From assembly GCA_963666985.2 (NCBI GenBank), contig CAXXIA010000002.1, positions 1,760,001 through 1,824,000 of the forward strand: a stretch of DNA of 64,000 nucleotides, in the 5' to 3' direction. The position numbers and the translations under genes are program-made. Positions 1 to 64,000 of this stretch are shown here, piece by piece. The notes under the pieces are model-generated. The model worked only from the letters and a program-made list of their open reading frames with translations, did not search any database and had not been told where the DNA came from. Each line of letters begins with the position of its first letter. The stretch's first letter is position 1. This DNA comes from Spirochaetia bacterium (GTDB lineage: Bacteria > Spirochaetota > Spirochaetia > DSM-2461).

Positions 1-1187
1 TCTACAACTGTCCCTTTTGGACCGAAGCGATACCGGAAAATAATCTTGAGAAACGCATGATTGTAACTTCCGCCTATGCGGATCCGGGAGGCTTGGGAAA
101 AATAATAACGCTCTCCTGCCCCGTGATGGCCAATGGAGTTTTTCGCGGAGTTACATGCATGGATATTACCTTGGGAACTCTGAACAGAAGCCTTACCTTG
201 GGGAGCAGTTTTGGGAAAACATCGGTATTCGATGAAGGATTGAATGAAATTTTCAGCAATTCGAAGCTCATTTTCCATAAGGCCGGAGAAACAAAGAACT
301 TTTGGGGCGAGTTCTCCGGAAACTACAATTCGCGGGAAAAACACTTTGTATTCAACCATTATCTGGTTAATCGGGAATTGCTTCTTCAGCACACACTGTC
401 CAATTCTCTTCTGATGCGAAAAGCATTGGAAAAAATCATGTCCTCCATTTTGAACTTTGTCGCCGTTATCATCCTGCTGTTTTTATTGTTCCACTTGTAC
501 CTTCATCTTCATCATACCCGGGAAGAAACAATTTTCATCCGCAGGCTGATTCGAATTATCGGACACGACCTTCAAACTCCCTTATCCGTGTCTCTTCAGG
601 CATTGGAAATGTTGGAAAATGAATATATTCCGGAAGCGGCGACTCTGGCGAAACAATCGCTTTCTTCGGCCGTGCTTCTTCTGCGGGATCTTTCCTTTTG
701 GGGAAAAAGCCGGACGAAAGAAATCAAGGTGAATAAACTTTCCTATCCTATAAACACCGCCGTGGAGCAGGCCGTAAATCCTGTTCGTTCCATAACGGAA
801 ATGAAAAAGATCACTCTTGAACTTCACTTGGAGGATTCCGCAATTGAATTGGATCAGAATATTTTTTCCACCGTTTTGCGAAATTTAGTTTCCAACGCGG
901 CCAAATTTACTCCGGCCGAAGGAAGGATTGTCATTTCCGGACACACAGGAAAAAAAGGTCTTTATTTGCTCTCCGTCAAAGACAGCGGTGTCGGCATGAG
1001 GGAAGATCAAATTCATGACTTTAGAAAGAACAAGTCTCTTAAAAGCGAAGCGGGAACCCGCGGCGAGAAAGGAACCGGCTTCGGTTTAAGTCTGGTTCGT
1101 TCTCTTTGTTCCCAGGTCGGCTGGCCGATCAGCGTTGAGAGCGTTCCAAACGAAGGAACCGTTTTTACGATTGCGATTCCGAAGTGA
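1..1187 (+). CDS. Sensor histidine kinase (5' end outside window; Cache-like sensor, TM helix, HisKA, HATPase)
   Basis: Frame open to window start; H-box GHDLQTPL, N-box NLVSNAAKF, G-boxes DSGVG and GTGFGL. Confidence 0.9.
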   Translation, partial: YNCPFWTEAIPENNLEKRMIVTSAYADPGGLGKIITLSCPVMANGVFRGVTCMDITLGTLNRSLTLGSSFGKTSVFDEGLNEIFSNSKLIFHKAGETKNFWGEFSGNYNSREKHFVFNHYLVNRELLLQHTLSNSLLMRKALEKIMSSILNFVAVIILLFLLFHLYLHLHHTREETIFIRRLIRIIGHDLQTPLSVSLQALEMLENEYIPEAATLAKQSLSSAVLLLRDLSFWGKSRTKEIKVNKLSYPINTAVEQAVNPVRSITEMKKITLELHLEDSAIELDQNIFSTVLRNLVSNAAKFTPAEGRIVISGHTGKKGLYLLSVKDSGVGMREDQIHDFRKNKSLKSEAGTRGEKGTGFGLSLVRSLCSQVGWPISVESVPNEGTVFTIAIPK

Positions 1188-1239
1188 AGAATCCCGGCGA
1201 CGCCTTGATTTCCCCGAAGCCCGGACGTACTTTAATGCC

Positions 1240-1848
1240 ATGAATCAATTCGGAAGGCAGCGAAGCGTCTCGTTTATACTGGTGGCGATCAACGTTGCCG
1301 TTTTTTTTATTACGTATCTTGTTCCCCGTTTAACGGCTTACATGGCCATTTCTCCCGTAGGTCTTCTGCGGTACCATTTTTTCTGGACGCCGCTGACCTA
1401 TATGTTCGCCCACGGAGGCTTCACCCACATCCTGTTCAACATGATCTTCCTGATCTTCGTGGGACCCGGCGTGGAGGCGCGGATGGGCAGCCGGGAGTTT
1501 CTGGCTTACTACCTGATTACGGGCGTTCTCGCGGGTCTTTTTTCAGTCTTCGCTTATCTCTTTGCCGGCTACAACGTCCCCATCGTGGGAGCTTCCGGTG
1601 CGCTTTATGCCGTGATGCTCGCCTTCGCCGCGTACTTTCCTCAGGCCCGATTCATGGTGTTTTACGTTCTGCCGATGCGGGCTCCTCTCGCGCTGGCCCT
1701 GTTCGCCGCCATCGACATTGTGTCGCATCTTCGCGGCGGAGTCGGCGTTGCGCATCTGACGCACCTGAGCGGTCTTGCCTTCGGATATCTGTATTTCCTG
1801 ATTCGGCTGAAGATGAATCCGATTCGGGCCATGAGGCTGCGGCGCTGA
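1240..1848 (+). CDS. Rhomboid family intramembrane serine protease
   Basis: Motifs HILFNM, GASGA (catalytic Ser), AHLTHLSG; hydrophobic helices. Confidence 0.92.
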   Translation: MNQFGRQRSVSFILVAINVAVFFITYLVPRLTAYMAISPVGLLRYHFFWTPLTYMFAHGGFTHILFNMIFLIFVGPGVEARMGSREFLAYYLITGVLAGLFSVFAYLFAGYNVPIVGASGALYAVMLAFAAYFPQARFMVFYVLPMRAPLALALFAAIDIVSHLRGGVGVAHLTHLSGLAFGYLYFLIRLKMNPIRAMRLRR

Positions 1849-1871
1849 AAAAACCGGCGGCCGCGGCGATC

Positions 1872-2522
1872 TTGGCCCTCGCCGTCGCGGCGACGGTTTC
1901 CGCCGAACCTCTTCGGCTGGAATTCTGGCTTCAGGAGGACCCCGTTTCTCTGGTGAGCCCCGGCGAAAGCAAACGCGAACCGGGTGAACTTTCCGAGCGG
2001 GAACGCCGGCAGTATGAAATTCTTCTTGACGACGCCCGCTGGACTTTTTCAGGGATGATTTACGGATTTGATATCCGCTGGACTCCCTCCTCGCGGGCCC
2101 GTGATGTTGAGGAAGAACTCACCGTAACGCCTCGGGCCCTTATTCCCAAGGAAGATTTTCGGATGAGGGCGGTTTCCTTTATCGAGGAAAACGGCTTTGT
2201 TTTCGTTCAGTTGGAATATCATCCCGACGACACGCAGGCGCGCCGAATTCAGGCCTGGAAGGGCGGGGGAAATCCGCAGGCCTCGGGATACGGTTCCGCC
2301 TCGATCTTTTTGGACAATTCCCGCCGCGCCGCCATGGAGCAGGCGATTAAAGAAGCGATTCGCGCCTGGCTTCGAGCCCGTGAATATAACAGACCGCGGG
2401 AAATTGAAGGGCGGGCGGCGTTTGTTTCGGCCCCCGAGACCGGTTTTCTGAGAGGAGAAACCCGGGCTTACGTAAATTTGAGCATGAGCCTGGAGCCTCC
2501 GCGGGCCTACCGCGCCGACTGA
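1872..2522 (+). CDS. Hypothetical exported protein
   Basis: 216-aa ORF directly after rhomboid, signal-peptide-like N-terminus; start uncertain. Confidence 0.6.
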   Translation: MALAVAATVSAEPLRLEFWLQEDPVSLVSPGESKREPGELSERERRQYEILLDDARWTFSGMIYGFDIRWTPSSRARDVEEELTVTPRALIPKEDFRMRAVSFIEENGFVFVQLEYHPDDTQARRIQAWKGGGNPQASGYGSASIFLDNSRRAAMEQAIKEAIRAWLRAREYNRPREIEGRAAFVSAPETGFLRGETRAYVNLSMSLEPPRAYRAD

Positions 2523-2926
2523 TTCTTTCCGTTTTACCGAATTCGGCCGCCGTTAAGATTGAATTTCTCATATTCCGCGAGATTTCAGCACCTTATCCAT
2601 CGTTTGGAAGAAGAACGATAAAGAATCGGAAAAGAAAGAAGACGACTTTTTCGTTCCCTTTGGCGGTTTCTCGAAAAAAAACCATAAATCAAGAATACTT
2701 TAGGCTTTGTCAGCTCTCCCGTGTCGGAAAAAACCATTGCTGTTTGGTATATAGCTACTAGTGTGGAATAACCAGGTAAAAATAAGTTGCGGTTTTAGTT
2801 GAACCGAACACATTTCTTCCTGAAAAGGCCGCAAATTAACCTTGTTTTATTTTGACGGATCTTATAATTTGTCAAAATAAAGGTGTTATACGCGGCGGGC
2901 GGCTGCTGCGTATTCGGGAGGTCGAA

Positions 2927-3151
2927 ATGAGACGTGGTATACCGACGATCAATTCGGAACGCTGCAAAGGCTGCGGCCTCTGTATCTCCAACTGTCCCAA
3001 GTCGATTTTGGTTAAATCGGAAGACATCAATTCTCAAGGCGCCTATTACACCCTCTGTATTGATGAAAACCGGTGCATTGCCTGCGGGGCATGCGCTTTG
3101 ATGTGTCCCGATTCGGCCATTGAAATTTTCGTTCCGGCGGAGGCTGTTTAA
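2927..3151 (+). CDS. 4Fe-4S ferredoxin subunit of 2-oxoacid:ferredoxin oxidoreductase
   Basis: Two CxxCxxCxxxCP motifs; GGAGG RBS before ATG 2927. Confidence 0.92.
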   Translation: MRRGIPTINSERCKGCGLCISNCPKSILVKSEDINSQGAYYTLCIDENRCIACGACALMCPDSAIEIFVPAEAV

Positions 3152-4230
3152 TGTCGCGAGTTGTTTTAATGAAAGGAAACGAGGCCTTGGCCGAAGCGGC
3201 GCTGATAGCCGGCTGCCGACATTATTTCGCGTATCCGATAACGCCGCAGAATGAGATTCCGGCGTACATGGCCCGGCGCCTGCCGGAGCTCGGCGGAACC
3301 TTTCTTCAGGCCGAAAGCGAATTGGCCGCCATCAGCATGGTTATGGGGGCCGCCGCCGCCGGGGTGCGGGTTATGACCAGTTCTTCATCGCCGGGAATTG
3401 CTCTGAAACAGGAAGGAATTTCCTATCTGGCCGGAGCGGAACTTCCGTGCGTCGTGGTGAATGTTATGCGCGGCGGACCCGGACTGGGCGGCATCGCCGG
3501 AGCCCAGGGTGATTATTTTCAAGCCACCCGCGGCGGCGGAAACGGGGATTATCGGACCATTGTGCTCACACCCGGCAGCGCTCAGGAATTGGCCGATTTC
3601 ACCATCCGCGCTTTCGACTTGGCCGACGAATACCGCATTCCGGTTTTGATTCTGGCCGACGGATACCTCGGGCAGATGTCCGAGCCGTTAAGGCTTCCCG
3701 AACCGTCGGGACGTATTTTCGAAAAGCCCTGGGCCGTTACCGGCGCCAAGGGACGAAAGAAAAATACCATTGCTTCACTGCGGCTTATCCCGGAGACGGC
3801 TCTGGAAGACCACAACCTGCACCTTAAGAAAAAATACGATGAGGTTGCCGAGGCGGTTCGGGATTTCGAAACGTACCGAACCGGGGATGCCGATTGGCTG
3901 ATTGTCGCTTACGGGACCGCCGCCCGGGTGGCGAGAAAGGCCGTCGACCGTTTGCGGGCGGATGGGATTCGGGCCGGCCTGTTCCGGCCCAAAGCCGTCT
4001 GGCCTTTCCCCGACAGGGAATTAAAAGAGCTGGCCGAACGCGCAAGGCGTGTTTTGACGGTGGAAATGAGTCTTGGTCAGCTTGTCGAGGATGTCCGCCT
4101 GGCGGTGGAAGGCATCGTCGGGGTTGACCTTTACGGCCGGGCCGGAGGCGCCGTTCCCGCCGTGGACGAGATTATCGGAAGAGTGAGGGATTATGAGCGG
4201 CAAAACTACGCCCATGTACGCGCGTCCTGA
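3151..4230 (+). CDS. vorB: 2-oxoacid:ferredoxin oxidoreductase alpha subunit (VorB-like)
   Basis: MKGNEA, YPITPQ, QAESE, SSSPG motifs. Confidence 0.88.
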   Translation: MSRVVLMKGNEALAEAALIAGCRHYFAYPITPQNEIPAYMARRLPELGGTFLQAESELAAISMVMGAAAAGVRVMTSSSSPGIALKQEGISYLAGAELPCVVVNVMRGGPGLGGIAGAQGDYFQATRGGGNGDYRTIVLTPGSAQELADFTIRAFDLADEYRIPVLILADGYLGQMSEPLRLPEPSGRIFEKPWAVTGAKGRKKNTIASLRLIPETALEDHNLHLKKKYDEVAEAVRDFETYRTGDADWLIVAYGTAARVARKAVDRLRADGIRAGLFRPKAVWPFPDRELKELAERARRVLTVEMSLGQLVEDVRLAVEGIVGVDLYGRAGGAVPAVDEIIGRVRDYERQNYAHVRAS

Positions 4231-5050
4231 AGCATTAAAGGATGTCAGAACCCATTACTGCGCCGGCTGCGGCCACGGGATCATTCAAAAACTGGTTGCC
4301 GAAGCCCTGGATGAGCTCGGCGTACGGGAAGAGACGATTGTCATCGGCCCGGTGGGGTGCTCGGTTCTGATTTACAACTATCTTGAGGTTGACGGTCTTG
4401 AGGCCGCTCACGGCCGGGCTCCTGCCGTGGCCACGGGATTGAAGCGGGCCAGACCCGACAAGCTGGTTATTTCCTATCAGGGCGACGGTGATTTACTGGC
4501 GATCGGCACGGGAGAAACGGTTCATGCCGCGAATCGCGGAGAAAACATTTCGGTGATTTTCGTGAACAACGCCATCTACGGAATGACCGGCGGCCAAATG
4601 GCTCCCACGACCTTGGAGGGACAGAAAACCAAAACGTCTCCGGCCGGACGAAATCCTCTTGATGTGGGATTTCCGATAAGGGCCTGCGAAATGCTGGATA
4701 CTCTGGAGGCTCCGGCCTATATCGAACGTGTTTCCGTTCATAATCCGGCGGCCGTGAGGAAGGCGAAAAAGGCCGTATCCAAAGCCTTGCGCTATCAGAT
4801 GGAGGGCCGGGGGTATTCCTTCGTGGAAGTGCTTTCCATGTGTCCCACCAACTGGGGGATTGATCCGGTGCGGGCGGCCGAGTGGGTAAAGGATGCCATG
4901 ATTCCCTGGTATCCCCTGAATGTTTTTCGGGACAGGCCCGCGGCGGAATCGGGTGAGGCCGCAGCGCCGGCAGGCGGGGGCGCAAGCGCGGGCGTTCGCG
5001 CCGAATCGGCGAAGAATAACGGTTTTGCCGTTGAGGAAAAAGCATCATGA
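4193..5050 (+). CDS. 2-oxoacid:ferredoxin oxidoreductase beta (TPP-binding) subunit
   Basis: HYCAGCGHG, GDGD TPP motif, NNAIYGMTGGQ. Confidence 0.92.
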   Translation: MSGKTTPMYARPEALKDVRTHYCAGCGHGIIQKLVAEALDELGVREETIVIGPVGCSVLIYNYLEVDGLEAAHGRAPAVATGLKRARPDKLVISYQGDGDLLAIGTGETVHAANRGENISVIFVNNAIYGMTGGQMAPTTLEGQKTKTSPAGRNPLDVGFPIRACEMLDTLEAPAYIERVSVHNPAAVRKAKKAVSKALRYQMEGRGYSFVEVLSMCPTNWGIDPVRAAEWVKDAMIPWYPLNVFRDRPAAESGEAAAPAGGGASAGVRAESAKNNGFAVEEKAS

Positions 5051-5607
5051 GCGATACGGAAGAAATCATTATCGCCGGTTTCGGCGGTCAGGGAGTGCTC
5101 CTGGCCGGAAAGCTTCTCTGTGTCGCGGCGATGAGGGAGGAGCGGCATGTTTCTCACATTCCTTCTTACGGCGCGGAGATGCGCGGCGGAACCGCCAACT
5201 GTTCCCTCGTTATCAGCGACGAAGAGATCGCGTCCCCTGTTATCGAACATCCCGGAGTTCTTATCGCCCTGAACGGGCCGTCGCTGGCCAAGTTCGAACC
5301 GAGAATCCGTCCGGGGGGGCTGGTGATCTGGAATGCGTCTTTAATAACGAAGGCGCCGAGCCGATCGGATCTAACGAGTGTCGGACTGAAGGCGACGGAC
5401 TTGTCCTTGGCGGAGGGTACCGAAAGAGGAGCCAACATGGCCGCCGTCGGTGCTTTATTGGCGCTGAAGCCGGACCTGGTTTCCCGTGCGGCGGTTGAAT
5501 CGGCGCTGGATGAGGTGATTTCCGCGAGGAACCGGAGTCATAATCCCGTGAATATTCGGATTCTGCGGGCCGGATACGAGGCGGCGGCGAACACCGTCGC
5601 CGTTTGA
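5047..5607 (+). CDS. 2-oxoacid:ferredoxin oxidoreductase gamma subunit
   Basis: AGFGGQG and PSYGAEMRGG motifs; ATGA overlap with beta subunit. Confidence 0.92.
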   Translation: MSDTEEIIIAGFGGQGVLLAGKLLCVAAMREERHVSHIPSYGAEMRGGTANCSLVISDEEIASPVIEHPGVLIALNGPSLAKFEPRIRPGGLVIWNASLITKAPSRSDLTSVGLKATDLSLAEGTERGANMAAVGALLALKPDLVSRAAVESALDEVISARNRSHNPVNIRILRAGYEAAANTVAV

Positions 5608-5736
5608 AGCGCGGAGCCGGCCGATTCCGAAAGCGGGTTTTTCAGACTCCGCGGGCTAAGGTTCACCGAGGTTTCTCTGAAAGAGCCTTTAGCAGACTGT
5701 TGGAGAGCCGGGCTTTTCAGGCGACCGGAAAACACA

Positions 5737-6267
5737 CTATTCCAAGGCCCCGGCTTTGCGCAGCATTCTGAGCATTGACTCGTCCCGCGTGTAACGGTCC
5801 AGTTCCTTGATGGGAATCCATTTCAGATCATCCGATTCATGGCTGATCGTCAAAGGCCGATTCGAATCCGCGAAAAAGAGAAAACGGACATCATAATGAT
5901 CGTGAGTGCTTTCCTTGCCCCGCACCGGAATGGGATGAATATCCAAATCCAGAATTGGCGTCTCGGCTCGGCAGTCCCTCAGACCTGTTTCTTCTTCCGC
6001 CTCCCGGAGGGCCGCGGCTAAAAGGTTCGGGTTACCGTCCGCATGACCGCCGGGCTGCACCCAGAGACCCAGCTTGCGGTGCTTAACCAGCAGCACGAGA
6101 CTCCGTGAGTCATCCAGAATAAGCGAGGATGCGGTAAAATGGCCGGGACGGCAAGTTCGCCAGAAAGCATCCGGTTGTTCCAAGAGACGCCGGAATCGGG
6201 CAATCACGTTCGATTCTTCGGGATAGGTCCGTTCGTATTGATTCAGAGCATCCGGCAGAGTTTGCAT
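5737..6267 (-). CDS. NUDIX hydrolase
   Basis: Nudix box GGHADG...AALREAEEETGL. Confidence 0.92.
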   Translation of the reverse strand: MQTLPDALNQYERTYPEESNVIARFRRLLEQPDAFWRTCRPGHFTASSLILDDSRSLVLLVKHRKLGLWVQPGGHADGNPNLLAAALREAEEETGLRDCRAETPILDLDIHPIPVRGKESTHDHYDVRFLFFADSNRPLTISHESDDLKWIPIKELDRYTRDESMLRMLRKAGALE

Positions 6268-6275
6268 CAGTGTCC

Positions 6276-7211
6276 TTAATCGAAAATTTCCGCTGAGAAT
6301 GATACTAAAAAGAGCGTATCCCGATACAGATAGAGTTCGTCGCGAACTTGAACATACCGATTGACCGCGTCGATGTGACCGACATACAGATTCTCAAACT
6401 CCGAGGCCAAACCGATTTTTTTCGTCATGGCGATCGCACCCACGATGAAATCTTCCATTCCGACATTGACCGGCCCGTGAAAGCGGTTTTCACCGCCGTA
6501 TCCCAGTATGCCCAAGCCGCCGGCGCCGTCGGAGAGAAGCATTAAATGAACTTCTCGGTTCGCGGGCCAATGCACCGTTTCACCGTCTTTAAGCGCCATG
6601 GGAACCCAATGGTTGAAGACCAGATCTTTGTTCGCCTCGGCACGCTGCAGAATAAGCCCTTCGGAATCAGGCATTGCTTCGGGAACCAGACGGATTTTCC
6701 GCACGGCGGCGTTTTCCGCGGGATTATCGCCTTTCTTGTTCGCTTCCGCCGCGGTGCCGTCGGAATCGGTGTGTTTTGCCGCTTCGCTTCCGCATGCGAT
6801 CGCCTCGTCATCTTCTTCGGCGGAAAAGGCCAGAAAGGCCCCTTCAAGGGGAATCTCGGGCCGTCCGCTTAAAAGACTCATACTGAGCCGATTGCCTTGA
6901 GCCGACCATTCGTTTCCCGTCGCCGTATCCAGGTTTATAAGGAAGAGCTTTCCGTCCGAACCGAGATGAAAGCCCCGATAATCAGGATGGTTTTTCGGTT
7001 TCTTATCGGGAGAATCCGGAATAATCCACGTCGTTCCCGCCCAGTTTATCGAAACGGGTTTTCTTTCGGGAAGCGGAGCCGCCGCGGGAGGCGGTTCCGG
7101 AAGTTCTTCGGACGGCTCTTCAACACCGGCGCAGGATGATAACAGCGAGGAAAGGCCGATGGCCGCGGCGAAGAAAACCCGGAATAAGGCGTGAATCGGA
7201 TTCTTTTTCAT
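6276..7211 (-). CDS. Putative lipoprotein with C-terminal META-like domain
   Basis: MKK-start signal with lipobox LSSC; C-terminal GYGGENRFHG...AMTKK pattern. Confidence 0.65.
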   Translation of the reverse strand: MKKNPIHALFRVFFAAAIGLSSLLSSCAGVEEPSEELPEPPPAAAPLPERKPVSINWAGTTWIIPDSPDKKPKNHPDYRGFHLGSDGKLFLINLDTATGNEWSAQGNRLSMSLLSGRPEIPLEGAFLAFSAEEDDEAIACGSEAAKHTDSDGTAAEANKKGDNPAENAAVRKIRLVPEAMPDSEGLILQRAEANKDLVFNHWVPMALKDGETVHWPANREVHLMLLSDGAGGLGILGYGGENRFHGPVNVGMEDFIVGAIAMTKKIGLASEFENLYVGHIDAVNRYVQVRDELYLYRDTLFLVSFSAEIFD

Positions 7212-7438
7212 GGTTCCATTATCGGCAATGAGGTGCTTGAGAACAGTGCCGGCCGAACCGGATTTTCGCGGGATTGCCGTTCCGGGAATGCCCGCGGTCT
7301 TGCAGGTTCGGCCGGCGGGTTTGAGAATTTTTTTCCAGGCGCTCATCTGGATTACGCGGCGCTTAGCGCCGATTTGGGCCGACGGCAGCCGCCGTCCGCC
7401 GAAAGATATCGGCCGAAGGCGGTCCGTTGAAAAAAGAA

Positions 7439-8632
7439 TCACGCGCCTTTACGAATTACGTCGGCCAAAACCTTAACGGCGTTTCTTAACGTTTGCGGAT
7501 CGGCTTTTGTAAAATTCAGGCGCATCGACGGCGTTCCGAACTCAGGGTAAGCATAGAAATACTTCCCGGGTACGAAGGCGACATTCTTTTCAAGCGCCTC
7601 GGCGTACAGGGCACCGATGTCGGTTCCTTGAGGCCCCTCGGCCCAGACGAACATTCCGCCTTCCGGGCGGCTCCAACTCCAATCCGTCGGGAAGAATTCC
7701 TCCAGAGCGGAAAGCATGGAATCCAGCCGAGGTGCGTAATGGGCGACAATTTTCGGCAGCCGGCGTTCAAGGTGACCCTGTTCCATGTAGACCGCCGCCA
7801 TGGCCTGCCCGAGCGAGGAGGAATGAAGGTCGGTTCCCTGCTTCACTTTCACCATCCAGGTGGTCAGCTCTTCATTCGGCGCCGCGACCATGCCGAGACG
7901 CAGCCCCGGCGCAAAGATTTTGGAGAATGTCGTGGTGTACAGAACGTTTTGCGGCGCGAAGCTTTTAATCGCCGGAAGAGCTTCGCCGCGGTATCGTAAA
8001 GCGGCGTAAGGATCATCTTCAACCAGAAGGGCGCCGTGCCGCATTATAATTTCCGCGATGGCCTTACGCCGTTCCAAGGAAAGCGTTCGGCCTGTCGGGT
8101 TTTGGAACGTCGGCACCAAGTAGATGAATTTCGGGTGTTCGGTAAGGATTAAGTGTTCGATGGAATCAGGGACGGCGCCACCCTCATCGGTTTCGATCTC
8201 CACGTACCGGGGTTCGTAGGGATTGAACGCCTGGAGCGCGCCCAGGTATGTGGGTGATTCCACGGCCACCGCGTCGCCGCCGCCGATGAGCAGCTTGCCG
8301 ACTGCATCCAGCGTTCCTTGCGATCCGGAGGTAATCAGGAGTCCCGCCGCGTTCGTTTCCACGCCGTAACGCCGCAGATAAGGCGCCGCGGCTTCCCGAA
8401 GAGGGAGAAATCCTTCGGTCAAACCGTACTGGAACGCTTCGGATCCCCATCGGTTCAGCGACTCGGTGAAGAGATCTTCCAGGATTTCCATCGGGAATGT
8501 TTCGGGAGCGGGGATGCCGCCGGCAAGAGAAACCATGCCCGGCCGTCCGACAACCTTCAATATTTCTCGGATGGCGCTGGCGGCCATGGAGTTTGTTCGT
8601 GATGCGAGAAGAGAGGAAATATCCGGTTTCAT
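7439..8632 (-). CDS. PLP-dependent aminotransferase class I/II (LysN-like)
   Basis: SLAGGIP, PTFQNPTG, EDDPY, TFSKIFAPGLRLG. Confidence 0.92.
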   Translation of the reverse strand: MKPDISSLLASRTNSMAASAIREILKVVGRPGMVSLAGGIPAPETFPMEILEDLFTESLNRWGSEAFQYGLTEGFLPLREAAAPYLRRYGVETNAAGLLITSGSQGTLDAVGKLLIGGGDAVAVESPTYLGALQAFNPYEPRYVEIETDEGGAVPDSIEHLILTEHPKFIYLVPTFQNPTGRTLSLERRKAIAEIIMRHGALLVEDDPYAALRYRGEALPAIKSFAPQNVLYTTTFSKIFAPGLRLGMVAAPNEELTTWMVKVKQGTDLHSSSLGQAMAAVYMEQGHLERRLPKIVAHYAPRLDSMLSALEEFFPTDWSWSRPEGGMFVWAEGPQGTDIGALYAEALEKNVAFVPGKYFYAYPEFGTPSMRLNFTKADPQTLRNAVKVLADVIRKGA

Positions 8633-8807
8633 GATGGGATTCTACAAAGGAAGAAAGAGCGAGGGAAGAGTCAGTTCCGCGGCGAATTTCACATAAAGTG
8701 TTTGAACCTCAAAGTAACCCGTTCGTGCCGGCGGCGGTTCTCAATTCCCGATTAGGACGGCTTTTCTTTCTGTCCGCGAAAGGCCGGCCATGGGAAAATT
8801 CTCTCGT

Positions 8808-9485
8808 TTATTGAGCCAAAGAGGCTTGGGACAAGAGCCGGATATCCTCGATGTTCAGTCCGATTTTTTTCTGCAGTTCGGACGAGGCATCCCGGATAAC
8901 GGCGTTATGGGTGAAATTGATCCCCACGGGGTTTTCGGTTTTATGGGCCGGATAAAAGATGAAGGCAAAATCATCGGGAACCAAAGTTTCTTCGAACATC
9001 CGGAGCGGATTTCCCGGTTCGCCGAGAAATGTTCCTTTACCGATGCCGCCGGTAATATAACGGTTGTCCAGTAAGGCTCTCGGCAGGTCTTGTTGAATTC
9101 GTTGACCGAGAGATACGGCTTTTTCCATGTTTTTGTCCAAATCTCCCGAGGAGAGGGCGGCTTTCACGTCGTTTTGATCAAGAATTCGCGAAACCTGATA
9201 GGGCGAGAAATCGGGCGGAATGGAAACCGCTATGAAGCCCGCGGCCGCGATGCCGAAAAGAGCCGAGGTCCATTCTGTTCGTGAATCGGGATGAACGGCG
9301 ATACGGTCGCCTTTTTGCAGTTTCAGAGCAAGGAACCAGGAACTCCATGCCGCCGCCTCTGTAAGCAAATGTGTATAGGTATATAAGGATGGAACGGCCG
9401 CGCATAAGGCCGGACGATCCGGCCATCTTTCGGCGGAGAGTAATAAAACATCCCGGAGAGTCAGTCGTAGGGAAGTCTGGGTCAT
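8808..9485 (-). pseudogene. Truncated/degenerate AMP-binding (acyl-CoA synthetase-like) protein
   Basis: GDRIA motif; degenerate FIFYPAHKTENPVG where YTSGTTGxPKG is expected; stops shortly after. Confidence 0.55.
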
Positions 9486-9910
9486 AAACGGTTTTTCTCC
9501 TTGATGCGAATTCACAAATCGCCGAATTCTGAACGGAAGCCCTTCAAAAGCGATTTCGGAAGGAATTCGATCATGGGATATATGCAAATTCATCATTTGT
9601 AAAATTGCCTTCTTTATCCGCGTTGCCTGATTCGTAAAGGTAGCGGCGGTAATGGTTTCCTTAATTAAGAAATGAGGGGATTTGTGTGTGTCTTTTATGA
9701 ATTCCGTTTGTTTCCGTAAAGACACCCCTTCATATAAAGGGGTTAATATAGAGAAAGCGTGATTTTGCGCGCTTATCAAACACAAATTCGGAGAAACCGG
9801 AGATTCCGGCCGTTAAAAACCTTGCGGGACGAACTCCGGCCGCGGATAAACGTGTTTGTGCCGTTTTTTACGGATGCCGGGATGGTTTATACTCTGAAGC
9901 GGAGGTTTTC

Positions 9911-10798
9911 ATGCGTCCCGTTTCCATTCAAAGACATTACATTAAAAATCCCGCCGGTTCCTGCCTGGTTTCATTCGGGGATACGAAAGTGATCTGTACG
10001 TGCAGCGTTTCCGAGGGAGCACCGCCTTTTTTGAAATCAGGCGGCTGGCTCACGGCCGAATACGCCATGCTTCCCGGGAGCGTCTCCGGCGGCAGAAAAA
10101 AGAGAGACGGGGCGAAAAAGGACGGACGGTCAGTGGAGATTCAGCGTCTTATCGGACGCAGCCTTCGTGCGGCCGTAAACTTGGCCGCTCTTCCCGAGGT
10201 GACTCTGACCGTCGACTGTGATGTTCTGCAGGCCGACGGCGGTACGCGAACGGCCGCCATCAGCGGAGGATGGGTTGCTCTGATGGATGCGCTGGCGACT
10301 TTGGCCGCGGCTCAAACGGCGTCAACGCAAAACGCGGCAACTCAAGACGCGGCGGAACGGAGCATGCCTCTTGATTCGAGTTCCGCAGCCGCCGCCGCTT
10401 TATCGCCGAGTGTTCCGGGAACAGCGAAGGGAAACGCATCCGCCGCGGGTCTCTCTTCTTCTGCGGCTTCTTCGGCCGCCGCTTCCGGCGGTCTTCTTTC
10501 CTTCGATGCGAACGACCCCCGCGCCCGCATTCCCGGCGAATGGCTTCTGGGCCGCGTGGCCGCGGTAAGCGTCGGGATTGTCGGCGGCGAGATTGTCTGT
10601 GATCTGGACTTTAAGGCGGATCAGAACGCCGAGGTGGATATGAACGTGGTAACCCGGGACGGCGTTTACGTGGAACTCCAGGGAACCGGCGAGAAAGGTG
10701 TTTTCGACAAAAAGAGCCTGGACGCCCTGCTCGCGGCCGCCGATGAGGGGTTGGCCGTTATCGCCGCCGCTCAGGATAAGGCGCTCGGCGGTTTTTAA
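9911..10798 (+). CDS. rph: Ribonuclease PH (with Ala/Ser-rich insertion)
   Basis: GWLTAEYAMLP, GRSVEIQRLIGRSLR, DVLQADGGTRTAAI, ELQGTGE. Confidence 0.95.
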   Translation: MRPVSIQRHYIKNPAGSCLVSFGDTKVICTCSVSEGAPPFLKSGGWLTAEYAMLPGSVSGGRKKRDGAKKDGRSVEIQRLIGRSLRAAVNLAALPEVTLTVDCDVLQADGGTRTAAISGGWVALMDALATLAAAQTASTQNAATQDAAERSMPLDSSSAAAAALSPSVPGTAKGNASAAGLSSSAASSAAASGGLLSFDANDPRARIPGEWLLGRVAAVSVGIVGGEIVCDLDFKADQNAEVDMNVVTRDGVYVELQGTGEKGVFDKKSLDALLAAADEGLAVIAAAQDKALGGF

Positions 10799-10930
10799 GA
10801 ATCAAAACCCGATATTCGCGTTCCAGAAAACGCGTTTTTTTCGGCGCGCAAAAAAAGATTCTCAACGCTCTTGTTTCATCACCGCCCGGGCGGGGCTGTG
10901 TTTACGGCCGGAAAAAAGGATAATGAGGGC

Positions 10931-12139
10931 ATGAATGCCCTGGATGAACGCCTCGGACGCATTGAAGCGGTCCTCTCCGAAATACTGCCCGATATTGTTG
11001 ATTCCTTCTGGCTTTCCCGCGCCGCGGGTCAGGAGTGTTCCGAAGCGCGAACCGATTGGGCCGATACCTTTCTGGAGCCGGGGCGCGATCTGATGCGGCG
11101 CGGCGGGAAGCGCTGGCGGCCTTTGGTTACCGTGCTGACCTGCGAGGCCCTCGGCGGCGGGCGGCGGGCCGATATTCTGGCGCCGCTCACGGAGATTCCT
11201 CACAACGGATCGCTTATTATCGACGATATCGAGGATGCTTCCCTGACGCGCCGCGGCGCTCCGTCCGTTCATCTTCTCTATGGAACCGATCTCGCCGTCA
11301 ATATGGGGAATTTAATGTATTTCCTGCCCACCATGATTTTGGACGAATTGGAAAAACGAGGATTCGAAGAGACGGCCGCGGCCGCTCTGACGCGGGATTG
11401 GCTGGCGGTGATGCGCCGTCTGCACTTCGGTCAGGGCTATGACATTCTTTGGCACCGTGAAAAAGAACTTTTTCCGGACGAAGCTTCTTATCTGCGCATG
11501 TGCCGATTCAAAACCGGCAGTCTTTCCTCTCTGGCGGCTCGGCTGGGAGCCCGGGCGGCGCTGGCCGGTCAGAAAGAAGCGGCTGGTGAGGCCGATGAGG
11601 CGGCCGTCGGCGGAACAGCCAAATCAAGCGGTAGAATCGGCGCTCACAAACGCACTGAAAAAGCCGCTCATAAAACCGCTCGCAAAATTGCTGAAAAAGT
11701 ACCGCCCGCGAGCCGCCGCAGCGAAGACTTGATCGGCGCACTCGGCGCCGCGTGGGAAGACCTGGGCACGGGATTCCAGATACTGGACGACGTGCAGAAT
11801 CTCTCAACGGGCATTCCCGGCAAGGACCGCGGCGACGATATCGTCGAAGGAAAGAAAAGCCTGCCTGTTATCCTCCACGCGGCGAAAAGGCCCGAGGACG
11901 CCGGACGCCTCGCCGAACTTTTCGCCGCGGCGGCCGAACGGGCCCCGGCCGGCGATTGGTCGCCGGTGGAAGAGGCCATAACTCTTCTTCAGCGTTCCGG
12001 CTCGGTGGAAGAGGCCCGTGAGAAAGGCCGAAGGCTGCTCTCCGGCGGTCAAACGGCATTGGAAAATCTTTTGCCCGATAATGAAGCGCGGCGATTATTA
12101 CTCGACCTGGTGGACGGTTTCCGAAAAAAGATGATATAG
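10931..12139 (+). CDS. Polyprenyl synthetase
   Basis: GGKRWRP, LIIDDIED...RRG, FQILDD, DDIVEGKKS. Confidence 0.92.
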   Translation: MNALDERLGRIEAVLSEILPDIVDSFWLSRAAGQECSEARTDWADTFLEPGRDLMRRGGKRWRPLVTVLTCEALGGGRRADILAPLTEIPHNGSLIIDDIEDASLTRRGAPSVHLLYGTDLAVNMGNLMYFLPTMILDELEKRGFEETAAAALTRDWLAVMRRLHFGQGYDILWHREKELFPDEASYLRMCRFKTGSLSSLAARLGARAALAGQKEAAGEADEAAVGGTAKSSGRIGAHKRTEKAAHKTARKIAEKVPPASRRSEDLIGALGAAWEDLGTGFQILDDVQNLSTGIPGKDRGDDIVEGKKSLPVILHAAKRPEDAGRLAELFAAAAERAPAGDWSPVEEAITLLQRSGSVEEAREKGRRLLSGGQTALENLLPDNEARRLLLDLVDGFRKKMI

Positions 12140-12340
12140 GCGCAAGGCGATTTCAAATTTTCGAACGCTGTTTCAGGGGTCTTTCGTGCGGCAAAAAACG
12201 TTGGATTAATAAAATTGAAATCGCGTTGGCCGGCACCGCTTTGGGGATCACCCGAGAAAAAACACAAATTAACACCCTTGAGTGTGAGTTTTTGATAAGA
12301 ACTGTTGCATATTGTTTGGTTTGGTTCTACATTTTGAATC

Positions 12341-13132
12341 GTGGATGCGCAGAACAATCCCATTCCGGCCGAACGCCGACAGATTATCTTAAGTGAAATA
12401 CGAACGCAGGGAGCGGTTCGCGTGGATGAACTCGGCCGGCGCTTTGATGTTTCCGAAATGACCGTGCGCCGGGATTTGGACGCGCTGGAAGCCGAAGGAC
12501 TTTTGGAGCGCACACACGGCGGAGCCATCGCGCTGCAGCATATGACCGGTGAGCGGCGGTATCGCGAAAAGGACGAGGAAAACCGTGAAGCCAAGGAGCG
12601 CATCGGCCGCTTGGCCGCCGCCATGGTCGCCGACGGGGAAACCGTTCTTATCAATTCCGGCTCCACCACGCGTCAGGTTATCCGCAACCTGATTCCCCGC
12701 AAAGGCATTCGCATCGTTACCAACAACATCGCCGCCGAAGCCGATCTCCCGGATAACTGCGAAGCGGAAATTTTGCTTCTCGGCGGCCGTTATCGAAGCG
12801 CGGCCGGATGCACAGTCGGGGACTGGGCCGCACGTTTCCTTGAAGAATTAGCGCCCGCCCGGGCCATTCTGGGCGCGGACGGAATCAGTCTGAAAGAGGG
12901 CTTGAGCTCTCCCATTCCGGAAGAAGCCGCCCTTACGCGGCTCATGATTTCCCGGACGCGGGGGCCGGTGATGGTGGTGGCCGATTCGGGGAAGATCGGA
13001 CGGGTTTGTGAATTCGGCATCGGGCCGATTTCCAAGATCGATATATTGGTGACCGAACAGGGTGAGGGGAGGCCCTGGTCTGAAGACTTTGCCGCCGCGG
13101 GTATCGAAGTGATTTCCGATTTCGGCGGGTGA
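12341..13132 (+). CDS. DeoR/GlpR family transcriptional regulator
   Basis: VSEMTVRRDL HTH, RTHGGA, NSGSTT, ADSGK. Confidence 0.93.
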   Translation: MDAQNNPIPAERRQIILSEIRTQGAVRVDELGRRFDVSEMTVRRDLDALEAEGLLERTHGGAIALQHMTGERRYREKDEENREAKERIGRLAAAMVADGETVLINSGSTTRQVIRNLIPRKGIRIVTNNIAAEADLPDNCEAEILLLGGRYRSAAGCTVGDWAARFLEELAPARAILGADGISLKEGLSSPIPEEAALTRLMISRTRGPVMVVADSGKIGRVCEFGIGPISKIDILVTEQGEGRPWSEDFAAAGIEVISDFGG

Positions 13133-13463
13133 GAGACGTTCTTAAGGCTCCGTTAAGGAAACGGCTGAGCCTTGGGAATCAGCGGTGAAATCTTGTGCCG
13201 TCTTGCGGTGTGTGAGTGCGGGTAAAAAAACAGACGGCTCTTAACGGCAAATGATAAATCGGCGACCGTACTGCGGCTGTCGCGCCAAAACTCCGAACCC
13301 GATATCAGCCGCCGCTGAAACCGGCGGCCCTGTCCGCCGCGCGGCTGGCCGACATAAAAAAGAAAACTTCAGCCCCGTGCTCAAGGCTCCCGGCCGAGAG
13401 TCCGGCGGCGCGCGGCTGTCGAACAAAATAGATAAAGAAACAAAGAAACGAGGAGAGAAAAAC

Positions 13464-14603
13464 ATGGATAAGTATTTGGAAACCTACGGAGATCAGTACA
13501 AAAGCTGTCAGTGGATTGAATTCAGCCTGCTCGAAGACTTCATGAAACAGTGCCTGGTGAACATCGGCGTACCCGAGGCCGACGCCGACATCATCACCGA
13601 CGTACTCATCGAATCGGACAAACGGGGCATCGACTCGCACGGCATCGGACGGCTCAAGCCCATTTACCTGGACCGCATCGACGCCGGCATCCTCAATCCC
13701 AAGACCAAAATCGATGTAGTCAAAGACACCGAGACCACCGCGGTCCTGGACGGAAACAACGGCATGGGCCATGTGGTTTCCAAAAAGGCCATGGGCATGG
13801 CCATTGAAAAAGCCAAGAAATACGGCCTGGGCATGGTCACCGTGCGCAACTCCACCCATTACGGCATCGCCGGATACTATGCCACCATGGCCTCGGATGC
13901 CGGAATGATCGGCGTAACCGGAACCAACGCCCGGCCCTCCATCGCCCCCACAAACGGTGTGGAAAACATGCTCGGCACCAACCCGCTCACCTTCGGTTTT
14001 CCCACCGACGAGGAATTTCCCTTTGTTCTGGACTGCGCCACCAGCGTGTCCCAGCGCGGCAAAATCGAAATGTACAGCCGCGCCGGTAAAGAACTCCCCC
14101 CCGGCTGGGTTATCGACAAGAAAGGCGAAACCCGAACCGACACCGATCAGGTTCTCGTAGACCTTACCAAAGGCCTCGCGGCCCTGGCCCCCCTCGGAGG
14201 ACTGGGCGAAGTCACCGCCGGATACAAAGGCTACGGATACGCCACCGTCGTCGAAGTGCTCTCGGCCGCCCTTCAGGACGGATCCTACCTCAAGGCCCTC
14301 AATGGAACCGACGCGAACGGAAAGAAAATTCCCTACCCCCTGGGCCACTTTTTCATCGCCATCGACATCGAACATTTCGTGCCGATGTCCGTCTTCAAAC
14401 GCATCGCGGGCGCCATCATGCGCGACTTGCGCGCCTCCGAAAAAGCCCCCGGCGCCGACCGAATCTTCACGGCCGGCGAAAAAGAATATCTGGCCCGGAA
14501 GTACCGCACGGAACACGGCTGCCCGGTTCCCGAAGCCCTGCAGAAAGTCATGACCGACTGCCGCGCGCGCTGGAATCTGAACTTTAAATATCCCTGGGAT
14601 TAA
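13464..14603 (+). CDS. Ldh_2 family oxidoreductase (malate/L-sulfolactate dehydrogenase type)
   Basis: RGIDSHG, NSTHYG, LGTNP, GYKGYG; AGGAG RBS. Confidence 0.9.
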   Translation: MDKYLETYGDQYKSCQWIEFSLLEDFMKQCLVNIGVPEADADIITDVLIESDKRGIDSHGIGRLKPIYLDRIDAGILNPKTKIDVVKDTETTAVLDGNNGMGHVVSKKAMGMAIEKAKKYGLGMVTVRNSTHYGIAGYYATMASDAGMIGVTGTNARPSIAPTNGVENMLGTNPLTFGFPTDEEFPFVLDCATSVSQRGKIEMYSRAGKELPPGWVIDKKGETRTDTDQVLVDLTKGLAALAPLGGLGEVTAGYKGYGYATVVEVLSAALQDGSYLKALNGTDANGKKIPYPLGHFFIAIDIEHFVPMSVFKRIAGAIMRDLRASEKAPGADRIFTAGEKEYLARKYRTEHGCPVPEALQKVMTDCRARWNLNFKYPWD

Positions 14604-14728
14604 TAAATCCCTTTTTAAGGGGTGACCCCCGAAGCTCCCCGCGTTCAGCCTCGGCCGGATCGGTTTTCGGCCATCCGGCCGAGCTCAGCGCCCTGAGCAA
14701 AACAGATGAATAAAATAAGGAAACAACA

Positions 14729-16009
14729 ATGGACGACATGAAGCAAAAAGCCCTGGCCTACCACCAACTCTACGGCAAGCCCGGCAAACTGGAAGTTAAT
14801 GCCACCAAACCCTGTACCACCGCCGATGAACTCTCCCTGGCCTATTCGCCGGGCGTGGCCTACCCCGTATTGGAAGTCGCCGACGATCCGGAAAACGCCT
14901 ACCGCTACACCAACAAAGGCAACCTGATCGCGGTTATCTCGAACGGAACCGCCATCCTGGGTCTCGGCGACCGCGGGGCGCTCGCCTCCAAACCGGTAAT
15001 GGAAGGCAAAGGCGTTCTCTTCAAGAGATTCGCCGACATCGACGTGTTCGACATCGAACTGAACACCAAAGACGCCGACAAAATCATCGATATTGTTAAG
15101 GCTCTGGAACCCACCTTCGGCGGCGTGAATCTCGAGGACATCGGCTCGCCCGACTGCTTTAAAATCGAGCAGGAACTCATCAAGAAATGCAATATCCCGA
15201 TTTTTCATGACGATCAGCACGGTACGGCCATCATCTGCACCGCCGGACTTCTGAACGCCGCCGAAGTTACCGGCCGCAACCTGGCCGATATGAAAGTCGT
15301 CTTCAACGGCGCCGGCGCCGCCGGAATCAGCTGCGGCAAAATGTTCATCGATGCCGGTGTGAAGAAAGAAAATCTTCTGATGTGCGACAGCAAAGGCGTC
15401 ATTTCCAAGGACCGCCCCAGCCTCACCCCGGAGAAGGCTCTCTTTGCAACCGCCCGTCCCGAACGAACCCTCGCCGAAGCGGTGAAAGGCGCCGACGTTT
15501 TCGTGGGCCTCTCCGTTGCCGACGTGCTGACTCCCGAGATGCTCTTAAGCATGAACGCCAACCCCGTCGTTTTCGCCATGGCCAACCCCAACCCGGAAAT
15601 CACCTATCCACTGGCCAAGGAAACCCGCGAGGATGTCATCATGGGAACAGGCCGCTCCGACTACCCGAACCAGGTGAACAACGTGCTCGGCTTCCCGTTC
15701 ATCTTCCGCGGCGCCCTGGACGTCCGCGCGACAAAAATTTCCGAAGGCATGAAAATGGCCGCCGCCAAAGCCCTGGCCGCCCTGGCCAAAGAACCCGTGC
15801 CCGATGAAGTCCGCAAAGCCTATGGCCGCGACTTCACCTTCGGCCCCGAATACGTGGTTCCCAAACCCTTCGACCCCCGAGTCATCGAGTGGGAAGCCGT
15901 GGCCGTGGCCAAAGCCGCCTGCGCCGAAGGCCTGGCCGCCAAACCCATTAGCGACTGGGATGCCTACGCCGCTTCATTGCGTAAGCGAATGGTCAAATAC
16001 TGGAAATAA
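14729..16009 (+). CDS. NAD(P)-dependent malic enzyme (short form)
   Basis: LSLAYSPGV, KPVMEGK, HDDQHGT, GAGAAG, NQVNNVLGFP. Confidence 0.93.
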   Translation: MDDMKQKALAYHQLYGKPGKLEVNATKPCTTADELSLAYSPGVAYPVLEVADDPENAYRYTNKGNLIAVISNGTAILGLGDRGALASKPVMEGKGVLFKRFADIDVFDIELNTKDADKIIDIVKALEPTFGGVNLEDIGSPDCFKIEQELIKKCNIPIFHDDQHGTAIICTAGLLNAAEVTGRNLADMKVVFNGAGAAGISCGKMFIDAGVKKENLLMCDSKGVISKDRPSLTPEKALFATARPERTLAEAVKGADVFVGLSVADVLTPEMLLSMNANPVVFAMANPNPEITYPLAKETREDVIMGTGRSDYPNQVNNVLGFPFIFRGALDVRATKISEGMKMAAAKALAALAKEPVPDEVRKAYGRDFTFGPEYVVPKPFDPRVIEWEAVAVAKAACAEGLAAKPISDWDAYAASLRKRMVKYWK

Positions 16010-16018
16010 TCTTTAAGC

Positions 16019-16049
16019 GGCCGACCGGGAAAATTTCCCCCGGTCGGCC
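16019..16049 (+). terminator. GC-rich stem-loop after malic enzyme gene
   Basis: GGCCGACCGGG...CCCGGTCGGCC; weak U tail. Confidence 0.55.
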
Positions 16050-16245
16050 TTGGCCGATCAATCCCGCGTTGCCGGAAGTCCGTTTTAGCCTGCTTTTTCA
16101 TTTTTTCAGGCCTCTCTCCTTACGGCTCTTAATTTCCAATAACATTACGAGTATTCGCCGAGTTCCCGGCTATTCCGAGCGGGGGGAGCCGCGCGTTCCT
16201 CCAACCCCTTTTCACTCAGTGCGGCTCCGAGTCATCATGCTCCCG

Positions 16246-16899
16246 ATGAAACAAGCAATACTTTTCGACAACGACGGCACCTTGAGTGATTCGGTCCCTA
16301 TTTGCCAAGAAGCGACGAATCAAGTTCTTACAGCCCGAGGATTTCTACCGGTCTCATTAGCTCAGATTTCCGCCGGTATGCGTCTGGAAACACCCTTGCG
16401 AATGATGGAGCACGCCGGTATTGACGATATCGCTTTGGGGCGAATCATGTCCGATGAATATTATATCCAAGCCCAGCCTCTCGCGGAAAAAACAAAAATC
16501 TTCCCCGGGATAGCCGAAATGCTGGAACAGCTGATCGACGCCGGTTTTAAACTCGGAATAGTCAGCAATAACAGCACGACCTTTATTCAAAGAGTTCTCG
16601 AAAGGAACAAAATTTCGCGCTTTTTTTCAGTCCTCATCGGTGATGATAACGCCGATGAGATCAAACCTCTTCCCGGAGGACTGCTGCAGGCATGCCGGAT
16701 CCTTGGAGTCAAGCCGGAGGATGCGGTGTATGTCGGTGACGGACCTTCCGATGTCAAGGCCGCGGCCTCAGCTTCGATTCGATCCATCGGTGCCTGCTGG
16801 GATTCTTTTGCCCGAGAAAAAATCCGTCAAATGGGATTCGACCGGCTCGTCGAGACCCCTGCGGATGTTTTTTCTTCTGTCTCTACCTTATCTTCCTGA
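16246..16899 (+). CDS. HAD-family hydrolase (phosphoglycolate phosphatase-like)
   Basis: FDNDGTL, VSNN, KP, YVGDGPSD motifs. Confidence 0.9.
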   Translation: MKQAILFDNDGTLSDSVPICQEATNQVLTARGFLPVSLAQISAGMRLETPLRMMEHAGIDDIALGRIMSDEYYIQAQPLAEKTKIFPGIAEMLEQLIDAGFKLGIVSNNSTTFIQRVLERNKISRFFSVLIGDDNADEIKPLPGGLLQACRILGVKPEDAVYVGDGPSDVKAAASASIRSIGACWDSFAREKIRQMGFDRLVETPADVFSSVSTLSS

Positions 16900-16951
16900 T
16901 TAAAGGTCTTTAATCCGACTTCGTCTTTCATCCTGTATTATCTTATTTTGG

Positions 16952-17140
16952 GATTATTTCCTTATCACGAATAATAGTGGGTCTTTTGGCCCATTTCTTC
17001 CGATTAATTCCTTATTACGAACAAATTGAAGCACTTTGATGAAAGCCGCTTCCGATTAATTCCTTAAAGCGAATTCGCATTATATCTTTATAGCTGTATG
17101 AAGCTTGATAATCCTTCATTATTAATTTTTTATCACGAAT
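16952..17140. repeat. Four degenerate 21-bp direct repeats (GATTAATTCCTTATCACGAAT consensus) downstream of the integrase
   Basis: Copies at 16952, 17002, 17054, 17120; the last overlaps the integrase stop codon. Confidence 0.7.
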
Positions 17141-17966
17141 TCGTATCATCCAACGGGGATCTGACTTGCTTCAAGATTTCATCAGTCATATGCGTATACA
17201 TCATTGTTGTTTTCAGGTTTGAATGGCCCAACTGGCTTTGAATAACCCGAACGTCTGTTCCTCGTTCCAATAGATGTGTGGCAAAAGAATGCCTTAATGT
17301 ATGACAGGAAGCTTTTTTTCTTATCCCTACGTGTCCTTTGGCCTTTTCGAAAGCGGCCTGTACTGATCTAATTTGATATCTTCGTCCGCTTCTGGTTGTA
17401 AAAAGCGGGTCCTTTCCGTTTCTTTCTCCGATGATTGAGGATAATTCAGGGATTAATGTATGTGGGAGAACGACATAACGATCCTTTGCTCCCTTTCCAC
17501 GCTTAACATGAATCCGTCCATATTCTAAATCAAGATCACCAATATTAAGAGCAACTAATTCACCGACCCGCAGACCTGATCCGTATAATAGTGCAAGCAT
17601 GAGCCGATGCTTCCTGTTGTTAACAGCGTCCAGTAGTTTTACAACTTCTGTTGGGGTTAAAACGGCCGGTAAGGATCTAGATCGCTTTCTTCGAAGAGAA
17701 AAAACTTCTAGCGGCATCCTTAAGTAATCATGATAAAAGAATTTAAGTGCAGCAAATGCCATTTCACGACTTGCCTCTTTATCTTCAAAAGACTCAAGAA
17801 AATACCGAACTTTTTCTTCTCTCCCTAAATTCCGTCGAGATATTGTAAACTCAAGATAACGGGACAACATTTGTGTATAAGCCTTAATTGTCCGCTCAGA
17901 ATAGCCCCTAATCACAAGTTCTCTTTTATAGTTGTTGATAAGTGATTCCTTGGATATGATCTTCAT
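17133..17966 (-). CDS. intI: Integron-integrase-like tyrosine recombinase, short form lacking the IntI-specific insertion
   Basis: RGYSERTIKAY N-terminus, LPAVLTPTEV, LLYGSGLR, GKGAKDR, HTLRHSFATHLL, LGH, MYTH; divergent from the cassette array. Confidence 0.85.
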   Translation of the reverse strand: MKIISKESLINNYKRELVIRGYSERTIKAYTQMLSRYLEFTISRRNLGREEKVRYFLESFEDKEASREMAFAALKFFYHDYLRMPLEVFSLRRKRSRSLPAVLTPTEVVKLLDAVNNRKHRLMLALLYGSGLRVGELVALNIGDLDLEYGRIHVKRGKGAKDRYVVLPHTLIPELSSIIGERNGKDPLFTTRSGRRYQIRSVQAAFEKAKGHVGIRKKASCHTLRHSFATHLLERGTDVRVIQSQLGHSNLKTTMMYTHMTDEILKQVRSPLDDTNS

Positions 17967-18029
17967 ATGCGTTATAACGCTTTGTTAGCTCATTTTTCTT
18001 GATAAGAGACTAATTAAAAGATGATTAAT

Positions 18030-18060
18030 GTATCGAGTTAGCATCTATGATGAGTTATAA
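18030..18060 (+). other. attI: Putative attI site (crossover G/TT at 18054)
   Basis: GTTATAAGCCATTTT is the exact reverse complement of the cassette 1 end (19201-19215); GAGTTA repeated at 18035 and 18052; no attC body upstream. Confidence 0.75.
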
Positions 18061-18268
18061 GCCATTTTTCTGTATAGATTTATATGTAACAAATAAGAAT
18101 AACAAATAGCGCCAGATGGATTATTCGCAAAAGGAGAACGCGCGATAGCTATAAGGCGGTCCTTGAAGTATACTAAGTATACAGAAATTGCTTCTCTTCA
18201 CACTTCATTTGGCATTTACTCTCTTCTGAGTTGAGGAGATTACGATTTTGAACAAAGGAGGAGTGAAA

Positions 18269-19162
18269 ATGAGGATCGGGACGTTCAATGTAGAGAATCT
18301 ATTTGCGAGGTATAGATTTAACAGCAACTTTGATCCGATTAATAGCGATGGATTTTCAATAAATAATCTTGCTTTTAGCATTAACGATGAAACTGCAAAA
18401 CAAATAACCGCAAAGGCAATACGAGAAGTAGATGCTGATATCTTAGCATTACAGGAAGTTGATAATCTAAAAGTTCTTGATCGATTTGTTTCAAGCTATC
18501 TTGCAAAAGAAAAGTATAAGCATCGGATATTGATTGATGCATTTGATCCAAGAAATATCGATGTTGCACTCATTTCTAGATATCCAATTAAGAATGTAAA
18601 AACTTATAGGTCTGAAAGAAATAGATCAAATACTGCGAGTCTTTTCTCAAGAGATTGTCTTGAGGTTGTGATTGATGCTGAAGGAAAAGAATTGACGGTA
18701 TATGTTAATCATTTCAAATCAATGTTAGGTGGTCGTGATAATACTTTTACTAGGAGAAAAGAACAAGTTGAAAAAGTTGCTGAAATTATAAAGGAAGCAT
18801 GGCAGATAAAGAACTACGAAGGCAACTATGCAGTAGTCGGTGATTTTAATGATTATTTAGAAGGCCGGACCTCGCTGACTGATTTGATTACACATCCAGG
18901 ATTGAAGAATGTCAGTGAACGTATTTTAGAATCAGAAAGATGGACTCACTTTTGGGCCGGTGGCAATGAATATAGACAATTAGATTTCATACTACTATCC
19001 CCTCAGTTGGCCGAAATAAATAATAATGCTCCAGACATAATGAGAATGGGGCTTCCTTATCGAGCCGAAAAATATTCTGGAGATCGGTTTGATTTCGTTG
19101 GAGAAAACACTCCAAAGGCGTCTGATCATTGTCCTATTGTCATGGATATAGAATTAGTTTAG
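18269..19162 (+). CDS. Endonuclease/exonuclease/phosphatase family protein (cassette 1)
   Basis: TFNVENLF, LQEV, NHFKS, GDFND, LDFI, SDHCP; GGAGG RBS. Confidence 0.9.
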   Translation: MRIGTFNVENLFARYRFNSNFDPINSDGFSINNLAFSINDETAKQITAKAIREVDADILALQEVDNLKVLDRFVSSYLAKEKYKHRILIDAFDPRNIDVALISRYPIKNVKTYRSERNRSNTASLFSRDCLEVVIDAEGKELTVYVNHFKSMLGGRDNTFTRRKEQVEKVAEIIKEAWQIKNYEGNYAVVGDFNDYLEGRTSLTDLITHPGLKNVSERILESERWTHFWAGGNEYRQLDFILLSPQLAEINNNAPDIMRMGLPYRAEKYSGDRFDFVGENTPKASDHCPIVMDIELV

Positions 19163-19208
19163 ATCGTAAAAGGAATTAGGATAGGTAATACTACTCAGAC
19201 AAAATGGC

Positions 19209-19426
19209 TTATAACAGCTGTTGATGCGCTCCGGCCGCTAAAAGTGTTTAGCGGCCTCCGGGGCTTCGCCCAAATTTCGTTTTGGCATGGCGTCTTGCAG
19301 ATGCAGATCCAGAAGTGATGTGATACAGTCAAAGGCGAACATGGTGTTGCTGTAGAAGAGCAAGAGCACATGCCAACCGGCTTTCAGCCGGACACGAAAC
19401 GTTCGCATAACAGCGGGCCGTTAATT
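19209..19426 (+). repeat. attC: attC-like site 1 (type A, 218 bp)
   Basis: AACAGCTGTTGATGCG...CGCATAACAGCGGGCCGTT. Confidence 0.85.
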
Positions 19427-19468
19427 GCAATATCGAGGACTCCGTTTTATAGAAAGGAGTTGAATGAC

Positions 19469-20203
19469 GTGAAAAACAAAATCTTGATCGCTTCAATAAT
19501 AGCAGTTCTATGTTTCCCTTTTGTGATCTATCTAACTAGATTTCCTGGACTATACTCTGCTAACTCGGTGGAATGGGGAATCTTCGGAACGTTTATTGGT
19601 GGACTACTATCATCAATTTTCGCTGGTTTGAGTTTTATTGTAGTCTTACTTGTATATTGGCGCTCAAATGAGGATAGAAAGAATCGAGAGTCGCGCGAAA
19701 CAGTTCTTAAACTGCTGGAAGAGCTAAGTAATAGATATAAGAAAATTGTGATTAGAATTGAAGATACTGCTCAGATCGGAGAAATGGTATTTTCCTATTT
19801 TAATAGTAGTGCTTTTCAGCTTTATAAATTGTACCAAGACTATCTTAAAAACAAAGAAAATGAAAACCTTAAGGGACAGGTTAAGGCGCAAGCCTTACAG
19901 ATGGTCTTCTCAATCAATACAATACGCGAGTATCTACGATTTGTTGTTCTTACTTATCGATACATTGTGAATAAGTCAATTGAGAAAGAATTTCTTTCAA
20001 TACTATCAGCAAGACTTACAGAACAAGAGATGATAGCTCTTTCTATTTTGTTGTATGACGAAATTGAAGCTGATGACAATTTGTTTAGCTATTTAAAGAA
20101 TATGAAATACGGACCAATCGAAGGCTATGCTGCAATCGGAAGAAGTCTTACAGATGCCTTAAAGCTGAATTCTCCGGAACTACCATCAAATTTGAGTTTA
20201 TGA
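19469..20203 (+). CDS. Membrane protein, putative abortive-infection (putAbiC-like) family (cassette 2)
   Basis: Two TM segments with WGIFGTFIGG motif; C-terminal ILSARLTEQE; AAGGAG RBS before GTG. Confidence 0.55.
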   Translation: MKNKILIASIIAVLCFPFVIYLTRFPGLYSANSVEWGIFGTFIGGLLSSIFAGLSFIVVLLVYWRSNEDRKNRESRETVLKLLEELSNRYKKIVIRIEDTAQIGEMVFSYFNSSAFQLYKLYQDYLKNKENENLKGQVKAQALQMVFSINTIREYLRFVVLTYRYIVNKSIEKEFLSILSARLTEQEMIALSILLYDEIEADDNLFSYLKNMKYGPIEGYAAIGRSLTDALKLNSPELPSNLSL

Positions 20204-20268
20204 TTAGGAATTATTGATTTACATGGAGAAGCGAGAATAATTGCTGGTTAGAAATGAAACGATACTGC

Positions 20269-20476
20269 AATTAACAGCTGTTGATGCGCTCCGGCCGCTA
20301 AAAGTGTTTAGCGGCCTCCGGGGCTTCGCCCAAATTTGCCTCTGTCATAGATTTTGCGAATGTCTGGCACTGTGGTAAGATGAGTTGCGGTTAGCGGTTG
20401 AGGTTGTGAAGAATCGCAAAATCTCCGCCAGTCGCTACGCGAACGGCAAACTTCGCATACCAGCGGACCGTTATTT
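20269..20476 (+). repeat. attC: attC-like site 2 (type B, 208 bp)
   Basis: Conserved termini; TTTGCC...AGATTTTGCG...CGCAAAATCT...GGCAAA arms. Confidence 0.85.
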
Positions 20477-20530
20477 GCAAGAATGAATGACGATTTCTCC
20501 TCGCCCATCCATGGGCTCGGTGGTTAGAAG

Positions 20531-21760
20531 ATGTCAAAATATAAGAAACGAGACAAATACCAGCAGCTATATGAGTTTTTAAAAGCAAAAGAAAGCAGAT
20601 CCGAGTCATTCACTGTTGAAGAAATAATAACCGCGACAGGTTATCAAGAAGGATCCGTAAAGGCATATATTCGAAACAAGCTCAATAATGTTTATCTATT
20701 CTTAATAGATGATAGTCACTATCAAGTTTCAGGAATTGCATCAAAGACACCTGATGATTTTGAATCGATTATGTCGCAAAAAAGCGATTTGGTTGTGTCA
20801 GACTCAGAAAGCCTATTTACAAGCCTTAGGGATCGTAGTCTTCAAGCGTTTTATACTGCAATATCTGTATATAACAATCCCTTGCATGAATATAGGATAG
20901 AATCCTTTTGTATTCTTTTATCAAATGCATGGGAACTTTTACTCAAGGCTAGAATTGTTCAACTGGAAGGTGAAGATAAAATATACAAATCAAAAGGGAA
21001 GACAATTTCGTTAACAGAAGCCTATCGTAAAGTCTTTCCACGTTCATCTGATCCTATTCACAAAAACTTAGAAACACTTACCGAGATTCGAGATTCAGCA
21101 GTACATCTACTTATTCCGGATATTCAACATTCTTTATCTCGTATATTTCAAGCTAGCATTTTTAATTTTCTTTCAAAGGTAAGAGAATACAAATATCCAA
21201 ATAAGTACCATAGCGATTTACCAGGTCTCTTATCTTTTGTTACAGATAAACAAGACGTTCCTGAAAATGTAATACGTCTAAAGTATGGAACCTATGCAAG
21301 TGGACTAATAAAAGAATTTATTGAAAAGAATACCTCACGCGAATCCGAAGTTTCCGATATGCGTTATTCAATACCAATCGACTACAAGGTAGTTCTGACA
21401 AAAAGTGAAAAGGAAGGAGATTTATCTATCCGTATAGATAAGGATGGAGAACCCGCCATACTGGTAGAAAAACCCAAGGATGTTAATAAAACGCATCCCT
21501 ATCTTCAGAAAAATGTAATAGAAGCCGTGAATCAAGGTCTCGATGATGTCGGTCGGTCTCAATACCATCTCAACCGATATTCGTTTCGTGGAGCTCTCGA
21601 AGTTGAAAAAGTTAGGAGAACACAATCCAATAAATTCTATCATTTATTAGAAAATCCGGAAGTTCATAAGTACTCACAAGCATTTATAGATCTTCTTCTC
21701 CACAAACTTTCAAACAGTGATAGTTACCTACAGTTGTGTAAAAAAGCTTTGAAAAAATAG
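20531..21760 (+). CDS. DUF3644-type (HEPN-like) protein (cassette 3)
   Basis: YNNP...RIESFCILLSNAWELLLKA and RDSAVH (RxxxxH). Confidence 0.7.
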   Translation: MSKYKKRDKYQQLYEFLKAKESRSESFTVEEIITATGYQEGSVKAYIRNKLNNVYLFLIDDSHYQVSGIASKTPDDFESIMSQKSDLVVSDSESLFTSLRDRSLQAFYTAISVYNNPLHEYRIESFCILLSNAWELLLKARIVQLEGEDKIYKSKGKTISLTEAYRKVFPRSSDPIHKNLETLTEIRDSAVHLLIPDIQHSLSRIFQASIFNFLSKVREYKYPNKYHSDLPGLLSFVTDKQDVPENVIRLKYGTYASGLIKEFIEKNTSRESEVSDMRYSIPIDYKVVLTKSEKEGDLSIRIDKDGEPAILVEKPKDVNKTHPYLQKNVIEAVNQGLDDVGRSQYHLNRYSFRGALEVEKVRRTQSNKFYHLLENPEVHKYSQAFIDLLLHKLSNSDSYLQLCKKALKK

Positions 21761-21821
21761 AAGTGGCCTGAAAGTACATCCTTGTACTTTCAGGGAGACT
21801 TATCCATCTCGTCATTCCTGC

Positions 21822-22039
21822 AAATAACAGCTGTTGATGCGCTTCGAATACATTTGCAGGCAAATGTATTCTCCGGGCCTTCGGCCAAATTTCGTTTTGG
21901 CATGGCATCTTGCAGATGCGTTTTCGAAAGTGATGTGATACAGTCAAAGGAGAACATGGCATTGCGTTAGAAGGGCAAGAGCGCATGCCAACCGGCTTCG
22001 CCGGACACGAAACGTTCGCATAACAGCGGGCCGTTTGGC
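21822..22039 (+). repeat. attC: attC-like site 3 (type A)
   Basis: Conserved termini; variant first hairpin GAATACATTTGC/GCAAATGTATTC. Confidence 0.85.
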
Positions 22040-22096
22040 GAAATCTGTTTTAGAAAAATATTTTTTTGCCTCACCTTCCATGGTTCGGCTTTGTTC

Positions 22097-22381
22097 TCAC
22101 CTGTAGGCGCTACTTCGGGGTTCGAGAGAAATAATACTGACAATTCTAACGGCGTCATCGATTACATAGAAAAGTCTATAGTTACCAATTCGATACCGCC
22201 ACGTTTCTGGTTTCCAGTCTTTCAACTTTTTGATGTTTTTTCCGAAATAGGGGTTTTTGCGTAATTGGTCGTAGACCATGCCTGAAATCTTTCTGTATTG
22301 TGATGAACTTCCATTCATTCGTAGCTTTTTTAGATCTTTAAGAAATTGATCCGTTTCAAAAATTTTAAATCGTTCAGACAA
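22097..22381 (-). CDS. RelE/ParE family toxin (cassette 4)
   Basis: WRYRIGNYRLFY motif; overlaps antitoxin. Confidence 0.88.
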   Translation of the reverse strand: MSERFKIFETDQFLKDLKKLRMNGSSSQYRKISGMVYDQLRKNPYFGKNIKKLKDWKPETWRYRIGNYRLFYVIDDAVRIVSIISLEPRSSAYR

Positions 22382-22613
22382 ATCGACCTCTACCGTTCTT
22401 AGCGTCTTTGGTTCCCTGCTTCATTCGTTTTAAAAGGCTTTCATCAGAGAGGATGCTTTCCATTTCGAAATCGTCGGCATATTCAACCTCTTCGATGTAT
22501 CTCATTGTTGCAGTCTCGATAAAATTTGAAATCGAACGATTCTCAGCATCGGCATGGACTTTTAAGGAATCGTAGAGTTCTTCATCAATTCGTAGAGAAA
22601 CAGTTTTGGTCAT
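22374..22613 (-). CDS. Ribbon-helix-helix antitoxin (cassette 4)
   Basis: KTVSLRIDEELY...ENRSISNFI; acidic C-terminus. Confidence 0.85.
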   Translation of the reverse strand: MTKTVSLRIDEELYDSLKVHADAENRSISNFIETATMRYIEEVEYADDFEMESILSDESLLKRMKQGTKDAKNGRGRFV

Positions 22614-22755
22614 ATCATTATCCCCTCTATGAATACATTGTATTCATATGTGTTTAAATTAGTTCATAGCGTTATTGAAGTCAATAGGGCGATTTTAGAG
22701 GTCTCCCAAGTACATCCTTGTACTTGGAAGAGTGGTAAAACACCAAACAGACTTC

Positions 22756-23027
22756 GCCAAACAGCTGTTGATGCGCGGCGGCCGCTAATGGGATTAGCGG
22801 CCTTGGGCCGAGCGATGGAAAACCAAGAGCTTTTAAATTTCTGTTGAAGGGAAAAATCAAATTGGTTCGGCTCGGCCAAATTTCGCTTTGGCCATGGTTC
22901 TTGCAGATGCGTTTCTAAAAGTGGTGTGATAAGCTGAAGAGCGAACGGGCTTTCTGTTAAAGTGCAAGAACGCATGCCAACCGGCTTCGCCGGACGCGAA
23001 ACTTCGCATACCAGCGGAACGTTTAAC
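22756..23027 (+). repeat. attC: attC-like site 4 (type A with extra arm, 272 bp)
   Basis: Conserved termini; inserted GGCCGAGC...GCTCGGCC arm. Confidence 0.85.
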
Positions 23028-23155
23028 GAAAAAATCAGAAGGCCTTTTCCATGCCGCCTTTCTTGGTGCCATGAATAGGAATATTCAATTTCCTAAAAGA
23101 ATTAATGGTAATAATGTATAGTTAGTAATCCTGTAGTGATAACGAAGAGTAGAAA

Positions 23156-23860
23156 ATGGAAAACATAATCAAAATACTCGGTGAGCATCCAACTGCTGTT
23201 ATTGCAGATGCTGCTTTTAAGATTGGAGCAACAGTTCGTCTTCTTCCTTCAAATCTATACTCTCTTAAGCCAGATGCACGATTAATCGGTAAAGTTACAA
23301 CCGTTAAATGCAATAACGATTTGGTCTCTATTCTCGAGGGGCTTATGCGTGCAGAGAGTGGAGATGTTTTACTAATCGACAATAATGGTTTCTCAGGGGC
23401 AGGTTGTATCGGAGATGTCATCGTTTCGGAAGCTGTTCGTAAGAAAATCTCTGGGATTGTTGTCTATGGATCCATTAGAGATAGCCAGCAAATCTCTACG
23501 ATGGAAATTTCTGTGTTCTGTACTGGAAAATGTTCTGTTGGGCCATTGAAGCTACCTGGGCAGCAGTCGAAAAATGGTCTTGTTAACGTAGTCTTGGAAA
23601 TAGAGGGAACTTCTATAAAACCTGGAGATATTCTTATTGGCGATGTTGATGGTGTAATTGTTGTAGAAACCGATCGCCTTGATGAAATTATTAGCAAAGC
23701 AGAAGAAATTGAACATAAAGAAGAGACTTTAATGAAAAGAATCGAGTCAGGAGAAAGTCTTACAGACATATTTGGGGTTAAGAAGTTCTTAGAGAAAAGA
23801 GAAGGGGATCCAGAGTATTTATTCAATTCTCATTTGGCAGAACAGAATGAAACGATTTGA
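23156..23860 (+). CDS. RraA family protein (HMG aldolase-like) (cassette 5)
   Basis: GDVLLID, GCIGDV, GSIRD, PGDILIGDVDGV. Confidence 0.88.
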   Translation: MENIIKILGEHPTAVIADAAFKIGATVRLLPSNLYSLKPDARLIGKVTTVKCNNDLVSILEGLMRAESGDVLLIDNNGFSGAGCIGDVIVSEAVRKKISGIVVYGSIRDSQQISTMEISVFCTGKCSVGPLKLPGQQSKNGLVNVVLEIEGTSIKPGDILIGDVDGVIVVETDRLDEIISKAEEIEHKEETLMKRIESGESLTDIFGVKKFLEKREGDPEYLFNSHLAEQNETI

Positions 23861-23931
23861 TTCAGTGAAAGGTGAGCCAATAAGTGATTAGATAGAGGTA
23901 TTTTCTATTTGGCATTTTTAGGGATTTCTTC

Positions 23932-24208
23932 GTTAAACAGCTGTTGATGCGCGTCGGCCGCTAAAGGTGTTTAGCGGCCTTGGGCCGAGCGATGGGTATT
24001 GGTTAAGTTTTATTATTTTTGAAGAAGAAGAGAAAATCAGATTGAATCGGCTCGGCCAAATTTCGCTTTGTCATGGCTCTTGCAGATGCGTTTCCGAAAG
24101 TGATGTGATACCATCAAAGGCGAACAATGAATTGCTGTAGAAGAGCAAGAGCGCATGCCAACCGGCTTCGCCGGCCGCGAAACTTCGCATACCAGCGGGC
24201 CGTTAAAG
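23932..24208 (+). repeat. attC: attC-like site 5 (type A with extra arm, 277 bp)
   Basis: Conserved termini; extra GGCCGAGC/GCTCGGCC arm. Confidence 0.85.
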
Positions 24209-25047
24209 GAAATTCGGACGACGGAATAAAAAAGGTCTCTTTTTTGAGGGTTTTTTTCTGTGGCAGCCTCATTCCCTTCATTTGAACAAGTAACAAAAAC
24301 AGAATCCCTTTGAGTGTTCAGATTTTTTTAACAGGCCTTCCTTCTCTTTGAACGAAACAGGTCGTTTTCATACGGCTTTCTCCTCACCCCCCTCGCCTTT
24401 GAGATCATCTTCAAGAAAGAAACCAAAAGCATCGGAATAAAACTCGCTTCGGGATCAGAAGCACTTAGTGATAAGGCGGTCGGTTCGGGAGAACTTGTGT
24501 CGTGAAGGTTTATGGTTTTTAACGATTATGGGAATCGCTCATGAGAAAATCCTTATCCGTTGATGGCTATCGCTTCGGGAAATGAGGCGCTTCCGGTTTG
24601 ATCGGTTCGCGAGAAAAGGGGTGGTAGCCTGAGAAGAATGAAGGGATGGAGATGAGAAGAATGGAGATTGTTTTCTCCGTAGTTTTGCCTTTGAGAATAA
24701 GGCTGAATGCTTTAAGAGAATACCGGTGTAGAAGGAGAAGACGAACATTCGGATTTACAGAATCCGTCCTGAGAGAAAGAGGTCGGGAAAGGCGAATTGC
24801 ATCGGATGAAGGCCTGAGTAAAGTGATGAGGCGATGAAAGGGAGAATAGGGGTCAGTACGAGAGAATGGATAGAAATTCCGTTAAATGAGTAAAAAGCGG
24901 AAGAGGGAAGTCTGTAAAAGGATGAATGAAGAAAAGATGAGAAGGAGAAGGGCAAGAAGAATCGAAACAAAGGGTCCGGCAAAACGGCGAGGAGGGGTGA
25001 GGAGAAGGAGAGGTCTTTATAGATGCGTCGTCCGAACTTCCTTTAAC
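24203..25047. other. Gene-less cassette 6 (about 840 bp body)
   Basis: 22-bp terminal inverted repeat; only short low-complexity ORFs. Confidence 0.7.
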
Positions 25048-25248
25048 AGCTGTTGATGCGCTTCGGCCGCTAAAGGTGTTTAGCGGCCTGCGGGGCTTCG
25101 CCCAAATTTGCCTCTGTCATAGATTTTGCTTAAGTCTGTCGCTATGGTAAGATGAGTTGTAGTTAGCGGTTGATGTTGTGAAGATTCGCAAAATCTCCGC
25201 CAGTCGCTACGCGAACGGCAAACTTCGCATACCAGCGGGCCGTTATGT
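25041..25248 (+). repeat. attC: attC-like site 6 (type B)
   Basis: Conserved termini and arms. Confidence 0.85.
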
Positions 25249-25298
25249 GCTTTTTCGTTTTTCCAGTTAATAACATTAATTGCCATAAGGAGGGAGAA

Positions 25299-25751
25299 AT
25301 GGGCATCAATTATCAATTAAAAGCAGAAAAAGGCAAAATCGAAGATGAATTAAATTCCGCAATTAACAGGCTTATTTCTGGCTGCGAAAAGCTTGATATG
25401 GCTTTAGCTTTCGAAATCTTCTCAGATTCATCTGAGTTCTTGATGATGGGAACGGATGGAAGCCTTTGTGATTATCAGACTTACTTGAAAAACAATATCG
25501 ACTATTTATCCGGTTGTGAAAGTTTTAAGTTGATAACGTTTGATCGAAAAATACGAATCATAAACAGTGAGGTAGCCATCTTTTCATGGGCTTATGGGGT
25601 TGAGGCAAAATTAAGAACGGGAGATATTGATATTATTGATAATGCAGGAGCTTCTTTTGTCTTCCGAAAAATAGAGAATACATGGAAGGTTGTATATTAT
25701 CATGAGTCATCAGTACCTCCGAAAAGAAACTCTCCACCAAGAGAATCATGA
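25299..25751 (+). CDS. NTF2/SnoaL-like protein (cassette 7)
   Basis: C-terminal FVFRKIENTWKVVYYHES; AAGGAGG RBS. Confidence 0.8.
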   Translation: MGINYQLKAEKGKIEDELNSAINRLISGCEKLDMALAFEIFSDSSEFLMMGTDGSLCDYQTYLKNNIDYLSGCESFKLITFDRKIRIINSEVAIFSWAYGVEAKLRTGDIDIIDNAGASFVFRKIENTWKVVYYHESSVPPKRNSPPRES

Positions 25752-25845
25752 CGATTGAAATCCAAGTGTAAATAAGGGATTACACAGAACGTCGCGCAAG
25801 TATCGCTTTCTGTTGCTGTTTATAGTTATGTCGGAATCAGAATAT

Positions 25846-26334
25846 ATGGAAAATAAAATAGTAATAGATAAAAAAATCCAGCCGGGCGATTTGGGCTCTA
25901 TAGTGGAATTGCATGGCAAATATTACAGCAAGCATTTTGGCTATAACATAACCTTTGAACCATATGTTGCTTTACCTCTTGCGAAGTTTATACTTCGGGC
26001 CAGTGAGAATGAACAGATTTGGATAGTTCGACAAAACGGAATCGTTCGGGGGAGTATCGCTATTGCGAAGAAGAAAGCAAAAACTGCGCAGTTGAGATGG
26101 TTTATCCTTGATGGAAGTCTCCAAGGAAAAGGCATTGGAAATCAACTAATGAGATTCTCTATTGATTTTGCAAGAGAAAAAGGATTTTACAAGCTGATTC
26201 TCTGGACGGTAAGGGATCTAAAAAGTGCGATTCATCTGTACGAAAAGAATCTTTTTTTGCTTAAGAAAGAAGTTTCCCACAAGATTTGGGGGGTGGAATT
26301 GACGGAACAACTCTATGAATTGAAGTTGAAATAG
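25846..26334 (+). CDS. GNAT N-acetyltransferase (cassette 7)
   Basis: AQLRWF...QGKGIG, AIHLYEK. Confidence 0.88.
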   Translation: MENKIVIDKKIQPGDLGSIVELHGKYYSKHFGYNITFEPYVALPLAKFILRASENEQIWIVRQNGIVRGSIAIAKKKAKTAQLRWFILDGSLQGKGIGNQLMRFSIDFAREKGFYKLILWTVRDLKSAIHLYEKNLFLLKKEVSHKIWGVELTEQLYELKLK

Positions 26335-26400
26335 GGTTAATTCCGAATACTCTGTTTAAGAAGATGAACTCTCAATAAAGATAGATATGAGGGAAAAAGC

Positions 26401-26609
26401 ACATAACAGCTGTTGATGCGCTCCGGCCGCTAAATAGTGTTTAGCGGCCTTCGGGGCTTCGCCCAAATTTGCCTCTGTCACAGATTTTGCGAATGTCTGG
26501 TGTTGTGGTAAGATGATTTGCAGTTGACGGTTAATGTTGTGAAGAATCGCAAAATCTCTGCCAGTCGCTGCGCGAACGGCAAACTTCGCATACCAGCGGG
26601 CCGTTAAGT
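26401..26609 (+). repeat. attC: attC-like site 7 (type B)
   Basis: Conserved termini and arms. Confidence 0.85.
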
Positions 26610-26841
26610 GTATTATTGGAGGCATTTTGAAGAAATTATGGATTCTGTTTCTTTTTCCATTTCTTCTGGGATGTGTGACTCGTGCAGATGAAAAGTATAA
26701 AGGAACTATCTACGATCCTGGTATTGAGGAACCCATATCGTTGCATCCCTTTTACTTCTCACATGCACTTGCAGAGGCAATTTGGAATTCCCAGCTTTTG
26801 ATAGACACTGCTAAACTCAAAATGAGGAAGGAGTGTACATC

Positions 26842-27129
26842 ATGGGAAGTCCGCGATATTCGGACGAATTCAAGGCAGAAGCAGTCGGCCAGGTTGTTGA
26901 GCGGGGCTACTCCATCAAGGAAGTCTCTGAGCGTATAGGAGTCTCAACCCATAGCCTCTATAAGTGGCTGAAGGCCGATTCTCGAAATCCAAAAGCACCA
27001 GAATCGGCAAAAGCAAATAAGGAGCTTGAAGTCGAGAATGCCAGGCTGAAAGCAGAGCTGCGGCGGGTGCAGGAAGAGCGAGATATCTTAAAAAAAGCCG
27101 CGGCATACTTCGCGAGTCAGTCCGAGTAA
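26842..27129 (+). CDS. IS3-family transposase OrfA
   Basis: YSDEFKAEAV HTH; ILKKAAAYF. Confidence 0.9.
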   Translation: MGSPRYSDEFKAEAVGQVVERGYSIKEVSERIGVSTHSLYKWLKADSRNPKAPESAKANKELEVENARLKAELRRVQEERDILKKAAAYFASQSE

Positions 27130-27167
27130 GATATGCCTTCATCAAAAACTACAGGGCTGAATTCAGA

Positions 27168-27986
27168 GTGAAGACTATGTGCCGGGTTCTCGATGTCAAT
27201 CGAAGCGGATTCTATGCATGGTTGAGAAAACCTCAATCAGAGAGAAAGATTGAAGACATTCGGTTGTTGAAGAAGATTCGCCACTTCTACGAAGAAAGCG
27301 ATCAGGTCTACGGAAGTCCACGAATCCATGAGGATTTGATGGAAGACGGAGAATCCTGCAGCGTCCATCGAGTAGCCAGAATCATGCGAGAGCATGGTAT
27401 CAGGGCGATGGTCGGCTTCAAGATGCGTCGATTCAAGTATGGAAAACCGTCCCAGGCTGCCCCGAACCATCTCCAGCAGGACTTTAATGTAGAAGAACCC
27501 GATACTGCGTGGACAACGGATATTACCTATATTCGAACTCATGAAGGTTGGCTGTATCTCGCAGTTGTCATGGATCTTTATTCCAGGAGAATCATCGGCT
27601 GGTCCATGCAGAACACGCTTCATCGTGATCTGGTTATCCAGGCCTTACTGACAGCTGTTTGGAAGAGACGCCCGAAAAACAAAGTCCTTATCCATTCCGA
27701 TCAGGGCGGCCAATTTGACAGCGGTGACTGGATTAGATTCTGTCGTGACAACGGACTGAAGAGAAGTATGAGCCGTCGTGGAAACTGCTGGGACAATGCA
27801 GCCATGGAATCATTCTTTGGTAGTTTGAAGAAGGAACGGATTCGCCGGAAGACATATCGAACAAGGGATGAAGCACGGTCTGATGTGTTCGATTATATTG
27901 AAGCATTTTACAACCGGAAGCGTCGCCACAAGCATCTTGGCGGGATCTCTCCGGTTGAATTTGAAAAGGGTTCTATTGCAAGCTAG
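27168..27986 (+). CDS. IS3-family transposase OrfB (DDE)
   Basis: WTTDITY, HSDQG, DNAAMESFF. Confidence 0.92.
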   Translation: MKTMCRVLDVNRSGFYAWLRKPQSERKIEDIRLLKKIRHFYEESDQVYGSPRIHEDLMEDGESCSVHRVARIMREHGIRAMVGFKMRRFKYGKPSQAAPNHLQQDFNVEEPDTAWTTDITYIRTHEGWLYLAVVMDLYSRRIIGWSMQNTLHRDLVIQALLTAVWKRRPKNKVLIHSDQGGQFDSGDWIRFCRDNGLKRSMSRRGNCWDNAAMESFFGSLKKERIRRKTYRTRDEARSDVFDYIEAFYNRKRRHKHLGGISPVEFEKGSIAS

Positions 27987-28335
27987 AGGTGTCTATAGAA
28001 GTCTGGGAATTCCAATTCATCTTAATTTCAATTTTCCAGATGCGTTTACTACGAAAGATATTGCTGAGTTGTATGGAAGACTCTACTATCACGCGCAGAA
28101 TGTTGAGGGTGTAACTATCCAAATAGATTCATACCCAGAAAAGCGAAGTCTTTTTATTAATATGAAACCAATTGTAATAGAAAACTATAGGCAATTTGGT
28201 AAAAGAGATAAGCTTGAATCACTTGGATACTTCTTTTGGTTCAATGTTGAGCAAGATCGCACACTAAAAGGAAAATATGTACCAGTGAACCACCCCGGCT
28301 TTACCGGAGGCACAATTACTTGAGAGGATTGTGTC

Positions 28336-28656
28336 ATGGGAAAGCAAACAAGGTACCCCAAGGAAGTCCGGGAACAATCTGTCCGGATGGTGTTTGAGAA
28401 GCAGAAGGACAGCGAATCTCAGTGGTCGGCGATTTGTTCAATATCCGCTAAGATCGGCTGTACACCCGAAACACTCCGGAAATGGGTTCGGCAGGCAGAA
28501 ATCGATGAAGGGCAGCGGGATGGTCTAACCAGTGAAGAGCGTAAGCGTCTTAAAGAGCTGGAAAAGGAGAATCGAGAACTTCGTACTGCCAACGAAATTC
28601 TTCGAAAGGCCTCAGCGTATTTTGCCCAGGCGGAGCTCGACCGCCGAAAGAACTGA
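28336..28656 (+). CDS. IS3-family transposase OrfA
   Basis: KIGCTPETLRKWV; YFAQAELDRR. Confidence 0.9.
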   Translation: MGKQTRYPKEVREQSVRMVFEKQKDSESQWSAICSISAKIGCTPETLRKWVRQAEIDEGQRDGLTSEERKRLKELEKENRELRTANEILRKASAYFAQAELDRRKN

Positions 28657-29567
28657 TGGTCGGTTTTATCAATGAGAACCGGGAAGAATATGGAGTCGAG
28701 CCTATCTGCAAATCACTGCCGATTGCTCCGTCGACCTATCATCTACAAAAAGCAAGAGAAGCTGATCCTGAACTCGAACCTGATCGAACACGTCGAGACC
28801 GGTTTCTTAAAAATGAGATTCAGGAGATATGGGATGAGAACCGTAGAGTCTACGGCGCCAGGAAAGTCTGGAAGGTTCTTAGAAATGAGAAGCATCTCCA
28901 TGTAGCCAGGTGTACCGTCGAACGTCTTATGCGTTCTATGGGTCTCAGAGGCGTCATTCGGGGCAAGGGAACCAAGACCACCTTCCCGTCACCGAAAGAT
29001 GAAAGACCCGAGGATCTGGTTAACAGAGATTTCACAGCTTCCAAGCCGAATCGGCTTTGGGTTGCGGATTTCACCTACGTTTCCACCTGGCAGGGCTTCG
29101 TCTATGTTGCCTTCATCATTGATGTCTTCTCCCGGATGATCGTCGGTTGGCGAGCTAGCCGGTCGATGAAAACCGACTTTACTCTTGATGCGCTCAATCA
29201 GGCGCTTTGGGCCAGGGAAGTAGTCGACGGTCTGATTCATCACAGTGATCGTGGAAGGCAGTATCTTTCGTTTCGATATTCGGATCGATTGACAGAGGCC
29301 GGTATCGAGCCTTCGGTTGGGAGCAAAGGAGACTCGTACGATAACGCAATGGCTGAGACTATCAACGGTCTCTACAAAGCCGAAGTCATCCACCGGAGGA
29401 GCTCATGGCAGAGAATAGAACAGGTTGAATTGGAAACCCTGGACTGGGTGGACTGGTACAACAACCGCCGAATCATGGAGCCGCTTGGAGATATCCCCCC
29501 GGCGAAGTTTGAATCGATGTATTATGAACAGGAAGAATGTTCGGCAGTAGCTGCCGGACTCAACTAA
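28656..29567 (+). CDS. IS3-family transposase OrfB (DDE)
   Basis: WVADFTY, HHSDRG, YDNAMAETING. Confidence 0.92.
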   Translation: MVGFINENREEYGVEPICKSLPIAPSTYHLQKAREADPELEPDRTRRDRFLKNEIQEIWDENRRVYGARKVWKVLRNEKHLHVARCTVERLMRSMGLRGVIRGKGTKTTFPSPKDERPEDLVNRDFTASKPNRLWVADFTYVSTWQGFVYVAFIIDVFSRMIVGWRASRSMKTDFTLDALNQALWAREVVDGLIHHSDRGRQYLSFRYSDRLTEAGIEPSVGSKGDSYDNAMAETINGLYKAEVIHRRSSWQRIEQVELETLDWVDWYNNRRIMEPLGDIPPAKFESMYYEQEECSAVAAGLN

Positions 29568-30067
29568 AACAGCCTCCGGGAATCCCGGTGTGGTTCACAG
29601 AGATGTTTGCCCGAACAAATGTGATGACGGCAAATACTTCCTGCTATACGTATAAGTATTTAGAATCAGGTTCACTGTATCGGTATCGGTCTAATGTTGA
29701 TTATACGATTACTGAGTGGAATGACGATATGTTGAATGCTGAGAATTGCATATTTGATGGAATCCCCAATAATAATGAACTTGCTCTTAAGTATATAGCA
29801 ACCGCAATTAAAAGAGCTGAGGAGATACCGGAGTTACAAAGAGGAAGATATCTGTATATTGTTTTGTACGGTAAACTTCTAGAATGTGAGTATAATATTT
29901 TGGTTGGACAATTCGATGAAGCTAGAGAATTACTAGAAGAATCTATTCTTACATTTGAGGAAAATAGTGAAATTATACGCTATAAGGAAGTTATAAAAAA
30001 CTGTATTGAACACGCTGAGATCGTGTTATTGCTAACAGAATTTCTAATGCCATATTATCAATAATAC

Positions 30068-30279
30068 ACTTAACAGCTGTTGATGCGCTCCGGCCGCTAA
30101 AGGTGTTTAGCGGCCTTCGGGGCTCCGCCCAAATTTCGTTTTGGCGATGGCTCTTGCAGATGCGTTTTTAGAAGTTGTGTGATAAGTTGAAGAGCGAACA
30201 GGCTTTCTGCTAAAAGCAAGAGCACATGCCAACCGGCTACGCCGGACACGAAACTTCGCATACCAGCGGGCCGTTAGGT
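30068..30279 (+). repeat. attC: attC-like site 8 (type A)
   Basis: Conserved termini and arms. Confidence 0.85.
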
Positions 30280-30319
30280 GATTTGCAAATGAGATACAAT
30301 TAGATCAAAGGAGAGCGCC

Positions 30320-31456
30320 TTGGGCCCTGTAGTACTTCTGGATAAGTCTACCTACCAATGCCTCAGTTCTGATGAACTACTTTGTCTAGAAAGATACTAT
30401 TTCCTCAATTTGCCTCCAATACTCCTTTACGAAATAATTACAGATCTATCGAAAAAGTCTGGAAGAGATTCAGAAGAAGTTACTTCACGGCTTGCTGCAA
30501 AATTCACTCAAATGAGTAGTTACGCTAACGATGAGTATCGGATAGTACTCCGTTTATCACTTCTTGGAAGGCCGGTGCCAATGACACGTCAGGTTCTCAT
30601 TGCCGGTGGAGAGAAAATCAAAGACGAAGAAGGGAAGGTCGGGATTTTTCTAGATGAACCTCCTGAATTTAAGGCATTACGAGAATGGGAGAATAAAAAC
30701 TTTTCAGAGTTTGATAGAATCTTTGCAACAGCATTCAGAAAGTATAAAGATAGCTTCGATTTCGAATTGATTACGAAGAAAGATTCAGACTTCAAAAAAA
30801 TATGGAGCGAAGTCAATTCACTGGAAGATGCCCATGATAGCGCTGTTTTACATATTGATAACAAAGAGAATACAGCTCAGATGCTTGAATGGGCTATGTC
30901 GAGTATCAATCTCTCAAGCTTAGAGAAAAGTGCGGTTCGCAAACTGTGGAGTGTTAAAGGAAAACCGAATCTTTCTGACTTCTCACCTTATGCAAGATTT
31001 TGCATGATTGCGTCATTAACAGCGTTCATAGGAATCAGTAAAGGACTATTAGGCTCTAGGTCTTCAAACATGATAGATCTCGAATACCTTTATTATTTAC
31101 CTTTTTGCTCCATTTTTTCTTCAAATGACAAATTTCAACTACAACTAGCACCATTATTGATTGGAGATGATCAATACATCGTTTCGGGTGATGTTCTCAA
31201 AGATGATTTAGCAAAAATAATCACATATTTCTCAGGATTCACGAAAGAAGATCATGTTGCTTATCGAAAGCATAGAGGCAGCCACCCTCCTGAAATCGCA
31301 GACTCGTTTACTTTGAGTGTATGGGAGACGCTATGCTCGCCAGTAGATCCAGAGGCAGAAGAAAGGTTACAGAACACCCCACATGACGAGATTCTGAAGA
31401 AGATAAAGCCAATACTGGAAGCAATTAAGAAGCAAGAACAGAATCGGGGAAACTAG
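30320..31456 (+). CDS. Hypothetical protein, possibly PIN-like (cassette 9)
   Basis: 378-aa ORF with AAGGAG RBS; VLLDKS and IDLEYLYYLPFC..FSSND patterns. Confidence 0.65.
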   Translation: MGPVVLLDKSTYQCLSSDELLCLERYYFLNLPPILLYEIITDLSKKSGRDSEEVTSRLAAKFTQMSSYANDEYRIVLRLSLLGRPVPMTRQVLIAGGEKIKDEEGKVGIFLDEPPEFKALREWENKNFSEFDRIFATAFRKYKDSFDFELITKKDSDFKKIWSEVNSLEDAHDSAVLHIDNKENTAQMLEWAMSSINLSSLEKSAVRKLWSVKGKPNLSDFSPYARFCMIASLTAFIGISKGLLGSRSSNMIDLEYLYYLPFCSIFSSNDKFQLQLAPLLIGDDQYIVSGDVLKDDLAKIITYFSGFTKEDHVAYRKHRGSHPPEIADSFTLSVWETLCSPVDPEAEERLQNTPHDEILKKIKPILEAIKKQEQNRGN

Positions 31457-31473
31457 TTAAATACGAGCAAATC

Positions 31474-31682
31474 ACCTAACAGCTGTTGATGCGCTCCGGC
31501 GTCAACTTGCGTTGCCGCCTCCGGGGCTTCGCCCAAATTTGCCTCTGTCATAGATTTTGCGGAAGGCTGGCGGCTGTGATAGGATGGCTTTCAGTAATCG
31601 GCCGATGTTGTTCTGTCTGGCAAAATCTACACCAGTCGCCTTCGGCGAACGGCAAACTTCGCATAACAGCAGAACGTTTAAT
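31474..31682 (+). repeat. attC: attC-like site 9 (type B variant)
   Basis: Conserved termini; first hairpin GGCGTCAAC/GTTGCCGCC. Confidence 0.85.
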
Positions 31683-31806
31683 GAAAAAAAACAGAAGGCC
31701 CCTCAACAGTTCGGTATCCTGTTTCGCTAATAGGTTTCATTTAGTAGCTGAGAAATTAAGCAATTATGCAAAAAGATATATTTGTTAAAAAATTGCCGGA
31801 TACTAC

Positions 31807-32928
31807 CTATGCAGATTCTCTTCTCACTCTACGTTTTTCCTTTCTTAGACGTTTTCGAAATTTTCGAATTCTAATTTTTGTGTATTGCTGAAGATTCTCC
31901 CATTCAACGCGAGTTGATATTATCCCTTGTCGCTCGAACCGAAACTTAACTCCTGATAGAATTGAATCAGTTTTAACGAGAAATCCATCCCTTGCATCTT
32001 CCAATTTTAAAGCAGCAACTGTTTGCTCAGCTATGCCTAGTCCTTCTCGATCCGTTGAGTAATAGAACGTTACAATTTTTTTTGAATCAGAGCCAATCTG
32101 GTGGTCTATATGAAAAGCAACTAACGCAAGATGCCAATAGTCGTTTAGCTTTGTGTCAAATCTTCCGGACTGGATTATTGGAGGAAAATAAATATTGTTA
32201 AGAGCAAGAATAACAGAAATAGTTAGCGGTGATTGCACAACTCGATAAAATGCCAATGATAGTACTGGGTCTCGAAGAGAATTCACCTCATTCTGAAGTG
32301 ATACAGCTTCTGCATATAGTGGACTAAAGTGAACGCCTATATTGACAAAGCGGAAAGTCTTGAACCAATGATGGGTAACAAATTGACGTATCTGTGGATT
32401 GTAAAGGCGTACACGTTTCGTAGCGAATAAAAGATTGATAAATGACGGATATGCTGCCCGACGACTTGTAAATAGAAGGATTCTATCAATTGCATGAAGA
32501 GTAATTGATAGAATGTTAACGCTGATTTTTGTGCTATTGTAATAATGTCGATGCAATCTCAAGGTTTTCTGAACTAACCATTTTAGCAAGAATGCTAAGT
32601 TTGCGACGCGAGAAGATGCATTAAGCGATTCATTTAGTAATGAGTTACATTCTTGAAGTAACGTTTCACCATCTTCAATTGGAATAACGATTACGTTATC
32701 ACCAATCTTTCCATATCGTTCTAGAATTCGAATCGCATTTGCATGAACATGGCGATCATGTTCTTCAATTTGGTCAAGTGCATCACGTATGAAATTATCT
32801 TTAACACGACGAGAAATGGCAAATGCTCCAATTGACGACCCCAACAAAACACCAATAACACCAATAATGGTCCGAATTTGCTGTGCTAAGGATGCAAGAG
32901 TTTCAATAACGCTGACTTCATCTGACAT
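31807..32928 (-). CDS. Hypothetical membrane-anchored protein (cassette 10, reversed)
   Basis: 373-aa ORF filling the cassette; N-terminal TM helix. Confidence 0.75.
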   Translation of the reverse strand: MSDEVSVIETLASLAQQIRTIIGVIGVLLGSSIGAFAISRRVKDNFIRDALDQIEEHDRHVHANAIRILERYGKIGDNVIVIPIEDGETLLQECNSLLNESLNASSRVANLAFLLKWLVQKTLRLHRHYYNSTKISVNILSITLHAIDRILLFTSRRAAYPSFINLLFATKRVRLYNPQIRQFVTHHWFKTFRFVNIGVHFSPLYAEAVSLQNEVNSLRDPVLSLAFYRVVQSPLTISVILALNNIYFPPIIQSGRFDTKLNDYWHLALVAFHIDHQIGSDSKKIVTFYYSTDREGLGIAEQTVAALKLEDARDGFLVKTDSILSGVKFRFERQGIISTRVEWENLQQYTKIRIRKFRKRLRKEKRRVRRESA

Positions 32929-33072
32929 ATTTTAAAATATACATGCTTGAAATCCATAACGATAGTAATTGATTTTACAAATACATGATTATCAGGCATC
33001 ACTTTAAATACTACTGAAGTTTATCGTGTGTTTTAGTAGATTTTTCGAGGGGGTAGATTTCTGTTTTTCTTC

Positions 33073-33285
33073 ATTAAACAGCTGTTGATGCGCTCCGGCC
33101 GCTAAAAGTGTTTAGCGGCCTTCGGGGCTCCGCCCAAATTTCGCTTTGGCTATGGTTCTTGCAGATGCGTTCTTGGAAGTTGTGTGATAGGCTCAAATGC
33201 GAACATGCTTTCTGTTGAAGTGCAAGAACACATGCCAACCGGCTTCGCCGGACGCGAAACTTCGCATACCAGCGGAACGTTTTAC
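33073..33285 (+). repeat. attC: attC-like site 10 (type A)
   Basis: Conserved termini and arms. Confidence 0.85.
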
Positions 33286-33436
33286 GAAAAAATCCAGAAG
33301 GTATTTTACCACGGCGGCGTCCGTGCCGCCGTGAATAGTGAGATGCCATTATCTTAGGATTTAATCAAGATTAAAGTAATATAATCAGTTTAAATGATCT
33401 ATCTAAAAATATGTCATAGATTCATATACCATTGCA

Positions 33437-34423
33437 TTATCTCAATATCCCTTCAGAGAAGCAAATGCGACTAACATCAAAATATGCATTATATTTTCTA
33501 ATTAAGTATGTGATATTATTGTATAGAAGAAGGTCATTTGTATTTCTAGGGCCTAGTATTATCTTTTTTATAATTCCAAAATCTGCACTTCGATTAGCAA
33601 TGTCTGTAGTCTCGTCCATATATGAAATGTTTTGGTAAAATGCTAATTTTGTGATAACCGCCAATTTTTTATTTCTACATATTATATCAATATTATTTCT
33701 GTCAAGTAACTCTTGTGGCAAGCAAAGATTCTTGAAAGGGTATAAAATCAAATATCGTATTTCCCTTTCTTCTTTATGGAATTTGTCCTTAATAATACTT
33801 GCGAATATTGCTAACAATTTGTATATTTCATATTCCTGACTCATCGTGAGTTTTTGTTTGAATAGTGTCTCAAAGCAAATATTTATTGTATCACCAAACT
33901 TTGCTATTTCATTCTCTGAAATGTTATTTTCTTTATCATAGTATTGTATTGGATATGTATAAATAAATTTCTTTCCTTGCAATTTTAATTTCATGGCTTC
34001 GAAGACACCACCACGATCGAAACCTATACAAACTCCATTCCCTACATCTCCATAATTCATCCATTGTTGATAATTGTCTGGAATTGTCGAAGTTGAAAAA
34101 ATAAATATATTACTTTCAATATTCCCTAAATTATGAAACTCTCTTTCCTTTTGTTCTCTATAGATCTTCCGAAGCCTATTACGAATAGTTTGTTTTTTTA
34201 CGATATATGTCAGAATCGTATTAATGCCGAAATTCACTTCATTAGGATCATTTAGCTCTTGGATATTTGAAAACCAAATAGTGCCTGACTTTAGAATGTT
34301 ATAGAACGATTCAAGTGATGTGTAATGAAATACATAATTACTAATAATTCTATACGAATCAAATTCACTAAAGACATTGTCGATTACATTCTTTGGTAAG
34401 TTCTCAAAAAGTTTATCTTCCAT
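33437..34423 (-). CDS. DUF2971 domain protein (cassette 11, reversed)
   Basis: FHYTS, LNDPNE, QWMNYGD.GNGVCIGF, K..F..E.E.R. Confidence 0.8.
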   Translation of the reverse strand: MEDKLFENLPKNVIDNVFSEFDSYRIISNYVFHYTSLESFYNILKSGTIWFSNIQELNDPNEVNFGINTILTYIVKKQTIRNRLRKIYREQKEREFHNLGNIESNIFIFSTSTIPDNYQQWMNYGDVGNGVCIGFDRGGVFEAMKLKLQGKKFIYTYPIQYYDKENNISENEIAKFGDTINICFETLFKQKLTMSQEYEIYKLLAIFASIIKDKFHKEEREIRYLILYPFKNLCLPQELLDRNNIDIICRNKKLAVITKLAFYQNISYMDETTDIANRSADFGIIKKIILGPRNTNDLLLYNNITYLIRKYNAYFDVSRICFSEGILR

Positions 34424-34670
34424 TGTTCTTCCTAAATGCCAAAGTCTAAAATTGTCAGTTTTTCATTCTTTATAGCAAATAAAAAGTCTCATAGACTCAT
34501 AATGATATCGATTTGAATAGTGTAACACAGTTTACACAAAGAGAGCATAATAAATAGGAGACGCGATTATGAGCGAATGTTTGCATGTATGACAAATTAT
34601 ATCTACTAGTATCTGAAGGACCTCGTGTCCTTCAGATAAATATTTTGAATGGTTGATGTTGGATTTCTTC

Positions 34671-34877
34671 GTAAAACAGCTGTTGATGCGCTCCGGCGGT
34701 AACTATGTTACCGCCTTCGGGGCTCCGCCCAAATTTGCCTCTGTCATAGATTTTGCGAATGACCGATGGCTATGGTAAGATGAGTTGCAGTTAGTGGATG
34801 AGGCAGTGAAGAATCGCAAAATCTCCGCCAGTCGCTTCGCGAACGGCAAACATTCGCATAACAGCGGACCGTTTTAT
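34671..34877 (+). repeat. attC: attC-like site 11 (type B, 207 bp)
   Basis: Conserved termini; first hairpin GGCGGTAAC/GTTACCGCC. Confidence 0.85.
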
Positions 34878-35083
34878 GAAAAAAACCAGAAGGTATTTTA
34901 TCGCCTCGGCATCCGCCACGAAATGTTTCAATTTATGCAAAGATAGGCTAGGTTGATACAGAAAATATAGTTAGTTTTTAAAACATTATGAATCGCTAAA
35001 ATCAGTTGAATTGTGGCCAGTCACATCAATGTAGTTACTAATTTTCAAAGGTTATGAAAGAAATTGTTAGTTGCATATTTTTG

Positions 35084-37372
35084 TTATGTGTCACCATATA
35101 CTTTACTTATCGTTAAAGAATTGAACATATTGCGAATTTCGAGATCATCGTCTATGACATCATCATTTTTATTATTCGTATCAGATTTAAAATCTAAACT
35201 TTCATTTTTTTCAAAATCTAATTCAACAAGTTTCGACTCAAGGTCATTGATATCAGAGGTTAGATCAATTTCAAAATTAGTTTGGATATCTCGCAAATTA
35301 TTTAATAAAAACTCTGTATAATTATCGTCTGAATTAGAAATTTCATCTTCAATAATTTTATTTATAAGTTCTCGATTGTTATAGGTGCTAATAAAACTCA
35401 CAAACATGTTTTGATCGAGTTTCCTAAGGTCAGATAACTTTGAGAGATGAAAGGAAAATTCTGCTTTCTTAAATAAATTTGAAAAAACTTCATCAATCTC
35501 CAAACTAATTTTGTCAAAAACTGTAATCGTCACATTTACTAGAGAGTTAGAAAACATTACATTTTCATCGCATATTAGTTCGTTTAGCTGTAAAGCTATT
35601 TTCTCTCTGACAGATACATTGTCAACGTTGTTAACAATATATTCAAATATTTCGATTTTGCTATTCAATCTCCTTTCCCAACGAGTTTTCCCTCCAACAT
35701 ATCTTACAAATGCTAGAGATGTGCTTGTGAAGTCAATTAAATAACGATTAATTTGAGTAATAATAAGTTCTTTATTTAACTGGTTGAATTCGATCTTTTT
35801 ACTAATTCCATTAGTTTCCCCAATTGGAAGAAAACTAAATATGCTAAAATATTGGTTAATAATCATTGAAGAGAATATTATATCAGATTTTAAATAGTCT
35901 CTTGCCGATATGTGTTTTATCAAAAAATCATTTATTGAAGGATTGATAAAATCAATACCAACATTATTATATGAATCTTTTTTTGAAATAATAAAGGAAC
36001 CTTCAATTTCTTTGAAGATTTTCTTAAAAATTGCATCACTATATAACAAATCATATTTCTCTACATATTTCTTCGCAAAATTTATATAGGCATTTTCTAA
36101 ATCGTTGAGTAATACAGGAGAACCAAGCGAAGCCATAATGATAAGTAAATATTTTGATTCTTTAGAAATTTGATTTTCAAAAGCATGTTCCCAAACACTA
36201 ATAGGATTATTTAGATACTCAATGAAAGTGTTGAGAAATTGACTTGGGTTAATTGTTTTCCATTTCCCCCCGTCTAATATTGCTTCAATTACTCTTGGAT
36301 TGTAGTTTGGATGATTGATGATTTGAAAATATCTATTTTCATCAATTAAAACCTCCAAATATTCTGACGCAATATTTGAATAATAGAGATGATTATATAA
36401 GATTTGCGCTTTAATCAATTTTGTATAGCTATTAAGATCTAATATAAATTTTCCTAATTCAAATTGATTTCTATTAAGTAACTCATACTTGCTTTGAGCT
36501 TGTTTTAGGATATATTCCCTCGTTGTCATTATTAGTATTTTATTGTTTGAAGATTCAACCATTTCGATAAACTTATATAAAAGATTATCTTCATTTTTAG
36601 CAAGTTTATCTTCAAGAAAATTTCTTCCAAGAAAATCATCATAAATGAAAACTTGCTTCTTCCCCTCGTGAAACATGGTAATAGCATCATGAATAGATGT
36701 GTCAAGAGAAATTACTTCTTCATAATTCTTAGTTAACAATAAATATACAAGATACCTAGCTAGTGTTGTTTTTCCTATTCCTGGAATTCCAGATATTATC
36801 AAAAATTTATGTTCTTCAAGAATTTCCGTAGCTCTAAAAATACTTTCATTTTGTACAAATATTTTTACTGTATCTTTGATTTTTTGTAACTCAAACTGAG
36901 AAGAGTTAACAATTTTAGCATTGATAATTCTATTCAAGACATTTGTACTAGAAATCCATAACTTATAGTATTTTTGCTCAATTTCAGGATAAATCCCTAG
37001 TAAGTTATTGATGTCTTCGTTTCCATAAATGTGATCCACATCTATTATATACGGGTCAAGAAGAGATCTTATTTTGAACTTGTTCATTGGTGTTAAACCC
37101 AAGCTTGTGAATAAATAATAAGAATTGCATTCTAAATTTTCTATCTTATTTCTCTCTGTCTTCAAATTAGTTAGCAATAAATTAAGGTTTTTATATCTTT
37201 TACATTGAATAATATTCTTAAATTCTGTAGAACTACCAAACCTAAAGTCAATTCCTCCATCTCGTCCAGAAGTAAACGATTCAATATAAATTTTATGCTG
37301 AGCTTGCATCAAATCGCGAGATAGTTGTTCAAATTCAATTGGTGATAAAATCTCAAAATTATAATTTATCAT
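35084..37372 (-). CDS. Restriction-endonuclease-like domain fused to STAND (nSTAND3-like) NTPase (cassette 12, reversed)
   Basis: EFEQL..D, DGGID, QCK; Walker A GIPGIGKT; Walker B FIYDDFLG. Confidence 0.8.
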   Translation of the reverse strand: MINYNFEILSPIEFEQLSRDLMQAQHKIYIESFTSGRDGGIDFRFGSSTEFKNIIQCKRYKNLNLLLTNLKTERNKIENLECNSYYLFTSLGLTPMNKFKIRSLLDPYIIDVDHIYGNEDINNLLGIYPEIEQKYYKLWISSTNVLNRIINAKIVNSSQFELQKIKDTVKIFVQNESIFRATEILEEHKFLIISGIPGIGKTTLARYLVYLLLTKNYEEVISLDTSIHDAITMFHEGKKQVFIYDDFLGRNFLEDKLAKNEDNLLYKFIEMVESSNNKILIMTTREYILKQAQSKYELLNRNQFELGKFILDLNSYTKLIKAQILYNHLYYSNIASEYLEVLIDENRYFQIINHPNYNPRVIEAILDGGKWKTINPSQFLNTFIEYLNNPISVWEHAFENQISKESKYLLIIMASLGSPVLLNDLENAYINFAKKYVEKYDLLYSDAIFKKIFKEIEGSFIISKKDSYNNVGIDFINPSINDFLIKHISARDYLKSDIIFSSMIINQYFSIFSFLPIGETNGISKKIEFNQLNKELIITQINRYLIDFTSTSLAFVRYVGGKTRWERRLNSKIEIFEYIVNNVDNVSVREKIALQLNELICDENVMFSNSLVNVTITVFDKISLEIDEVFSNLFKKAEFSFHLSKLSDLRKLDQNMFVSFISTYNNRELINKIIEDEISNSDDNYTEFLLNNLRDIQTNFEIDLTSDINDLESKLVELDFEKNESLDFKSDTNNKNDDVIDDDLEIRNMFNSLTISKVYGDT

Positions 37373-37548
37373 ATTCTACTATTTCGGTAATGTGTAGAAT
37401 AACACTGAACGCTACATAGTACACATAAAGGTAGTATAGCATGGTTACAATGCGTAATATAGAATTTTATAAATTGTAGTTATATTTTATTTGCATCAGA
37501 ATCACGTCCTTATATGAAGATTGAATTAGCTCTAGGCGAGTTTTCTTC

Positions 37549-37757
37549 ATAAAACAGCTGTTGATGCGCTTCGGCGTCAACTGGCGTTGCCGCCTCCGGG
37601 GCTCCGCCCAAATTTGCCTCTATCATAGATTTTGCAGAAGGCTGGCGGCTGTGATAGGATGATTTTCAGTAAACGACTGCTGTTGTTCTGACAGGCAAAA
37701 TCTACGCCAGTCGCCTACGGCGAACGGCAAACTTCGCATACCAGCGGAACGTTTGAT
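37549..37757 (+). repeat. attC: attC-like site 12 (type B variant)
   Basis: Conserved termini; resembles site 9. Confidence 0.85.
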
Positions 37758-37993
37758 GACAGAATTAATTTAGGAAATAGTTTTTCTCATTTTTATAAAA
37801 AAGAGGAGGCAATTCCCCTCACAAAAATCAATTTAAATTCGTGAAAAGCTCTGAAAGTTTTTGAGAAAAATCAAAGTGTTCCCTTTGTCGTGGTTGATTC
37901 TCCTGATATGAGCCTTGTTCAGTTGAATAAGAACAAGAGAGCCTTTTCACGGTGTTTGATCTTTATGGGCTTTGCTTAATTCCGTCATCAAAC
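37752..37993. other. Gene-less cassette 13 (about 240 bp body)
   Basis: No ORF in the track; near-identical to 41981-42222. Confidence 0.75.
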
Positions 37994-38255
37994 AGCTGTT
38001 GATACGCTCCGGCCGCTAAATCTCTTTAGCGGCCTTCGGGCCGAGAAGATGGTGTAATTTTAGTGTTATGATATTTGCAAAGAGGAAATCAAATTGAAAC
38101 GGCTCGGCCAAATTTCGCTTTGGCTGCTTTTGTTGAGATGTTTTGGTTCGTAATCTGTGGTAATGTTAAAAGCGAGTGGTTGTTCTGGTAATTCCGTGGG
38201 GCAGCCAACCGGCTACGCCGGACGCGAAACTTCGTATACCAGCGGAACGTTAATT
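37987..38255 (+). repeat. attC: attC-like site 13 (type D with extra arm, 269 bp)
   Basis: Compensatory ATACG/CGTAT in place of ATGCG/CGCAT. Confidence 0.85.
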
Positions 38256-38274
38256 GAACTTCTGGAATTTGTCT

Positions 38275-39617
38275 TGAGCGACCAGGACATCCTTTACATT
38301 TTAGGTTCAGGACATCGTTTACACAAAACAAGCTTAAACGAAGCATTTGAATCCATCAACTGAAGGGAGAAAGGCATAGGTTTTCAAATCAATTTCTCCC
38401 AATCTGAGATTGTCAAACCATACGGTGAAGCTCTCATCCTCATTCTCCCGAAGTCCAACTTGGTATCCTGAAAAGACATAACTGACAAAGACTCTATGCC
38501 TGTCGATAGTAACGGCTCCCCGATTATTCACCATTCTCACCAGATACCCGGCCGGGTAGATCACCTGAGGGATTCGAGGAGGGAAAGGCCGATTGGACTT
38601 TGTGTAAATACTTCCGGGAGTCTGCATTTTGAGAGCTTCATGCGGACGAACACTGTTGAATTGATTTCTCCAAACATCAAAGTGTGCCTGATGTTCTGAG
38701 AGGTTCCCTTGAATCTGTCCCTGCAATTCGCGTTTGATATCGGCATGCATTCTTTCATGCCCTCCGTTTTCACAAGGCCTTCCTGGAGTGATGCGATCAA
38801 GTTCAATTCCCAAGGCCAGCCACCAAACACTTAAGCGGGTGAGTCCGAGTAATCCCTTCATGGAAGCAAAGGGTGGTCCGTTATCGGAGCGGATTACCCG
38901 AGGGATTCCATAGAGAGAAAAGAGCTTTTCGAACTCTGTTCTAACTTCTTGTGTGTCAGCCTTTTGGAGAGCTTTGATGGTGAAGATGTATTTGGAGTAT
39001 TCATCCCGAACCGTCAGAGGTTCACACTTTTCATTATCGGGAGTGTACCACCATCCTTTGAAGTCGACCGTCCAGATATCATTAGGGGCTTTGGCCTGCA
39101 GATGTGTTTGGATTCGGCTGCCTTTGGTCTGCTGCCGTTTCTTTCGATGATGAACCAGTCCTGCTTTATCAAGGATGCGTTTGACGGTGGTGAGGCTTGG
39201 GGGATTATTATGAGGATGGGTCTTCTGGTAGATCTCGAGAATCTTTTTTGGCCCCCAGCTGGAGTTGTGCAACGTCTTGATCCGGATAATACCGCATATA
39301 ACGTCTTCAGGCGTTTGGTTGGGGCTGCTGCGAGGTCTACGGGGTCGTTCCTTCAACCCGGCGAGCCCTTCCTGGATAAACCGGTTTTTCCATTTAAGGC
39401 CTGTCGGCCGGGAGATCCCGTACTCAGCACAGAGGTCTTTCATACAGACATGGGGATCCATGGCCTTGAGGGCGAACTCGAATTTGACGTCCATAATATT
39501 GGTCTCCTTCCACGGCATAACCAGCACCTCGATAAGGGAAAGTGCTGATCATTTTAGTTCTTGTCGTGTAAAGGATGTCCTGGTACTCTCGTGTAAACGA
39601 TGTCCTGAACCCGTACC
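38275..39617 (-). mobile_element. IS481-family element copy 1 (1343 bp)
   Basis: Ends each carry two CAGGACATC.TTTACA motifs in inverted orientation; flanking GTCT duplication. Confidence 0.9.
38334..39527 (-). CDS. IS481-family transposase
   Basis: MPWKE start, GISRPTGLKW HTH, WTVDFKG, RSDNGPPF, NGGHERMH. Confidence 0.9.
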   Translation of the reverse strand: MLVMPWKETNIMDVKFEFALKAMDPHVCMKDLCAEYGISRPTGLKWKNRFIQEGLAGLKERPRRPRSSPNQTPEDVICGIIRIKTLHNSSWGPKKILEIYQKTHPHNNPPSLTTVKRILDKAGLVHHRKKRQQTKGSRIQTHLQAKAPNDIWTVDFKGWWYTPDNEKCEPLTVRDEYSKYIFTIKALQKADTQEVRTEFEKLFSLYGIPRVIRSDNGPPFASMKGLLGLTRLSVWWLALGIELDRITPGRPCENGGHERMHADIKRELQGQIQGNLSEHQAHFDVWRNQFNSVRPHEALKMQTPGSIYTKSNRPFPPRIPQVIYPAGYLVRMVNNRGAVTIDRHRVFVSYVFSGYQVGLRENEDESFTVWFDNLRLGEIDLKTYAFLPSVDGFKCFV

Positions 39618-39659
39618 GTCTCTGCCTCGCCTTCCGTGGCTCGGCCTTGGAGATTTATA

Positions 39660-40769
39660 ATGAGTATAAAAGAAACAATTAAGGAACTGATAGCGACGAA
39701 GAGGGAAGGCGAGTATTGGGATTTTAAGAAAGAACCTCATTCAAACAACAGCGATCTTCTTCATGACATAATCTGTATGTCAAATGCATTAATCAAACAA
39801 GATAAATATATCATTGTTGGTGTTTCTGACCCTGCACAGGGTTGCATTATTGAAGGATTAAATTCAACAACAGCAAATCGAAAAACTCAAGCAAAAATCA
39901 TTGATTTCATTCAGCACTTAGATTTTGCCGGATCCATAAGGCCAGAGGTTGAAGTACATACGATCACGATAGATGGGAAAGATGTTGATGTAATCCGGAT
40001 ACTCGATAGACCAAACAAGCCATACTATCTTGCTAGTGATAAGGATGGAGTCAAAGCGAATTATATCTATACAAGAGTTGGTGATACGAATACTCCAAAG
40101 AACAAGTCTGCAGATATATATCACGTGGAGAAACTATGGAGGCAGAGGTTTTCATTAGACCAATCACCACTTGAAAGATATAACACGTTATTGAATCAGA
40201 AAGAGTCTTGGGTCATAGATATGGGCAATAAGGACTACGCATATCACCAACTGTTTCCAGAGTTCCGGATCGAGTTTTCAGAAACCCGGGAGGGATGGGA
40301 AACATACTCACATTACTATACAAATCCAAAATCGTTTTTTGGAGTTGCCTTTTTAAAATATTTTACAACAACACTATATGAAGTTCAGTACTGTTATGTA
40401 GATGAAATGCGATTGCCTCTTGTTGTACCAAAAATCGGTGTAATCAACTCTCAAAAAGGATATATATCATATTTCTACTTCCAAATGGATACAATCGAAT
40501 GGCGGCTAAATACTATCCTAGGATTGTCATTTCTGTATCAACGAGATCCTAGATATTTACCGTTCATTTTCTACAAAGATGAAGAAGAAAAAGACGCTTT
40601 TCATAGTCATGTAAAAAACATCGCAGAAGAACTCCTCACTAGAGAACCTGAGTCTTTTGAAATCGATAAACAGAAGCGAATCGAAGAAGACGGTAAGGGT
40701 TGTGGCATTACACCGCAAAATATTGGCCGACTAGTCCGTGAGCATATTTCATGGAAGTCATCACGATAG
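39660..40769 (+). CDS. AlbA_2 (Schlafen-like) domain protein (cassette 14)
   Basis: EGEYWDFK, DIICMSN, YIIVGVSD, YTRVGDTN. Confidence 0.82.
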   Translation: MSIKETIKELIATKREGEYWDFKKEPHSNNSDLLHDIICMSNALIKQDKYIIVGVSDPAQGCIIEGLNSTTANRKTQAKIIDFIQHLDFAGSIRPEVEVHTITIDGKDVDVIRILDRPNKPYYLASDKDGVKANYIYTRVGDTNTPKNKSADIYHVEKLWRQRFSLDQSPLERYNTLLNQKESWVIDMGNKDYAYHQLFPEFRIEFSETREGWETYSHYYTNPKSFFGVAFLKYFTTTLYEVQYCYVDEMRLPLVVPKIGVINSQKGYISYFYFQMDTIEWRLNTILGLSFLYQRDPRYLPFIFYKDEEEKDAFHSHVKNIAEELLTREPESFEIDKQKRIEEDGKGCGITPQNIGRLVREHISWKSSR

Positions 40770-40823
40770 AGCCAGAGAGTACATCCTTGTACTCTCTGAA
40801 GTCTATACATGGCTCAGAAGTTC

Positions 40824-41035
40824 AATTAACAGCTGTTGATGCGCTCCGGCTGCTAACTTCGTTATCAGCCTCCGGGGCTCCGCCCAAATTTCGCTTTGGC
40901 ATGGCATCTTGCAGATGCGTTTCTGGAAGTTGTGTGATAGGCTGAAGAGCGAACAGGCTTTCTGTTAAAAGCAAGAGCGCATGCCAACCGGCTACGCCGG
41001 ACACGAAACATTCGCATAACAGCGGAACGTTAAAT
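40824..41035 (+). repeat. attC: attC-like site 14 (type A)
   Basis: Conserved termini and arms. Confidence 0.85.
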
Positions 41036-41112
41036 GTCATTTAAGCTTTAAAGTCTTATCGAGTGAATAATTAGCAAAGTATTATAATTTTCTAGTTGTT
41101 TGAAATGCCTAC

Positions 41113-41141
41113 TTGAAATGCGTAACGTCACGGGTTACAAT
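41113..41141 (+). promoter_or_regulatory. Putative higBA promoter with palindromic operator
   Basis: TTGAAA-17 bp-TACAAT; inverted repeat GTAAC-N7-GTTAC 41122-41138. Confidence 0.65.
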
Positions 41142-41149
41142 CATTTTCA

Positions 41150-41428
41150 ATGATCAAGTCGTTCAAACATAAAGGCCTTCAAGAATTCTTCTATACAGGA
41201 ACGAAGAAAGGAATCCAACCTGATCATGCCAGCAAGATTGCAAGGCTCCTTGATCGTCTTGATGCATCAGTATCCGCAATGGATATGAATCTTCCAGGAT
41301 TCCGTCTTCATCAGCTTTCGGGGCAAGAGAAGGATACCTGGTCTGTTTGGGTAAATGGAAACTGGCGTATTACCTTTGAGTTTCGTGGTGAAGATGCATA
41401 CGTAGTCGATTACAGAGACTATCACTGA
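41150..41428 (+). CDS. higB: HigB toxin (cassette 15)
   Basis: MIKSFKHKGL, LHQLSG, WSVWVNGNWRITF. Confidence 0.92.
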   Translation: MIKSFKHKGLQEFFYTGTKKGIQPDHASKIARLLDRLDASVSAMDMNLPGFRLHQLSGQEKDTWSVWVNGNWRITFEFRGEDAYVVDYRDYH

Positions 41429-41437
41429 GGTATAAAG

Positions 41438-41752
41438 ATGGAGAAAAGAAGAAAACCGACGCATCCTGGCGTCATCATTAAAGAAGATGTTCTTAAGCCG
41501 TTGAATCTTACGATCACAGATGCGGCTAAAGATCTTGGAGTAACACGAAAGGCACTGTCAGAGCTGATAAATGAAAGATCCGCACTTAGTCCTGATATGG
41601 CCGTTCGAATAGCCCGTGCGACGAAAACCAGTCCCGAAAGCTGGATGAATATGCAGCAGAAATTAGATTTGTGGGAATCGGAGCATAAGAATTTTAATAT
41701 TGTTCCGTTTCCTCATGTCGGCCAATATCATTCAGAAATCTTGGAAGGCTAA
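41438..41752 (+). CDS. higA: HigA antitoxin (cassette 15)
   Basis: PTHPG, HTH, SPDMAVRI, WMNMQ. Confidence 0.92.
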   Translation: MEKRRKPTHPGVIIKEDVLKPLNLTITDAAKDLGVTRKALSELINERSALSPDMAVRIARATKTSPESWMNMQQKLDLWESEHKNFNIVPFPHVGQYHSEILEG

Positions 41753-41773
41753 TCTGGAAGCCGCTTGAACGAC

Positions 41774-41986
41774 ATTTAACAGCTGTTGATGCGCTCCGGC
41801 CGCTAAAAGTGTTTAGCGGCCTTCGGGGCTTCGCCCAAATTTCGCTTTGACCATGGTTCTTGCAGATGCGTTCCCGGAAGTTGTGTGATAGGCTCAAATG
41901 CGAACAGGCTTTCTGTTGAAGTGCAAGAACACATGCCAACCGGCTTCGCCGGACGCGAAACTTCGCATACCAGCAGCCCGTTTGAT
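41774..41986 (+). repeat. attC: attC-like site 15 (type A)
   Basis: Conserved termini and arms. Confidence 0.85.
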
Positions 41987-42222
41987 GACAGAATTAATTT
42001 AAGAAATAGTTTTTCTCATTTTCTTAAAAAAGAGAAGGCAATTCTCCTCATAAATATCAATTTAAATTCGTGAAAAGCTCTGAAAGTTTTTGAGAAAAAT
42101 CAAAGTGTTCCAGTTGTCGAGGTTGATTCTCCTGATATGAGTCTTGTTCAGTTGAATAAGAACAAGAGAGCCTTTTCACGGTGTTTGATCTTTATGGGCT
42201 TTGCTTAATTCCGTCATCAAAC
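41981..42222. other. Gene-less cassette 16 (duplicate of cassette 13)
   Basis: Near-identical to 37752-37993. Confidence 0.75.
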
Positions 42223-42485
42223 AGCTGTTGATACGCTCCGGCCGCTAAATCTCTTTAGCGGCCTTCGGGCCGAGAAGATGGTTATTAGTTGAGTGTTATG
42301 ATATTTGCAAAGAGGAAATGAGATTGAAGCGGCTCGGCCAAATTTCGCTTTGGCTGCTTTTGTTGAGATGTCTTGGTTCGTAATCTGTGGTAATGTTAAA
42401 AGCGAGCGGAGGTTCTGGTAATTCCGTGGGGCAGCCAACCGGCTCCGCCGGACGCGAAACTTCGTATACCAGCGGGCCGTTAAGC
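42216..42485 (+). repeat. attC: attC-like site 16 (type D with extra arm)
   Basis: Near-identical to site 13. Confidence 0.85.
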
Positions 42486-42509
42486 AATATTTTCCGGTAA
42501 GATAATAAA

Positions 42510-43316
42510 ATGAAAGAAATAATTGAATTCTATAATACATTTAATGAAAGTGGCCGAATCACCGAGGAACAAACACTCGAATACATTCGAACCAAAGAGA
42601 TAATCTCAAGATATCTGGATAATTTCAAAACAGTCTTGGATATAGGAGGTGCCGCCGGTGCATATTCCTTTTGGTTGGCGTCATTAGGTTTCAGTGTAAG
42701 CCTCATTGATATTGTACCCAAGCATATAGAACAAGCAAAAGAATACTCCGCACAGAGTGGTATCACTTTGTCCTCTGCCGAAGTCGGAAACGCTCTTGAA
42801 CTTCCTTATGCAGAAGATTCATATGATATTGTTTTACTGATGGGTCCTTTGTATCACTTGCAAAAAAGGGAAGATCGAATCACTGCGATAAGAGAGGCGA
42901 AACGCGTCCTTCGGCCCAATGGATATCTGTTTATAGCAGCAATAACGAGATTCGCTGGTATATATGATGGCTTTCTACGAGGAATGATCGAAGATGAAAA
43001 GTATTGCAATATCATTAATCGAGATCTCGAAGATGGAAAACATACCCCAGGGAACACAGAATATTTTACAACATCCTTCTTTCATAAACCTGAAGAACTA
43101 TTGAATGAAATTTCTGAAGTTGGTTTTGAACAAAAGAAAATAATTGCAGTAGAAGGTTTTGCTGGCCTTATGCCAAACATTGATGAAAAGCTAAAAGACC
43201 AACAATATCGGGAGAAATTACTAAGCTATCTAAAACGTTTAGAAGAAGAAGAAAGTTTGATGGGGGCATCGATTCATTTCCTTGCCGTATGTCGGGGTAA
43301 GGTAAATATCGCTTAA
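42510..43316 (+). CDS. Class I SAM-dependent methyltransferase (cassette 17)
   Basis: VLDIGGAAG, LLMGPLYHL, RVLRPNG; stop codon lies in the attC left core. Confidence 0.9.
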   Translation: MKEIIEFYNTFNESGRITEEQTLEYIRTKEIISRYLDNFKTVLDIGGAAGAYSFWLASLGFSVSLIDIVPKHIEQAKEYSAQSGITLSSAEVGNALELPYAEDSYDIVLLMGPLYHLQKREDRITAIREAKRVLRPNGYLFIAAITRFAGIYDGFLRGMIEDEKYCNIINRDLEDGKHTPGNTEYFTTSFFHKPEELLNEISEVGFEQKKIIAVEGFAGLMPNIDEKLKDQQYREKLLSYLKRLEEEESLMGASIHFLAVCRGKVNIA

Positions 43317-43521
43317 CAGCTGTTGATGCGCTCCGGCCGCTAAAGGTGTTTAGCGGCCTCCGGGGCTCCGCCCAAATTTCGCTTTGACATGGCTCTTGCA
43401 GATGCGTTCCTGAAAGTTGTGTGGTAGTCTGAAGAACGAACGGGCTTTCTGCTAAAAGCAAGAGCGCATGCCAACCGGCTTCGCCGGCCGCGAAACTTCG
43501 CATACCAGCGGGCCGTTAAAG
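43311..43521 (+). repeat. attC: attC-like site 17 (type A)
   Basis: Conserved termini and arms. Confidence 0.85.
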
Positions 43522-43905
43522 GAAATTGGCAAAAAATGCGATCAAGCCTCGCCCTCGTGGCTCGGCCAGAGGGCAAGAGAATCTAGTAGAAAGATACTGT
43601 CTCGGCTTTTTTGATAAAACAATCAAACCTTTTTGAGTGAATTTCTATATATTAAAAATGCAGATAAGGCAATCTAGTTTTTTTACTTACAAGGATTCAC
43701 TTAACATAAAGAAAATACAACCAATCAGAAAAACAAGACTCCCAATAGATCCTATATAATTATGGAGTCGAATATTATCAATTAAAAAAGTAAGGCTTCC
43801 TACAGAAAATAGAATCCAACCAATTGACTCCAGTTTCTTCTTGTTTTTCAACTAACACCTCGAGTATTCGCTTCAGTAGATTTCACAAATTAATAGAGGG
43901 CTCGG

Positions 43906-44241
43906 TTATTGAGCCAGAACCTTTTGATTTTCGTCCTCTATGGCTTTCTCTACATATTTATTAAGAGAAAGGCCCATCCGTGTTGCTGCAAGAGATGCTT
44001 TACTATGGACTTCAGGATCAGTACGAACAAGAAATCTTCCCGAAAATGGCTTTTCCGGATTCTTTCCCCTCTCAGCACACCAATCCAGATAGAAATCAAC
44101 TGATTCAGCCATTGCCGTTTCCAACGCAGAAACAGATTCACCTTGGAATGTAATGATGTCTTTTAGTCCAACGACTTCACCGTGGAAAATCCTAGCTTCA
44201 TCATCGTATTCCACAACACCGGTATATCCTTTGTAGGTCAT
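43906..44241 (-). CDS. hicB: HicB antitoxin (cassette 18, reversed)
   Basis: YKGYTG, FHGEV, ITFQG, PEKPFSGRF. Confidence 0.92.
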   Translation of the reverse strand: MTYKGYTGVVEYDDEARIFHGEVVGLKDIITFQGESVSALETAMAESVDFYLDWCAERGKNPEKPFSGRFLVRTDPEVHSKASLAATRMGLSLNKYVEKAIEDENQKVLAQ

Positions 44242-44492
44242 GGCTTCACTCCCGCATTCATCAGAAACTTACGAATAGATTTCACAGCACCTTTATCCGT
44301 TTCCTTTCTCGGATGAGGTCGATGAACGATGATATCAACATCATTCAACGAGAAACCGACTCTTGAACCCGAACCTTCTTTCTTTTCAGCTCCTAAATGA
44401 ATTAGTAATGCTTCAATATCTCTCCAAGCAATGGATGAAAGTACAGGATCGGTGAAAATTGCTTGAAGGACTTTTCGATGCTTACTGTTCAC
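44238..44492 (-). CDS. hicA: HicA toxin (cassette 18, reversed)
   Basis: WRDIEALL, EGSGSRV, HRPHP; operator-like GATATCA-N5-TGATATC at 44501-44519. Confidence 0.92.
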   Translation of the reverse strand: MNSKHRKVLQAIFTDPVLSSIAWRDIEALLIHLGAEKKEGSGSRVGFSLNDVDIIVHRPHPRKETDKGAVKSIRKFLMNAGVKP

Positions 44493-44626
44493 AAAATAAA
44501 GATATCACATTTTGATATCAGAATCAAGATTGGTAAATATTGCAACTGCTGTTTGAGATATCTTCCACTGGACATCCGTGTCCAGTGGAAGGATGGGGGA
44601 TTGCTTTCGGAATCTCTGCCAACTTC

Positions 44627-44834
44627 CTTTAACAGCTGTTGATGCGCTCCGGCTGATAACGGGGTTATCAGCCTTCGGGGCTTCGCCCAAATTCGTCTTT
44701 GTCAGAGATTTTGCTTGTGTCTCACGTTGTGGTAAGATGAGTAGCAGTTAGCGGATAAGGTTGTGAAGAATCGCAAAATCTCCGCCAACCGCTGGCGCGG
44801 ACGACGAACTTCGCATACCAGCGGGCCGTTAAGT
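44627..44834 (+). repeat. attC: attC-like site 18 (type B, covarying TTCGTC/GACGAA arm)
   Basis: Conserved termini with compensatory changes. Confidence 0.85.
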
Positions 44835-44869
44835 GAATAGCCGAAATAATTAAAAGAGGTTGAACAATA

Positions 44870-46684
44870 ATGAATACACAAATTAATAAAATTATTAAAG
44901 AATACCTCAATCGTTCAGATGTAGATTTTGCCCTATTGATCAATGGAACATGGGGATGCGGAAAAACATATTATGTAAATAACGAAATGAGGTCATTGAT
45001 AGAAAAATCAAATAAACAAATCATTTACACATCACTAAATGGATATAGCGATTTTAACAGGTTGAAGCGTAGAATAACCTTTCAATTGCTTTACCGAAAT
45101 AAATCGGTTGATCAAGATTTAATAGATGGTCTTTTTGAAATTGGAGATAATATCCCACGGATAGGTTCTGCATTCAAAATTCTAAAAACAGCAAAAGACC
45201 TTATTGAATCAAAGAAAATTGAATCAGTAGACATTTCAGAGACTGTATTTGTTTTTGATGACTTAGAAAGAATCTCTGAAAGGGCTAACACGAAAGATTT
45301 CATCGGTCAAATTTATGAAAATTATACAAAAAAGGGCGGCAAGACCATTTTTGTGGCTGATGAAAAAAATATACGGGATGAGGATTATCATAGAATTAAA
45401 GAGAAAACAATACGAACAACAATTCAGTACACGCCTGATCACGAAAAACAATTAGCAAACTTTTTAGCACATTTTAGAGCAAAAAATAAGAATGTAAATA
45501 TTACTGAAATGCAGGGGACATTTATTGAATTGTTGAAGAAACTTGAAATTCGAAATATACGAACCGTTTCCTTTGTTCTGGATAATTTCCAAACCTGCAT
45601 TTCCGTTTTAAACAAAGAACAAACCGATAAGTATGGTAAATTCATATTTGAGAATATTGGAATTTTAACATCGGAAGTAACACTTGGAGAACTGACCACT
45701 AAAAACCTTGTTGATAAGAAGGAACTTGATAGAATAACGTCCAACCCGTTCTTTTGGGATTTACACAATAAAAAGGAAGAAGAAAAAACCTATGTTGAAA
45801 ATTTCTATGAACACTATAATCAGAGTCTCGGACTTCAGTATATATTTTTTGAATCTCTGTTTGACTATATTCTTACCGGTTACTTTGACCAAGAAAAATT
45901 TGTAAAAGAGTTGGAATACACATTTGAATCAAGTAAAAAACCAGAGGAAGAAGCGGCAATAGATTTTCTTGGAAACTTTAGAGAACTTGAGCATGATCAG
46001 CTTAAATATGGCCTTGAGAATCTTGTGAAATTTCTAGAAGAGGGTGTCTATCATTTATCAAAACTACCTCACCTTTACACTATGCTTTGCTTTTTCAAAG
46101 AACGTGAATACTTAGTTGGTTGGAAATGGAACATTGAAGACATAATTAATCGTGCTTTTCAAAAATCAGAACAGGATACAAAAAAAATACCAGCTGAGAT
46201 TGATCTTGAGATGGGGTTTCATGTTTTTGACGAAAGGCAAAAGAATAATGATTTCTATAAAGAATTGATTAAAAGAATAAGGGATAAATCGGAAGAGAAG
46301 AAATTCGATAATCGGAAAGAAAAAGTGAATATTATTTTTGATAAAGCTAAAAAAAATGAAAGATTCATTGACGACCTGAGAGAGTATGAACATTCAAAGC
46401 TTTTCGGCGATATTGTTGAGACGGGAGCGACTACTAGATTTTTTGACTTAAGTAACAAAGGAATACATGATTTTGAAGCTTATCTCTATAGTGAAATACT
46501 GCAGATCAGTAATGCTGGGCAATATGGATCTAGTCAGAAAGAGCCGCTTCAGGAGATTGTAAGAACATTATCAGAGGGAATATCAAACAGTAAATACGAC
46601 TCAATGCGAGTAAAGCGATTTGAGGAATTAATTGATTATATGAGTAGGGCTATTGCTCATCTTGAGAAAACTAAATCCGGTTGA
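44870..46684 (+). CDS. KAP-family P-loop NTPase (cassette 19)
   Basis: INGTWGCGKT; VFDDLER. Confidence 0.85.
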   Translation: MNTQINKIIKEYLNRSDVDFALLINGTWGCGKTYYVNNEMRSLIEKSNKQIIYTSLNGYSDFNRLKRRITFQLLYRNKSVDQDLIDGLFEIGDNIPRIGSAFKILKTAKDLIESKKIESVDISETVFVFDDLERISERANTKDFIGQIYENYTKKGGKTIFVADEKNIRDEDYHRIKEKTIRTTIQYTPDHEKQLANFLAHFRAKNKNVNITEMQGTFIELLKKLEIRNIRTVSFVLDNFQTCISVLNKEQTDKYGKFIFENIGILTSEVTLGELTTKNLVDKKELDRITSNPFFWDLHNKKEEEKTYVENFYEHYNQSLGLQYIFFESLFDYILTGYFDQEKFVKELEYTFESSKKPEEEAAIDFLGNFRELEHDQLKYGLENLVKFLEEGVYHLSKLPHLYTMLCFFKEREYLVGWKWNIEDIINRAFQKSEQDTKKIPAEIDLEMGFHVFDERQKNNDFYKELIKRIRDKSEEKKFDNRKEKVNIIFDKAKKNERFIDDLREYEHSKLFGDIVETGATTRFFDLSNKGIHDFEAYLYSEILQISNAGQYGSSQKEPLQEIVRTLSEGISNSKYDSMRVKRFEELIDYMSRAIAHLEKTKSG

Positions 46685-46695
46685 TTTGGCTATTC

Positions 46696-46903
46696 ACTTA
46701 ACAGCTGTTGATGCGCTCCGGCGTCAACTAGCGTTGACGTCTCCGGGGCTTCGCCCAAATTGAGCTTTGGCCTGCCATTTGCATTTATCAGTAAGCTACA
46801 AGTCATGCTACAATGCTTCATGCATTGGCCGATCGGCTGATGGCAAATGGCCGGCCAACTCCTGCGGAGTCGCTCAACTTCGCATAACAGCGGAACGTTA
46901 GCT
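46696..46903 (+). repeat. attC: attC-like site 19 (type E)
   Basis: Conserved termini; arms TTGAGC/GCTCAA and GCCATTTGC/GCAAATGGC. Confidence 0.85.
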
Positions 46904-46915
46904 GAAATCCTAAAA

Positions 46916-46955
46916 TTGACACTCAAGACATTTTGTATTACACTGCGTAATACAA
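46916..46955 (+). promoter_or_regulatory. Putative vapBC promoter with palindromic operator
   Basis: TTGACA-17 bp-TACACT; TTGTATTAC-N5-GTAATACAA. Confidence 0.7.
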
Positions 46956-46962
46956 GCAAGGA

Positions 46963-47220
46963 GTGTTGAAGATGCTTACTATTCGACTTCCCGAAGAAAT
47001 AGAATCACAGCTTGAGCTTATTACCACCTTGGAACATAAAACAAAGACGGAAATTATGAGGTCTGCACTTTCGGAATATCTCGGTAAACGACTTCCTGAG
47101 AAATCAGCGTATGAACTTGGAAAAGATTTTTTCGGTAAACATTCCAGTGATAATGGGGATCTCTCGACAACTTACAAAGACCGTTTGAAAAAGAAGCTCC
47201 ATGAAAAACATTCTCATTGA
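46963..47220 (+). CDS. Ribbon-helix-helix antitoxin, VapB-like (cassette 20)
   Basis: TIRLPEE...KTEIMRSAL; overlaps PIN gene. Confidence 0.85.
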   Translation: MLKMLTIRLPEEIESQLELITTLEHKTKTEIMRSALSEYLGKRLPEKSAYELGKDFFGKHSSDNGDLSTTYKDRLKKKLHEKHSH

Positions 47221-47611
47221 CGCCGGTCCGCTTATTGCCCTCTTTGATAAAAAAGATCGATATCACGAAAAAGCCGTTGAATATCTTCGGAACAGTTCTG
47301 ATCGTTTTGTAACTTCATGGCCTGTCCTCACAGAAGTTAGTCATATGCTGGATTTTTCTGTAGAAGCCCAAATTGATTTTCTTCGATGGTGTGAAAGAGG
47401 TGGATTAAGGATCGTAGACATCAAAGAGGATGAACTTAATCGTATTATTCAATTAACACAAACATATTCCAATGTCCCAATGGATTTGGCGGAATCCACA
47501 CTTGTCGTTTTAGCTGAACGACTTGGTATCAAAGAGATCGTTACGATAGACTCGGACTACTATGTTTACAGAACAGAGCGTAAAGAAATCCTTACGAATG
47601 TGTTTCTTTGA
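47201..47611 (+). CDS. vapC: PIN-domain toxin, VapC-like (cassette 20)
   Basis: ILIDAGPLIA, VLTE, MDLAE, TIDSDY. Confidence 0.88.
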   Translation: MKNILIDAGPLIALFDKKDRYHEKAVEYLRNSSDRFVTSWPVLTEVSHMLDFSVEAQIDFLRWCERGGLRIVDIKEDELNRIIQLTQTYSNVPMDLAESTLVVLAERLGIKEIVTIDSDYYVYRTERKEILTNVFL

Positions 47612-47679
47612 ATTAAATTGAAATATTTTCAGATGCCAACATTTTAAGAAGATCTAATACGATTTTTTGCAGGAAACAA

Positions 47680-48120
47680 ATGATACGAAATCTTCAGGAA
47701 GAGGAATATTCAGTTTGGTTGGAGCTCGCTAAAGAAGTAGAGCCTCTTTTTGGCCCCATGGTACAAGAAGTTGATTTTCAAAGCGGAATAAGAAAAAGCA
47801 TAAGAAGTGGTAATGCTTTCTGTGTCACTAGCGAAGAAGATATCGTAGTTGGAATTGTTGCCATTGATAGAATAAACCGTGAGATTGTCTGGTTGGCAGT
47901 GAAGAGAGAATTCAGAAATAATCATTTTGGTGAAAGACTGATACAAAAGGCAATAAAAGAATTGGGCGAGGATAGAAAAATCCATGTCCAGACTTTTGCT
48001 CCGGGAATTGAAGTTGGAGAAAGTGCCCGGCGTCTTTATCAAAAGTTTGGATTTGTTGATTTTAAAGAGACAGGAAAGAATCCAGCGGGAAAAGAAACAA
48101 TCAAAATGGTTAGGATTTAG
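47680..48120 (+). CDS. GNAT N-acetyltransferase (cassette 20)
   Basis: WLAV..FRNNHFG, ARRLYQKFGF. Confidence 0.85.
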   Translation: MIRNLQEEEYSVWLELAKEVEPLFGPMVQEVDFQSGIRKSIRSGNAFCVTSEEDIVVGIVAIDRINREIVWLAVKREFRNNHFGERLIQKAIKELGEDRKIHVQTFAPGIEVGESARRLYQKFGFVDFKETGKNPAGKETIKMVRI

Positions 48121-48177
48121 GTTATTTCCAGTCTGTGATTAAGGTCTTACTAATCAATGAAATGTGGAAAGGATTTC

Positions 48178-48385
48178 AGCTAACAGCTGTTGATGCGCTC
48201 CGGCCGCTAAAAGTGTTTAGCAGCCTCCGGGGCTTCGCCCAAATTTGCCTCTGTCACAGATTTTGCGTAAGGCTAGAGCTGTGCTAAAATGAGTTGCAGT
48301 TGGCGGATGATGGTGTAAAGATTCGCAAAATCTCCGCCAGTCGCTTCGCGAGCGGCAAACTTCGCATACCAGCGGAACGTTTTAT
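48178..48385 (+). repeat. attC: attC-like site 20 (type B)
   Basis: Conserved termini and arms. Confidence 0.85.
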
Positions 48386-48517
48386 GAAAAAGCTAATCGA
48401 TTTAGATTACTTTAAAGCCTTCGACAGTACCTTTTCGGGCTTAGAAGACTTTCTTTCAGACTTAAAGCCACCCCTTAAGAGGTGGCTTCTCATAGTAAGC
48501 CATTTATATTCTAATTG

Positions 48518-49153
48518 CTAAATTTTGAATCCATAAGAAATATCAATATTTATAGATTCAAAATATGTATTATAGTCTTCATATTGTGTTGTTAAATCTG
48601 TACGGTAACGTAAACCGATATCAAGAGAGCCAGCATCGGTTGGAATGATGATACCAGCACCAAGACCTATTCCAATGAGGAATAAGGATCCATCCGAATC
48701 TTTAATGCTATATTCAGTTTCGTTATCTTCTGAGTCTGACCATTTGTATTTATCAAAGAAAATGTTGAAATCAAGGCCTGCTAATGCATAGATTCCGAAT
48801 TTTTCCAGATCGTATTGAAATCTCCCGTAAACAGGGATTTCTATTGAATTCATAACCCATTGATGCCAATAGTCAGAATAGTCGGTGTCCGTCATTCGTA
48901 TCGCTTGATGGACAAAAAGAGCTTCTACCTGCATTCCGAGCATAGGTGTAAACTGAAGTCTTGCAAATCCACCACCAGCAAAACTCAAGCTTAGTCTATC
49001 CTGCCAATTTTCACTATCTTTCCTAGCTTCCCAGTCGGCGCCTCTATAACTTGCATCACTAATAATAATTTTGGGGCCAACGAAGATATCCACTGCCGAT
49101 AAAGAAGAAGCCGCAATAAAGACACCGAGTAGAACAAAGAGGGCTTTTTTCAT
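48518..49153 (-). CDS. Outer-membrane beta-barrel protein (cassette 21, reversed)
   Basis: Signal peptide, alternating beta strands, IEIPV, C-terminal ISYGFKI; stem-loop at 48465-48488 downstream. Confidence 0.75.
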   Translation of the reverse strand: MKKALFVLLGVFIAASSLSAVDIFVGPKIIISDASYRGADWEARKDSENWQDRLSLSFAGGGFARLQFTPMLGMQVEALFVHQAIRMTDTDYSDYWHQWVMNSIEIPVYGRFQYDLEKFGIYALAGLDFNIFFDKYKWSDSEDNETEYSIKDSDGSLFLIGIGLGAGIIIPTDAGSLDIGLRYRTDLTTQYEDYNTYFESINIDISYGFKI

Positions 49154-49290
49154 TATAACTTCCTTAAATCTGAATACTTTGTATAATTCATATCAATTAA
49201 GGTGCCTTAATGTAAAGCCTTATTCATTATTTTTTGCTATTGAAAACAGAGAGATAATCGGAGAATATGATGGTTTATCACAGCTTCTTC

Positions 49291-49498
49291 ATAAAACAGC
49301 TGTTAATGCGCTCCGGCCGCTAAAAGTGTTTAGCGGCCTGCGGGGCTTCGCCCAAATTTGCCTCTGTCACAGATTTTGCGTAAGTCTGTCTCTGTGGTAA
49401 GATGAGTTACAGTTAGCGGTTGAGGTTGTGAATAATCGCAAAATCTCCGCCAGTCGCTTCGCGAACGGCAAACTTCGCATACCAGCGGAACGTTTAAC
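49291..49498 (+). repeat. attC: attC-like site 21 (type B)
   Basis: Conserved termini (CTGTTAATGCG variant). Confidence 0.85.
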
Positions 49499-49761
49499 GA
49501 AAAAGTCCAGGAGGCCATTCACCGTGGCGGCGTCCATGCCGCCACGAATTTGATCATTTAAATCGTCTAGAACCAATTTTTAGTTGAAGGGACAATAACT
49601 CTATATCTATTATCGTTGAGTGAAATAGCCATAAATCGAATTAATTGATAGTTCAGTTAAACCAACTACTACTTCTGAGATAGCTTCAAAAAGGAGTTCA
49701 CAGCAATGAAATACCTTCACTTAATATTTCCATTTATATTGGAAAAGGAAACGAATTAATT

Positions 49762-50583
49762 ATGGAGTTAAGGGAAATAGTAGAAAAGATAGAATTACCA
49801 ACAAGTGTTATAGAGGTTGTGTTGTCTTTCGAAAAGGAATTTCATTGGAAAGAAATCCAATCATTCTTCAAAACTATTCATAATCCAGATACCTGGAAGC
49901 AAAGTGTAAATGAAATCGAAATTGAGTTGGGTGATGACCCAAATGGTCTAAAAATGCTTACGTTTATGCTCTTGTGTGCGGCAGAATCTATTGAAGAATA
50001 TCGAAAAAAGGGTATCAGTGATGAGATCTTCATAGACACAATGAGATTTTGCACTAGATTTACGAAAGAGCACCACCAGATTTATGGACATTACGCCTTT
50101 ACGTGGGGTTGGTGGCTTCCAAGGCAGATATCTCTTCATGAATTTAGAATCGGTACGCTTGAATATGAAATGATAATGAAAGACGGAGAGAAAAAGATAA
50201 ACATTCATATCCCGTCAGATGCCGATATCGACAAGGAAAACTTAGGAAAATCCTATCAAAGTGCAAGAGCTTTCTTCAGTAAATATTTCCCAGAGTATAG
50301 TGATGCTAGTATGGTGTGCGAATCTTGGATGCTTGCACCAAAGTTGCAGGAAATACTCCCTGAAGCTTCGAATATCATTGGTTTCCAGAAAGCATTCGAA
50401 ATAGTGCGGATAGATGAAGAAAGTAACGGATGCCTCAGATGGGTATACGGAAGGGATGATATTCCGTTTTCAGAATTGTCAGAAAAAACTTCACTGCAGA
50501 GGAATATCAAGAAGCTATTATTACAAGGTGAAAGGATAGGTGAAGCATTTGGAATACTGAAGGAGAATCCCTGGAATAAGTAA
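49762..50583 (+). CDS. Acyltransferase-like protein (DUF5596/GNAT_C type) (cassette 22)
   Basis: FRIGTLEY, IHIP, CESWML, SNIIGFQ, TSLQR. Confidence 0.75.
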   Translation: MELREIVEKIELPTSVIEVVLSFEKEFHWKEIQSFFKTIHNPDTWKQSVNEIEIELGDDPNGLKMLTFMLLCAAESIEEYRKKGISDEIFIDTMRFCTRFTKEHHQIYGHYAFTWGWWLPRQISLHEFRIGTLEYEMIMKDGEKKINIHIPSDADIDKENLGKSYQSARAFFSKYFPEYSDASMVCESWMLAPKLQEILPEASNIIGFQKAFEIVRIDEESNGCLRWVYGRDDIPFSELSEKTSLQRNIKKLLLQGERIGEAFGILKENPWNK

Positions 50584-50655
50584 AGATGAAAGTGAAAGCA
50601 TCTGAATCACGTCCTGTGATTCAGATGCAGTTTTGGGGTCTAGCAGGACTTCTTC

Positions 50656-50868
50656 GTTAAACAGCTGTTGATGCGCTCCGGCGTCAACTGGCGTTGCCGC
50701 CTCCGGGGCTTCGCCCAAATTTCGCTTTGGCTATGGCTCTTGCAGATGCAGCCTCAAAAGTGTTGTGATACCATCAAAGGCGAGCAAGGCATTGCTGTAA
50801 AAGTGCAAGAGCGCATGCCAACCGGCTTCGCCGGGCGCGAAACTTCGCATAACAGCAGAACGTTAAAT
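50656..50868 (+). repeat. attC: attC-like site 22 (type A)
   Basis: Conserved termini and arms. Confidence 0.85.
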
Positions 50869-51963
50869 GAAATAAAAAGGCAAAACTGAGCGACCAGGAC
50901 ATCCTTTACATTTTAGGTTCAGGACATCGTTTACACAAAACAAGCTTAAACGAAGCATTTGAATCCATCAACTGAAGGGAGAAAGGCATAGGTTTTCAAA
51001 TCAATTTCTCCCAATCTGAGATTGTCAAACCATACGGTGAAGCTCTCATCCTCATTCTCCCGAAGTCCAACTTGGTATCCTGAAAAGACATAACTGACAA
51101 AGACTCTATGCCTGTCGATAGTAACGGCTCCCCGATTATTCACCATTCTCACCAGATACCCGGCCGGGTAGATCACCTGAGGGATTCGAGGAGGGAAAGG
51201 CCGATTGGACTTTGTGTAAATACTTCCGGGAGTCTGCATTTTGAGAGCTTCATGCGGACGAACACTGTTGAATTGATTTCTCCAAACATCAAAGTGTGCC
51301 TGATGTTCTGAGAGGTTCCCTTGAATCTGTCCCTGCAATTCGCGTTTGATATCGGCATGCATTCTTTCATGCCCTCCGTTTTCACAAGGCCTTCCTGGAG
51401 TGATGCGATCAAGTTCAATTCCCAAGGCCAGCCACCAAACACTTAAGCGGGTGAGTCCGAGTAATCCCTTCATGGAAGCAAAGGGTGGTCCGTTATCGGA
51501 GCGGATTACCCGAGGGATTCCATAGAGAGAAAAGAGCTTTTCGAACTCTGTTCTAACTTCTTGTGTGTCAGCCTTTTGGAGAGCTTTGATGGTGAAGATG
51601 TATTTGGAGTATTCATCCCGAACCGTCAGAGGTTCACACTTTTCATTATCGGGAGTGTACCACCATCCTTTGAAGTCGACCGTCCAGATATCATTAGGGG
51701 CTTTGGCCTGCAGATGTGTTTGGATTCGGCTGCCTTTGGTCTGCTGCCGTTTCTTTCGATGATGAACCAGTCCTGCTTTATCAAGGATGCGTTTGACGGT
51801 GGTGAGGCTTGGGGGATTATTATGAGGATGGGTCTTCTGGTGTCAGCACCGGTGATAAATTTCCTGAAAACACCGGAATAAGATTTCCGGTTTTGAGCCA
51901 ATAAAAACGGGCGAGTATCCCTAAGATGGAGTAACCATACACCCATCGAAAAGGACACTGCCC

Positions 51964-53217
51964 GTGAAGCTCCAGGAGAAACGCATGCACCAGGCTCAAG
52001 TGCTGGCCAAGGAAGGGTACAAGCAGTACCGAATCGCCGAAATACTCGGCGTTACCGACCGAACGGTTCGAAATTACCTCAGCGGACACAGTCCCAAAAT
52101 GAGCCCCAGGAAGAAACGGAAGAGCAAGCTCGACCACTTCAAATCCCATATTCGCAGTGTACTTGAGGAGGAACCGCTCTTCAATTGCGAGGTGCTTTAT
52201 AAGAATCTTTGCGCCATGGGTTACACCGGAGGAATCACCATCCTCCGTGATTTCGCCAAAGAGACCCGAGATGAGATTCAGAGAGAAGTAGTTCGCCGCT
52301 TCGAAACCCAGGCCGGCTACCAGGCACAGATGGACTGGAAGATATTGCCGAAGGAACACTGGCGAGGCGTCTACGCCTTCGTCATGGTCCTCGGCTACAG
52401 CCGGACTCCCTATGTGAGATTCACCACCGATATGACCAGCGGCACACTGCTGGCCTGCCACCAGAAAGCCTTTGAGTATTTTGGCGGTGTTCCTCAGACT
52501 GTATTGTACGACAACATGAAAACAGCATGGGTCCACGACGGAGAAGAGTGGAAGACCAACTCCCGGTTACTGGAGTTCGCTTCCTCCTACGGTTTCTCTC
52601 CAAGACGATGCGCCGTCAGGCGTCCCCAGACCAAAGGAAAAGTAGAGAGGTTCATCGACTACCTTTCGGGTAACTTCCTTTCTCAGGCACGGCGTAGTGG
52701 CCTGAAGACGATCGAAGAACTCAATGACGCCATTCTGCCCTGGCTGACTGAAGTTCAGCAGAAAGAGCTCCGGGACTACCAGGAAAGTCGTGCCCAGCGA
52801 TATGAGGTGGAGAAATCCTTCCTGCAACCGGCACCGCCAGAGGGAGCTTTTGACTACCGTGACAGCATTCAGCTCATTGTCAGTCGAGAAGGCTCAGTCA
52901 CCTACAAGACTAACAAGTACAGCGTGCCGCCTGTATTGGTTGGTAAGAAGCTGACGCTGAAAATCGATGCGCTTTCCATGCAGGGGGAAATCCTCAATGG
53001 GAAGGTTTCCATACGGCTATTCAATCTCCTTCCAGCTGGCTCCCGGCAGAAGGATATCCGCAATGAAGATCGGGAAGCACTCTTTACCCTGTGGGAGAAG
53101 CAGCGTAAGAAGTCGGCGAAAAAACCAGTCCGGAAGCAACAAGATGAGCAGACCATCGTCGATATCAGAAATCCTGCCTACTATGAGCGCTTTGTCGCTG
53201 TGGGAGTCTCGGTATGA
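51964..53217 (+). CDS. istA: IS21 transposase IstA
   Basis: RFET.AG.QAQMDW, LYDNMK, QTKGKVER. Confidence 0.93.
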   Translation: MKLQEKRMHQAQVLAKEGYKQYRIAEILGVTDRTVRNYLSGHSPKMSPRKKRKSKLDHFKSHIRSVLEEEPLFNCEVLYKNLCAMGYTGGITILRDFAKETRDEIQREVVRRFETQAGYQAQMDWKILPKEHWRGVYAFVMVLGYSRTPYVRFTTDMTSGTLLACHQKAFEYFGGVPQTVLYDNMKTAWVHDGEEWKTNSRLLEFASSYGFSPRRCAVRRPQTKGKVERFIDYLSGNFLSQARRSGLKTIEELNDAILPWLTEVQQKELRDYQESRAQRYEVEKSFLQPAPPEGAFDYRDSIQLIVSREGSVTYKTNKYSVPPVLVGKKLTLKIDALSMQGEILNGKVSIRLFNLLPAGSRQKDIRNEDREALFTLWEKQRKKSAKKPVRKQQDEQTIVDIRNPAYYERFVAVGVSV

Positions 53218-53978
53218 ATATCAAACTTGAGACCGTCACCGAGAGAATGAATTCGCTGGGTATGAGTTTCATGTCCGCAGGACTGGAATCCTTCCTGGCA
53301 GAACCCCGCCGGCAGGAACAGACGGTACTGGATATCGTTGCCGACTTGATGGAACTTGAATACATCCCCCGTAAAGAACGGAGCGCCAAGAGCCGCTTGA
53401 AGCTTTCAGGAATGCCGGCAGTGAAAAGGCTGGAAGACTTCGACAGGGGGTGGCTCAAAGGTGGTATCACCAACCGCCAGTTTGACGAGCTCTCCTCTCT
53501 GGCCTTCATCGAGCGAAAGGAGAACGTCATTCTCATGGGTCCCAGCGGCCTGGGAAAATCTCATCTGATGCTGGCCCTGGGGCACAAGGCCTGCATGGAG
53601 GGATTCACCACCTACCATACCACCTGCATCGACCTCATTGAGAACCTGGTTCTTGCCCGAGAGAACAACCGGCTCAAGCGTCGGCTGGTATGGCTCCGAA
53701 AACCGCACCTGCTTCTCATCGATGAAGTCGGTTACGAGAAGCTGACACCCGAACAGGCTAATCTTTTCTTCCAGGTTGTGAATGCCCGGTATGAACAGGG
53801 GAGTATGATCATTACGACGAACAAGCCATTTGGCAGATGGGCGGAGATAATGAGTGATGAGGCTGTTGCCAGTGCAACCCTGGACCGTCTGCTTCACCAT
53901 GCTCATATCCTGAGTCTTCAAGGAGACTCGTACCGAATGAAGGATCGGTTGAAAGCGGGAGTCGTTGACTTCCTTTGA
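53214..53978 (+). CDS. istB: IS21 helper ATPase IstB
   Basis: GPSGLGKS, LLIDEVGY, LDRLLHH, GDSYR. Confidence 0.95.
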   Translation: MNIKLETVTERMNSLGMSFMSAGLESFLAEPRRQEQTVLDIVADLMELEYIPRKERSAKSRLKLSGMPAVKRLEDFDRGWLKGGITNRQFDELSSLAFIERKENVILMGPSGLGKSHLMLALGHKACMEGFTTYHTTCIDLIENLVLARENNRLKRRLVWLRKPHLLLIDEVGYEKLTPEQANLFFQVVNARYEQGSMIITTNKPFGRWAEIMSDEAVASATLDRLLHHAHILSLQGDSYRMKDRLKAGVVDFL

Positions 53979-54447
53979 CGCCCAAAACCGGAAAAACTAA
54001 ATCGGTGAAATCCGGAAATGTTTCGTCGGTGTTGACATCTGGTAGATCTCGAGAATCTTTTTTGGCCCCCAGCTGGAGTTGTGCAACGTCTTGATCCGGA
54101 TAATACCGCATATAACGTCTTCAGGCGTTTGGTTGGGGCTGCTGCGAGGTCTACGGGGTCGTTCCTTCAACCCGGCGAGCCCTTCCTGGATAAACCGGTT
54201 TTTCCATTTAAGGCCTGTCGGCCGGGAGATCCCGTACTCAGCACAGAGGTCTTTCATACAGACATGGGGATCCATGGCCTTGAGGGCGAACTCGAATTTG
54301 ACGTCCATAATATTGGTCTCCTTCCACGGCATAACCAGCACCTCGATAAGGGAAAGTGCTGATCATTTTAGTTCTTGTCGTGTAAAGGATGTCCTGGTAC
54401 TCTCGTGTAAACGATGTCCTGAACCCGTACCAAACAGGAATGAAGAA

Positions 54448-54975
54448 ATGAGTCCAGAAACGATTGCATTTATCTCACTAATTGTCGCATTTATTTCGGT
54501 TCTAATTTCTATTAGGGGTAATAGAATTGCACGGAAGAGCCTCTCGCTTTCACAAAAGCAAGATGAAGACTTAAATCGTGAAATTGTAGGATACCTTATT
54601 GATGGTATTCGTTGGAACTCAAATAAAAATAGCTACATTTCATTTGCTGTTTCTTACACAAACACGGCAACTGCTAAGAATACATTTACTAATTTCATGC
54701 TTGAAATAGAATTTTATGATGAGCAGAAGAAATTTGGGAAAATAAAATTAGATCCAAAAAGAAAAGAAATCCCCAACCAAATTTCTGAAAAATTGTCTGA
54801 GATGGAACTACCTATCAATATCGGAGATCGTGAAACGATATCTGGTTGGATAACTTTTCAATTACCAACAATGACTGGTTTAAATATTGAGCAATATAAA
54901 ATTCTAGCAGAAACAGCAAATCATCAAATAGTTGAAATTGACTCTATTCTTGTTTCGAAAGTGGTGGAGAGATGA
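54448..54975 (+). CDS. Hypothetical protein with N-terminal TM helix (cassette 23)
   Basis: ATG 54448 just after the IS end; IAFISLIVAFISVLISI. Confidence 0.7.
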   Translation: MSPETIAFISLIVAFISVLISIRGNRIARKSLSLSQKQDEDLNREIVGYLIDGIRWNSNKNSYISFAVSYTNTATAKNTFTNFMLEIEFYDEQKKFGKIKLDPKRKEIPNQISEKLSEMELPINIGDRETISGWITFQLPTMTGLNIEQYKILAETANHQIVEIDSILVSKVVER

Positions 54976-55517
54976 GTGAAGAAATGCATTTGTCAATAAT
55001 TGCCGATGGAGCTATTGCTTCAACACAAATTGGTGATGGACGACTTATTCCAGTGCTAATTCTAGAGTGCAATGAAGGAAATAACTTTAAAAGGCTAGTT
55101 GAAATTCAAGAATCGACGAAAACAGGTGATGCAATTGTACGATGGGGATATCAATTACATAGTAAAAGGTATGTACGACTAAATGTATCTTTCTCAAAGC
55201 CAATGGAAATCGAGATCAATATAACTTTTGATCTTAGAAAATACGCTATGGTTGTTGATGGTATTCAAATTGTCAAATCAGTTTATTTACAGCCAGGACA
55301 AATGGGAGATCGTGTATCTTCAACGATGGATCACCCAAAGATTGTCATTGAAATACCCGAAAAAACAAGACTTGCAAATTGGGACTTAATTGTTCTTAGC
55401 AATATAAAAAGGAGGTTAAGAAAGAAAATTAGTTCAAGAAAGTCTCTAAAGAAGGCAGCTCGCGATCATTTGGAAAAGGGACGCGAAGTCTTTTTGAAAA
55501 GAATGGCGGTTGAATAG
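54972..55517 (+). CDS. Hypothetical protein (cassette 23)
   Basis: 181-aa ORF coupled by ATGA overlap. Confidence 0.72.
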   Translation: MSEEMHLSIIADGAIASTQIGDGRLIPVLILECNEGNNFKRLVEIQESTKTGDAIVRWGYQLHSKRYVRLNVSFSKPMEIEINITFDLRKYAMVVDGIQIVKSVYLQPGQMGDRVSSTMDHPKIVIEIPEKTRLANWDLIVLSNIKRRLRKKISSRKSLKKAARDHLEKGREVFLKRMAVE

Positions 55518-55525
55518 TTTATTTC

Positions 55526-55733
55526 ATTTAACAGCTGTTGATGCGCTCCGGCGATAATCAGGGATTATCGCCTCCGGGCCTTCGGCCAAATTTGCCTCTG
55601 TCATAGATTTTGCGTAAGGCTGCTGTTGTGGTAAGATGAGTTGTAGTTTGCGGTTGAGGTTGTGAAGAATCGCAAAATCTCCGCCAGTCGCTTGAGCGAA
55701 CGGCAAACTTCGCATACCAGCGGGCCGTTTGGC
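55526..55733 (+). repeat. attC: attC-like site 23 (type B)
   Basis: Conserved termini; first hairpin GGCGATAATC/GATTATCGCC. Confidence 0.85.
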
Positions 55734-55799
55734 GAACTTGCTCAAAAGAAAAATATTTTCATATTGAAAGGTAGTACTTATGTATAGTACTATAATTTT

Positions 55800-56057
55800 G
55801 TGACGAGTAAGAACCGAAAGACACTCGAGGCCATTTTCCAACGACCAACATCATCGAATATCAAATGGAAGGACATCGAGACCCTTTTTCTTTCTCTCGG
55901 TGGGGAAATCTCCGAAGGCTCGGGTTCTCGCGTACGAGTAAAACTCAATGGAGAAAGAGCTGTCTTTCATCGGCCTCATCCTCAGCCAACGACGGATAAA
56001 GGGGCGGTTGAGTCTGTAAAAAGATTTTTGAAGAACGCAGGAGTCAAAGATGCTTGA
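55800..56057 (+). CDS. hicA: HicA toxin (cassette 24)
   Basis: WKDIETLF, EGSGSRV, HRPHP. Confidence 0.92.
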   Translation: MTSKNRKTLEAIFQRPTSSNIKWKDIETLFLSLGGEISEGSGSRVRVKLNGERAVFHRPHPQPTTDKGAVESVKRFLKNAGVKDA

Positions 56058-56385
56058 GTATAAAGGTTATATAGGAACAGTCACATTGGATTCAGACGCT
56101 CATATCTTTCATGGCGATGTCATTAATACTCGAGATGTTATTACCTTTCAAGGTCGGTCAATCGATGAATTGGAGCAGGCTTTTCATGGTTCGATCGATG
56201 ACTATCTGGAATGGTGCAAGGAAGATGGTTTGGAACCGGAAAAACCATACTCTGGTCGATTCAATTTACGTATTTCTCCTGAACTTCACAGAGAGGTGGC
56301 CATTCAAGCCAAAAAGGAAAAAATGTCAATTAACAGCTTCGTGGAAAAAGCTGTTAAGGACGAATTGTCTCTGAGTCACTCATAA
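56050..56385 (+). CDS. hicB: HicB antitoxin (cassette 24)
   Basis: YKGYIG, ITFQG, PEKPYSGRFNLR. Confidence 0.92.
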   Translation: MLEYKGYIGTVTLDSDAHIFHGDVINTRDVITFQGRSIDELEQAFHGSIDDYLEWCKEDGLEPEKPYSGRFNLRISPELHREVAIQAKKEKMSINSFVEKAVKDELSLSHS

Positions 56386-56386
56386 G

Positions 56387-56803
56387 ATGTTTAATCTGAC
56401 ACAGAAAGCAGCAAAACATTTCAAAGAAGTATATTCATCACTAGAAGGGCGATCAGGAAATTTCTGGCGTTTGGATACTGTATATATTAATCACAGAAAA
56501 ATATTAATGTGTGTACATGAACCGACTTTGTTTACTCATTTATTTTATGGAACCGAATATAAAACGTATGAACCAATAGTCAGAAAATTAAAGGATTATC
56601 ATCCTTGGTTTATGGATGGGTTCAGTGTTGGAAAGGGACTGAATAGAAGAGTTGGTGGTTCAATGACGGATATGAAAATTTCAATGAAATACTATTCAGA
56701 AAAAACACTTAAAGAACTCGAGGAAGAAATTAATCAAACGCCTTATTCATATCTTGAACATGGAGTTCCAGAATCTGAGCTTCAGGAATTTGTATTAAGA
56801 TAA
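56387..56803 (+). CDS. Hypothetical protein (cassette 24)
   Basis: 138-aa ORF directly after hicB, ending before the attC. Confidence 0.7.
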   Translation: MFNLTQKAAKHFKEVYSSLEGRSGNFWRLDTVYINHRKILMCVHEPTLFTHLFYGTEYKTYEPIVRKLKDYHPWFMDGFSVGKGLNRRVGGSMTDMKISMKYYSEKTLKELEEEINQTPYSYLEHGVPESELQEFVLR

Positions 56804-56814
56804 AAAGCAAGTTC

Positions 56815-57022
56815 GCCAAACAGCTGTTGATGCGCTCCGGCCGCTAAAAGTGTTTAGCGGCCTCCGGGGCTACGCCCAAATTTGCCTCTGTCATAGATTT
56901 TGCGTATGTCTGACGTTGTGGTAAGATGAGTTGCAGTTAGCGGTTAAGGTTGTGAAGAATCGCAAAATCTCCGCCAGTCGCTTTGCGAACGGCAAACTTC
57001 GCATACCAGCGGACCGTTTAAT
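56815..57022 (+). repeat. attC: attC-like site 24 (type B)
   Basis: Conserved termini and arms. Confidence 0.85.
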
Positions 57023-57088
57023 GAATATTCGATGTATTTATGAATGTTCTAAGGTGCAATATTAGTAGCAATTTCAGGAGCTAACTCT

Positions 57089-58309
57089 ATGACGAGTTTT
57101 ATAATATCCAACGCCGCGGACCCTTCTGAATCCTCTATAGAAATTTCCAAAGAGAGATATCTCGAGTACACAGATGAGTCGAGATTTGCTTCGCTTTTTT
57201 CTCTATCCGACGAGGCAATTGAATCCATAAAGAGTTGGCCATGTCTTATTACTACTGAGGGTCGTAGTTCTGAAATCATAAGATTGGTAAAAATCACATC
57301 GATCCTCGAAACCAATTCGGCGTTTCAAGTAGCTTTTCAAGTATTGCCATTAAAAAAACCACTTACTAACGGATTGGTATGGAAAGAAAGGCACCGTCTT
57401 GGTCTCGAAGAGTTCGAATTCAACCGGTATCATTGGACAATAAAAACAAGCAATATTTTCGAAGTGCTTCTCGATGAGAGCTTTGTTGGATCATCACAAA
57501 TAGAAGCGTTTCCAGAAATGGAAGTTCCTTCCCCAATACGATCAGATCTGATAGCCGCTAAGAATATTATTTCTGAATGGAGTCATACAGAAATAGATGA
57601 CTTCCTCTTAGAGGCCGGAGTTGTCGGTTTGAATGCAGATCGTTCCATCGGAAGTAGACATGATCGCGTAAACACTATTCTTCGATCAGTATTAAAAAAG
57701 CCATGGTTAAAAACAGCTGAGAACCGATTGTTTTCTAGCTTTATGATTGAAAAGGCGGGTGCTGGAGTAACAGATCAAAATCCAGAAGCGAATGACGAAC
57801 AACGGGTGCCTGACGAACCCGTAAAGGAATTGGGGCTAGATTTTCCGATATCGTCAGAAACACCAACAGCAGTTTCGACTCGAGTATTTGTTGTTCATGG
57901 GCGTAATGATGTCATTAGAAATCAAATAGTTACTTTCTTATCAGAAATAGGGCTAGATCCAATCGTTTTACACGAGCAGGCAAATATGGGCCGCCATTTG
58001 CTTACGAAGTTCATAGATGAAGCCGATTTAGCCTCTTTTGCCGTGGTCATAATGACAAACGATGATGAAGGTGGTCTTTTAGATGAAGGAAAGAAGCCAC
58101 GGGCACGTCAAAATGTAATATTTGAATTGGGATACTTCATCGCACACTTGGGCCAGAGGAAAGTCTGTGCGTTAATATCTCCAGGCCTTGAGACTCCTTC
58201 GGATTTCGATGGCATTGTATATGTTCCTATAGATGAGCAAGAAGATTGGAAAAAAACACTTCATCGTGAATTAGCTGCAGTAGGTATTCCCGTAAAGGTT
58301 CCTAAGTGA
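57089..58309 (+). CDS. Protein with C-terminal Cap12/Pycsar-type TIR domain (cassette 25)
   Basis: VFVVHGR, LHEQAN, RARQNVIFELGYF, PSDFDG. Confidence 0.85.
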   Translation: MTSFIISNAADPSESSIEISKERYLEYTDESRFASLFSLSDEAIESIKSWPCLITTEGRSSEIIRLVKITSILETNSAFQVAFQVLPLKKPLTNGLVWKERHRLGLEEFEFNRYHWTIKTSNIFEVLLDESFVGSSQIEAFPEMEVPSPIRSDLIAAKNIISEWSHTEIDDFLLEAGVVGLNADRSIGSRHDRVNTILRSVLKKPWLKTAENRLFSSFMIEKAGAGVTDQNPEANDEQRVPDEPVKELGLDFPISSETPTAVSTRVFVVHGRNDVIRNQIVTFLSEIGLDPIVLHEQANMGRHLLTKFIDEADLASFAVVIMTNDDEGGLLDEGKKPRARQNVIFELGYFIAHLGQRKVCALISPGLETPSDFDGIVYVPIDEQEDWKKTLHRELAAVGIPVKVPK

Positions 58310-58333
58310 TTATTTATAGCAATCTGAATATTC

Positions 58334-58548
58334 ATTAAACAGCTGTTGATGCGCTCCGAATACATTTGCATGCAAATGTATTCTCCGGGGCTTCGCCCAA
58401 ATTTCGCTTTGGCGATGGTTCTTGCAGATGCGTTCCTAGAAGTTGTGTGATAGGCTCAAATGCGAACAGGTTTTCCGTTGAAGTGCAAGAACGCATGCCA
58501 ACCGGCTACGCCGGCCGCGAAACTTCGCATACCAGCGGAACGTTATGT
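58334..58548 (+). repeat. attC: attC-like site 25 (type A)
   Basis: Conserved termini; first hairpin as in site 3. Confidence 0.85.
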
Positions 58549-58598
58549 GCTTTTTCGTTTTTCCAGTTAATAACATTAATTGCCATAAGGAGGGAGAA

Positions 58599-59051
58599 AT
58601 GGGCATCAATTATCAATTAAAAGCAGAAAAAGGCAAAATCGAAGATGAATTAAATTCCGCAATTAACAGGCTTATTTCTGGCTGCGAAAAGCTTGATATG
58701 GCTTTAGCCTTCGAAATCTTCTCAGATTCATCTGAGTTCTTGATGATGGGAACGGATGGAAGCCTTTGTGATTATCAGACTTACTTGAAAAACAATATCG
58801 ACTATTTATCCGGTTGTGAAAGTTTTAAGTTGATAACGTTTGATCGAAAAATACGAATCATAAACAGTGAGGTAGCTATCTTCTCATGGGCTTATGGGGT
58901 TGAGGCAAAATTAAGAACGGGAGATATTGATATTATTGATAATGCAGGAGCTTCTTTTGTCTTCCGAAAAATAGAGAATACATGGAAGGTTGTATATTAT
59001 CATGAGTCATCAGTACCTCCGAAAAGAAACTCTCCACCAAGAGAATCATGA
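58599..59051 (+). CDS. NTF2/SnoaL-like protein (cassette 26, duplicate of cassette 7)
   Basis: Protein identical to 25299-25751. Confidence 0.8.
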   Translation: MGINYQLKAEKGKIEDELNSAINRLISGCEKLDMALAFEIFSDSSEFLMMGTDGSLCDYQTYLKNNIDYLSGCESFKLITFDRKIRIINSEVAIFSWAYGVEAKLRTGDIDIIDNAGASFVFRKIENTWKVVYYHESSVPPKRNSPPRES

Positions 59052-59145
59052 CGATTGAAATCCAAGTGTAAATAAGGGATTACACAGAACGTCTCGCAAG
59101 TATCGCTTTCTGTTGCTGTTTATAGTGATGTCGGAATCAGAATAT

Positions 59146-59550
59146 ATGGAAAATGAAATAGTAATAGATAAAAAATCCAGCCGGGCGATTTGGGCTCTAT
59201 AGTGGAATTGCATGGCAACTATTACAGCAAGCATTTTGGCTATAACATAACCTTTGAACCATATGTTGCTTTACCTCTTGCTAAGAAGAAAGCAAAAACT
59301 GCGCAGTTGAGATGGTTTATCCTTGATGGAAGTCTCCAAGGAAAAGGCATTGGAAATCAACTAATGAGATTTTCTATTGATTTTGCAAGAGAAAAAGGAT
59401 TTTACAAGCTGATTCTCTGGACGGTAAGGGATCTAAAAAGTGCGATTCATCTGTACGAAAAGAATCTTTTTTTTGCTTAAGAAAGAAGTTTCCCACAAGA
59501 TTTGGGGGGTGGAATTGACGGAACAACACTATGAATTGAAGTTGAAATAG
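59146..59550 (+). pseudogene. GNAT pseudogene (cassette 26)
   Basis: Versus 25846-26334: -1 in an A run, 84-bp deletion, +1 in a T run. Confidence 0.85.
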
Positions 59551-59616
59551 GGTTAATTCCGAATACTCTGTTTAAGAAGATGAACTCTCAATAAAGACAA
59601 ATATGAGGGAAAAAGC

Positions 59617-59824
59617 ACATAACAGCTGTTGATGCGCTCCGGCCGCTAAAAGTGTTTAGCGGCCTCCGGGGCTTCGCCCAAATTTGCCTCTGTCATAGAT
59701 TTTGCGTAAGTCTGTCTCTGTGGTATTATAAGTTGCAGTTAGCGATTGAGATTGTAAAATTTCGCAAAATCTCCGCCAGTCGCTACGCGAACGGCAAACT
59801 TCGCATAACAGCGGGCCGTTTGAT
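59617..59824 (+). repeat. attC: attC-like site 26 (type B)
   Basis: Conserved termini and arms. Confidence 0.85.
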
Positions 59825-59842
59825 GAACTTTTCGCTTTGAAG

Positions 59843-61185
59843 TGAGCGACCAGGACATCCTTTACATTTTAGGTTCAGGACATCGTTTACACAAAACAAG
59901 CTTAAACGAAGCATTTGAATCCATCAACTGAAGGGAGAAAGGCATAGGTTTTCAAATCAATTTCTCCCAATCTGAGATTGTCAAACCATACGGTGAAGCT
60001 CTCATCCTCATTCTCCCGAAGTCCAACTTGGTATCCTGAAAAGACATAACTGACAAAGACTCTATGCCTGTCGATAGTAACGGCTCCCCGATTATTCACC
60101 ATTCTCACCAGATACCCGGCCGGGTAGATCACCTGAGGGATTCGAGGAGGGAAAGGCCGATTGGACTTTGTGTAAATACTTCCGGGAGTCTGCATTTTGA
60201 GAGCTTCATGCGGACGAACACTGTTGAATTGATTTCTCCAAACATCAAAGTGTGCCTGATGTTCTGAGAGGTTCCCTTGAATCTGTCCCTGCAATTCGCG
60301 TTTGATATCGGCATGCATTCTTTCATGCCCTCCGTTTTCACAAGGCCTTCCTGGAGTGATGCGATCAAGTTCAATTCCCAAGGCCAGCCACCAAACACTT
60401 AAGCGGGTGAGTCCGAGTAATCCCTTCATGGAAGCAAAGGGTGGTCCGTTATCGGAGCGGATTACCCGAGGGATTCCATAGAGAGAAAAGAGCTTTTCGA
60501 ACTCTGTTCTAACTTCTTGTGTGTCAGCCTTTTGGAGAGCTTTGATGGTGAAGATGTATTTGGAGTATTCATCCCGAACCGTCAGAGGTTCACACTTTTC
60601 ATTATCGGGAGTGTACCACCATCCTTTGAAGTCGACCGTCCAGATATCATTAGGGGCTTTGGCCTGCAGATGTGTTTGGATTCGGCTGCCTTTGGTCTGC
60701 TGCCGTTTCTTTCGATGATGAACCAGTCCTGCTTTATCAAGGATGCGTTTGACGGTGGTGAGGCTTGGGGGATTATTATGAGGATGGGTCTTCTGGTAGA
60801 TCTCGAGAATCTTTTTTGGCCCCCAGCTGGAGTTGTGCAACGTCTTGATCCGGATAATACCGCATATAACGTCTTCAGGCGTTTGGTTGGGGCTGCTGCG
60901 AGGTCTACGGGGTCGTTCCTTCAACCCGGCGAGCCCTTCCTGGATAAACCGGTTTTTCCATTTAAGGCCTGTCGGCCGGGAGATCCCGTACTCAGCACAG
61001 AGGTCTTTCATACAGACATGGGGATCCATGGCCTTGAGGGCGAACTCGAATTTGACGTCCATAATATTGGTCTCCTTCCACGGCATAACCAGCACCTCGA
61101 TAAGGGAAAGTGCTGATCATTTTAGTTCTTGTCGTGTAAAGGATGTCCTGGTACTCTCGTGTAAACGATGTCCTGAACCCGTACC
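59843..61185 (-). mobile_element. IS481-family element copy 3 (1343 bp)
   Basis: Same ends as copies 1 and 2; AAG(T) duplication. Confidence 0.9.
59902..61095 (-). CDS. IS481-family transposase
   Basis: Protein identical to 38334-39527. Confidence 0.9.
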   Translation of the reverse strand: MLVMPWKETNIMDVKFEFALKAMDPHVCMKDLCAEYGISRPTGLKWKNRFIQEGLAGLKERPRRPRSSPNQTPEDVICGIIRIKTLHNSSWGPKKILEIYQKTHPHNNPPSLTTVKRILDKAGLVHHRKKRQQTKGSRIQTHLQAKAPNDIWTVDFKGWWYTPDNEKCEPLTVRDEYSKYIFTIKALQKADTQEVRTEFEKLFSLYGIPRVIRSDNGPPFASMKGLLGLTRLSVWWLALGIELDRITPGRPCENGGHERMHADIKRELQGQIQGNLSEHQAHFDVWRNQFNSVRPHEALKMQTPGSIYTKSNRPFPPRIPQVIYPAGYLVRMVNNRGAVTIDRHRVFVSYVFSGYQVGLRENEDESFTVWFDNLRLGEIDLKTYAFLPSVDGFKCFV

Positions 61186-61269
61186 AAGTCGTTTTATCTT
61201 GTCTGAGTTAGAAGGAATGTTTTTCTTATTGTGAAAATGATATTTCTTATGCCAGCGAATCTATTCAAA

Positions 61270-61422
61270 TTATACGGTAATCATTTTTTGATTCTTTTTA
61301 AGAATCTTCGTTAAGGATTCTCCCCAGTATTTTACTTCAATTCCAACATCTTCAAGAAGAGCCGTAACTCCAAGTTGATCGGCGCAAGCCTTACACTCAG
61401 AAACCTTTGCACCATTCTTGCT
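61270..61422 (-). pseudogene. 3' fragment of a DsrE-like gene (cassette 27)
   Basis: Reads KNGAKVSECKACADQLGVTALLEDVGIEVKYWGESLTKILKKNQKMITV-stop with no start codon. Confidence 0.55.
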
Positions 61423-61802
61423 CAATTGCTACCCGATAGAATCATATTAATAATTCCTTCTTCAGTTTCGGGTATATCATAATCTCCAGTGAGTTTCCCA
61501 GGATAGTGATACGCAATCCCCTCTTTCTCATTTCTTTCGAGACAATCTAAAAGCTGTTCAGTGCTATTTTTCTTAATAAATCTGGCAAATGCTCTTATTC
61601 GTATTTTATCCAGCATACTTCCATTACATGGAAATTCATCGCATTCCCAACAACCATTGAGTTCTCTTTCTTTGCAACAGCGAAGATTTTTACACCATTC
61701 CTTATTTGCACAACCATCGTTACGGCATCCAAGACAATCTGCATTCTCACTGCAAACAGCACAACCAAGACCGCAATATGCAATGCCTTTTTGTCTATCC
61801 AT
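61422..61802 (-). CDS. DUF3795-type Cys-rich protein (cassette 27)
   Basis: AYCGLGCAVC, CLGC, CC, GCWECDEFPC. Confidence 0.8.
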   Translation of the reverse strand: MDRQKGIAYCGLGCAVCSENADCLGCRNDGCANKEWCKNLRCCKERELNGCWECDEFPCNGSMLDKIRIRAFARFIKKNSTEQLLDCLERNEKEGIAYHYPGKLTGDYDIPETEEGIINMILSGSN

Positions 61803-61830
61803 ACACTTTATCTCTTTTAAGAAATCTGAA

Positions 61831-62157
61831 TTATCGTAATTGACGATTCAACAAAATATCTTCAACATTTCTGCGTCCGTCCATGACGGCCATAATAAAA
61901 ATCTTTTGCTGTTCTACCCGGTAAATCACTCGCCATGGAGAGATAATAATCTCACGATATCGATAAACATTCAGATCCTTCAATTCGGGAACAACGCGTC
62001 CGTGTTGTGGGAAATCAGTCAGTCTGGATACTTCGGTTTCGATTTCATCAAGAATCTTACGAGCAATGCTGATTGAGTCTATTTTGATATACTCAATGAT
62101 TTCAAAGAGATCTTCACGGGCAGTTTTGGTCCAGAAAATCCGAAACGATTTAGGCAT
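61831..62157 (-). CDS. RelE/ParE family toxin (cassette 27)
   Basis: AREDL.EI.EYI, FPQHGRVVPEL, WRVIY, DGRR. Confidence 0.9.
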   Translation of the reverse strand: MPKSFRIFWTKTAREDLFEIIEYIKIDSISIARKILDEIETEVSRLTDFPQHGRVVPELKDLNVYRYREIIISPWRVIYRVEQQKIFIMAVMDGRRNVEDILLNRQLR

Positions 62158-62425
62158 TTTCTAAAAGGTTCCGAGCGTCTTGAAAGACAGAGGCATGTTC
62201 TACAAGTTCGTTGTTTTCGGTATCTCTTTCGCCTGCAGCCATAAGTTTAAGAATCCCAAGGCTATTTCTCATATCTTGATAAGACTTTGTATCCATAAGG
62301 ACAGCTTTCGCTTCACCATTTTGAGTTATCACAATAGGGCTATGAGTTTCATTAACGCGTTTGAGCGTATCGGCGGCATGAGTCTTGATATATGAAATTG
62401 GCTTAATATCTTCCGAAACATTCAT
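62150..62425 (-). CDS. Phd/YefM antitoxin (cassette 27)
   Basis: IKPISYIK, PIVITQNGEAKAVL. Confidence 0.9.
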   Translation of the reverse strand: MNVSEDIKPISYIKTHAADTLKRVNETHSPIVITQNGEAKAVLMDTKSYQDMRNSLGILKLMAAGERDTENNELVEHASVFQDARNLLENA

Positions 62426-62509
62426 AGTGTTCTCCCAACCTATCTAGTCTTTATATGTTACTCTAAAAAGACTGGCGAGGCAATGTGAGAGTGTGAGTAG
62501 GAAAAGTTC

Positions 62510-62717
62510 ATCAAACAGCTGTTGATGCGCTCCGGCCGCTAAAGGTGTTTAACGGCCTTCGGGGCTTCGCCCAAATTTGCCTCTGTCACAGATTTTGCGA
62601 GAGGCTAGGGCTGTGGTAAGATGAATGGGAGTAAGCGGATGAGGTTGTGAAGAATCGCAAAATCTCCGCCAGTCGCTTCGCGAGCGGCAAACTTCGCATA
62701 CCAGCAGAACGTTAAGT
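62510..62717 (+). repeat. attC: attC-like site 27 (type B)
   Basis: Conserved termini and arms. Confidence 0.85.
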
Positions 62718-62807
62718 GCAATTGCCCTGCCTCTTTTTTAAGAGGTAATAAATGGTGAAAAGCCGACATCCGTGTCGGCTAAGACAAAAATAAAAAGGAG
62801 ATACCAT

Positions 62808-64000
62808 TTGTCTAAAGTCAATCAAATAGAAAAGGCTATTAGAGAACTTGAGGGCGGCAAATTTCAGAAACTATGTGACTCTTTCATTACTGTTAAAGAA
62901 AATGTTGAAATAACAAGTGTTGGTAGCCACGTAGGGACTTATAAAACGGTTAAAGGTACTCCAGACTCATATTATACAAAAGAAAACGGTCAGTTTGTTT
63001 TCATTGAATATACAACAACACAAAAAAAAGATTTACTTGAAAAAATACTTGATGATATAAAAAAGTGTTTTGATATAAGCAAGACAGAAATTCCAAAAGA
63101 ACAAATCGATAGAATTATATATTGCCATATAGATAAACTTGAGGCTGCGGAAAAAAGAAAGGTAATAAAGCTTTGCCAAGAAAATGGTTGTGATTTTGTA
63201 AATTATGATGTTAGTTCTCTTTCTTTTGAGTTGGCTCATTCCTATCCGCAAGTTGCAAATGATGTATTAGGCATTTCGACAGATACTCAACAGGTCCTCA
63301 TACCAGAAAAGTTTATTGAAGAAAAATCAAGGACTATAACTCTCAAGAATAGTTTTTTTCACCGCGAAGATGAAAAGGAACAAATTAAGGCAGCCTTAGA
63401 AATTTATGACTTAATCGTTATTACAGGAGATGCTGGAACTGGAAAAACTAGGATTGCTCTTGAGCTAATATCTGAATATTTAAAAGAATATCCAAATTAT
63501 TTTTGTTGTTGTATTGAAAATAGATATGCTACTTTAGAAGATGATTTTCTAAATTTATATAATTCTCATGATAATATTCTATTATTACTCGATGACTCCA
63601 ATAGAATTGCACAATTGAGCATGATACTTAGTTTTGTCAATCAAAAGCCGCAAAAGCTGAAACTGATTCTTACAGTTAGAAATTATGCAATAAATACTGT
63701 AATAGAAGCTATACGAGATAAAACATTTAAAACAATAGATATAAAAAAATTCAATAGAGGACAAATCAAAGAATTAATTTCTGATGAAAGTATTGGTGTG
63801 AAAAATCCAGTATTTATTGATAGAATCTGTGATATATCAAAAGGTAATGCACGCCTAGCAATTATGGCTGCTTCTGTTGCTATTGATGAAAATAACTTAT
63901 CATCTTTATCAAACACAATTAATTTTTATGATAAGTTTTTTAAAGACCTAAACAGAATCTTTTTGGATAGAAGTAACGAAAACATTAAAAAGACTTTAGG
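62808..64000 (+). CDS. Putative nuclease-STAND NTPase (cassette 28; runs off window, absent from ORF track)
   Basis: AAGGAG RBS, TTG start, MSKVNQIE...FQKLCD...KGTPD...FIEYTT; Walker A GDAGTGKT; Walker B LLLDD. Confidence 0.72.
   Translation, partial: MSKVNQIEKAIRELEGGKFQKLCDSFITVKENVEITSVGSHVGTYKTVKGTPDSYYTKENGQFVFIEYTTTQKKDLLEKILDDIKKCFDISKTEIPKEQIDRIIYCHIDKLEAAEKRKVIKLCQENGCDFVNYDVSSLSFELAHSYPQVANDVLGISTDTQQVLIPEKFIEEKSRTITLKNSFFHREDEKEQIKAALEIYDLIVITGDAGTGKTRIALELISEYLKEYPNYFCCCIENRYATLEDDFLNLYNSHDNILLLLDDSNRIAQLSMILSFVNQKPQKLKLILTVRNYAINTVIEAIRDKTFKTIDIKKFNRGQIKELISDESIGVKNPVFIDRICDISKGNARLAIMAASVAIDENNLSSLSNTINFYDKFFKDLNRIFLDRSNENIKKTL

Follow-up and report, generated by a model that had tools for sequence, protein, structure and literature searches.

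A 64,000-nt window of a Spirochaetia genome, the whole stretch of DNA that was analysed, contains a short IntI-like tyrosine recombinase, an attI region and a long series of co-oriented attC-like sites (Table 1). Together they probably belong to a sedentary chromosomal integron-type gene-capture system, of which both the integrase and the sites are unusual. The recombinase, the attI GTT and the 27 related elements that the initial annotation had pointed out were confirmed. Its reading of the locus as a divergent cassette system of integron type was sustained as well, as the structural predictions concerning attI, the GTT boundaries, R′/R″ pairing and duplicated cassettes all hold. A literature search found no description of such a system.

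Table 1. Coordinates of the features in the 64,000-nt window.
Feature	Position	Strand	Basis and remarks
Short IntI-like tyrosine recombinase, 277 aa	17133..17966	-	ORF, PF00589, PF13495
attI region	17967..18056	+	crossover triplet GTT 18054-18056
Cassettes 1–27 and beginning of the 28th (array with 84 sites)	18057..64000	+	motif matches, cargo annotation
attC-like site 1	19213..19422	+	210 bp; left and right motifs, strict geometry
attC-like site 2	20273..20472	+	200 bp; left and right motifs, strict geometry
attC-like site 3	21826..22035	+	210 bp; left and right motifs, strict geometry
attC-like site 4	22760..23023	+	264 bp, long type: additional AT-rich hairpin; both motifs, strict geometry
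attC-like site 5	23936..24204	+	269 bp, long type; both motifs, strict geometry
attC-like site 6	25045..25244	+	200 bp; both motifs, strict geometry
attC-like site 7	26405..26605	+	201 bp; both motifs, strict geometry
attC-like site 8	30072..30275	+	204 bp; both motifs, strict geometry
attC-like site 9	31478..31678	+	201 bp; both motifs, strict geometry
attC-like site 10	33077..33281	+	205 bp; both motifs, strict geometry
attC-like site 11	34675..34873	+	199 bp; both motifs, strict geometry
attC-like site 12	37553..37753	+	201 bp; both motifs, strict geometry
attC-like site 13	37991..38251	+	261 bp, long type; ends ORF-less 237-bp cargo
attC-like site 14	40828..41031	+	204 bp; both motifs, strict geometry
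attC-like site 15	41778..41982	+	205 bp; both motifs, strict geometry
attC-like site 16	42220..42481	+	262 bp, long type; ends ORF-less 237-bp cargo
attC-like site 17	43315..43517	+	203 bp; both motifs, strict geometry
attC-like site 18	44631..44830	+	200 bp; both motifs, strict geometry
attC-like site 19	46700..46899	+	200 bp; interior most divergent
attC-like site 20	48182..48381	+	200 bp; both motifs, strict geometry
attC-like site 21	49295..49494	+	200 bp; left motif with one mismatch
attC-like site 22	50660..50864	+	205 bp; both motifs, strict geometry
attC-like site 23	55530..55729	+	200 bp; both motifs, strict geometry
attC-like site 24	56819..57018	+	200 bp; both motifs, strict geometry
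attC-like site 25	58338..58544	+	207 bp; both motifs, strict geometry
attC-like site 26	59621..59820	+	200 bp; both motifs, strict geometry
attC-like site 27	62514..62713	+	200 bp; both motifs, strict geometry

All 27 sites in the window lie on the plus strand and measure 199–269 bp from AAC to GTT. The left-end motif has 27 matches, exclusively on this strand, with a chance expectation of 0.10; none of 100 shuffles reached this number. The right-end motif CGYATAMCAGC-N5-GTT likewise has 27 matches and closes each element once, as had been noted. The initial annotation counted the elements correctly, but its lengths of 207–277 bp are approximately 8 nt too large, presumably because some flank was included. 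The array extends beyond the end of the window at position 64000 up to G000:C2:1935714, and comprises at least 84 sites over approximately 157 kb. Its 83 complete sites measure 191–269 bp. Canonical attC sites are typically about 57–141 bp long, and the sites do exceed this range, as had been claimed. The last site of the array is truncated, and six orphan right ends are also present genome-wide. The cargo, described before as AT-rich and at least 46 kb in size, is indeed large and has a GC content of 31–46% in most 2-kb bins, versus 50–61% upstream and 51% in the genome; the size estimate was too low.

The proposed attI-like GTT at 18054 proved to be a real junction: the 10 nt at its 3′ side, when reverse-complemented, match exactly the 10 nt that precede the AAC of site 1. 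This GTT is located 88 bp from the start of the integrase gene, with a TTAGCAT resembling the L′ box just upstream, and the attI region additionally contains the palindrome GCGTTATAACGC at 17968–17979. Cassette boundaries lie at GTT (G|TT), and the first approximately 15 nt of each cassette are complementary to the left flank of the site by which it is closed. In the window, this cassette-specific R′/R″ pairing is found in 27 of 27 cases, including cassette 1 at attI, and the complementary run has a mean of 8.2 of 10 nt, versus 0.74 for the downstream flank of the site itself. Genome-wide, at least 10 of 12 bases are complementary at 76 of the 84 boundaries; complementarity is poor at the other 8. 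Judged by sequence, this pairing of a cassette start with its own site is the G|TT logic of integrons.

The multi-branched fold that had been attributed to the sites is supported as a prediction. In the alignment of the 27 window sites, 97.3% of the cells are paired, versus 84.5% after shuffling (0 of 500 shuffles reach the observed value) and 33–55% with slid partners. Compensatory changes occur in 15 of 32 pairs, and the covariation score is 0.322, versus 0.108 in shuffles and at most 0.076 with slid partners. On the bottom strand, the predicted R stem consists of AAC/GTT followed by a median of 15 cassette-specific base pairs (approximately 18 bp altogether), and reaches a median of 15 nt past the GTT. 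The predicted spacer is one-sided, as only the 5′ arm has 4–5 unpaired bases (5 nt on the arm that would be cleaved, versus 1 nt opposite it). The predicted L stem comprises 11 bp, has a conserved sequence and bulges out a single base on the ″ arm; the L box is invariant in sequence within the genome and shows compensating changes between genomes. The interior is variable and is predicted to form a multi-way junction of covarying hairpins with TTCG-type loops. The strict geometry AAC-N1-L″(12)...L′(11)-N5-GTT was found in all 27 window sites and in none of five shuffles.

Computed folding energies make the bottom strand the more stable one in 74 of the 83 complete sites, and in the first 12 positions of the R stem 52 cells are G·T on the bottom strand only, versus 4 on the top strand only. 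As the L stem pairs equally on both strands, the choice of strand rests on these R-stem wobbles and on the folding energies, which favour the bottom strand as the putative recombining form. The multi-hairpin architecture, the TTCG-type loops and the strong covariation would also fit structured RNAs, either cis-regulatory elements or ribozymes, that are repeated between genes and are not DNA recombination sites; such motifs are computationally hard to separate from single-stranded DNA, according to a passage in PMC5737381. This explanation is extremely improbable, however, as an Rfam search with the elements gave no match, either at the gathering score or with E ≤ 1 as the limit, the strand that folds more stably in the 74 sites runs antisense to the array, neighbouring ORFs occur in both orientations, and neither the GTT-exact duplicates nor the attI junction would be explained.

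Even if the elements are recombination sites, the short integrase could run the system by classical double-strand exchange at the L′-N5-GTT core, with the hairpins serving, e.g., termination or insulation. In favour of this, the integrase has the length of a Xer protein and no I2, the sequence of the L′ box is conserved in the manner of an arm bound by a recombinase, and attI has the L′-like TTAGCAT. Double-strand exchange is nevertheless unlikely, as it accounts neither for the pairing, over a median of 15 variable nt, between the start of a cassette and the distant left flank of its site, nor for the L″/L′ covariation between genomes, nor for the wobbles that are specific for one strand (52 versus 4).

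The gene next to attI encodes a divergent tyrosine recombinase, as reported before: a 277-aa protein on the minus strand with PF00589 (E = 5.5e-41) and PF13495 matches. The ORF is intact, the closest solved structure is 2a3v (IntI), and the catalytic motifs align with those of VchIntIA. The suggested lack of the insertion that defines the IntI family was borne out, as the short integrase has 22 aa where VchIntIA has 65 aa and stays below the cut-off of TIGR02249 (220.2 bits, in two stretches, versus 265); in the genome search, this profile matches only at positions 2–177 and 240–314. Between the anchors, 26 residues are present in 52 short rows, versus 68 in 29 canonical IntI rows, which implies that the I2 helix is absent; the AF2 model (pLDDT 86) has no helix at 180–198. 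The protein does score above the cut-off of NF040815 (recomb_XerA_Arch; 224.6 bits versus 220, positions 1–262 of 263), which NCBIfam names ‘site-specific tyrosine recombinase/integron integrase’. This assignment is a name by score only. The context lends no support to a role in dimer resolution, for which the same genome has separate XerC/D-like genes. In a quickly searched tree, for which SH-aLRT is the only support measure and the root is uncertain, the short integrase falls outside the canonical IntI clade, and the insert-less clade is sister to canonical IntI.

Five other spirochaete genomes (G017, G022, G033, G094 and a Marispirochaeta MAG) have homologues of the short integrase, 41–45% identical, at the head of arrays whose sites share the asymmetric geometry. 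The strict form of this geometry was found in G017, G022 and G094, with L sequences that differ in a compensating way, and sites of the same system in relatives measure 60–198 bp. Several relatives of the short type have no array, namely the one in G117 and those at the second locus of G015 and of G022. Outside the spirochaetes, the nearest sequence neighbours are short XerA-like recombinases of CPR bacteria and DPANN archaea (38–46% identity), which resemble the integrase in their length of approximately 270 aa and likewise have only 26 residues in the short segment. They presumably act in the resolution of chromosome dimers, and the CPR/DPANN loci that were examined had no convincing arrays next to them.

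Canonical IntIs are frequent in the class, with 44 of 151 genomes above the TIGR02249 cut-off. They are encoded elsewhere in G022 and G033 as well, so that action in trans is possible in those two genomes. Moreover, the published view, as worded in parts of PMC4889954 and PMC7790495, is that an additional domain is required. A canonical IntI with I2, working in trans or lost in the meantime, might then service the array or have built it, and the short recombinase would be a mere neighbour with a different function. Against this, no canonical IntI was found by profile search in the genome itself (93% complete) and none was found in G017 (96% complete), and the short integrase occupies the platform position by attI, both here and beside the arrays in five other genomes. 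In addition, the sites of a G022 array that lies beside a canonical IntI have spacers on both arms and differ in geometry from those of the short-integrase array, and dimer resolution has XerC/D-like genes of its own in this genome. It is very unlikely that a canonical IntI is responsible, and the adjacent short integrase is the preferred candidate.

Several observations point to recent activity of the array. The cassette at attI, cassette 1, and cassette 75 have the same sequence from GTT to GTT, a stretch of exactly 1366 nt with 0 substitutions that begins at the attI GTT, whereas their flanks are unrelated. The pair formed by cassettes 31 and 45 is likewise exact from GTT to GTT, and other dispersed cassette pairs are 100% identical. 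In a 52.8-kb contig of a relative, from another study, the same flank and integrase are followed by attI joined to a different cassette boundary, the contig picking up again at the GTT of site 10 (33279–33281). A fossil array that was mobile once but is fixed today, its integrase having lost its activity or taken on another role, would be in line with the large size of the array, its orientation by which folding is limited, the several IS insertions and the truncated last site. It is highly improbable in view of the 1366 nt without substitutions, the other identical dispersed pairs, the intact integrase ORF with its conserved catalytic motifs and the different first cassette of the relative.

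Besides the IS insertions, the cargo includes toxin–antitoxin pairs, GNAT acetyltransferases and defence-like genes, and as far as can be judged from its annotation it is typical of chromosomal integrons. Crude calling of ORFs of at least 50 aa gave 88 on the minus strand versus 92 on the plus strand; with about half of the ORFs reversed, this is more than would be expected for a promoter-driven array, and it speaks against the integron-type reading. The bottom strands of the sites are on the leading-strand template, an arrangement that a passage of PMC5371416 gives for 25 of 30 sedentary integrons.

In the mechanism proposed here, the adjacent I2-less integrase would excise cassettes by recombination between two sites and insert them at attI, acting on the folded bottom strand of single-stranded DNA. 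It would recognize the R stem by shape and the L stem by sequence, the latter because each genome keeps a single L-stem sequence, and the differences from one genome to another compensate each other. As a speculation, the one-sided spacer (5 versus 1 nt) might block the second strand exchange and so replace I2 and the extrahelical bases. It is conceivable, though short of probable, that hairpin (single-strand) recombination of cassettes can do without I2 altogether. The insert-less clade would then represent either integrons as they were before I2 or a separate invention by a Xer-like enzyme, and the one-sided spacer and the L stem read by sequence would replace I2 and the docking of extrahelical bases in blocking the second strand exchange. 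According to parts of PMC7790495 and PMC4889954, I2 is required for cassette capture, confers single-strand recombination and is used as a filter by detection tools; in a passage of PMC7790495, the authors say that they lack an ancestor.

Plausibly, default integron screens may miss the system, as the integrase is devoid of the IntI segment and the sites are giant and branched. The label CALIN, for a cluster of attC sites that lacks an integron integrase, would fit the locus only if the attC model of IntegronFinder detected the sites at all. If the proposal is true, the defining domain I2 would be dispensable for integron-type gene capture, and the clade would offer a natural comparison for how IntI arose from Xer-like ancestors. 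Integron censuses would then under-count cassette reservoirs with defence and toxin–antitoxin genes in spirochaetes, and perhaps in other phyla. Lastly, the sites would provide a new DNA recombination site that is structure-specific and has an arm addressable by sequence.

Among known systems, the superintegron of V. cholerae (VchIntIA, VCR attC sites, PDB 2A3V) shares with this locus a recombinase by attI, a long co-oriented array and the G|TT crossover. [quoted passage not shown] The present system differs in lacking I2 (26 versus 68 residues) and in lying outside the canonical IntI clade. Its sites of 191–269 bp contain a multi-way junction, the R stem measures approximately 18 bp versus 7, the spacer is one-sided (5 versus 1 nt) and the sequence of the L box is conserved within the genome. 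Canonical spirochaete integrons of the Treponema denticola type belong to the same class and form chromosomal arrays as well, but have full-length IntIs above the TIGR02249 cut-off, and a passage of PMC3607928 gives their attC sites as 63–132 bp. The DUF1874 motif (Weinberg et al., 2017) is also a multistem element in consecutive intergenic regions. In the relevant part of PMC5737381, it is proposed as a possible unusual attC that is more complex than a hairpin, for which its authors found no integrase. The present elements gave no Rfam match at E ≤ 1, a null result that may not cover this motif. Finally, integration of the CTX phage by XerCD involves an I2-less Xer-type recombinase, a folded single-stranded hairpin and one strand exchange, as described in part of PMC7790495. 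Although the phage hijacks the dimer-resolution site of its host and has no attI, array or dedicated integrase, CTX integration is a mechanistic precedent for the proposal.

The pairing of a large cassette array with an integrase that lacks the inserted segment of canonical integron integrases is a real feature of this genome. In the window, the left-end motif of the attC-like sites occurs 27 times, on the + strand every time, with a chance expectation of 0.10 and none of 100 shuffles reaching 27. Each of these elements is closed by CGYATAMCAGC-N5-GTT, 199-269 bp after its left end. The initial annotation had described 27 elements of 207-277 bp; the number holds, the size is about 8 nt too large, probably because some flank was included. 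The window covers only the start of the array, which in the assembly (4.86 Mb, three contigs, 93% complete) comprises 84 sites, 83 of them complete and 191-269 bp long. Cassettes, numbered from attI and each closed by the site of the same number, measure 498-6892 bp, with a median of 1413 bp over the 82 measurable ones. The GC content of the cargo is 31-46% in most 2-kb bins, compared to 50-61% upstream and 51% for the genome.

The 84th site, which lies outside the window, breaks off after about 130 nt, and beyond it comes a gene for another tyrosine recombinase, only distantly related to the integrase (E 4e-4); an element may have inserted at the array end. Far from the array, the left part of a site stands alone: after about 95 nt, it gives way to unrelated sequence. 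A second contig holds a 20-nt left-end fragment, with a further tyrosine recombinase gene about 6 kb away.

The cumulative GC-skew minimum of the array contig, at about 1,680,000 (~1.68 Mb), is likely the replication origin; only about 100 kb separate it from the end of the array at which the integrase lies. The + leading strand carries the array, which puts the bottom strands of its sites on the leading-strand template. Large sedentary chromosomal integrons have the same orientation: bottom strands on the leading-strand template are reported for 25 of 30 sedentary chromosomal integrons, all large ones included (PMC5371416).

The boundaries between cassettes follow a single logic. In all 27 window cassettes, the sequence after the GTT of one site is the reverse complement of the bases preceding the AAC of the next site. 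The exact complementary run averages 8.2 of 10 nt, compared to 0.74 for the left flank against the downstream flank of the same site. In integrons, folded-site recombination at G|TT yields exactly this pattern: both halves of a cassette's outer stem belong to the cassette itself and are parted on insertion. The start of cassette 1 likewise pairs with the left flank of site 1, which bears out the attI junction that had been proposed at 18054. Genome-wide, at least 10 of 12 bases are complementary at 76 of the 84 boundaries; the other eight score 4-9, and six orphan right ends suggest degenerate, missed sites. Pairing extends past the GTT for a median of 15 nt (range 0-26). Two perfect palindromes are present in this region: GCGTTATAACGC, between the integrase start and attI, contains GTTATAAC, which resembles the R box of cassette 1, and AACAGCTGTT recurs at the left end of every site. 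A promoter and terminator scan of 17700-18400 gave one promoter-like site with 2.6 expected, and is uninformative.

Insertion at attI has left footprints. Cassette 1, next to attI, and cassette 75 are identical over exactly 1366 nt; the identity begins within the left GTT and stops at the last T of the right GTT. Their flanks are unrelated: the left flank is attI in one copy and another site in the other, and the right flanks are different cassettes. Cassettes 31 and 45 are an equally exact pair, and cassettes 26 and 65 are exact to within one base. A copy at attI with ends running from GTT to GTT is not what homologous recombination or mis-assembly would produce. Secondly, a 52.8-kb contig that another study assembled from one sample (runs X3 and X4) spans the chromosomal flank and the integrase, with 90 other letters than the window in 14500-16016 and 157 in 16244-18047 (16017-16243 is uncovered). 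After attI it has six other letters and then resumes at window position 33279, the GTT of site 10, which means that a relative has the same platform with a different first cassette. Only about 30 nt lie beyond this joint, in assembled contigs instead of reads. Because the sequences from X3, X4 and X6 are contigs, their uncovered stretches are no sign of absence, and only the attI joint was used, as many inter-site joints in such contigs may be repeat artefacts.

A branched fold of the sites is supported by the sequence alignment. For the 27 sites, 97.3% of the cells are paired, compared to 84.5% in shuffles (none of 500 reaches the observed value) and 33-55% with slid partners. Compensatory changes occur in 15 of 32 pairs, and the covariation score is 0.322, whereas shuffles give 0.108 and slid partners 0.076 at most; as much of the variation is between two or three subfamilies of sites, independent events are fewer than these cell counts imply. 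When folded with DNA parameters as the expected excised-circle form, 74 of 83 sites are more stable on the bottom strand than on the top. In the bottom-strand consensus, built from 67 short sites, the outer (R) stem is predicted to consist of AAC/GTT plus cassette-specific pairs, followed by four unpaired bases, confined to the 5′ arm, and by an inner (L) stem of 11 bp with one bulged C, and with a G.A mismatch in variants in which M is C. The predicted junction carries a stem that splits into a GC hairpin and a long variable arm, a short GGGC-GAAG-CCC hairpin and a covarying hairpin; 16 long sites of 261-269 bp would have an additional AT-rich hairpin. Over the first 12 positions of the R stem, there are 864 Watson-Crick cells, 52 G.T pairs possible on the bottom strand only, four on the top strand only, and 17 mismatches; at the eighth position after GTT, 46 of 77 cassettes have a bottom-strand T.G. 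Because pairing in the L stem is as good on one strand as on the other, this stem does not discriminate between them. A reading of the sites as structured RNA elements was considered and rejected. At gathering score, an Rfam search of the entire window left the sites unmatched and found only the ALIL pseudoknot in an insertion sequence; at E<=1, 7.6 kb containing seven sites gave no match.

The integrase scores 224.6 bits (cut-off 220) against NF040815 (XerA_Arch, 'tyrosine recombinase/integron integrase') and 220 bits, in two stretches, against the integron integrase family TIGR02249 (cut-off 265), both from NCBIfam. Among solved structures, VchIntIA (2A3V) comes closest to it in both sequence and fold, with archaeal XerA next. 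Its catalytic motifs line up with those of VchIntIA and are invariant across the clade alignment. Residues 179-200 (22 residues) occupy the place of 65 residues in VchIntIA, the segment that holds the IntI-specific helix I2. In an alignment of 84 rows, the number of residues between flanking anchors is 23-29 in 52 short proteins (26 in the window integrase), 34 in the two XerC/D-like proteins of the same genome, 68 in IntI1 and 28 spirochaete IntIs, and 53 in one spirochaete IntI with an in-frame stop. An AF2 model (pLDDT 86) predicts a short loop at this place, with the helix absent. For a quick IQ-TREE analysis, the insertion columns were cut from an alignment of 82 rows, and branch support was by SH-aLRT only. 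The tree places the canonical IntIs in one clade (99) and all short proteins in its sister group (88); two partial rows and sequences below 250 aa were left out, and 24 of 120 database hits were hand-picked. The array-linked short integrases fall within a spirochaete clade of 21 rows (91), next to short recombinases from CPR bacteria (94). This topology means that the short type is not a recent loss of I2 within canonical IntI; the root, and hence the direction of change, is not fixed by the analysis.

Integrase type and site geometry are co-inherited. Arrays are headed by short homologues (41-45% identity) in the genomes G017, G022, G033 and G094, the latter an uncultured Spirochaetaceae MAG, and in a Marispirochaeta MAG; these homologues fall in all three subclades. 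A family search found no canonical IntI in the window's genome (93% complete) or in G017 (96% complete), and one each, elsewhere in the genome, in G022 and G033. A detector for AAC-N1-L''(12 nt, one extra base)...L'(11 nt)-N5-GTT recovers all 27 window sites and nothing in five shuffles, and sites of the same geometry measure 84 nt in G017, 136-138 nt in G022 and 198 nt in G094. The L sequences vary between genomes, with their complementarity kept. The array at the canonical IntI of G022 has sites with spacers on both arms (AAC-AAAG...GGC-GTT), in contrast to the sites at the short integrase of that genome. In G094, which belongs to another spirochaete family, the L boxes and spacer of one site match those of the window sites exactly, despite an integrase just 45% identical to that of the window, which hints at cassette exchange between lineages. 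No array was seen at the short-type integrases of G117 and some paralogues, and many other short-type loci are uninformative, being at contig edges. A chain of cassette-like units also follows an integrase in a Nanoarchaeota MAG; this enzyme has just about 16 extra residues, which makes it intermediate between short and canonical integrases.

In the search for relatives, a right-end regular expression caught just 11 of the 27 window sites and was dropped for two sequence-independent detectors. The chain detector needs exact 6-7-mers and under-calls (two to three sites in G094 compared to about five visible), and at k=6 it yields some spurious sites too. A motif search of genome contigs is not a census; canonical IntIs prevail among the matches listed because the patterns were catalytic motifs. 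A metagenome scan with a 17-mer gave at least 120 single matches. Among 80 readable loci, two have the right end plus the inner motif and eight only a permissive right-end match, so most 17-mer matches are due to chance.

The cargo in the window includes toxin-antitoxin pairs (ParE/RHH, HigB/HTH, HicAB twice, PIN and ParE/Phd), GNAT acetyltransferases, a methyltransferase, an outer-membrane beta-barrel protein and an EEP nuclease. Defence-like genes encode nSTAND3 with Mrr, a CAP12/Pycsar TIR domain, Schlafen AlbA_2, a KAP NTPase and DUF3644 with a restriction-endonuclease-like domain. The largest cassettes contain IS3, IS481 and IS21 elements (IS3-type, two IS481-type copies with identical Pfam scores, and an istA/istB pair of IS21). 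By crude calling, ORFs on the + and - strands number 92 and 88, respectively. A family of cassettes without an ORF combines 237-239 bp of cargo with a long-type site, a composition checked for cassettes 13 and 16. Its seven stand-alone copies (93-100% identity) are scattered as cassettes 13, 16, 30, 32, 62, 69 and 70, and further copies are embedded within cassettes 23, 40 and 76; they could be promoter cassettes, small-RNA cassettes or selfish mini-cassettes. The genes flanking the platform are ordinary: by eye, we take one to be NADP-malic enzyme-like and the other HAD-type phosphatase-like.

Coordinates of the array, its platform and related loci (window positions unless a contig or locus is named; G000, assembly containing the window; C2, array contig; C1, second contig)
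Feature	Position	Strand	Remark
Flanking ORFs	14729-16009; 16069-16899
Short integrase ORF	17133-17966	-	277 aa; PF00589 and N-terminal SAM-like domain
Palindrome GCGTTATAACGC	17968-17979
GTT at start of cassette 1 pairing	18054-18056		88 bp from integrase start
Palindrome AACAGCTGTT	19213-19222		in site 1
IS elements in cassettes 8, 14, 23, 27	26627-29567; 38334-39527; 50946-53978; 59902-61095
ALIL frameshift pseudoknot	28614-28730		in IS3-type element
ORF-less cassettes 13, 16	37754-38251; 41983-42481		~500 bp each
rve_3 fragment	50946-51473		in cassette 23
Entire array	C2:1,778,054 to C2:1,935,714	+
Region of broken 84th site	G000:C2:1935714-1937200
Solo left part of site	G000:C2:2674171
Left-end fragment	G000:C1:803967
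G094 site	L069 (G094:C28) 4592-4789	-	198 nt
G117 duplication	L064 (G117:C1) 9946-16873		5.6-kb direct duplication just upstream of array-less short-type integrase
Nanoarchaeota MAG locus	L091 332-6943		integrase, then 3 cassette-like units; sites 114-178 nt

Integron-type gene capture by the short integrase is proposed here from sequence. In this mechanism, the enzyme would excise and insert cassettes via the folded bottom strand, recognising the L stem by sequence and the R stem by shape. Most speculatively, the one-sided spacer may replace I2 in blocking the second strand exchange. That an enzyme without I2 is capable of such a reaction is described for XerCD acting on the folded single strand of the CTX phage (PMC7790495). 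The additional domain is treated as necessary in two accounts of integron integrases (PMC7790495; PMC9668308). The array contradicts this stated need for I2 and offers a testable natural case, hence its interest for specialists.

No account of an insert-less integrase with large arrays was found in the main texts of the openly available literature. One study describes recombinases without intI_Cterm near attC only in association with fewer than three sites, and judges them not to be IntI (PMC4889954). Elsewhere, an unusual attC is suspected in a multistem motif for which no integrase was found (PMC5737381), and the attC sites of Treponema are given as 63-132 bp (PMC3607928). Like integrons, the array described here has a platform and the characteristic cassette boundaries. 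Unlike canonical integrons, it has an integrase without the additional domain, sites beyond the attC length range and a spacer on one side only. Because of these three differences, it is classed as an integron variant and not as a canonical integron.

Follow-up and report, generated by a model that had tools for sequence, protein, structure and literature searches.

A spirochaetal cassette array with long self-matching cassette ends, a recurrent A/C mismatch at position 11 and a recombinase lacking the I2 domain

The closest described systems include the integrons and the CTXphi type of single-strand integration. Pairing of integron cassettes with their own ends has been reported to 9–11 nt (PMC2727003), and G:T pairs favouring the bottom strand have already been described for classical attC sites (PMC5027507). 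The I2 domain is treated as both defining and necessary for cassette capture, and its origin has been called a chicken-and-egg problem for which intermediates are wanting; CTXphi shows that a folded strand can serve as substrate for a recombinase without I2 (PMC4792948 and PMC7790495). IntI1 loses its activity when I2 is deleted, and recombinases found near attC without I2 have been classed as non-IntI (PMC7790495 and PMC4889954).

Layout of the array

In the window, that is, the whole 64,000-nt stretch analysed, 27 cassettes were delimited from 18054 to 62516, their 27 left and 27 right site ends being located solely from inner motifs. They belong to an array of ~86 cassettes (G000, contig C2, 1778054-1935716). 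As in classical integrons, a tyrosine recombinase gene (17133-17966, PF00589) adjoins the array and each cassette ends in a palindromic AAC...GTT site. From the whole array 85 intervals were taken, 4 non-self-matching ones were dropped, and the remaining 81 were collapsed to 57 distinct cassettes. The units abut via a conserved core of about 190–270 nt, with no target duplication, and neither whole cassettes outside the array nor an un-cassetted donor copy was found in G000. The cargo includes defence and toxin-antitoxin genes, and several IS transposases sit inside the array. The features are as follows, with start and end arms separated by a slash and stem positions counted from the crossover G.

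17133-17966, minus: tyrosine recombinase, 277 aa, IntI-related, without the I2 (IntI-specific) domain, divergent from the array; Pfam PF00589+PF13495
18038-18065, plus: predicted attI; 11-bp arm, 6-bp spacer ending in crossover G 18054, 11-bp arm from cassette 1; 11-6-11 layout also upstream of the recombinase in G015, G016 and G017
18054-19419, plus: cassette 1; arms 18054-18068/19201-19215, 15 bp, paired at 11; core 19216-19419; Exo_endo_phos gene; second copy at C2:1913135
19420-20469, plus: cassette 2; arms 19420-19435/20260-20275, 16 bp, A19430/C20265
20470-22032, plus: cassette 3; arms 20470-20486/21812-21828, 17 bp, A20480/C21818; DUF3644 gene
22033-23020, plus: cassette 4; arms 22033-22050/22745-22762, 18 bp, A22043/C22752; ParE-RHH pair on minus strand
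23021-24201, plus: cassette 5; arms 23021-23036/23923-23938, 16 bp, A23031/C23928; RraA-like gene
24202-25241, plus: cassette 6; arms 24202-24223/25026-25047, 22 bp, A24212/C25037; no long ORF; arms common to 6 array members
25242-26602, plus: cassette 7; arms 25242-25256/26393-26407, 15 bp, paired at 11; SnoaL and GNAT
26603-30272, plus: cassette 8; arms 26603-26618/30059-30074, 16 bp, paired at 11; IS3-type transposase genes
30273-31675, plus: cassette 9; arms 30273-30286/31467-31480, 14 bp, paired at 11
31676-33278, plus: cassette 10; arms 31676-31696/33059-33079, 21 bp, A31686/C33069; gene on minus strand
33279-34870, plus: cassette 11; arms 33279-33296/34660-34677, 18 bp, A33289/C34667; DUF2971 on minus strand
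34871-37750, plus: cassette 12; arms 34871-34886/37540-37555, 16 bp, A34881/C37545; Mrr-nSTAND3 on minus strand
37751-38248, plus: cassette 13; arms 37751-37768/37976-37993, 18 bp, A37761/C37983; ORF-less; 7 array copies
38249-41028, plus: cassette 14; arms 38249-38264/40815-40830, 16 bp, paired at 11; IS481-like insert; SLFN_AlbA_2 gene
41029-41979, plus: cassette 15; arms 41029-41046/41763-41780, 18 bp, A41039/C41770, second mismatch at 14; HigBA
41980-42478, plus: cassette 16; arms 41980-41997/42205-42222, 18 bp, A41990/C42212; copy of cassette 13
42479-43514, plus: cassette 17; arms 42479-42492/43304-43317, 14 bp, A/C at 8, paired at 11; methyltransferase with stop inside end arm
43515-44827, plus: cassette 18; arms 43515-43535/44613-44633, 21 bp, A43525/C44623; HicAB on minus strand
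44828-46896, plus: cassette 19; arms 44828-44842/46688-46702, 15 bp, paired at 11; KAP NTPase-like
46897-48378, plus: cassette 20; arms 46897-46911/48170-48184, 15 bp, paired at 11; PIN and GNAT
48379-49491, plus: cassette 21; arms 48379-48394/49282-49297, 16 bp, A48389/C49287; beta-barrel gene on minus strand
49492-50861, plus: cassette 22; arms 49492-49508/50646-50662, 17 bp, A49502/C50652; NAT_N/GNAT_C
50862-55726, plus: cassette 23; arms 50862-50876/55518-55532, 15 bp, paired at 11; IS481-like insert broken by IS21-type element
55727-57015, plus: cassette 24; arms 55727-55742/56806-56821, 16 bp, paired at 11; HicAB and DUF6933
57016-58541, plus: cassette 25; arms 57016-57030/58326-58340, 15 bp, paired at 11; TIR-domain gene
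58542-59817, plus: cassette 26; arms 58542-58556/59609-59623, 15 bp, paired at 11; relative of cassette 7
59818-62710, plus: cassette 27; arms 59818-59833/62501-62516, 16 bp, paired at 11; IS481-like insert; ParE-Phd; core 62517-62710

Cassette ends and position 11

The initial annotation held that every cassette start matches its own far end, and its quoted examples were located at 18054/19201 and 59818/62501. The terminal stems were 14–22 bp in all 27 window cassettes, as it had stated. The start equalled the reverse complement of its own end in 27/27 cassettes at positions 4–7, 9, 10, 12 and 13, in 26/27 each at positions 8 and 14, and in 25/27 at position 15, vs 24–57% for the ends of other cassettes at those positions, except at the conserved G8 (96%). 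The own end was the best partner for 26 of the 27 starts, and 306 of 324 comparisons at positions 4–15 matched, whereas 20,000 permutations gave 147 on average and at most 199. Five variable columns in 11 related cassette frames co-changed on both arms with 1 exception in 55 cells, and the start-end mutual information was significant to position 17 and at no position beyond. Own-end pairing, which would imply a circular stage, is ordinary integron biology. The median stem was 17 bp in the 57 distinct cassettes of this genome and 15 bp in 57 cassettes from 30 other loci, vs 11 bp in 99 canonical cassettes (P=2e-19 for the other loci vs canonical).

All 13 cassettes originally listed with A opposite C at position 11 do carry this mismatch, but the list omitted cassette 21, so that 14 of the 27 have it (2, 3, 4, 5, 6, 10, 11, 12, 13, 15, 16, 18, 21 and 22), always as start A and end C. 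The other 13 pair normally at 11, cassette 17 having its A/C at position 8. The polarity was unchanged in cassettes with reversed genes (10, 11, 12, 21) or without genes (6, 13, 16). Among the 57 distinct cassettes, 31 were mismatched at 11, all A/C, vs 9/570 at the other positions 4–14 (Fisher P=8e-29, the cassettes being not fully independent). A/C at 11 was also found in 39/57 cassettes of the 30 other loci, rising to 50/57 with one bulge allowed, compared with 6/99 canonical ones; the start position 11 was A in 56/57 cassettes of these loci, from at least two phyla. The wobble is dispensable in this genome, where 26/57 cassettes have a normal pair at 11. Bottom-strand wobbles were not enriched outside position 11 (20 vs 14, P=0.39). 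Wobble stems were longer than paired ones (median 18 vs 15, P=4e-7) but matched them in stability (-15.4 vs -16.0 kcal/mol, P=0.43), which is what selection on stability would produce. The extended stem and the positional feature at 11 that had been proposed are supported by the sequence, and the pattern reaches beyond the initial annotation, to position 11 of the inner arm and to a neighbouring recombinase without I2. We infer the proposed recognition by a protein.

Site core, attI and recombinase

The crossover had been placed at G|TT, and two lines of evidence agreed: duplicated cassettes start there and the downstream site core travels along with them (similarity 0.87 in 46 pairs vs 0.65 upstream in 45), and in a related strain (assembled contigs of runs X3/X4) a different cassette start is joined at the same attI. 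As in classical integrons, the predicted attI lies beside the recombinase with its G|TT crossover at 18054. The attI of G000, G015, G016 and G017 are 11-6-11 sites retaining G8, and 11-6-11 is also the layout of dif.

Each site is two-fold symmetric about a short spacer of 6 nt on one strand and 10 nt on the other, where folding predicts a 4-nt bulge. Both arms carry, on the bottom strand, G at 8 and usually A-A-G at 9–11 going outwards. Among 235 sites of other genomes, the inner (L) arm showed A/C at 11 in 104 of the 112 sites whose stem extends past 8; the inner-arm G11 was built into the search pattern, and a single type makes up 27 of these 112. In this genome the inner stem ends at 8 in 70/70 sites, and the bottom-strand G11 (60/70) is predicted unpaired. 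The classical extrahelical G on the bottom-strand L'' box with 5–6-nt spacers was absent from these sites: the bulged base is a top-strand G (bottom C) in 69/70 sites here, and 214/235 sites elsewhere have no bulge. Nor did the 57 cassettes follow the 7-nt consensus RYYYAAC/GTTRRRY (position 4 is A in 32 and T in 25; position 7 is a pyrimidine in 53), only GTT and G8 being fixed. When the cassettes were circularised and folded in silico, the circular bottom strand lay 12.0 kcal/mol below the integrated form. The bottom strand was predicted to be more stable than the top by 4.1 kcal/mol, in 51/57 cassettes.

Residues R133, K158, H222, R225, H248 and Y257 of the recombinase are invariant across 97 homologues. 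It matched the TIGR02249 profile at 2–177 and 240–314 only, the I2 positions 178–239 being unmatched, with a score of 220 bits, under the cut-off of 265. Its catalytic R..H spacing is 89, vs 128–132 in IntI; a spacing of 89–90 was also found in L001, L003, L004, L036, L052, L054, L066, L079 and L100, nine recombinases that either lie no more than about 2 kb from such sites or stand at the head of such arrays, and in L008, about 4 kb from such sites, whereas six recombinases next to canonical attC had 128–132. The best PDB match was IntI4 2a3v, in two pieces with a gap in the alignment (E 7e-46), and in fold comparison 2a3v (Z 23.2, rmsd 3.9, 262 aligned) tied with XerA 5hxy (Z 22.3). XerC/XerD models scored far below cut-off, the NF040815 XerA model scored 224.6 vs 220, and the tree backbone was unresolved.

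Interpretation and comparison with known systems

We favour, at a probability of about two in three, the reading that the sequence pattern belongs to an I2-less class of integron, in which the recombinase binds a symmetric arm and a G:T wobble in that arm marks the strand to be recombined. The recombination site would be a folded single strand, with the matching ends as the opposing strands of its outer binding arm. It would be complete only in the excised, circular cassette and would be recombined by the adjacent I2-less recombinase. G11 is kept from a normal pair, lying opposite T (wobble) in the outer arm and opposite T or unpaired in the inner arm, and the top strand shows an A-C mismatch at the same place. 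Mark and asymmetric spacer would take over the roles of the extrahelical bases and I2 helix of classical integrons; together they would choose the bottom strand, hence cassette orientation, and halt the reaction after one strand exchange, the junction then being resolved by replication. Once integrated, each end faces its neighbour's start and the arm would barely pair, which would favour integration over excision and stabilise the ~86-cassette array. Counting against this reading, as do the published loss of IntI1 activity without I2 and the non-IntI verdict on I2-less recombinases near attC, the wobble is absent from 26/57 cassettes here and accounts for 1.1 kcal/mol at most of a strand bias of 4.1, the crossover of integrated sites is predicted to pair with a probability of only ~0.36, separate Xer-like genes on C1 of G000 could act in trans, and similar I2-less proteins occur beside an IS91 transposase or without an array evident in the annotation.

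Variable positions match almost perfectly within each cassette (9 mismatches in 570), tract length varies (14–22 or more), G/G at 11 is rare (2/57), and the route by which new cassettes arise is called unknown in print (PMC4889954). These points would also suit a scar of cassette formation or repair, in which fold-back synthesis or hairpin conversion made one end a copy of the other, base 11 being specifically miscopied or altered, with the stem idle beyond about 10 bp. This is unlikely, because the same A/C occurs at 11 of the inner arm, which is inherited and not newly made; matches past the first break stay above background (0.32–0.50 vs about 0.25–0.3), with no clean tract end; the extra length of wobble stems is the amount that restores stability; end arms lie mostly directly 3' of the stop codon, seldom within coding sequence; and no un-cassetted donor that could show the direction of copying turned up in G000. 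Somewhat less likely again is an ordinary integron with unusually long attC, in which the known self-pairing (PMC2727003) and G:T skew (PMC5027507) have drifted in this lineage towards longer pairing and A/C, 11 not being specifically read. IntI4 is indeed the best structural match, 26/57 cassettes here lack the mismatch, and canonical cassettes (n=99) match their own ends at 92, 83, 75, 60 and 45% at positions 8–12; however, these reach background by 13 and rarely carry A/C at 11, and drift fits poorly with the start A shared by other loci and phyla, the missing I2 and the missing bottom-strand extrahelical G.

It is improbable that the stem acts in RNA, as a 15–20-bp helix with an A-C mismatch closing each cassette in the array transcript and guiding processing to single-cassette messages. 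A helix of 15–20 bp suits double-strand RNases, and the top-strand start can pair with its own end while integrated, which the DNA hairpin model leaves unused, but the mark keeps a constant distance from the crossover and has a mirror image in the inner arm, its polarity is the same in reversed-gene and gene-less cassettes, and attI retains the same G8. Least credible are miniature transposons with terminal inverted repeats moved by a nearby transposase: paired ends of 14–22 bp and several IS transposases are present, yet the repeats differ between cassettes, the units abut via a conserved core that moves with the upstream unit, and target duplication and whole cassettes outside the array are lacking. 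The IS/MITE class, with its shared family repeat, target duplication and scattered copies, did not describe these units and is already largely refuted.

The design also occurs in Spirochaetota and Bacteroidota arrays. Tentatively, and at slightly less than even odds, the favoured reading may extend to a second, widespread, overlooked integron class, whose recombinases never had an I2 helix and read a symmetric wobble-marked arm of 11+ bp, not extrahelical bases; its members would be living representatives of the stage that gave rise to IntI, and would give cassette systems to Bacteroidota, spirochaetes, CPR bacteria and archaea, which current tools say mostly lack them. An ~86-cassette array with an I2-less recombinase and a simple, different site code makes the I2-origin question testable with a small protein and oligonucleotides. 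Arrays with a recombinase that escapes the intI_Cterm profile (PMC4889954) can be detected by their long private stems and the fixed mismatch, in phyla where integrons are reported as rare (PMC9024848).

With sedentary chromosomal integrons (IntI, attI, attC; Vibrio superintegrons, VchIntI4 PDB 2a3v), the locus shares a divergent recombinase and first insertion site, a long array of TA, defence and unknown genes, AAC...GTT site ends with a G|TT crossover that leaves the core with the upstream cassette, cassette ends that self-pair past 7 nt, and a bottom strand that folds better. It differs in lacking I2, in its outer stem (median 15–17 bp vs 11), fixed A/C at 11 of both arms and 6/10-nt spacer, in that the bulged base, if any, is C on the bottom strand, in site length (191–269 nt here vs 57–142 in print), and in sequence conservation (G8, GAAG) inside the arms. 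Xer/dif and CTXphi-type single-strand integration likewise lack I2 and share an R..H spacing near that of Xer and the dif-like 11-6-11 attI; there, host XerCD acts at the terminus, whereas here a single dedicated recombinase lies beside a cassette array, G000 has separate Xer-like genes, and the arms vary per cassette. Treponema integrons (PMC3607928) are also chromosomal cassette arrays in spirochaetes but differ in an intI that points towards the array and in a protruding G in attC, and the T. succinifaciens integrase gene is about 1.2 kb vs 0.83 kb here, as compared by gene span. pdif-like and IS terminal-repeat modules share genes bounded by short recombination signals, in contrast to which this array has one folded site per cassette, private arms, a dedicated recombinase and no target duplication. 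A literature search found no paper describing this arrangement; beyond the published own-end pairing, the longer stems, the fixed mismatch in both arms, the dif-like attI sites and the I2-less neighbouring recombinase are new.

The cassette array and its associated elements

Housekeeping genes of 50–60% GC gave way at ~17 kb of the window to a low-GC array, in which 27 cassettes followed from the insertion point G18054 on, each closed by an AAC-to-GTT repeat of roughly 200–270 nt. The array extended to about C2:1,936,000 (C1 and C2 are contigs of this genome, G000), with ~86 such sites overall, and the following gene lay beside its start.

17133–17966, minus strand: tyrosine recombinase, 277 aa, directed away from the insertion point G18054

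The recombinase start is closely preceded, at window 17970–17981, by a perfect palindrome, GCGTTATAACGC, a possible operator. In the window, the cargo comprised toxin–antitoxin pairs, acetyltransferases, TIR, STAND and nuclease genes, gene-less cassettes and IS insertions. A search of G000 for non-cassette donors of the cassette genes found none, the matches being IS copies and two partial matches. An Rfam search of the window returned no family for the cassette sites; the ALIL frameshift pseudoknot (RF01497) alone was matched, at 28614–28730 inside an IS3-type element of cassette 8. A minority site type in the same array was shorter (about 130 nt) and had no bulged G (G000:C2 1831070, 1920231, 1927011). 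Beyond the array, isolated site left halves were found at G000:C1 803968 (minus) and C2 2674171, the former about 6 kb from a 283-aa recombinase relative. Eleven cassettes were built alike around unrelated cargo, which lay in either orientation: their 5′ modules were related to one another, as were their 3′ modules. They appear as reusable frames, and most of them contained a hairpin with CGTC in its loop.

Window cassettes 5, 10, 11, 12, 22: reusable-frame cassettes
G000:C2 1842861, 1851832, 1859319, 1900950, 1908675, 1921393: reusable-frame cassettes

In G000, an IS481-like element had 12 left ends, and nine of them sat 25–26 nt past a cassette's crossover G, just beyond the outer stem, with an apparent target duplication of 3–4 nt.

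Window 38275, 50887, 59843: IS481-like left ends
G000:C2 1838818, 1855914, 1865292, 1877974, 1886129, 1933553: IS481-like left ends

An empty allele of cassette 27 at C2:1911589 lacked the insert, and a copy outside the array (C2:3078803, minus) was equally far from a site-end-like motif. This placement suggests that the element is directed to these sites, inserting at a constant offset.

Outer stems and the mismatch at position 11

Because only inner motifs were used to find the sites, the search did not presuppose any match of the outer ends. The initial annotation had claimed that each cassette start pairs with its own end through a 14–22 bp stem, and both parts held: positions 4–15, counted from the crossover G into the cassette, matched in 306 of 324 cells (20,000 permutations, mean 147, maximum 199), and the stems of the window's 27 cassettes measured 14–22 bp. 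Over the whole array, 85 intervals yielded 81 self-matching ones and 57 distinct pairs, while the four left out as not self-matching probably conceal missed or broken sites. The own-end matching is real and far beyond chance. End position 8 was G in 57/57 distinct pairs, and the start–end pairing information was significant as far as position 17. Neighbour order showed no choice for pairing, as 83 integrated junctions averaged 5.19 matches vs. 5.32 after shuffling (p = 0.73).

The A/C mismatch at position 11, previously listed for 13 window cassettes, was present in 14 of the 27, always as start A opposite end C, cassette 21 having been overlooked. Its enrichment was confirmed among the 57 distinct pairs, with 31 mismatched at position 11, all A/C, vs. 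9/570 across the other positions 4–14; the remaining 26 had no wobble at this position. The polarity was unchanged in cassettes with reversed genes or without genes, and bottom-strand wobbles outside position 11 showed no general excess. Stems with the wobble were three pairs longer than the others yet equally stable, and both arms changed together in the 11 related cassette frames, which fits selection on the stem.

As a canonical baseline, a Vibrio anguillarum superintegron stretch (L173) and viral-contig loci provided 148 distinct intervals, of which a filter for perfect positions 1–7 kept 99 and dropped 49. Their own-end match was 92, 83, 75, 60, and 45% at positions 8–12 and background from 13, A/C at position 11 occurred in 6/99, and the stem median was 11. 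According to Bouvier et al. (PMC2727003), self-pairing past the 7-nt boxes reaches 9–11 nt for most cassettes. Therefore, by that statement and these measurements, own-end matching, the G|TT crossover and the circular stage are ordinary integron traits; the stem length of the G000 array (median 17) and its fixed mismatch are not. L173 (MK672802.1, 27091–41427) was deposited as Vibrio phage, and carries host thrS-infC-rpmI-rplT, an IntI gene and the superintegron start. By-eye reading of viral-contig loci (L161, L230, L261, L298 and others) found that ribosome-binding sites seem to adjoin the AAC end in many canonical environmental arrays, as if the genes ran opposite to the usual attC orientation.

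The site family in other genomes and the mirrored arm

Among the matches listed, the right-end pattern placed the site family in records labelled Spirochaetota, Bacteroidota, Ignavibacteria, WOR-3, Peregrinibacteria, Clostridia and several archaea, and a profile search gave 310 sites vs. 3 in reversed controls. Across 38 relatives, the exact left motif of the window was almost confined to G000, a right-end motif was matched in 21/401 phylum genomes, mostly a single time each, and a locus scan of genome contigs with a single protein gave no matches. Again among the matches listed, the positions 1–7 filter reduced 86 intervals from other genomes to 57 cassettes from 30 loci, 29 being dropped; in these 57, which include kin and so are not independent, start position 11 was A in 56 and A/C in 39, rising to 50/57 once one bulged base near position 10 was allowed (Spirochaetota 19/22, Bacteroidota 16/17, other or unnamed 15/17, archaea 0/1). 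The Bacteroidota cassettes (L036, L066, L085, L100, L105) often had one extra end-arm base at position 10 that shifted the C by one, and those with the extra base retained the A/C pair around the bulge.

Counted from the spacer, the inner-arm bottom strand reads G-A-A-G-T at 8–12, the same as the end arm. Among the matches listed, the inner stem ran past 8 in 112 of 235 distinct sites of other genomes, and in these 112, 27 of them of one type, the top-strand partner at inner position 11 was A in 112/112, facing C in 104; the inner-arm G was part of the seed pattern, the partner base was not. In G000, the inner stem ended at 8 in 70/70 sites, with G11 (60/70) predicted unpaired at a branch. The attI sites of G000 and three other genomes (G015, G016, G017) were 11-6-11 sites that kept G8. 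In this they resemble dif, whose layout is 11-6-11.

Read from sequence, the mirrored inner-arm mark, the G8-keeping attI and the unchanged polarity of the mismatch favour an arm bound by a recombinase over an RNA signal or a copying error. Copying of the matching ends at cassette birth would account for the private perfect matches, but leaves the inner-arm mark and the stem-length compensation unexplained, and is improbable. Ordinary integron drift is somewhat less probable still, being contradicted by the measured canonical baseline. Stems for RNA processing fit poorly and are very unlikely, and miniature transposons, an equally poor fit, are the least likely source of the matching ends.

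Proposed strand exchange by a recombinase without I2

The 277-aa recombinase lacks I2, the IntI-specific additional domain. The IntI model TIGR02249 matched it at positions 2–177 and 240–314 alone, below cut-off, and its alignment with IntI4 (2a3v) fell into two pieces with ~45 residues absent between. In an alignment-based model (pLDDT 86; a single-sequence fold with pLDDT 45 was discarded), the best predicted structural match was 2a3v (Z 23.2, rmsd 3.9, 262 aligned), tied with XerA. The spacing of the catalytic R and H was 89–90 in ten recombinases beside this site family vs. 128–132 in six beside canonical attC, leaving out L099 (broken gene). In an unrooted 50-protein tree with an open backbone, IntI formed one clade (100/100), and the I2-less array proteins were spread over several branches, compatible with, but not proof of, an ancestral grade. 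Cury et al. (PMC4889954) noted, near attC, 21 recombinases that had no such domain, with four placed between IntI and Xer, and judged the group not to be IntI, and Escudero et al. (PMC7790495, PMC4792948) called the domain necessary and noted the absence of intermediates. A search of open-access literature, mostly at title and abstract level, found no description of I2-less arrays or of the position-11 mismatch. The plasmid matches H38 and H39 proved not to be canonical integrons. An I2-less relative (R..H 91) lies directly upstream of an IS91-family transposase on L158 (NZ_CP115190.1, 15007–16917), and at G021:C1 about 1887000–1898800 (L022 with L008) an I2-less recombinase precedes the array and points the same way, vs. 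the divergent layout in G000.

A comparison of duplicates in G000 showed that the site core moves along with the upstream cassette, and in a related strain (runs X3/X4) a different cassette was joined at the same attI point; from these we infer that exchange would involve the bottom strand, on which A/C reads as a G:T wobble. In DNA-parameter folding, the circular bottom strand was favoured over the top by 4.1 kcal/mol (51/57) and over the integrated form by 12.0 kcal/mol, with predicted pairing at position 11 of 0.91 on the bottom vs. 0.45 on the top strand. The wobble contributed only 1.1 kcal/mol of this strand bias, so stability alone is, by our guess, a less plausible explanation than contact of a protein with G11. 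The second exchange would be blocked by a 4-nt bulge predicted next to the cut site. Several points count against this mechanism: 26/57 distinct cassettes of G000 are without the wobble; excision from integrated sites, which are poorly paired in prediction (~0.36 at the crossover), is not accounted for; and other Xer-like genes of G000 could act in trans.

The cargo of the window array is typical of chromosomal integrons and, judged from its sequence, the array is a marker of an integron-like system, which would work like an integron yet falls outside the class by the IntI and attC membership tests.

Follow-up and report, generated by a model that had tools for sequence, protein, structure and literature searches.

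In the attC sites of mobile integrons, the bottom strand is reported to carry a conserved GAA tip (Nivina 2016, PMC5027507), which has been explained by purine stacking (PMC5027507, PMC2727003). Replacement of the top of a VCR by GAA gave a reported 1.6-fold gain and replacement by TTC a 2.4-fold loss (PMC2727003), and inversion of the 3-nt tip of attCaadA7 is described as leaving both structure and recombination unchanged (PMC5027507, PMC6393395). The effects of loop swaps in canonical sites were reported to be small (Bouvier 2009; Nivina 2016; Mukhortava 2018). In attCaadA7, the GC-rich apical 6 bp are reported to outlast SSB and to be recognised by IntI (PMC5737091). The DNA mini-hairpin GCGAAGC, which contains a sheared G-A pair, has a reported melting temperature of 76.5 C (PMC13037366), and the stability of d(GNA) loops is described as strongly dependent on the closing pair (PMC3201870). 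Natural examples named in a review of such mini-hairpins are phage replication origins and promoters, and a search of the review for integrons gave 0 hits (PMC13037366). Within the portion of the literature covered by our search, no link was found between the attC GAA tip and the sheared G.A mini-hairpin.

The window analysed here is a stretch of 64,000 nt from a Spirochaetia bacterium. It contains 27 repeats of 207-277 nt, all on the plus strand, the first starting at 19209 and the last ending at 62717, as in the preliminary description. They open an array that comprises 83 sites or more and extends over ~156 kb. Each site has two GC-rich mini-hairpins, B and E, whose loops are given below as read on the top strand.

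19209-19426, +, site 1, 218 nt; B 19261-19271 GGGC-TTC-GCCC; E 19377-19391 CCGGCT-TTC-AGCCGG
20269-20476, +, site 2, 208 nt; B 20321-20331 TTC; E 20432-20442 TCGC-TAC-GCGA
21822-22039, +, site 3, 218 nt; B 21876-21886 GGCC-TTC-GGCC, compensatory stem; E 21992-22004 CCGGC-TTC-GCCGG
22756-23027, +, site 4, 272 nt; insertion hairpin in place of B; E 22981-22993 TTC
23932-24208, +, site 5, 277 nt; insertion hairpin in place of B; E 24162-24174 TTC
25041-25248, +, site 6, 208 nt; B 25093-25103 TTC; E 25204-25214 TAC
26401-26609, +, site 7, 209 nt; B 26454-26464 TTC; E 26565-26575 TGC
30068-30279, +, site 8, 212 nt; B 30120-30130 TCC; E 30233-30245 TAC
31474-31682, +, site 9, 209 nt; B 31524-31534 TTC; E 31636-31648 TCGCC-TTC-GGCGA
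33073-33285, +, site 10, 213 nt; B 33125-33135 TCC; E 33239-33251 TTC
34671-34877, +, site 11, 207 nt; B 34720-34730 TCC; E 34832-34842 TTC
37549-37757, +, site 12, 209 nt; B 37599-37609 TCC; E 37711-37723 TCGCC-TAC-GGCGA
37987-38255, +, site 13, 269 nt; insertion hairpin in place of B; E 38209-38221 TAC
40824-41035, +, site 14, 212 nt; B 40875-40885 TCC; E 40988-41000 TAC
41774-41986, +, site 15, 213 nt; B 41826-41836 TTC; E 41940-41952 TTC
42216-42485, +, site 16, 270 nt; insertion hairpin in place of B; E 42439-42451 TCC
43311-43521, +, site 17, 211 nt; B 43363-43373 TCC; E 43475-43487 TTC
44627-44834, +, site 18, 208 nt; B 44678-44688 TTC; E region 44783-44797 non-TNC (CCGC-TGGC-GCGG or 5-nt loop)
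46696-46903, +, site 19, 208 nt; B 46746-46756 TTC; E 46858-46870 ACTCC-TGC-GGAGT
48178-48385, +, site 20, 208 nt; B 48230-48240 TTC; E 48341-48351 TTC
49291-49498, +, site 21, 208 nt; B 49343-49353 TTC; E 49454-49464 TTC
50656-50868, +, site 22, 213 nt; B 50706-50716 TTC; E 50822-50834 TTC
55526-55733, +, site 23, 208 nt; B 55577-55587 GGCC-TTC-GGCC; E 55688-55699 TCGC-TTGA-GCGA, tetraloop
56815-57022, +, site 24, 208 nt; B 56867-56877 TAC; E 56978-56988 TCGC-TTT-GCGA (bottom strand AAA)
58334-58548, +, site 25, 215 nt; B 58388-58398 TTC; E 58502-58514 TAC
59617-59824, +, site 26, 208 nt; B 59669-59679 TTC; E 59780-59790 TAC
62510-62717, +, site 27, 208 nt; B 62562-62572 TTC; E 62673-62683 TTC

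Every site ends in GTT plus 4 nt, and these 7 nt recur as their reverse complement at the start of the following site. This rule is obeyed at all 26 junctions of the window and at 75 of the 82 junctions of the whole array. The pattern is a signature of integron cassettes, and the repeats are predicted to serve as attC-like recombination sites in a chromosomal cassette array of integron type and very large size. Most of the cassette ORFs have the top strand as their sense strand, so the sites are probably transcribed. The positions of dnaA (C2:1.709 Mb) and of the GC-skew minimum (~1.68 Mb) place the bottom strand of the sites on the leading-strand template, the orientation in which large chromosomal integrons are reported to lie (PMC5371416). 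Two features lie beside site 1.

17133-17966, minus strand, tyrosine recombinase, IntI/XerA-like, 277 aa, divergent from the cassette array and adjoining site 1
17970-17981, plus strand, candidate attI crossover, palindrome GCGTTATAACGC with GTTATAA, which is reverse-complementary to the opening 7 nt of site 1

The recombinase has the Pfam domains Phage_integrase and Phage_int_SAM_4. It scored 224.6 bits against the NCBIfam XerA/integron integrase model (cut-off 220) and 220 bits, in 2 stretches, against the TIGR02249 integron integrase model, which is under the cut-off of 265. Its closest solved relative is VchIntIA (2a3v), with a two-piece match; about 42-43 aa of the IntI-specific region are missing according to this match and the IntI alignment, and three segments are absent in the alignment with a canonical IntI of the same class. 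By analogy with IntI, the bottom strand would be the one cleaved by this non-canonical integrase. The candidate attI is weak because it depends on a single 7-mer match with a chance expectation of ~7% in 1.2 kb.

The preliminary description had claimed that the small hairpins carry nearly invariant TNC loops on the top strand, that is, C-GNA-G on the bottom strand, with exceptions in sites 18, 23 and 24. When all copies were tabulated, this was confirmed: the loop was T-N-C in 47 of the 54 positions of the 27 window sites. Hairpin B, with a stem of GGGC or GGCC, had such a triloop in 23 sites (TTC 16, TCC 6, TAC 1), and a long insertion hairpin substituted for it in the other four (4, 5, 13 and 16). 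Hairpin E, with the stems CCGGC, TCGC, TCGCC or ACTCC, was T-N-C in 24 sites (TTC 13, TAC 8, TGC 2, TCC 1), and exactly the three sites named deviated (TGGC or a 5-nt loop, TTGA and TTT, respectively). A reading of E in site 1 as a 5-nt loop, TTTCA, was rejected in favour of a TTC loop closed by T-A. Over the 83 sites of the array, B comprised 63 TNC, 1 TCT, 18 insertion or unparsed and 1 decayed, and E comprised 68 TNC, 6 TTT, 1 TAT, 2 TTGA, 3 TGGC-type and 3 aberrant. The C-to-T changes found in 8 loops of the array would abolish the G.A pair. Among the 68 TNC loops of E, 64 were closed by C-G (one of them, in g36, read by eye from the printed segment) and 4 by T-A.

The same bias was seen when GC-rich hairpins with 3-nt loops, C-G closing pairs and stems of 4 bp or more were counted: the plus strand of the array had 132 TNC vs 3 GNA among 172, and the rest of the genome had 285 vs 261 among 3378. 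The loops sit in a 5'C...G3' closing pair followed by G-C or C-G, so that the bottom strand reads GCGNAGC or CCGNAGG; these occur in the array 126 and 98 times, respectively. The heptamer GCTNCGC outnumbered its mirror by 126 vs 6 in the array and 1211 vs 1180 elsewhere, although these heptamer counts, like the hairpin counts, are not independent events because the sites are paralogous copies, a problem addressed by parsimony and cross-genome comparisons.

By parsimony, the changes at the loop positions T, N and C in class 1 (36 sequences) were 0, 14 and 0 for B and 0, 14 and 4 for E, with a class mean of 2.7 per column, and those for B in class 2 (26 sequences) were 0, 6 and 2. The fastest-changing columns include the middle base, and the outer bases barely vary. 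In 75 E hairpins, position 1 was always T, position 2 was T 38, A 21, G 10 and C 6, and position 3 was C 68 and T 7. Their stem pairs interchange only among Watson-Crick pairs, and stems covary; the second base pair of B, for example, underwent 5 paired changes. Fixed outer bases around a free middle base are what a sheared G.A pair requires.

Two 3-nt linkers flanking hairpin A obey the same rule and may constitute a further G.A motif, present on the bottom strand only: the first is TNC in 75 and the second in 71 of the 83 sites, and on the bottom strand they read GGA/GGA in 34 sites and GAA/GGA in 29. The two linkers could lie opposite one another, flanked by a C-G pair on one side and by the hairpin A stem on the other; alternatively, the second would form its own CC-GNA-GG mini-hairpin. 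The C before the first linker and the G after the second are present in 82 of 83 sites and, being invariant, give no covariation evidence for linker pairing. The GGA/GGA pairs resemble the (GGA)2 'guanine zipper' described for human satellite III and centromeric TGGAA repeats (Chou, Zhu and Reid 1994, as cited in PMC11014236). The GNA rule is not general, as the tips of hairpin A are mostly 4-nt loops (AGTG, GGTG, TCTC) or C-GAG-G, and tetraloops and non-TNC triloops occur in the relatives.

In 17 sites of three other genomes from two families of the class (G022, G045 and G017), TNC was found in 16 of 25 predicted triloops, and 9 were non-TNC. The stems were unrelated (GC, GTC/GAC, CCAC/GTGG, TATCAC/GTGATA, TTTACCAC/GTGGTAAA, GCTTGT/ACAAGC), and the relatives had up to 3 GNA mini-hairpins per site, compared with 2 in this genome. 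The tetraloops of the CCCC-NNNN-GGGG hairpins in G022 and G045 were varied. In 9 sites of a canonical integron of the same class (G145), no triloop was present among 19 hairpin loops and the top strand carried purine AAGA loops; the bottom strand was nonetheless favoured by 6.4 kcal/mol.

Consensus folds of three site classes (36, 26 and 16 distinct sequences) gave one architecture on both strands, comprising an L-box helix, a helix ATGCG/CGCAT, hairpins A and B, helix C, long hairpin D and hairpin E. The consensus energies (bottom/top) were -22.5/-21.2, -30.8/-25.9 and -31.0/-29.0, lower for the bottom strand in all three. With DNA parameters, the folding energy of the bottom strand was on average 1.74 kcal/mol below that of the top strand, and it was the lower of the two at 64 of the 83 sites; these parameters assign identical energies to GAA and TTC loops, so the extra stability of GNA itself is not computable from them. 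Against shuffles, the 27 window sites had z-scores of -3.90 (bottom) and -2.85 (top), the bottom being lower in 22, and for site 2 the top strand as RNA gave -1.6 and the bottom DNA -3.86. Within a Watson-Crick-only skeleton, single mismatches were bottom-strand G.T wobbles (A.C or C.A on top) 37 times in the 83 own sites and 11 times in the 17 related ones, and top-strand wobbles 6 and 0 times, in total 48 vs 6. At the sequence level, five lines independent of the loop motif itself point to folding of the bottom DNA strand rather than of the top strand or its RNA. The earlier proposal that the functional molecule is bottom-strand ssDNA and not RNA is supported at this level by the wobbles, energies, RNA z-score, loop pattern and loop context. 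Purines predominate on the top strand in the 5-nt bulge beside the crossover (GGAAC), which counts against a bottom-strand reading; AACGTT is a palindrome, giving AAC on both strands at this bulge.

We consider it probable that the C-GNA-G mini-hairpins of the bottom strand are extra-stable ssDNA folding nuclei in the attC-like sites of this array, the extra stability being carried over from papers on short oligos. As in d(GCGNAGC), the loop G and A would form a sheared G.A pair over the C-G closing pair. The short branches of the bottom strand would form first and resist melting, and probably also single-strand-binding protein, like the GC-rich tip of attCaadA7. This would let the branched 200-nt top of the site adopt its correct fold and would bring the two recombinase-binding boxes together. 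On the top strand, the pyrimidine T-N-C loops would not assist folding in this way, which would increase the strand bias. The small reported effects of loop swaps in canonical sites, and the lack of triloops in G145 despite its favoured bottom strand, count against this reading.

It is also conceivable, though unlikely, that C-TNC-G / C-GNA-G is a motif read in double-stranded or cruciform DNA. The pentamer would be recognised by the recombinase, by an accessory factor or by a modification enzyme, or perfect short palindromes with a 3-nt centre would be favoured for cruciform extrusion; in either case the strand asymmetry of the loops would be incidental. The pentamer does occur in the two linkers without closing a hairpin, and sites with the bottom strand on the leading-strand template must, according to PMC5371416, extrude from the duplex, with both strands folding. 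However, the covariation of the flanking stems and the one-strand wobbles would be left without a reason, and no candidate binding protein was identified. More doubtful still is that the loops simply copy an ancestral TTC tip, with strand-biased mutation instead of selection for GNA making them one-sided. All 83 sites are paralogous, the exceptions seen most often among them are C-to-T transitions at the third loop position (the 8 loops), and one-strand C-to-T changes could yield the wobble asymmetry; but the middle base changed 14 times in 36 sequences and the first base never, the compensatory stem changes speak against mere inheritance, and the TNC pattern recurs on the unrelated stems of three other genomes.

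Least credence is given to a function in RNA, in which hairpins of top-strand transcripts would stabilise or terminate the 3' ends of cassette mRNAs or act as 5'-UTR elements. The probable transcription of the sites in the sense of most cassette ORFs would allow it, as would AAATTT after hairpin B. On the sense strand, however, A.C appositions (37, 11) far exceed G.U-compatible ones (6, 0), site 2 as RNA is no better than ~5% of shuffles, an Rfam search of the repeats matched no family, and C-UNC-G triloops are not known as a stable RNA motif. Hairpins B and E are also absent from the 25 terminator-like sites listed between 19000 and 38500 (a few of these overlap other parts of the repeats).

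With the d(GCGNAGC)/d(GCGAAGC) mini-hairpins (Hirao; PMC13037366), the sites share identical bottom-strand heptamers, the 5'C...G3' closing pair and the second G-C pair. Like the sedentary chromosomal integrons (VCR of Vibrio cholerae; VchIntIA-VCR 2A3V), the locus is a large same-orientation array of a homogeneous site family, with branched variable tops and the bottom strand on the leading-strand template. It differs in that the sites exceed the published range of 57-141 bp, the R box is separated from the L box by a spacer of 1 nt in one arm and 5 nt in the other instead of ~5 in each, the sites show no conserved extrahelical G and T, and the integrase lacks about 42 aa of the IntI-specific region. 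The short attC sites of mobile integrons (attCaadA7, attCaadA1, attCereA2; PMC5027507, PMC2727003) are reported to share a purine GAA-type loop on the recombined strand, a GC-rich apical stem, a bottom strand stabler than the top and enrichment of bottom-strand G.T pairs. Their motif is the single tip of a 60-nt hairpin, whereas the present sites have a G-N-A loop in which the middle base is free, found on several mini-hairpins, the branches of a 199-277-nt site, together with two G-N-A linkers. The trait is not new in principle, as the simpler GAA tip was already known from resistance integrons; new are the several GNA motifs per branched site, the GNA linkers and the adjacent 277-aa integrase without the IntI-specific insertion.

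Within the window, the cassette array comprises 27 direct repeats, each 207-277 nt long, spread over positions 19209 to 62717. Every one lies on the + strand, and the opposite strand has none. Each starts with xxxxAAC and ends with GTTxxxx, with AAC and GTT present in 27/27 sites, and the strict GTTRRRY extension of the attC consensus (RYYYAAC/GTTRRRY) fits only 7/27. When reverse-complemented, the final 7 nt of each site are identical to the opening 7 nt of the site after it in 26/26 pairs of the window. This junction rule is obeyed in 75 of the 82 pairs of the entire array, the breaks coinciding with overlooked sites or inserted elements. The rule is the mark of integron cassette recombination, each cassette holding one half of both flanking sites. 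We found 83 complete sites on contig C2 at 1779209-1933534 (the window being C2 1760001-1824000), and the array extends far past the window. Some cassettes are present twice, because the cassette starts at 25220-25519 and 58520-58819 are 99% identical over 300 nt and those at 37706-38005 and 41935-42234 are 93% identical over 300 nt. Contigs from four sequencing runs over window positions 19000-38999 end at repeats, and the joints between site end and site start are flanked by just 25-52 nt. The genes and elements in and beside this part of the array are as follows.

17133-17966, divergent from the array: tyrosine recombinase of 277 aa, adjoining the cassette array
28614-28730: ALIL frameshift pseudoknot (Rfam RF01497, 100.6 bits) at the junction of the overlapping ORFs 28336-28656 and 28656-29567
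38268-39530, ~50880-52140 and 59836-61100: IS481-type element, three near-identical copies, directly after attC sites 13, 22 and 26
51964-53978: adjacent ORFs of 417 aa and 254 aa, inside the array

The IS481-type copies encode a transposase of 397 aa that has rve and HTH domains, and the ORF pair with the ALIL pseudoknot makes up an IS3-type element located within a cassette. The 254-aa ORF has a weak match to a DnaA model, as have 7 identical copies elsewhere in the genome; together with the 417-aa ORF it probably represents IstA/IstB of an IS21-type element within the array.

The preliminary description held that the small hairpins of the sites vary almost only as T-N-C on the top strand, that is, as C-GNA-G on the bottom strand. 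Tabulation of the loops in all copies bore this out for both GC-rich mini-hairpins, B and E. In the window, B reads GGGC-TNC-GCCC or GGCC-TNC-GGCC in 23/27 sites (TTC 16, TCC 6, TAC 1), with a long insertion hairpin instead in sites 4, 5, 13 and 16, and E has a TNC loop in 24/27 (TTC 13, TAC 8, TGC 2, TCC 1) on the stems CCGGC, TCGC, TCGCC and ACTCC. The non-TNC E loops are exactly those of sites 18, 23 and 24, which had been named as exceptions; E of site 1 is best read as CCGGCT-TTC-AGCCGG, closed by T-A. Across all 83 sites, B comprises 63 TNC loops, 1 TCT, 18 insertions or unparsed cases and 1 decayed hairpin, and E comprises 68 TNC, 6 TTT, 1 TAT, 2 TTGA, 3 TGGC-type and 3 aberrant loops. 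On the bottom strand the TNC hairpins read C-GNA-G, mostly inside GCGNAGC or CCGNAGG. Scored there for the properties of d(GCGNAGC), namely a G-N-A loop, 5'C-G3' closure and a G-C/C-G second pair, 47 of the 54 hairpin positions in the window (B plus E) comply, 46 of them closed by C-G.

This loop pattern is genuine and far above chance. A census of GC-rich hairpins whose stem has 4 bp or more and whose 3-nt loop is closed by C-G gave 132 TNC vs 3 GNA loops on the + strand inside the array (n=172) and 285 vs 261 in the remaining genome (n=3378), and GCTNCGC and its mirror occurred 126 vs 6 times in the array and 1211 vs 1180 times outside. Because the array sites are paralogues, loop changes were also counted on a tree. 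Among the 36 sequences of class 1, with a mean of 2.7 changes per column, the T, N and C of the B loop changed 0, 14 and 0 times and those of the E loop 0, 14 and 4 times, while the second stem pair of B showed 5 changes on both sides, which were compensatory. In class 2, the B loop changed 0, 6 and 2 times, and in 75 E hairpins each stem pair varied solely among Watson-Crick pairs. A G.A pair spanning the loop would demand this combination of fixed outer bases and a free, fast-changing middle base.

A UNCG-type RNA tetraloop was rejected because the register of GGGC-TTC-GCCC is that of a triloop and not C(UUCG)G, and protein coding was rejected as the source because the repeats are intergenic and just some ORFs begin inside them. 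At the gathering thresholds of Rfam, no family matched the repeats, the sole match in the window being the ALIL pseudoknot in the IS3-type element. In 19000-38500, a simple scan for promoters and terminators showed promoter-like sites to be no commoner than in shuffled sequence (48 vs a mean of 49.7), and hairpins B and E were absent from the terminators that it listed there.

The two DNA strands are not predicted to fold equally well. With a fold skeleton of Watson-Crick pairs only and isolated mismatches scored as G.T on either strand, the bottom strand had 37 G.T wobbles in the own genome and 11 in relatives, and the top strand 6 and 0 (48 vs 6 together). The ViennaRNA DNA parameters assign equal energy to GAA and TTC loops and contain no GNA bonus; despite this, the bottom strand was lower by a mean of 1.74 kcal/mol and was the lower one at 64/83 sites. 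Compared with dinucleotide shuffles, the 27 window sites had a mean bottom-strand z of -3.90 and a mean top-strand z of -2.85, with the bottom lower in 22/27. The bottom strand of site 2 reached -41.2 kcal/mol as DNA (z -3.86, equalled by 0/200 shuffles), and its top strand -35.9 kcal/mol as DNA (z -1.80), with a z of -1.60 as RNA. Both the better bottom-strand fold and the larger number of bottom-strand G.T pairs expected of attC are found here. These wobbles and energies, with the poor score of the top-strand RNA of site 2 and the Rfam result, favour the earlier proposal that the functional molecule would be bottom-strand single-stranded DNA and not RNA. That the loops are a feature of this single strand is well supported as far as sequence and predicted folds can tell. 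The position of dnaA (C2:1708613-1709947) and the turn of the cumulative GC skew at ~1.68 Mb imply that, within the array, the + strand is the leading one and is copied from the bottom strand; in the largest chromosomal integrons, the attC bottom strand is reported to lie on the leading-strand template (Loot et al. 2017, PMC5371416).

Consensus folding with DNA parameters of three classes of site (36, 26 and 16 different sequences) gave one architecture in all three: a short R box, then the L helix of 4 bp (GCTG/CAGC), the helix ATGCG/CGCAT and a junction. Three elements branch from the junction, namely hairpin A, whose stem varies from 8 to 12 bp, mini-hairpin B and helix C, and helix C leads to long hairpin D and mini-hairpin E. 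The R''/R' and L''/L' pairing of attC is present as GCTG/CAGC and ATGCG/CGCAT in all three consensus folds, and as an 11-bp stem in the relatives. In other respects the sites differ from attC. The attC spacer is central and unpaired with ~5-6 nt per arm, whereas the R-L spacer of the own genome and relatives is asymmetric, with 1 nt (A) on the R''-L'' arm and 5 nt (GGAAC, GGACC or GAAAC) on the L'-R' arm. The 2-3 extrahelical bases of attC (G in L'' and T 6-8 nt on, R''-L'' arm) were not found here; in that region the own sites have just a 3x2 internal loop TTG/AC, and the stem of the relatives is mostly an uninterrupted 11 bp (e.g. G045_2291, G017_2825), with one mismatch in G022_1548. The 83 own sites are 199-277 nt long, beyond the published attC range of 57-141 bp (PMC5027507, PMC5371416), and the sites of relatives measure 82-266 nt.

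The 3-nt linkers that flank hairpin A are also T-N-C, linker 1 in 75/83 and linker 2 in 71/83 sites, and the C before linker 1 and the G after linker 2 are kept in 82/83. On the tree, their middle bases changed 1, 3, 4 and 9 times and their outer bases 0 times or once. On the bottom strand, linkers 1 and 2 read GGA/GGA in 34 of the 83 sites and GAA/GGA in 29. The two linkers could face each other on the bottom strand as a purine zipper of the (GGA)2 kind, described by Chou, Zhu and Reid 1994 (as cited in PMC11014236); the pair that flanks them, being invariant, shows no covariation. Alternatively, linker 2 could make its own CC-GNA-GG mini-hairpin.

The solved structure closest to the 277-aa recombinase is the Vibrio integron integrase VchIntIA (2a3v), matched in two pieces with a gap of ~43 VchIntIA residues between them. 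It scored 220 bits with the TIGR02249 integron-integrase model, under the cut-off of 265, and 224.6 bits with the XerA/integron-integrase model, just over the cut-off of 220. Its catalytic R, K, H, R, H and Y positions align. In an alignment with canonical IntI proteins of the same class, three segments totalling ~42 aa in the IntI-specific region are missing from it and from the relatives in genomes G022 and G017, and the integrase of this array thus differs from the integron platform in lacking the additional IntI segment. In the array recombinase and these relatives (loci L004 and L005), absence of the ~42 aa coincides with sites that have the 1/5-nt spacer and no extrahelical bases. It appears that recombinase and site changed together. 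The gap at 16900-17140, downstream of the integrase gene, contains about four copies of a short ttccttatcacgaat-like motif.

Short integrases of this type (35-60% identity) occurred in 12 of the 60 relatives searched. Among loci with usable flanks, the same kind of site array lies beside them in G022 (13 site ends), G045 (9) and G017 (5), with the module ATGC-TCC-GC-TTC-GC-TNC-G-GGC-TTC-GCC. In 17 sites of these relatives, TNC accounts for 16 of the 25 predicted triloops, on stems unrelated to those of the own genome; the remainder comprises 9 triloops of other kinds, besides CCCC-NNNN-GGGG hairpins with varied tetraloops. A search with the 3'-end pattern found no related site beside the short-integrase loci of G015 (three loci), G034, G024, G002 and the second locus of G022, and these loci may have other site types or none. 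In five sites of G022, hairpin D holds TTGACA, 17-19 nt and then TATAAT or TTATAC, directed into the next cassette:

L013 2619-2763, 3113-3258, 11817-11960, 12559-12702 and 13557-13702: G022 sites of 144-146 nt with a promoter-like hairpin D

Hairpin D of the window sites has a weaker version (TTGCGA, 16 nt, TG-G-TAAGAT), absent from the list of the simple scan. Such signals may represent promoters carried within the recombination sites.

Canonical integron integrases are common in the class, with a hit above the cut-off in 44 of the 151 genomes searched, the own genome not being among them. G045 combines such an integrase (C3:28113-29042) with a short-type one (C2:570434-571222) that has an array of its own; the short gene has one internal TAG. 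For comparison, we used a canonical array of the same class:

L038 (G145:C1:4505300-4525299), minus strand: canonical chromosomal integron of G145 with 9 branched attC sites of 134-143 nt

None of the 19 hairpin loops in its 9 sites is a triloop, and the tips are purine-rich on the top strand (G-AAGA-C); the bottom strand is nonetheless favoured by 6.4 kcal/mol. The GNA signature therefore goes with the own site family and not with all chromosomal integrons.

The GAA to TTC change of Johansson et al. 2004 was reportedly studied in attCaadA1. That change abolished IntI1 binding (Johansson 2004, as cited by Bouvier et al. 2009, PMC2727003), and replacing the VCR top by GAA gave a 1.6-fold gain and by TTC a 2.4-fold loss (Bouvier et al. 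2009, PMC2727003). A swap of the 3-nt tip of attCaadA7 had no effect (Mukhortava et al. 2018, PMC6393395). Most mobile-integron attC sites have a conserved 5'-GAA-3' at the bottom-strand tip, explained by purine stacking (Nivina et al. 2016, PMC5027507); in 263 attC sites, bottom strands fold 2.12 kcal/mol better and have 1.24 G:T pairs vs 0.39 on the top (PMC5027507). SSB leaves the GC-rich 6 bp at the apex intact, and IntI recognises them (Grieb et al. 2017, PMC5737091). GCGAAGC melts at 76.5 C and has a sheared G-A pair (Hirao review, PMC13037366), and integrons go unmentioned in that review. Our full-text search of main texts retrieved no paper tying integrons or attC to sheared G.A mini-hairpins or triloops, its sole match being "mini-hairpin-like" in loose use.

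Taken jointly, these features could mean that this integrase lineage lost the segment that reads the extrahelical bases, and that strand identity and correct folding are instead encoded by sheared G.A motifs on one strand, although we regard this as rather improbable. The motifs would be two or three C-GNA-G mini-hairpins and a GNA/GNA linker zipper at the base of hairpin A. If this were true, the same physics would account for the long-noted and weakly explained GAA tip of resistance-integron attC, and one-sided GNA loops would flag the folding strand in any single-strand recombination site.

The GNA loops here extend a known integron-site property rather than forming a category of their own. 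A sheared G.A pair stacked on the C-G closing pair would offer a physical reason for this loop feature of integron sites, which the literature records and ascribes to purine stacking alone; branched sites of 200 nt also have the feature, and loop strandedness would provide a simple sequence test for the folding strand in unknown single-strand recombination sites. Because the sites exceed the published attC length and the integrase falls under the integron-integrase cut-off, this array of at least 83 cassettes would probably be missed or mislabelled by standard integron finders. The context is more unusual than the loops themselves: the array is very large, its branched sites exceed the usual length, have an asymmetric spacer and lack extrahelical bases, and its integrase is without the IntI-specific segment.

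Follow-up and report, generated by a model that had tools for sequence, protein, structure and literature searches.

The 64,000-nucleotide window of a Spirochaetia genome analysed here (contig CAXXIA010000002.1) carries an array of oversized attC-type recombination sites. In our reading, which we give from the letters of the DNA a probability of roughly two in three, a box in the largest loop of the sites is likely a sigma-70 promoter for the next cassette, while the internal arms of the site likely insulate it.

Array and site anatomy

In the window, 27 attC-like sites of 207–277 bp were found between positions 19209 and 62717, all on the + strand. The whole array holds 87, of which 84 measure 199–277 bp and the remaining three 137, 138 and 156 bp. 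The sites of the window are listed below with the candidate −10 box of each; attC 2 serves as reference anatomy.

19209–19426, +: attC 1, type B, 218 bp; box 19324–19329
20269–20476, +: attC 2, type A, 208 bp; R'' 20269–20275; core left arm 20277–20288 with unpaired G 20283; hairpin 1 20293–20316; hairpin 2 20321–20331; main-arm closing helix 20335–20340 with 20445–20450; hairpin 3 20431–20444; core right arm 20454–20464; unpaired 5-nt spacer 20465–20469; R' 20470–20476
20354–20389, +: predicted sigma-70 promoter of attC 2; −35-like hexamer 20354–20359; TG 20373–20374; −10 box 20376–20381; predicted +1 at 20389
21822–22039, +: attC 3, type B; box 21939–21944
22756–23027, +: attC 4, type B, long hairpin 2 22806–22877; box 22930–22935
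23932–24208, +: attC 5, type B, long hairpin 2 23983–24057; box 24109–24114
25041–25248, +: attC 6, type A; box 25148–25153
26401–26609, +: attC 7, type A; box 26509–26514
30068–30279, +: attC 8, type B; box 30183–30188
31474–31682, +: attC 9, type A; box 31580–31585
33073–33285, +: attC 10, type B; box 33188–33193
34671–34877, +: attC 11, type A; box 34776–34781
37549–37757, +: attC 12, type A; box 37655–37660
37987–38255, +: attC 13, type E, long hairpin 2 38039–38109; box 38161–38166; second TG-extended box 38067–38072 in the long hairpin; closes a gene-less 236-bp cassette
40824–41035, +: attC 14, type B; box 40938–40943
41774–41986, +: attC 15, type B; box 41889–41894
42216–42485, +: attC 16, type E, long hairpin 2 42268–42339; box 42391–42396; second box 42297–42302; gene-less cassette
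43311–43521, +: attC 17, type B; box 43425–43430
44627–44834, +: attC 18, type A variant; box 44733–44738
46696–46903, +: attC 19, unique arm; box 46809–46814
48178–48385, +: attC 20, type A; box 48285–48290
49291–49498, +: attC 21, type A; box 49398–49403
50656–50868, +: attC 22, type B; box 50769–50774
55526–55733, +: attC 23, type A; box 55632–55637
56815–57022, +: attC 24, type A; box 56922–56927
58334–58548, +: attC 25, type B; box 58451–58456
59617–59824, +: attC 26, type A; box 59724–59729
62510–62717, +: attC 27, type A; box 62617–62622

The R' of a site equals the next R'' over 7 bp in 75 of 82 neighbours, against 6% of random pairs, and the match between neighbouring cassettes reaches about 15 bp. 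The AAC of R'' pairs with the GTT of R' in 74/74 sites, a count drawn with search patterns that themselves selected for these triplets. Cassettes are duplicated and reordered within the array, which speaks for past mobility only, and gene-less 236-bp cassettes recur in it. An Rfam search left the repeats themselves unmatched; its sole match was an ALIL pseudoknot within an IS. DNA contigs aligned to 17000–36900 produced joints that further repeat copies could account for, and these joints carry no weight here.

Recombinase and attI

Next to the array lie a recombinase gene and the attI region:

17133–17966, −: tyrosine recombinase, 277 aa, in the intI position, divergent from the array, without the ~43-aa IntI-specific insertion
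18040–18060, +: attI crossover region, G/TT at 18054/18055

Aligned against VchIntIA 2A3V, the recombinase shows a gap of about 43 aa and lacks the additional domain specific to the IntI family. It scored 220 bits against TIGR02249 in a match split into two pieces, the cut-off being 265, and nothing anywhere in the 93%-complete genome exceeded this cut-off. Searching GTDB contigs for the integrase yielded no confirmed relatives, and matches to a 16-base pattern across the family, with one mismatch allowed, were mostly chance. The attI crossover was placed with the help of a second copy of cassette 1, located at another point of the array, which begins exactly at the crossover base; this gives 18054 and excluded our initial candidate at 17972. 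The crossover lies 88 bp upstream of the recombinase start and is followed by the 87 co-oriented sites. The adjacent short recombinase would cut at G/TT.

Covariation and the predicted branched fold

Of the 118 collected sites, 116 were filtered to 84 with less than 90% identity; leaving out nine long sites and one 145-bp site gave a non-redundant set of 74, in which covariation was analysed over 33 pairs. Paired cells amounted to 96.1% against 83.3% in shuffles, double-sided changes occurred at 19 pairs (shuffles 12.4), and the covariation score was 0.309 (shuffles 0.079); none of 500 shuffles reached any of these values. Slid partners gave just 33–49% pairing. The number of further pair types, 40 versus 36.5, was not significant (34/500 shuffles). 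In a tree-based check, true partners shared 0.90–1.03 of changes and mismatched partners 0.25–0.65. All six pairs of the closing helix covary (98.4% paired), as do five of the 11 in the core helix (96.3% paired). The covarying long-range helices close 130–200 nt and change on the same branches, and pairing is retained across unrelated hairpin alleles. Taken alone, such structural covariation is ordinary attC biology.

G-U combinations filled only 12 of 2433 cells, and 43 of 74 distinct small hairpins carry a TNC triloop on the top strand, equivalent to GNA on the bottom strand. Because G-U is so rare and the loops fit bottom-strand GNA, we set aside an RNA-level explanation of the fold. When pfold was computed for both strands, the bottom strand had the higher predicted value in 41 of 42 sites, with a median of 0.27 against 0.003 for the top strand. 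By prediction, the sites are thus imperfect hairpins with a paired L box and a better folding bottom strand. The bottom strand of these attC-type sites is predicted to form a multi-branched hairpin, and they would presumably recombine as folded single strands.

The core differs in detail from the canonical one. A module parser with fixed offsets, which failed on 8 of 118 sites, gave each of the 110 sites it could parse a central spacer of 1 nt on one arm and 5 nt on the other, and the pairs flanking the spacer hold. The one unpaired base on the top strand is G in 103, C in 5, A in 1 and T in 1 of the 110, so that the bottom strand mostly has C; three short sites lack this base. The sites do not show the extrahelical G in L'' with a second extrahelical base.

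A promoter-like box in the main-arm loop

The sigma-70 extended −10 consensus is TGnTAnnnT with a −35 element at about 17 bp and a purine start 6–8 nt downstream, and the main-arm loops carry all three. TGnTAnnnT was present on the top strand of 114 of 117 loops and on the bottom strand of none, compared with 9.8% in shuffles, and was found in 21/21 loop families (60% similarity), which are not independent because the sites share ancestry. In motif-blind alignments, in which three type-B-like loops sat in family A, the box columns are the most conserved of the loop in types A and B. A table anchored on the motif shows 100% conservation, but this is circular, and we put weight on the shuffles, the motif-blind alignment and the unanchored positions. 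A −35-like WTG stands at a spacer of 16–17 in 60 of 71 (other spacers 0–3), and a purine follows the box by 8 nt in 66 of 68 (background 0.58) and in 22/22 family representatives. The motif positions are invariant while their flanks drift, and the box recurs at offsets of 15–33 in dissimilar loops. The −35 is weak, the −10 often matches just 3–4 of 6 positions, and a generic, stricter sigma-70 scan listed 0 of the 12 attC boxes in 17900–37800.

For comparison with the host, 29 of 48 tRNA genes have TTGAC-16/18-TAnnnT, and T at −15 is rare among these promoters (4/29). Genome-wide, TG showed no enrichment over a GT control; TRTG alone was enriched, at 2.2 vs 0.35 per 10 kb. The host RpoD retains the region-3.0 His and Glu, in keeping with promoters of this kind.

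In the proposed mechanism, RNA polymerase would use the box in double-stranded DNA and start about 75–83 nt before the next cassette; in an excised circle, this start would lie before the cassette's own gene. Among forward cassettes, the leader is at most 80 nt in 23 of 38, only 3 of which have their own box; these short, mostly boxless leaders fit a need for expression from the site. A TG-extended box of their own is present in 10 of 21 reverse cassettes (4.7 ± 2.0 in shuffles, 4/300), and the attC box is retained before reverse cassettes too. The first element is a reverse gene in 21 of the 68 unique cassettes and an IS in 8, so antisense firing of the promoter would be frequent. A terminator-like hairpin faces it in 1 of 24 reverse cassettes, and a search of cassette starts for terminators found almost nothing.

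The box could instead serve recombination, with melting or supercoiling by RNA polymerase helping the long site to extrude from double-stranded DNA. The loop that holds the box and the predicted +1 does sit at the main arm's centre of symmetry, and retention of the box before reverse cassettes would suit this role. The available text of the literature adds that long VTSs lower extrusion-dependent recombination (PMC5027507) and that a bottom strand on the leading-strand template, as here, limits the single-strand route (PMC5371416). We nevertheless consider it highly unlikely, as the short, mostly boxless forward leaders fit expression and short boxless sites were integrated.

Modularity of the interior

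The first-pass annotation had described attC-type sites with interiors that are modular and conserve structure rather than sequence. Both the attC-type nature and the covariation of the stems held, long-range helices included, at a significance that no shuffle reached and with the tree check survived. The five quoted pairs of hairpin-1 arms lie where they were described, and the main-arm pairs TTTCG/CGAAA, TTTGCC/GGCAAA, TTCGTC/GACGAA and TTGAGC/GCTCAA are visible in the sequences, as is the switch from ATGCG/CGCAT to ATACG/CGTAT in sites 13 and 16. Sites 4, 5, 13 and 16 do carry about 60 bp extra, but what had been called an optional arm is a longer form of hairpin 2, with 71–75 nt instead of 11. 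Modules do mix between the main arm and the two left hairpins, with 10 four-gamete 2x2 tables for hairpin 1 and 1 for hairpin 2 among 66 unique cassettes. In the same set there is no reassortment among the closing helix, the main arm and hairpin 3, which behave as one block (Cramér's V 0.82–1.00, 0 four-gamete tables). Conservation of structure rather than sequence is too strong as worded, since the largest loop keeps a specific sequence motif. In addition, the hairpin-1 arm is identical in 16 of the 27 window sites, and sites are on average 84% identical within type A and 82% identical within type B.

The left hairpins would reassort between copies through either homologous recombination or gene conversion. 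Inverted repeats are known to be corrected by template switching; at quasi-palindromes this process, together with gene conversion among the ~87 copies, could maintain perfect hairpins, which would make the pairing largely neutral and the motif a mark of shared ancestry. The wholly different, reassorting hairpin-1 alleles and the 82–84% within-type identity agree with this, and for hairpin 1 alone it may hold. For the site as a whole we give it very little credence: helices 130–200 nt apart covary on the same branches, the motif stays invariant between drifting flanks and at differing offsets in dissimilar loops, and in one case, a solo copy located outside the array, hairpin pairing is gone and so is the final T of the box.

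Role of the interior

On the preferred reading, the internal arms likely keep the promoter cargo from disturbing the recombination core. In the folding model, shuffling the interior lowered median pfold to 0.10, while removing it or shuffling the loop alone left 0.27–0.28. The effect is modest, as 21 of 42 shuffled interiors keep pfold above 0.1 in this equilibrium prediction. In silico, core folding did not depend on the interior: removal of the whole interior gave a median of 0.28 against 0.27 for native sites. Three sites of the array (137–156 bp) and one 145-bp relative are without the large loop, and the three were integrated, because their cassette ends match. Given such short natural sites, and arms on which the recombinogenic fold is not predicted to depend, arm deletion may spare recombination, an outcome that may still leave room for a meaningful fold. 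A shorter site that the search pattern overlooked (L011) retains the box. Hairpin 1 is unnecessary for insulating the promoter.

The short sites also bear on whether the branched fold is itself selected, its junction being recognised by the short recombinase or a host factor and the motif being incidental. This would suit the covarying long-range helices, the short junction linkers conserved among sites, a recombinase without the IntI insertion and an atypical core (1 x 5 nt spacer, varying unpaired base). It leaves the strand-specific promoter-like motif with its −35 and +1 signals unexplained, and sites without the large loop exist. Moreover, the accessible text on VCR reports that removing the 65-bp branched VTS changed recombination just 1.6- to 2.4-fold (PMC2727003). 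We therefore regard it as unlikely.

A candidate second promoter was considered in the long form of hairpin 2, which carries a TG-extended box in 5 of 17 cases, with none on the bottom strand; inspection showed no clear link to cassette orientation. Hairpins 1 and 2 were also considered as terminators and rejected, as a scan of 17900–37800 gave no terminator-like site from either alone.

Comparison with known systems

In the standard model, cassettes are promoterless and depend on one platform promoter, the distal ones being silent unless they bring their own. If every attC held a promoter, expression would be set by the upstream neighbour, not by distance from attI. It would also explain how the variable attC interior, which recombination could do without when tested in the VCR, can reach such a size. 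A further step, for which we put the chances at somewhat under even, is a distinct spirochaete system in which attC is a promoter when double-stranded and a branched substrate when single-stranded, served by a short recombinase, with the array broadly expressed. With the same reservation, this recombinase would manage without the canonical extrahelical base, and each shuffle would re-wire the array, which would not be silent. Since the sites reach twice the published length range and the recombinase fails the IntI profile, standard integron searches would likely miss such arrays. The natural loop-less and long variants offer ready-made controls for reporter and recombination assays. In the main text of the mainly open-access literature searched, neither a promoter built into attC loops as a constant element nor an attC over 200 bp was described.

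As far as their accessible text goes, descriptions of the VCR of sedentary chromosomal integrons in Vibrio cholerae share many features with the present sites: RYYYAAC/GTTRRRY-type ends with invariant AAC/GTT, species-specific near-identical repeats, a branched interior, bottom-strand preference, GAA-type loops on the bottom strand, and a bottom strand on the leading-strand template (PMC2727003, PMC5027507, PMC5371416). According to the same accessible text, known attC sites measure 57–141 bp and have 5–6 unpaired nt per spacer arm, whereas those here measure 199–277 bp with a 1 x 5 nt spacer. Likewise not VCR-like are the unpaired bottom-strand base (C, varying, absent in three short sites), the cassette ends complementary over about 15 bp and the promoter-like box conserved in the loop.

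In DAT722, the text available reports a sigma-70-type promoter that overlaps an attC and transcribes the next cassette, with ~40-fold more transcript downstream (PMC2945992). There it is one promoter at one junction, whereas the predicted box here is fixed in 114/117 loops of several genomes. Gene-less cassettes, as in our array, are described for Vibrionaceae superintegrons, where those bearing promoters restart transcription in long arrays (bioRxiv 10.1101/2023.11.21.568050, in part); promoters there sit in special cassettes, while the box here lies inside the attC of every ordinary cassette. Finally, the chromosomal integrons of Treponema, in the portion of the account available, resemble our array in their spirochaete host, long arrays and attC length classes per genome, but have attC of 63–132 bp and an intI transcribed towards the cassettes (PMC3607928), in contrast to the short divergent recombinase and far longer sites found here.

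Cassette array and recombinase

In the 4.86-Mb genome, a low-GC array of toxin-antitoxin, defence-like, acetyltransferase and unknown genes follows a recombinase gene:

17133-17966, minus strand, tyrosine recombinase of 277 aa

The window holds 27 attC-like repeats of 207–277 bp, and the whole array, which extends to C2:1,933,534 (C2, host contig), holds 87 sites (83 found by the first pattern and four variants). The first 7 bp of a cassette are the reverse complement of its last 7 bp in 75 of 82 neighbours, compared with 6% of random pairs. With the variant sites included, the match reaches about 15 bp: columns 12–14 agree at 94–97% in 87 cassettes versus 27–42% in random pairs, and agreement drops to 36% at column 11, where the mismatch is usually one that would be G-T on the bottom strand. 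Judged by sequence, these repeats act as sites of cassette recombination. Terminal inverted repeats of about 15 bp, specific to each cassette, stand at all cassette ends (e.g. 19420-19436 with 20259-20275) and in most of nine pairs of adjacent sites in relatives; only in the excised circle would they pair into an extended outer stem. The position of the attI crossover, 18054, follows from a second copy of cassette 1.

The unpaired spacer measures 1 x 5 nt. The single extrahelical base differs from site to site and is missing from three short ones. The recombinase falls short of the IntI cut-off and, compared with VchIntIA of Vibrio cholerae, is missing about 43 residues; the genome yielded no full IntI. 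As the system departs from several canonical criteria, we treat it as integron-like in its working rather than as a textbook member. The bottom strand of the array is the leading-strand template, since dnaA and the minimum of GC skew are both located at C2:1.708 Mb; passages of PMC5371416 report the same for large sedentary integrons.

Relatives and metagenomes supplied 35 further distinct sites. Six of 13 genomes from the same genus carry related sites, and a search of 47 other relatives found none; named records matching the pattern belong to Spirochaetaceae (including Candidatus Marispirochaeta associata) and one Desulfobulbaceae bin. The single site in this non-spirochaete bin (L013) is near-identical to one in a metagenome locus (L041) and may reflect transfer or mis-binning. 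In L011/L049 a second short recombinase gene, divergently oriented, lies ahead of the same kind of site.

Insertion sequences and remnants

Insertion sequences that encode an rve transposase of 397 aa, and that we read as IS481-like, always face backwards, with more along C2:1.81-1.94 Mb:

38270-39617, rve insertion sequence
50884-, rve insertion sequence
59840-61185, rve insertion sequence

They lie 15–20 nt past an attC end at nine places in the array (ten with the query copy), whatever the local sequence, and three more sit outside the array. The pattern resembles position-specific targeting. An ordinary ALIL frameshift pseudoknot (28614-28730) was seen in an IS3-type element within cassette 8. 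Many reverse-oriented defence-like cassettes share a leader (repeat family D16) in which a GC-rich hairpin lies about 30 nt past the crossover:

33279-33340, D16 leader
34871-34930, D16 leader
49492-49550, D16 leader

Solo or truncated attC remnants occur both at the array's end and elsewhere in the genome, one of them with decayed stems and a broken promoter-like box:

C2:876450-876715, minus strand, attC remnant
C2:2674167, attC remnant
C1:803983, minus strand, attC remnant
C2:1935710, attC remnant

Predicted fold and covariation of attC interiors

The bottom strands of 26 of the 27 window sites gave folding z-scores of −1.7 to −6.1 (30 shuffles each). The predicted fold leads from a core stem to a junction from which hairpins 1 and 2 and a main arm emerge; the main arm carries hairpin 3 and is modelled to terminate in a loop of about 56–73 nt. 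Over 33 pairs in 74 non-redundant sites, 96.1% of cells were paired, compared with 83.3% in shuffles and 33–49% with slid partners; 19 of the 33 pairs show changes in both partners, and the covariation score was 0.309 versus 0.079 in shuffles, while the excess of further pair types over shuffles was not significant. Pairing of distinct hairpin-1 alleles is 90% with the allele's own partner and 51% across alleles; the closing helix gives 92 and 54% (110 of 118 sites parsed). In a parsimony reconstruction, changes in true partners fall on the same branches (0.90–1.03 versus 0.25–0.65). The first-pass annotation, whose quoted motifs are all present in the sequence, had proposed stem covariation, and both the pairing above shuffles and the co-change on the same tree branches bear this out.

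G-U cells are rare (12 of 2433), TNC loops, which are the stable GNA loops on the bottom strand, cap 43 of 74 distinct small hairpins, and the predicted probability of the recombinogenic fold (pfold) was higher for the bottom strand in 41 of 42 sites tested (of 84). Selection on the fold therefore looks DNA-level and bottom-stranded. GAA loops on the attC bottom strand are described in parts of PMC5027507.

The interiors had also been called modular. Among 66 unique cassettes this holds for hairpin 1, nearly unlinked to the main arm (V 0.47, p 0.08, 10 four-gamete tables), and in part for hairpin 2 (V 0.43, p 0.004, one table); the closing helix, main arm and hairpin 3 are locked (V 0.82–1.00, no tables). 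Exchange between copies at shared junction tracts would be the simplest cause of the reassortment. The optional arm of about 60 bp exists as hairpin 2 lengthened to 71–75 nt, not as a separate arm, and conservation of structure rather than sequence was an overreach, since identity within types is 82–84%.

Median pfold, 0.27 for native sites, barely changed when the interior was removed (0.28) or the loop alone was shuffled (0.27), but fell to 0.10 when the interior was shuffled. The arms are thus predicted to cancel the cost of a long insert and not to help the core fold. Three natural loop-less sites of 137–156 bp still have matching cassette ends, and deleting the branched interior of the V. 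cholerae repeat had minor effects, according to parts of PMC2727003. The short sites, 137-156 bp without a promoter box, are as follows; the three in the host array have their own core sequence and lack the extrahelical base:

C2:1830940-1831076, short site
C2:1920100-1920237, short site
C2:1926862-1927017, short site
L016:5728-5872 (locus outside the host array), short site

A promoter-like box in the main-arm loop

The motif TGnTAnnnT, a predicted sigma-70 extended -10 box, is present on the top strand of 114 of 117 main-arm loops and on the bottom strand of none, compared with 9.8% in shuffles. It occurs in all 27 window sites and in every loop family (21/21 at 60% similarity, 14/14 at 50%). 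In motif-blind alignments, the sole invariant loop columns were its T, G, T and T in family A (n=31) and its first and last T in family B (n=38); median loop conservation was about 0.75, with a few non-motif columns also above 0.9. Signals not used as anchors agree with a promoter motif: WTG lies upstream at a spacer of 17 in 45 of 71 and 16 in 15 (other spacers, 0–3), and a purine follows 8 nt after the box in 66 of 68, preceded by a pyrimidine in 51. Family representatives have this purine in 22 of 22 and WTG in 17. The predicted start lies 74–83 nt upstream of the crossover in 113 of 114.

Host tRNA genes carry TTGAC-16/18-TAnnnT at 29 of 48, with eight attC hexamers recurring among them, and host RpoD keeps the region-3.0 His and Glu, which presumably have a role in promoter recognition. 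By crude start calls, forward cassettes have leaders of at most 80 nt in 23 of 38, only three of these 23 with a box of their own, and are thus mostly too short-leadered to hold their own promoter. Reverse cassettes have their own TG-extended box in 10 of 21 versus 4.7 in shuffles (4/300) and two on the opposite strand.

Several observations weigh against a promoter. The sites share ancestry, a generic promoter scan listed none of the 12 attC boxes in the scanned stretch, few host tRNA promoters have T at -15 (4/29), and TG alone showed no genome-wide enrichment over a GT control. Of 68 unique cassettes, 29 open with a reverse gene or an insertion sequence, and almost no terminators facing the putative attC promoter were found in cassettes starting with a reverse gene. 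Three of the 35 sites from relatives have one box mismatch, and one short relative is loop-less.

A gene-less 236-bp cassette with a type-E long attC has at least seven copies in the array, most with two TG-extended boxes:

37751-38255, gene-less cassette
41980-42485, gene-less cassette

In locus L021, an attC is followed after about 100 bp, and past a small hairpin, by a short tyrosine recombinase gene (212-1030) of like orientation, placed where the predicted attC box would transcribe it.

Comparison with known systems

Branched, sequence-variable attC interiors are already described in parts of PMC5371416, PMC2727003 and PMC5027507, so the first-pass finding as written is largely expected; the site length and the cargo in the loop are not. 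Our literature search found no attC-internal promoter, nor do the consulted portions of a review of cassette expression and of a gene-less-cassette study mention one. The observation is real, and the mechanism, with its predicted promoter, is directly testable. The nearest published case (PMC2945992) is Vibrio sp. DAT722, in which a single promoter bridges a single attC.
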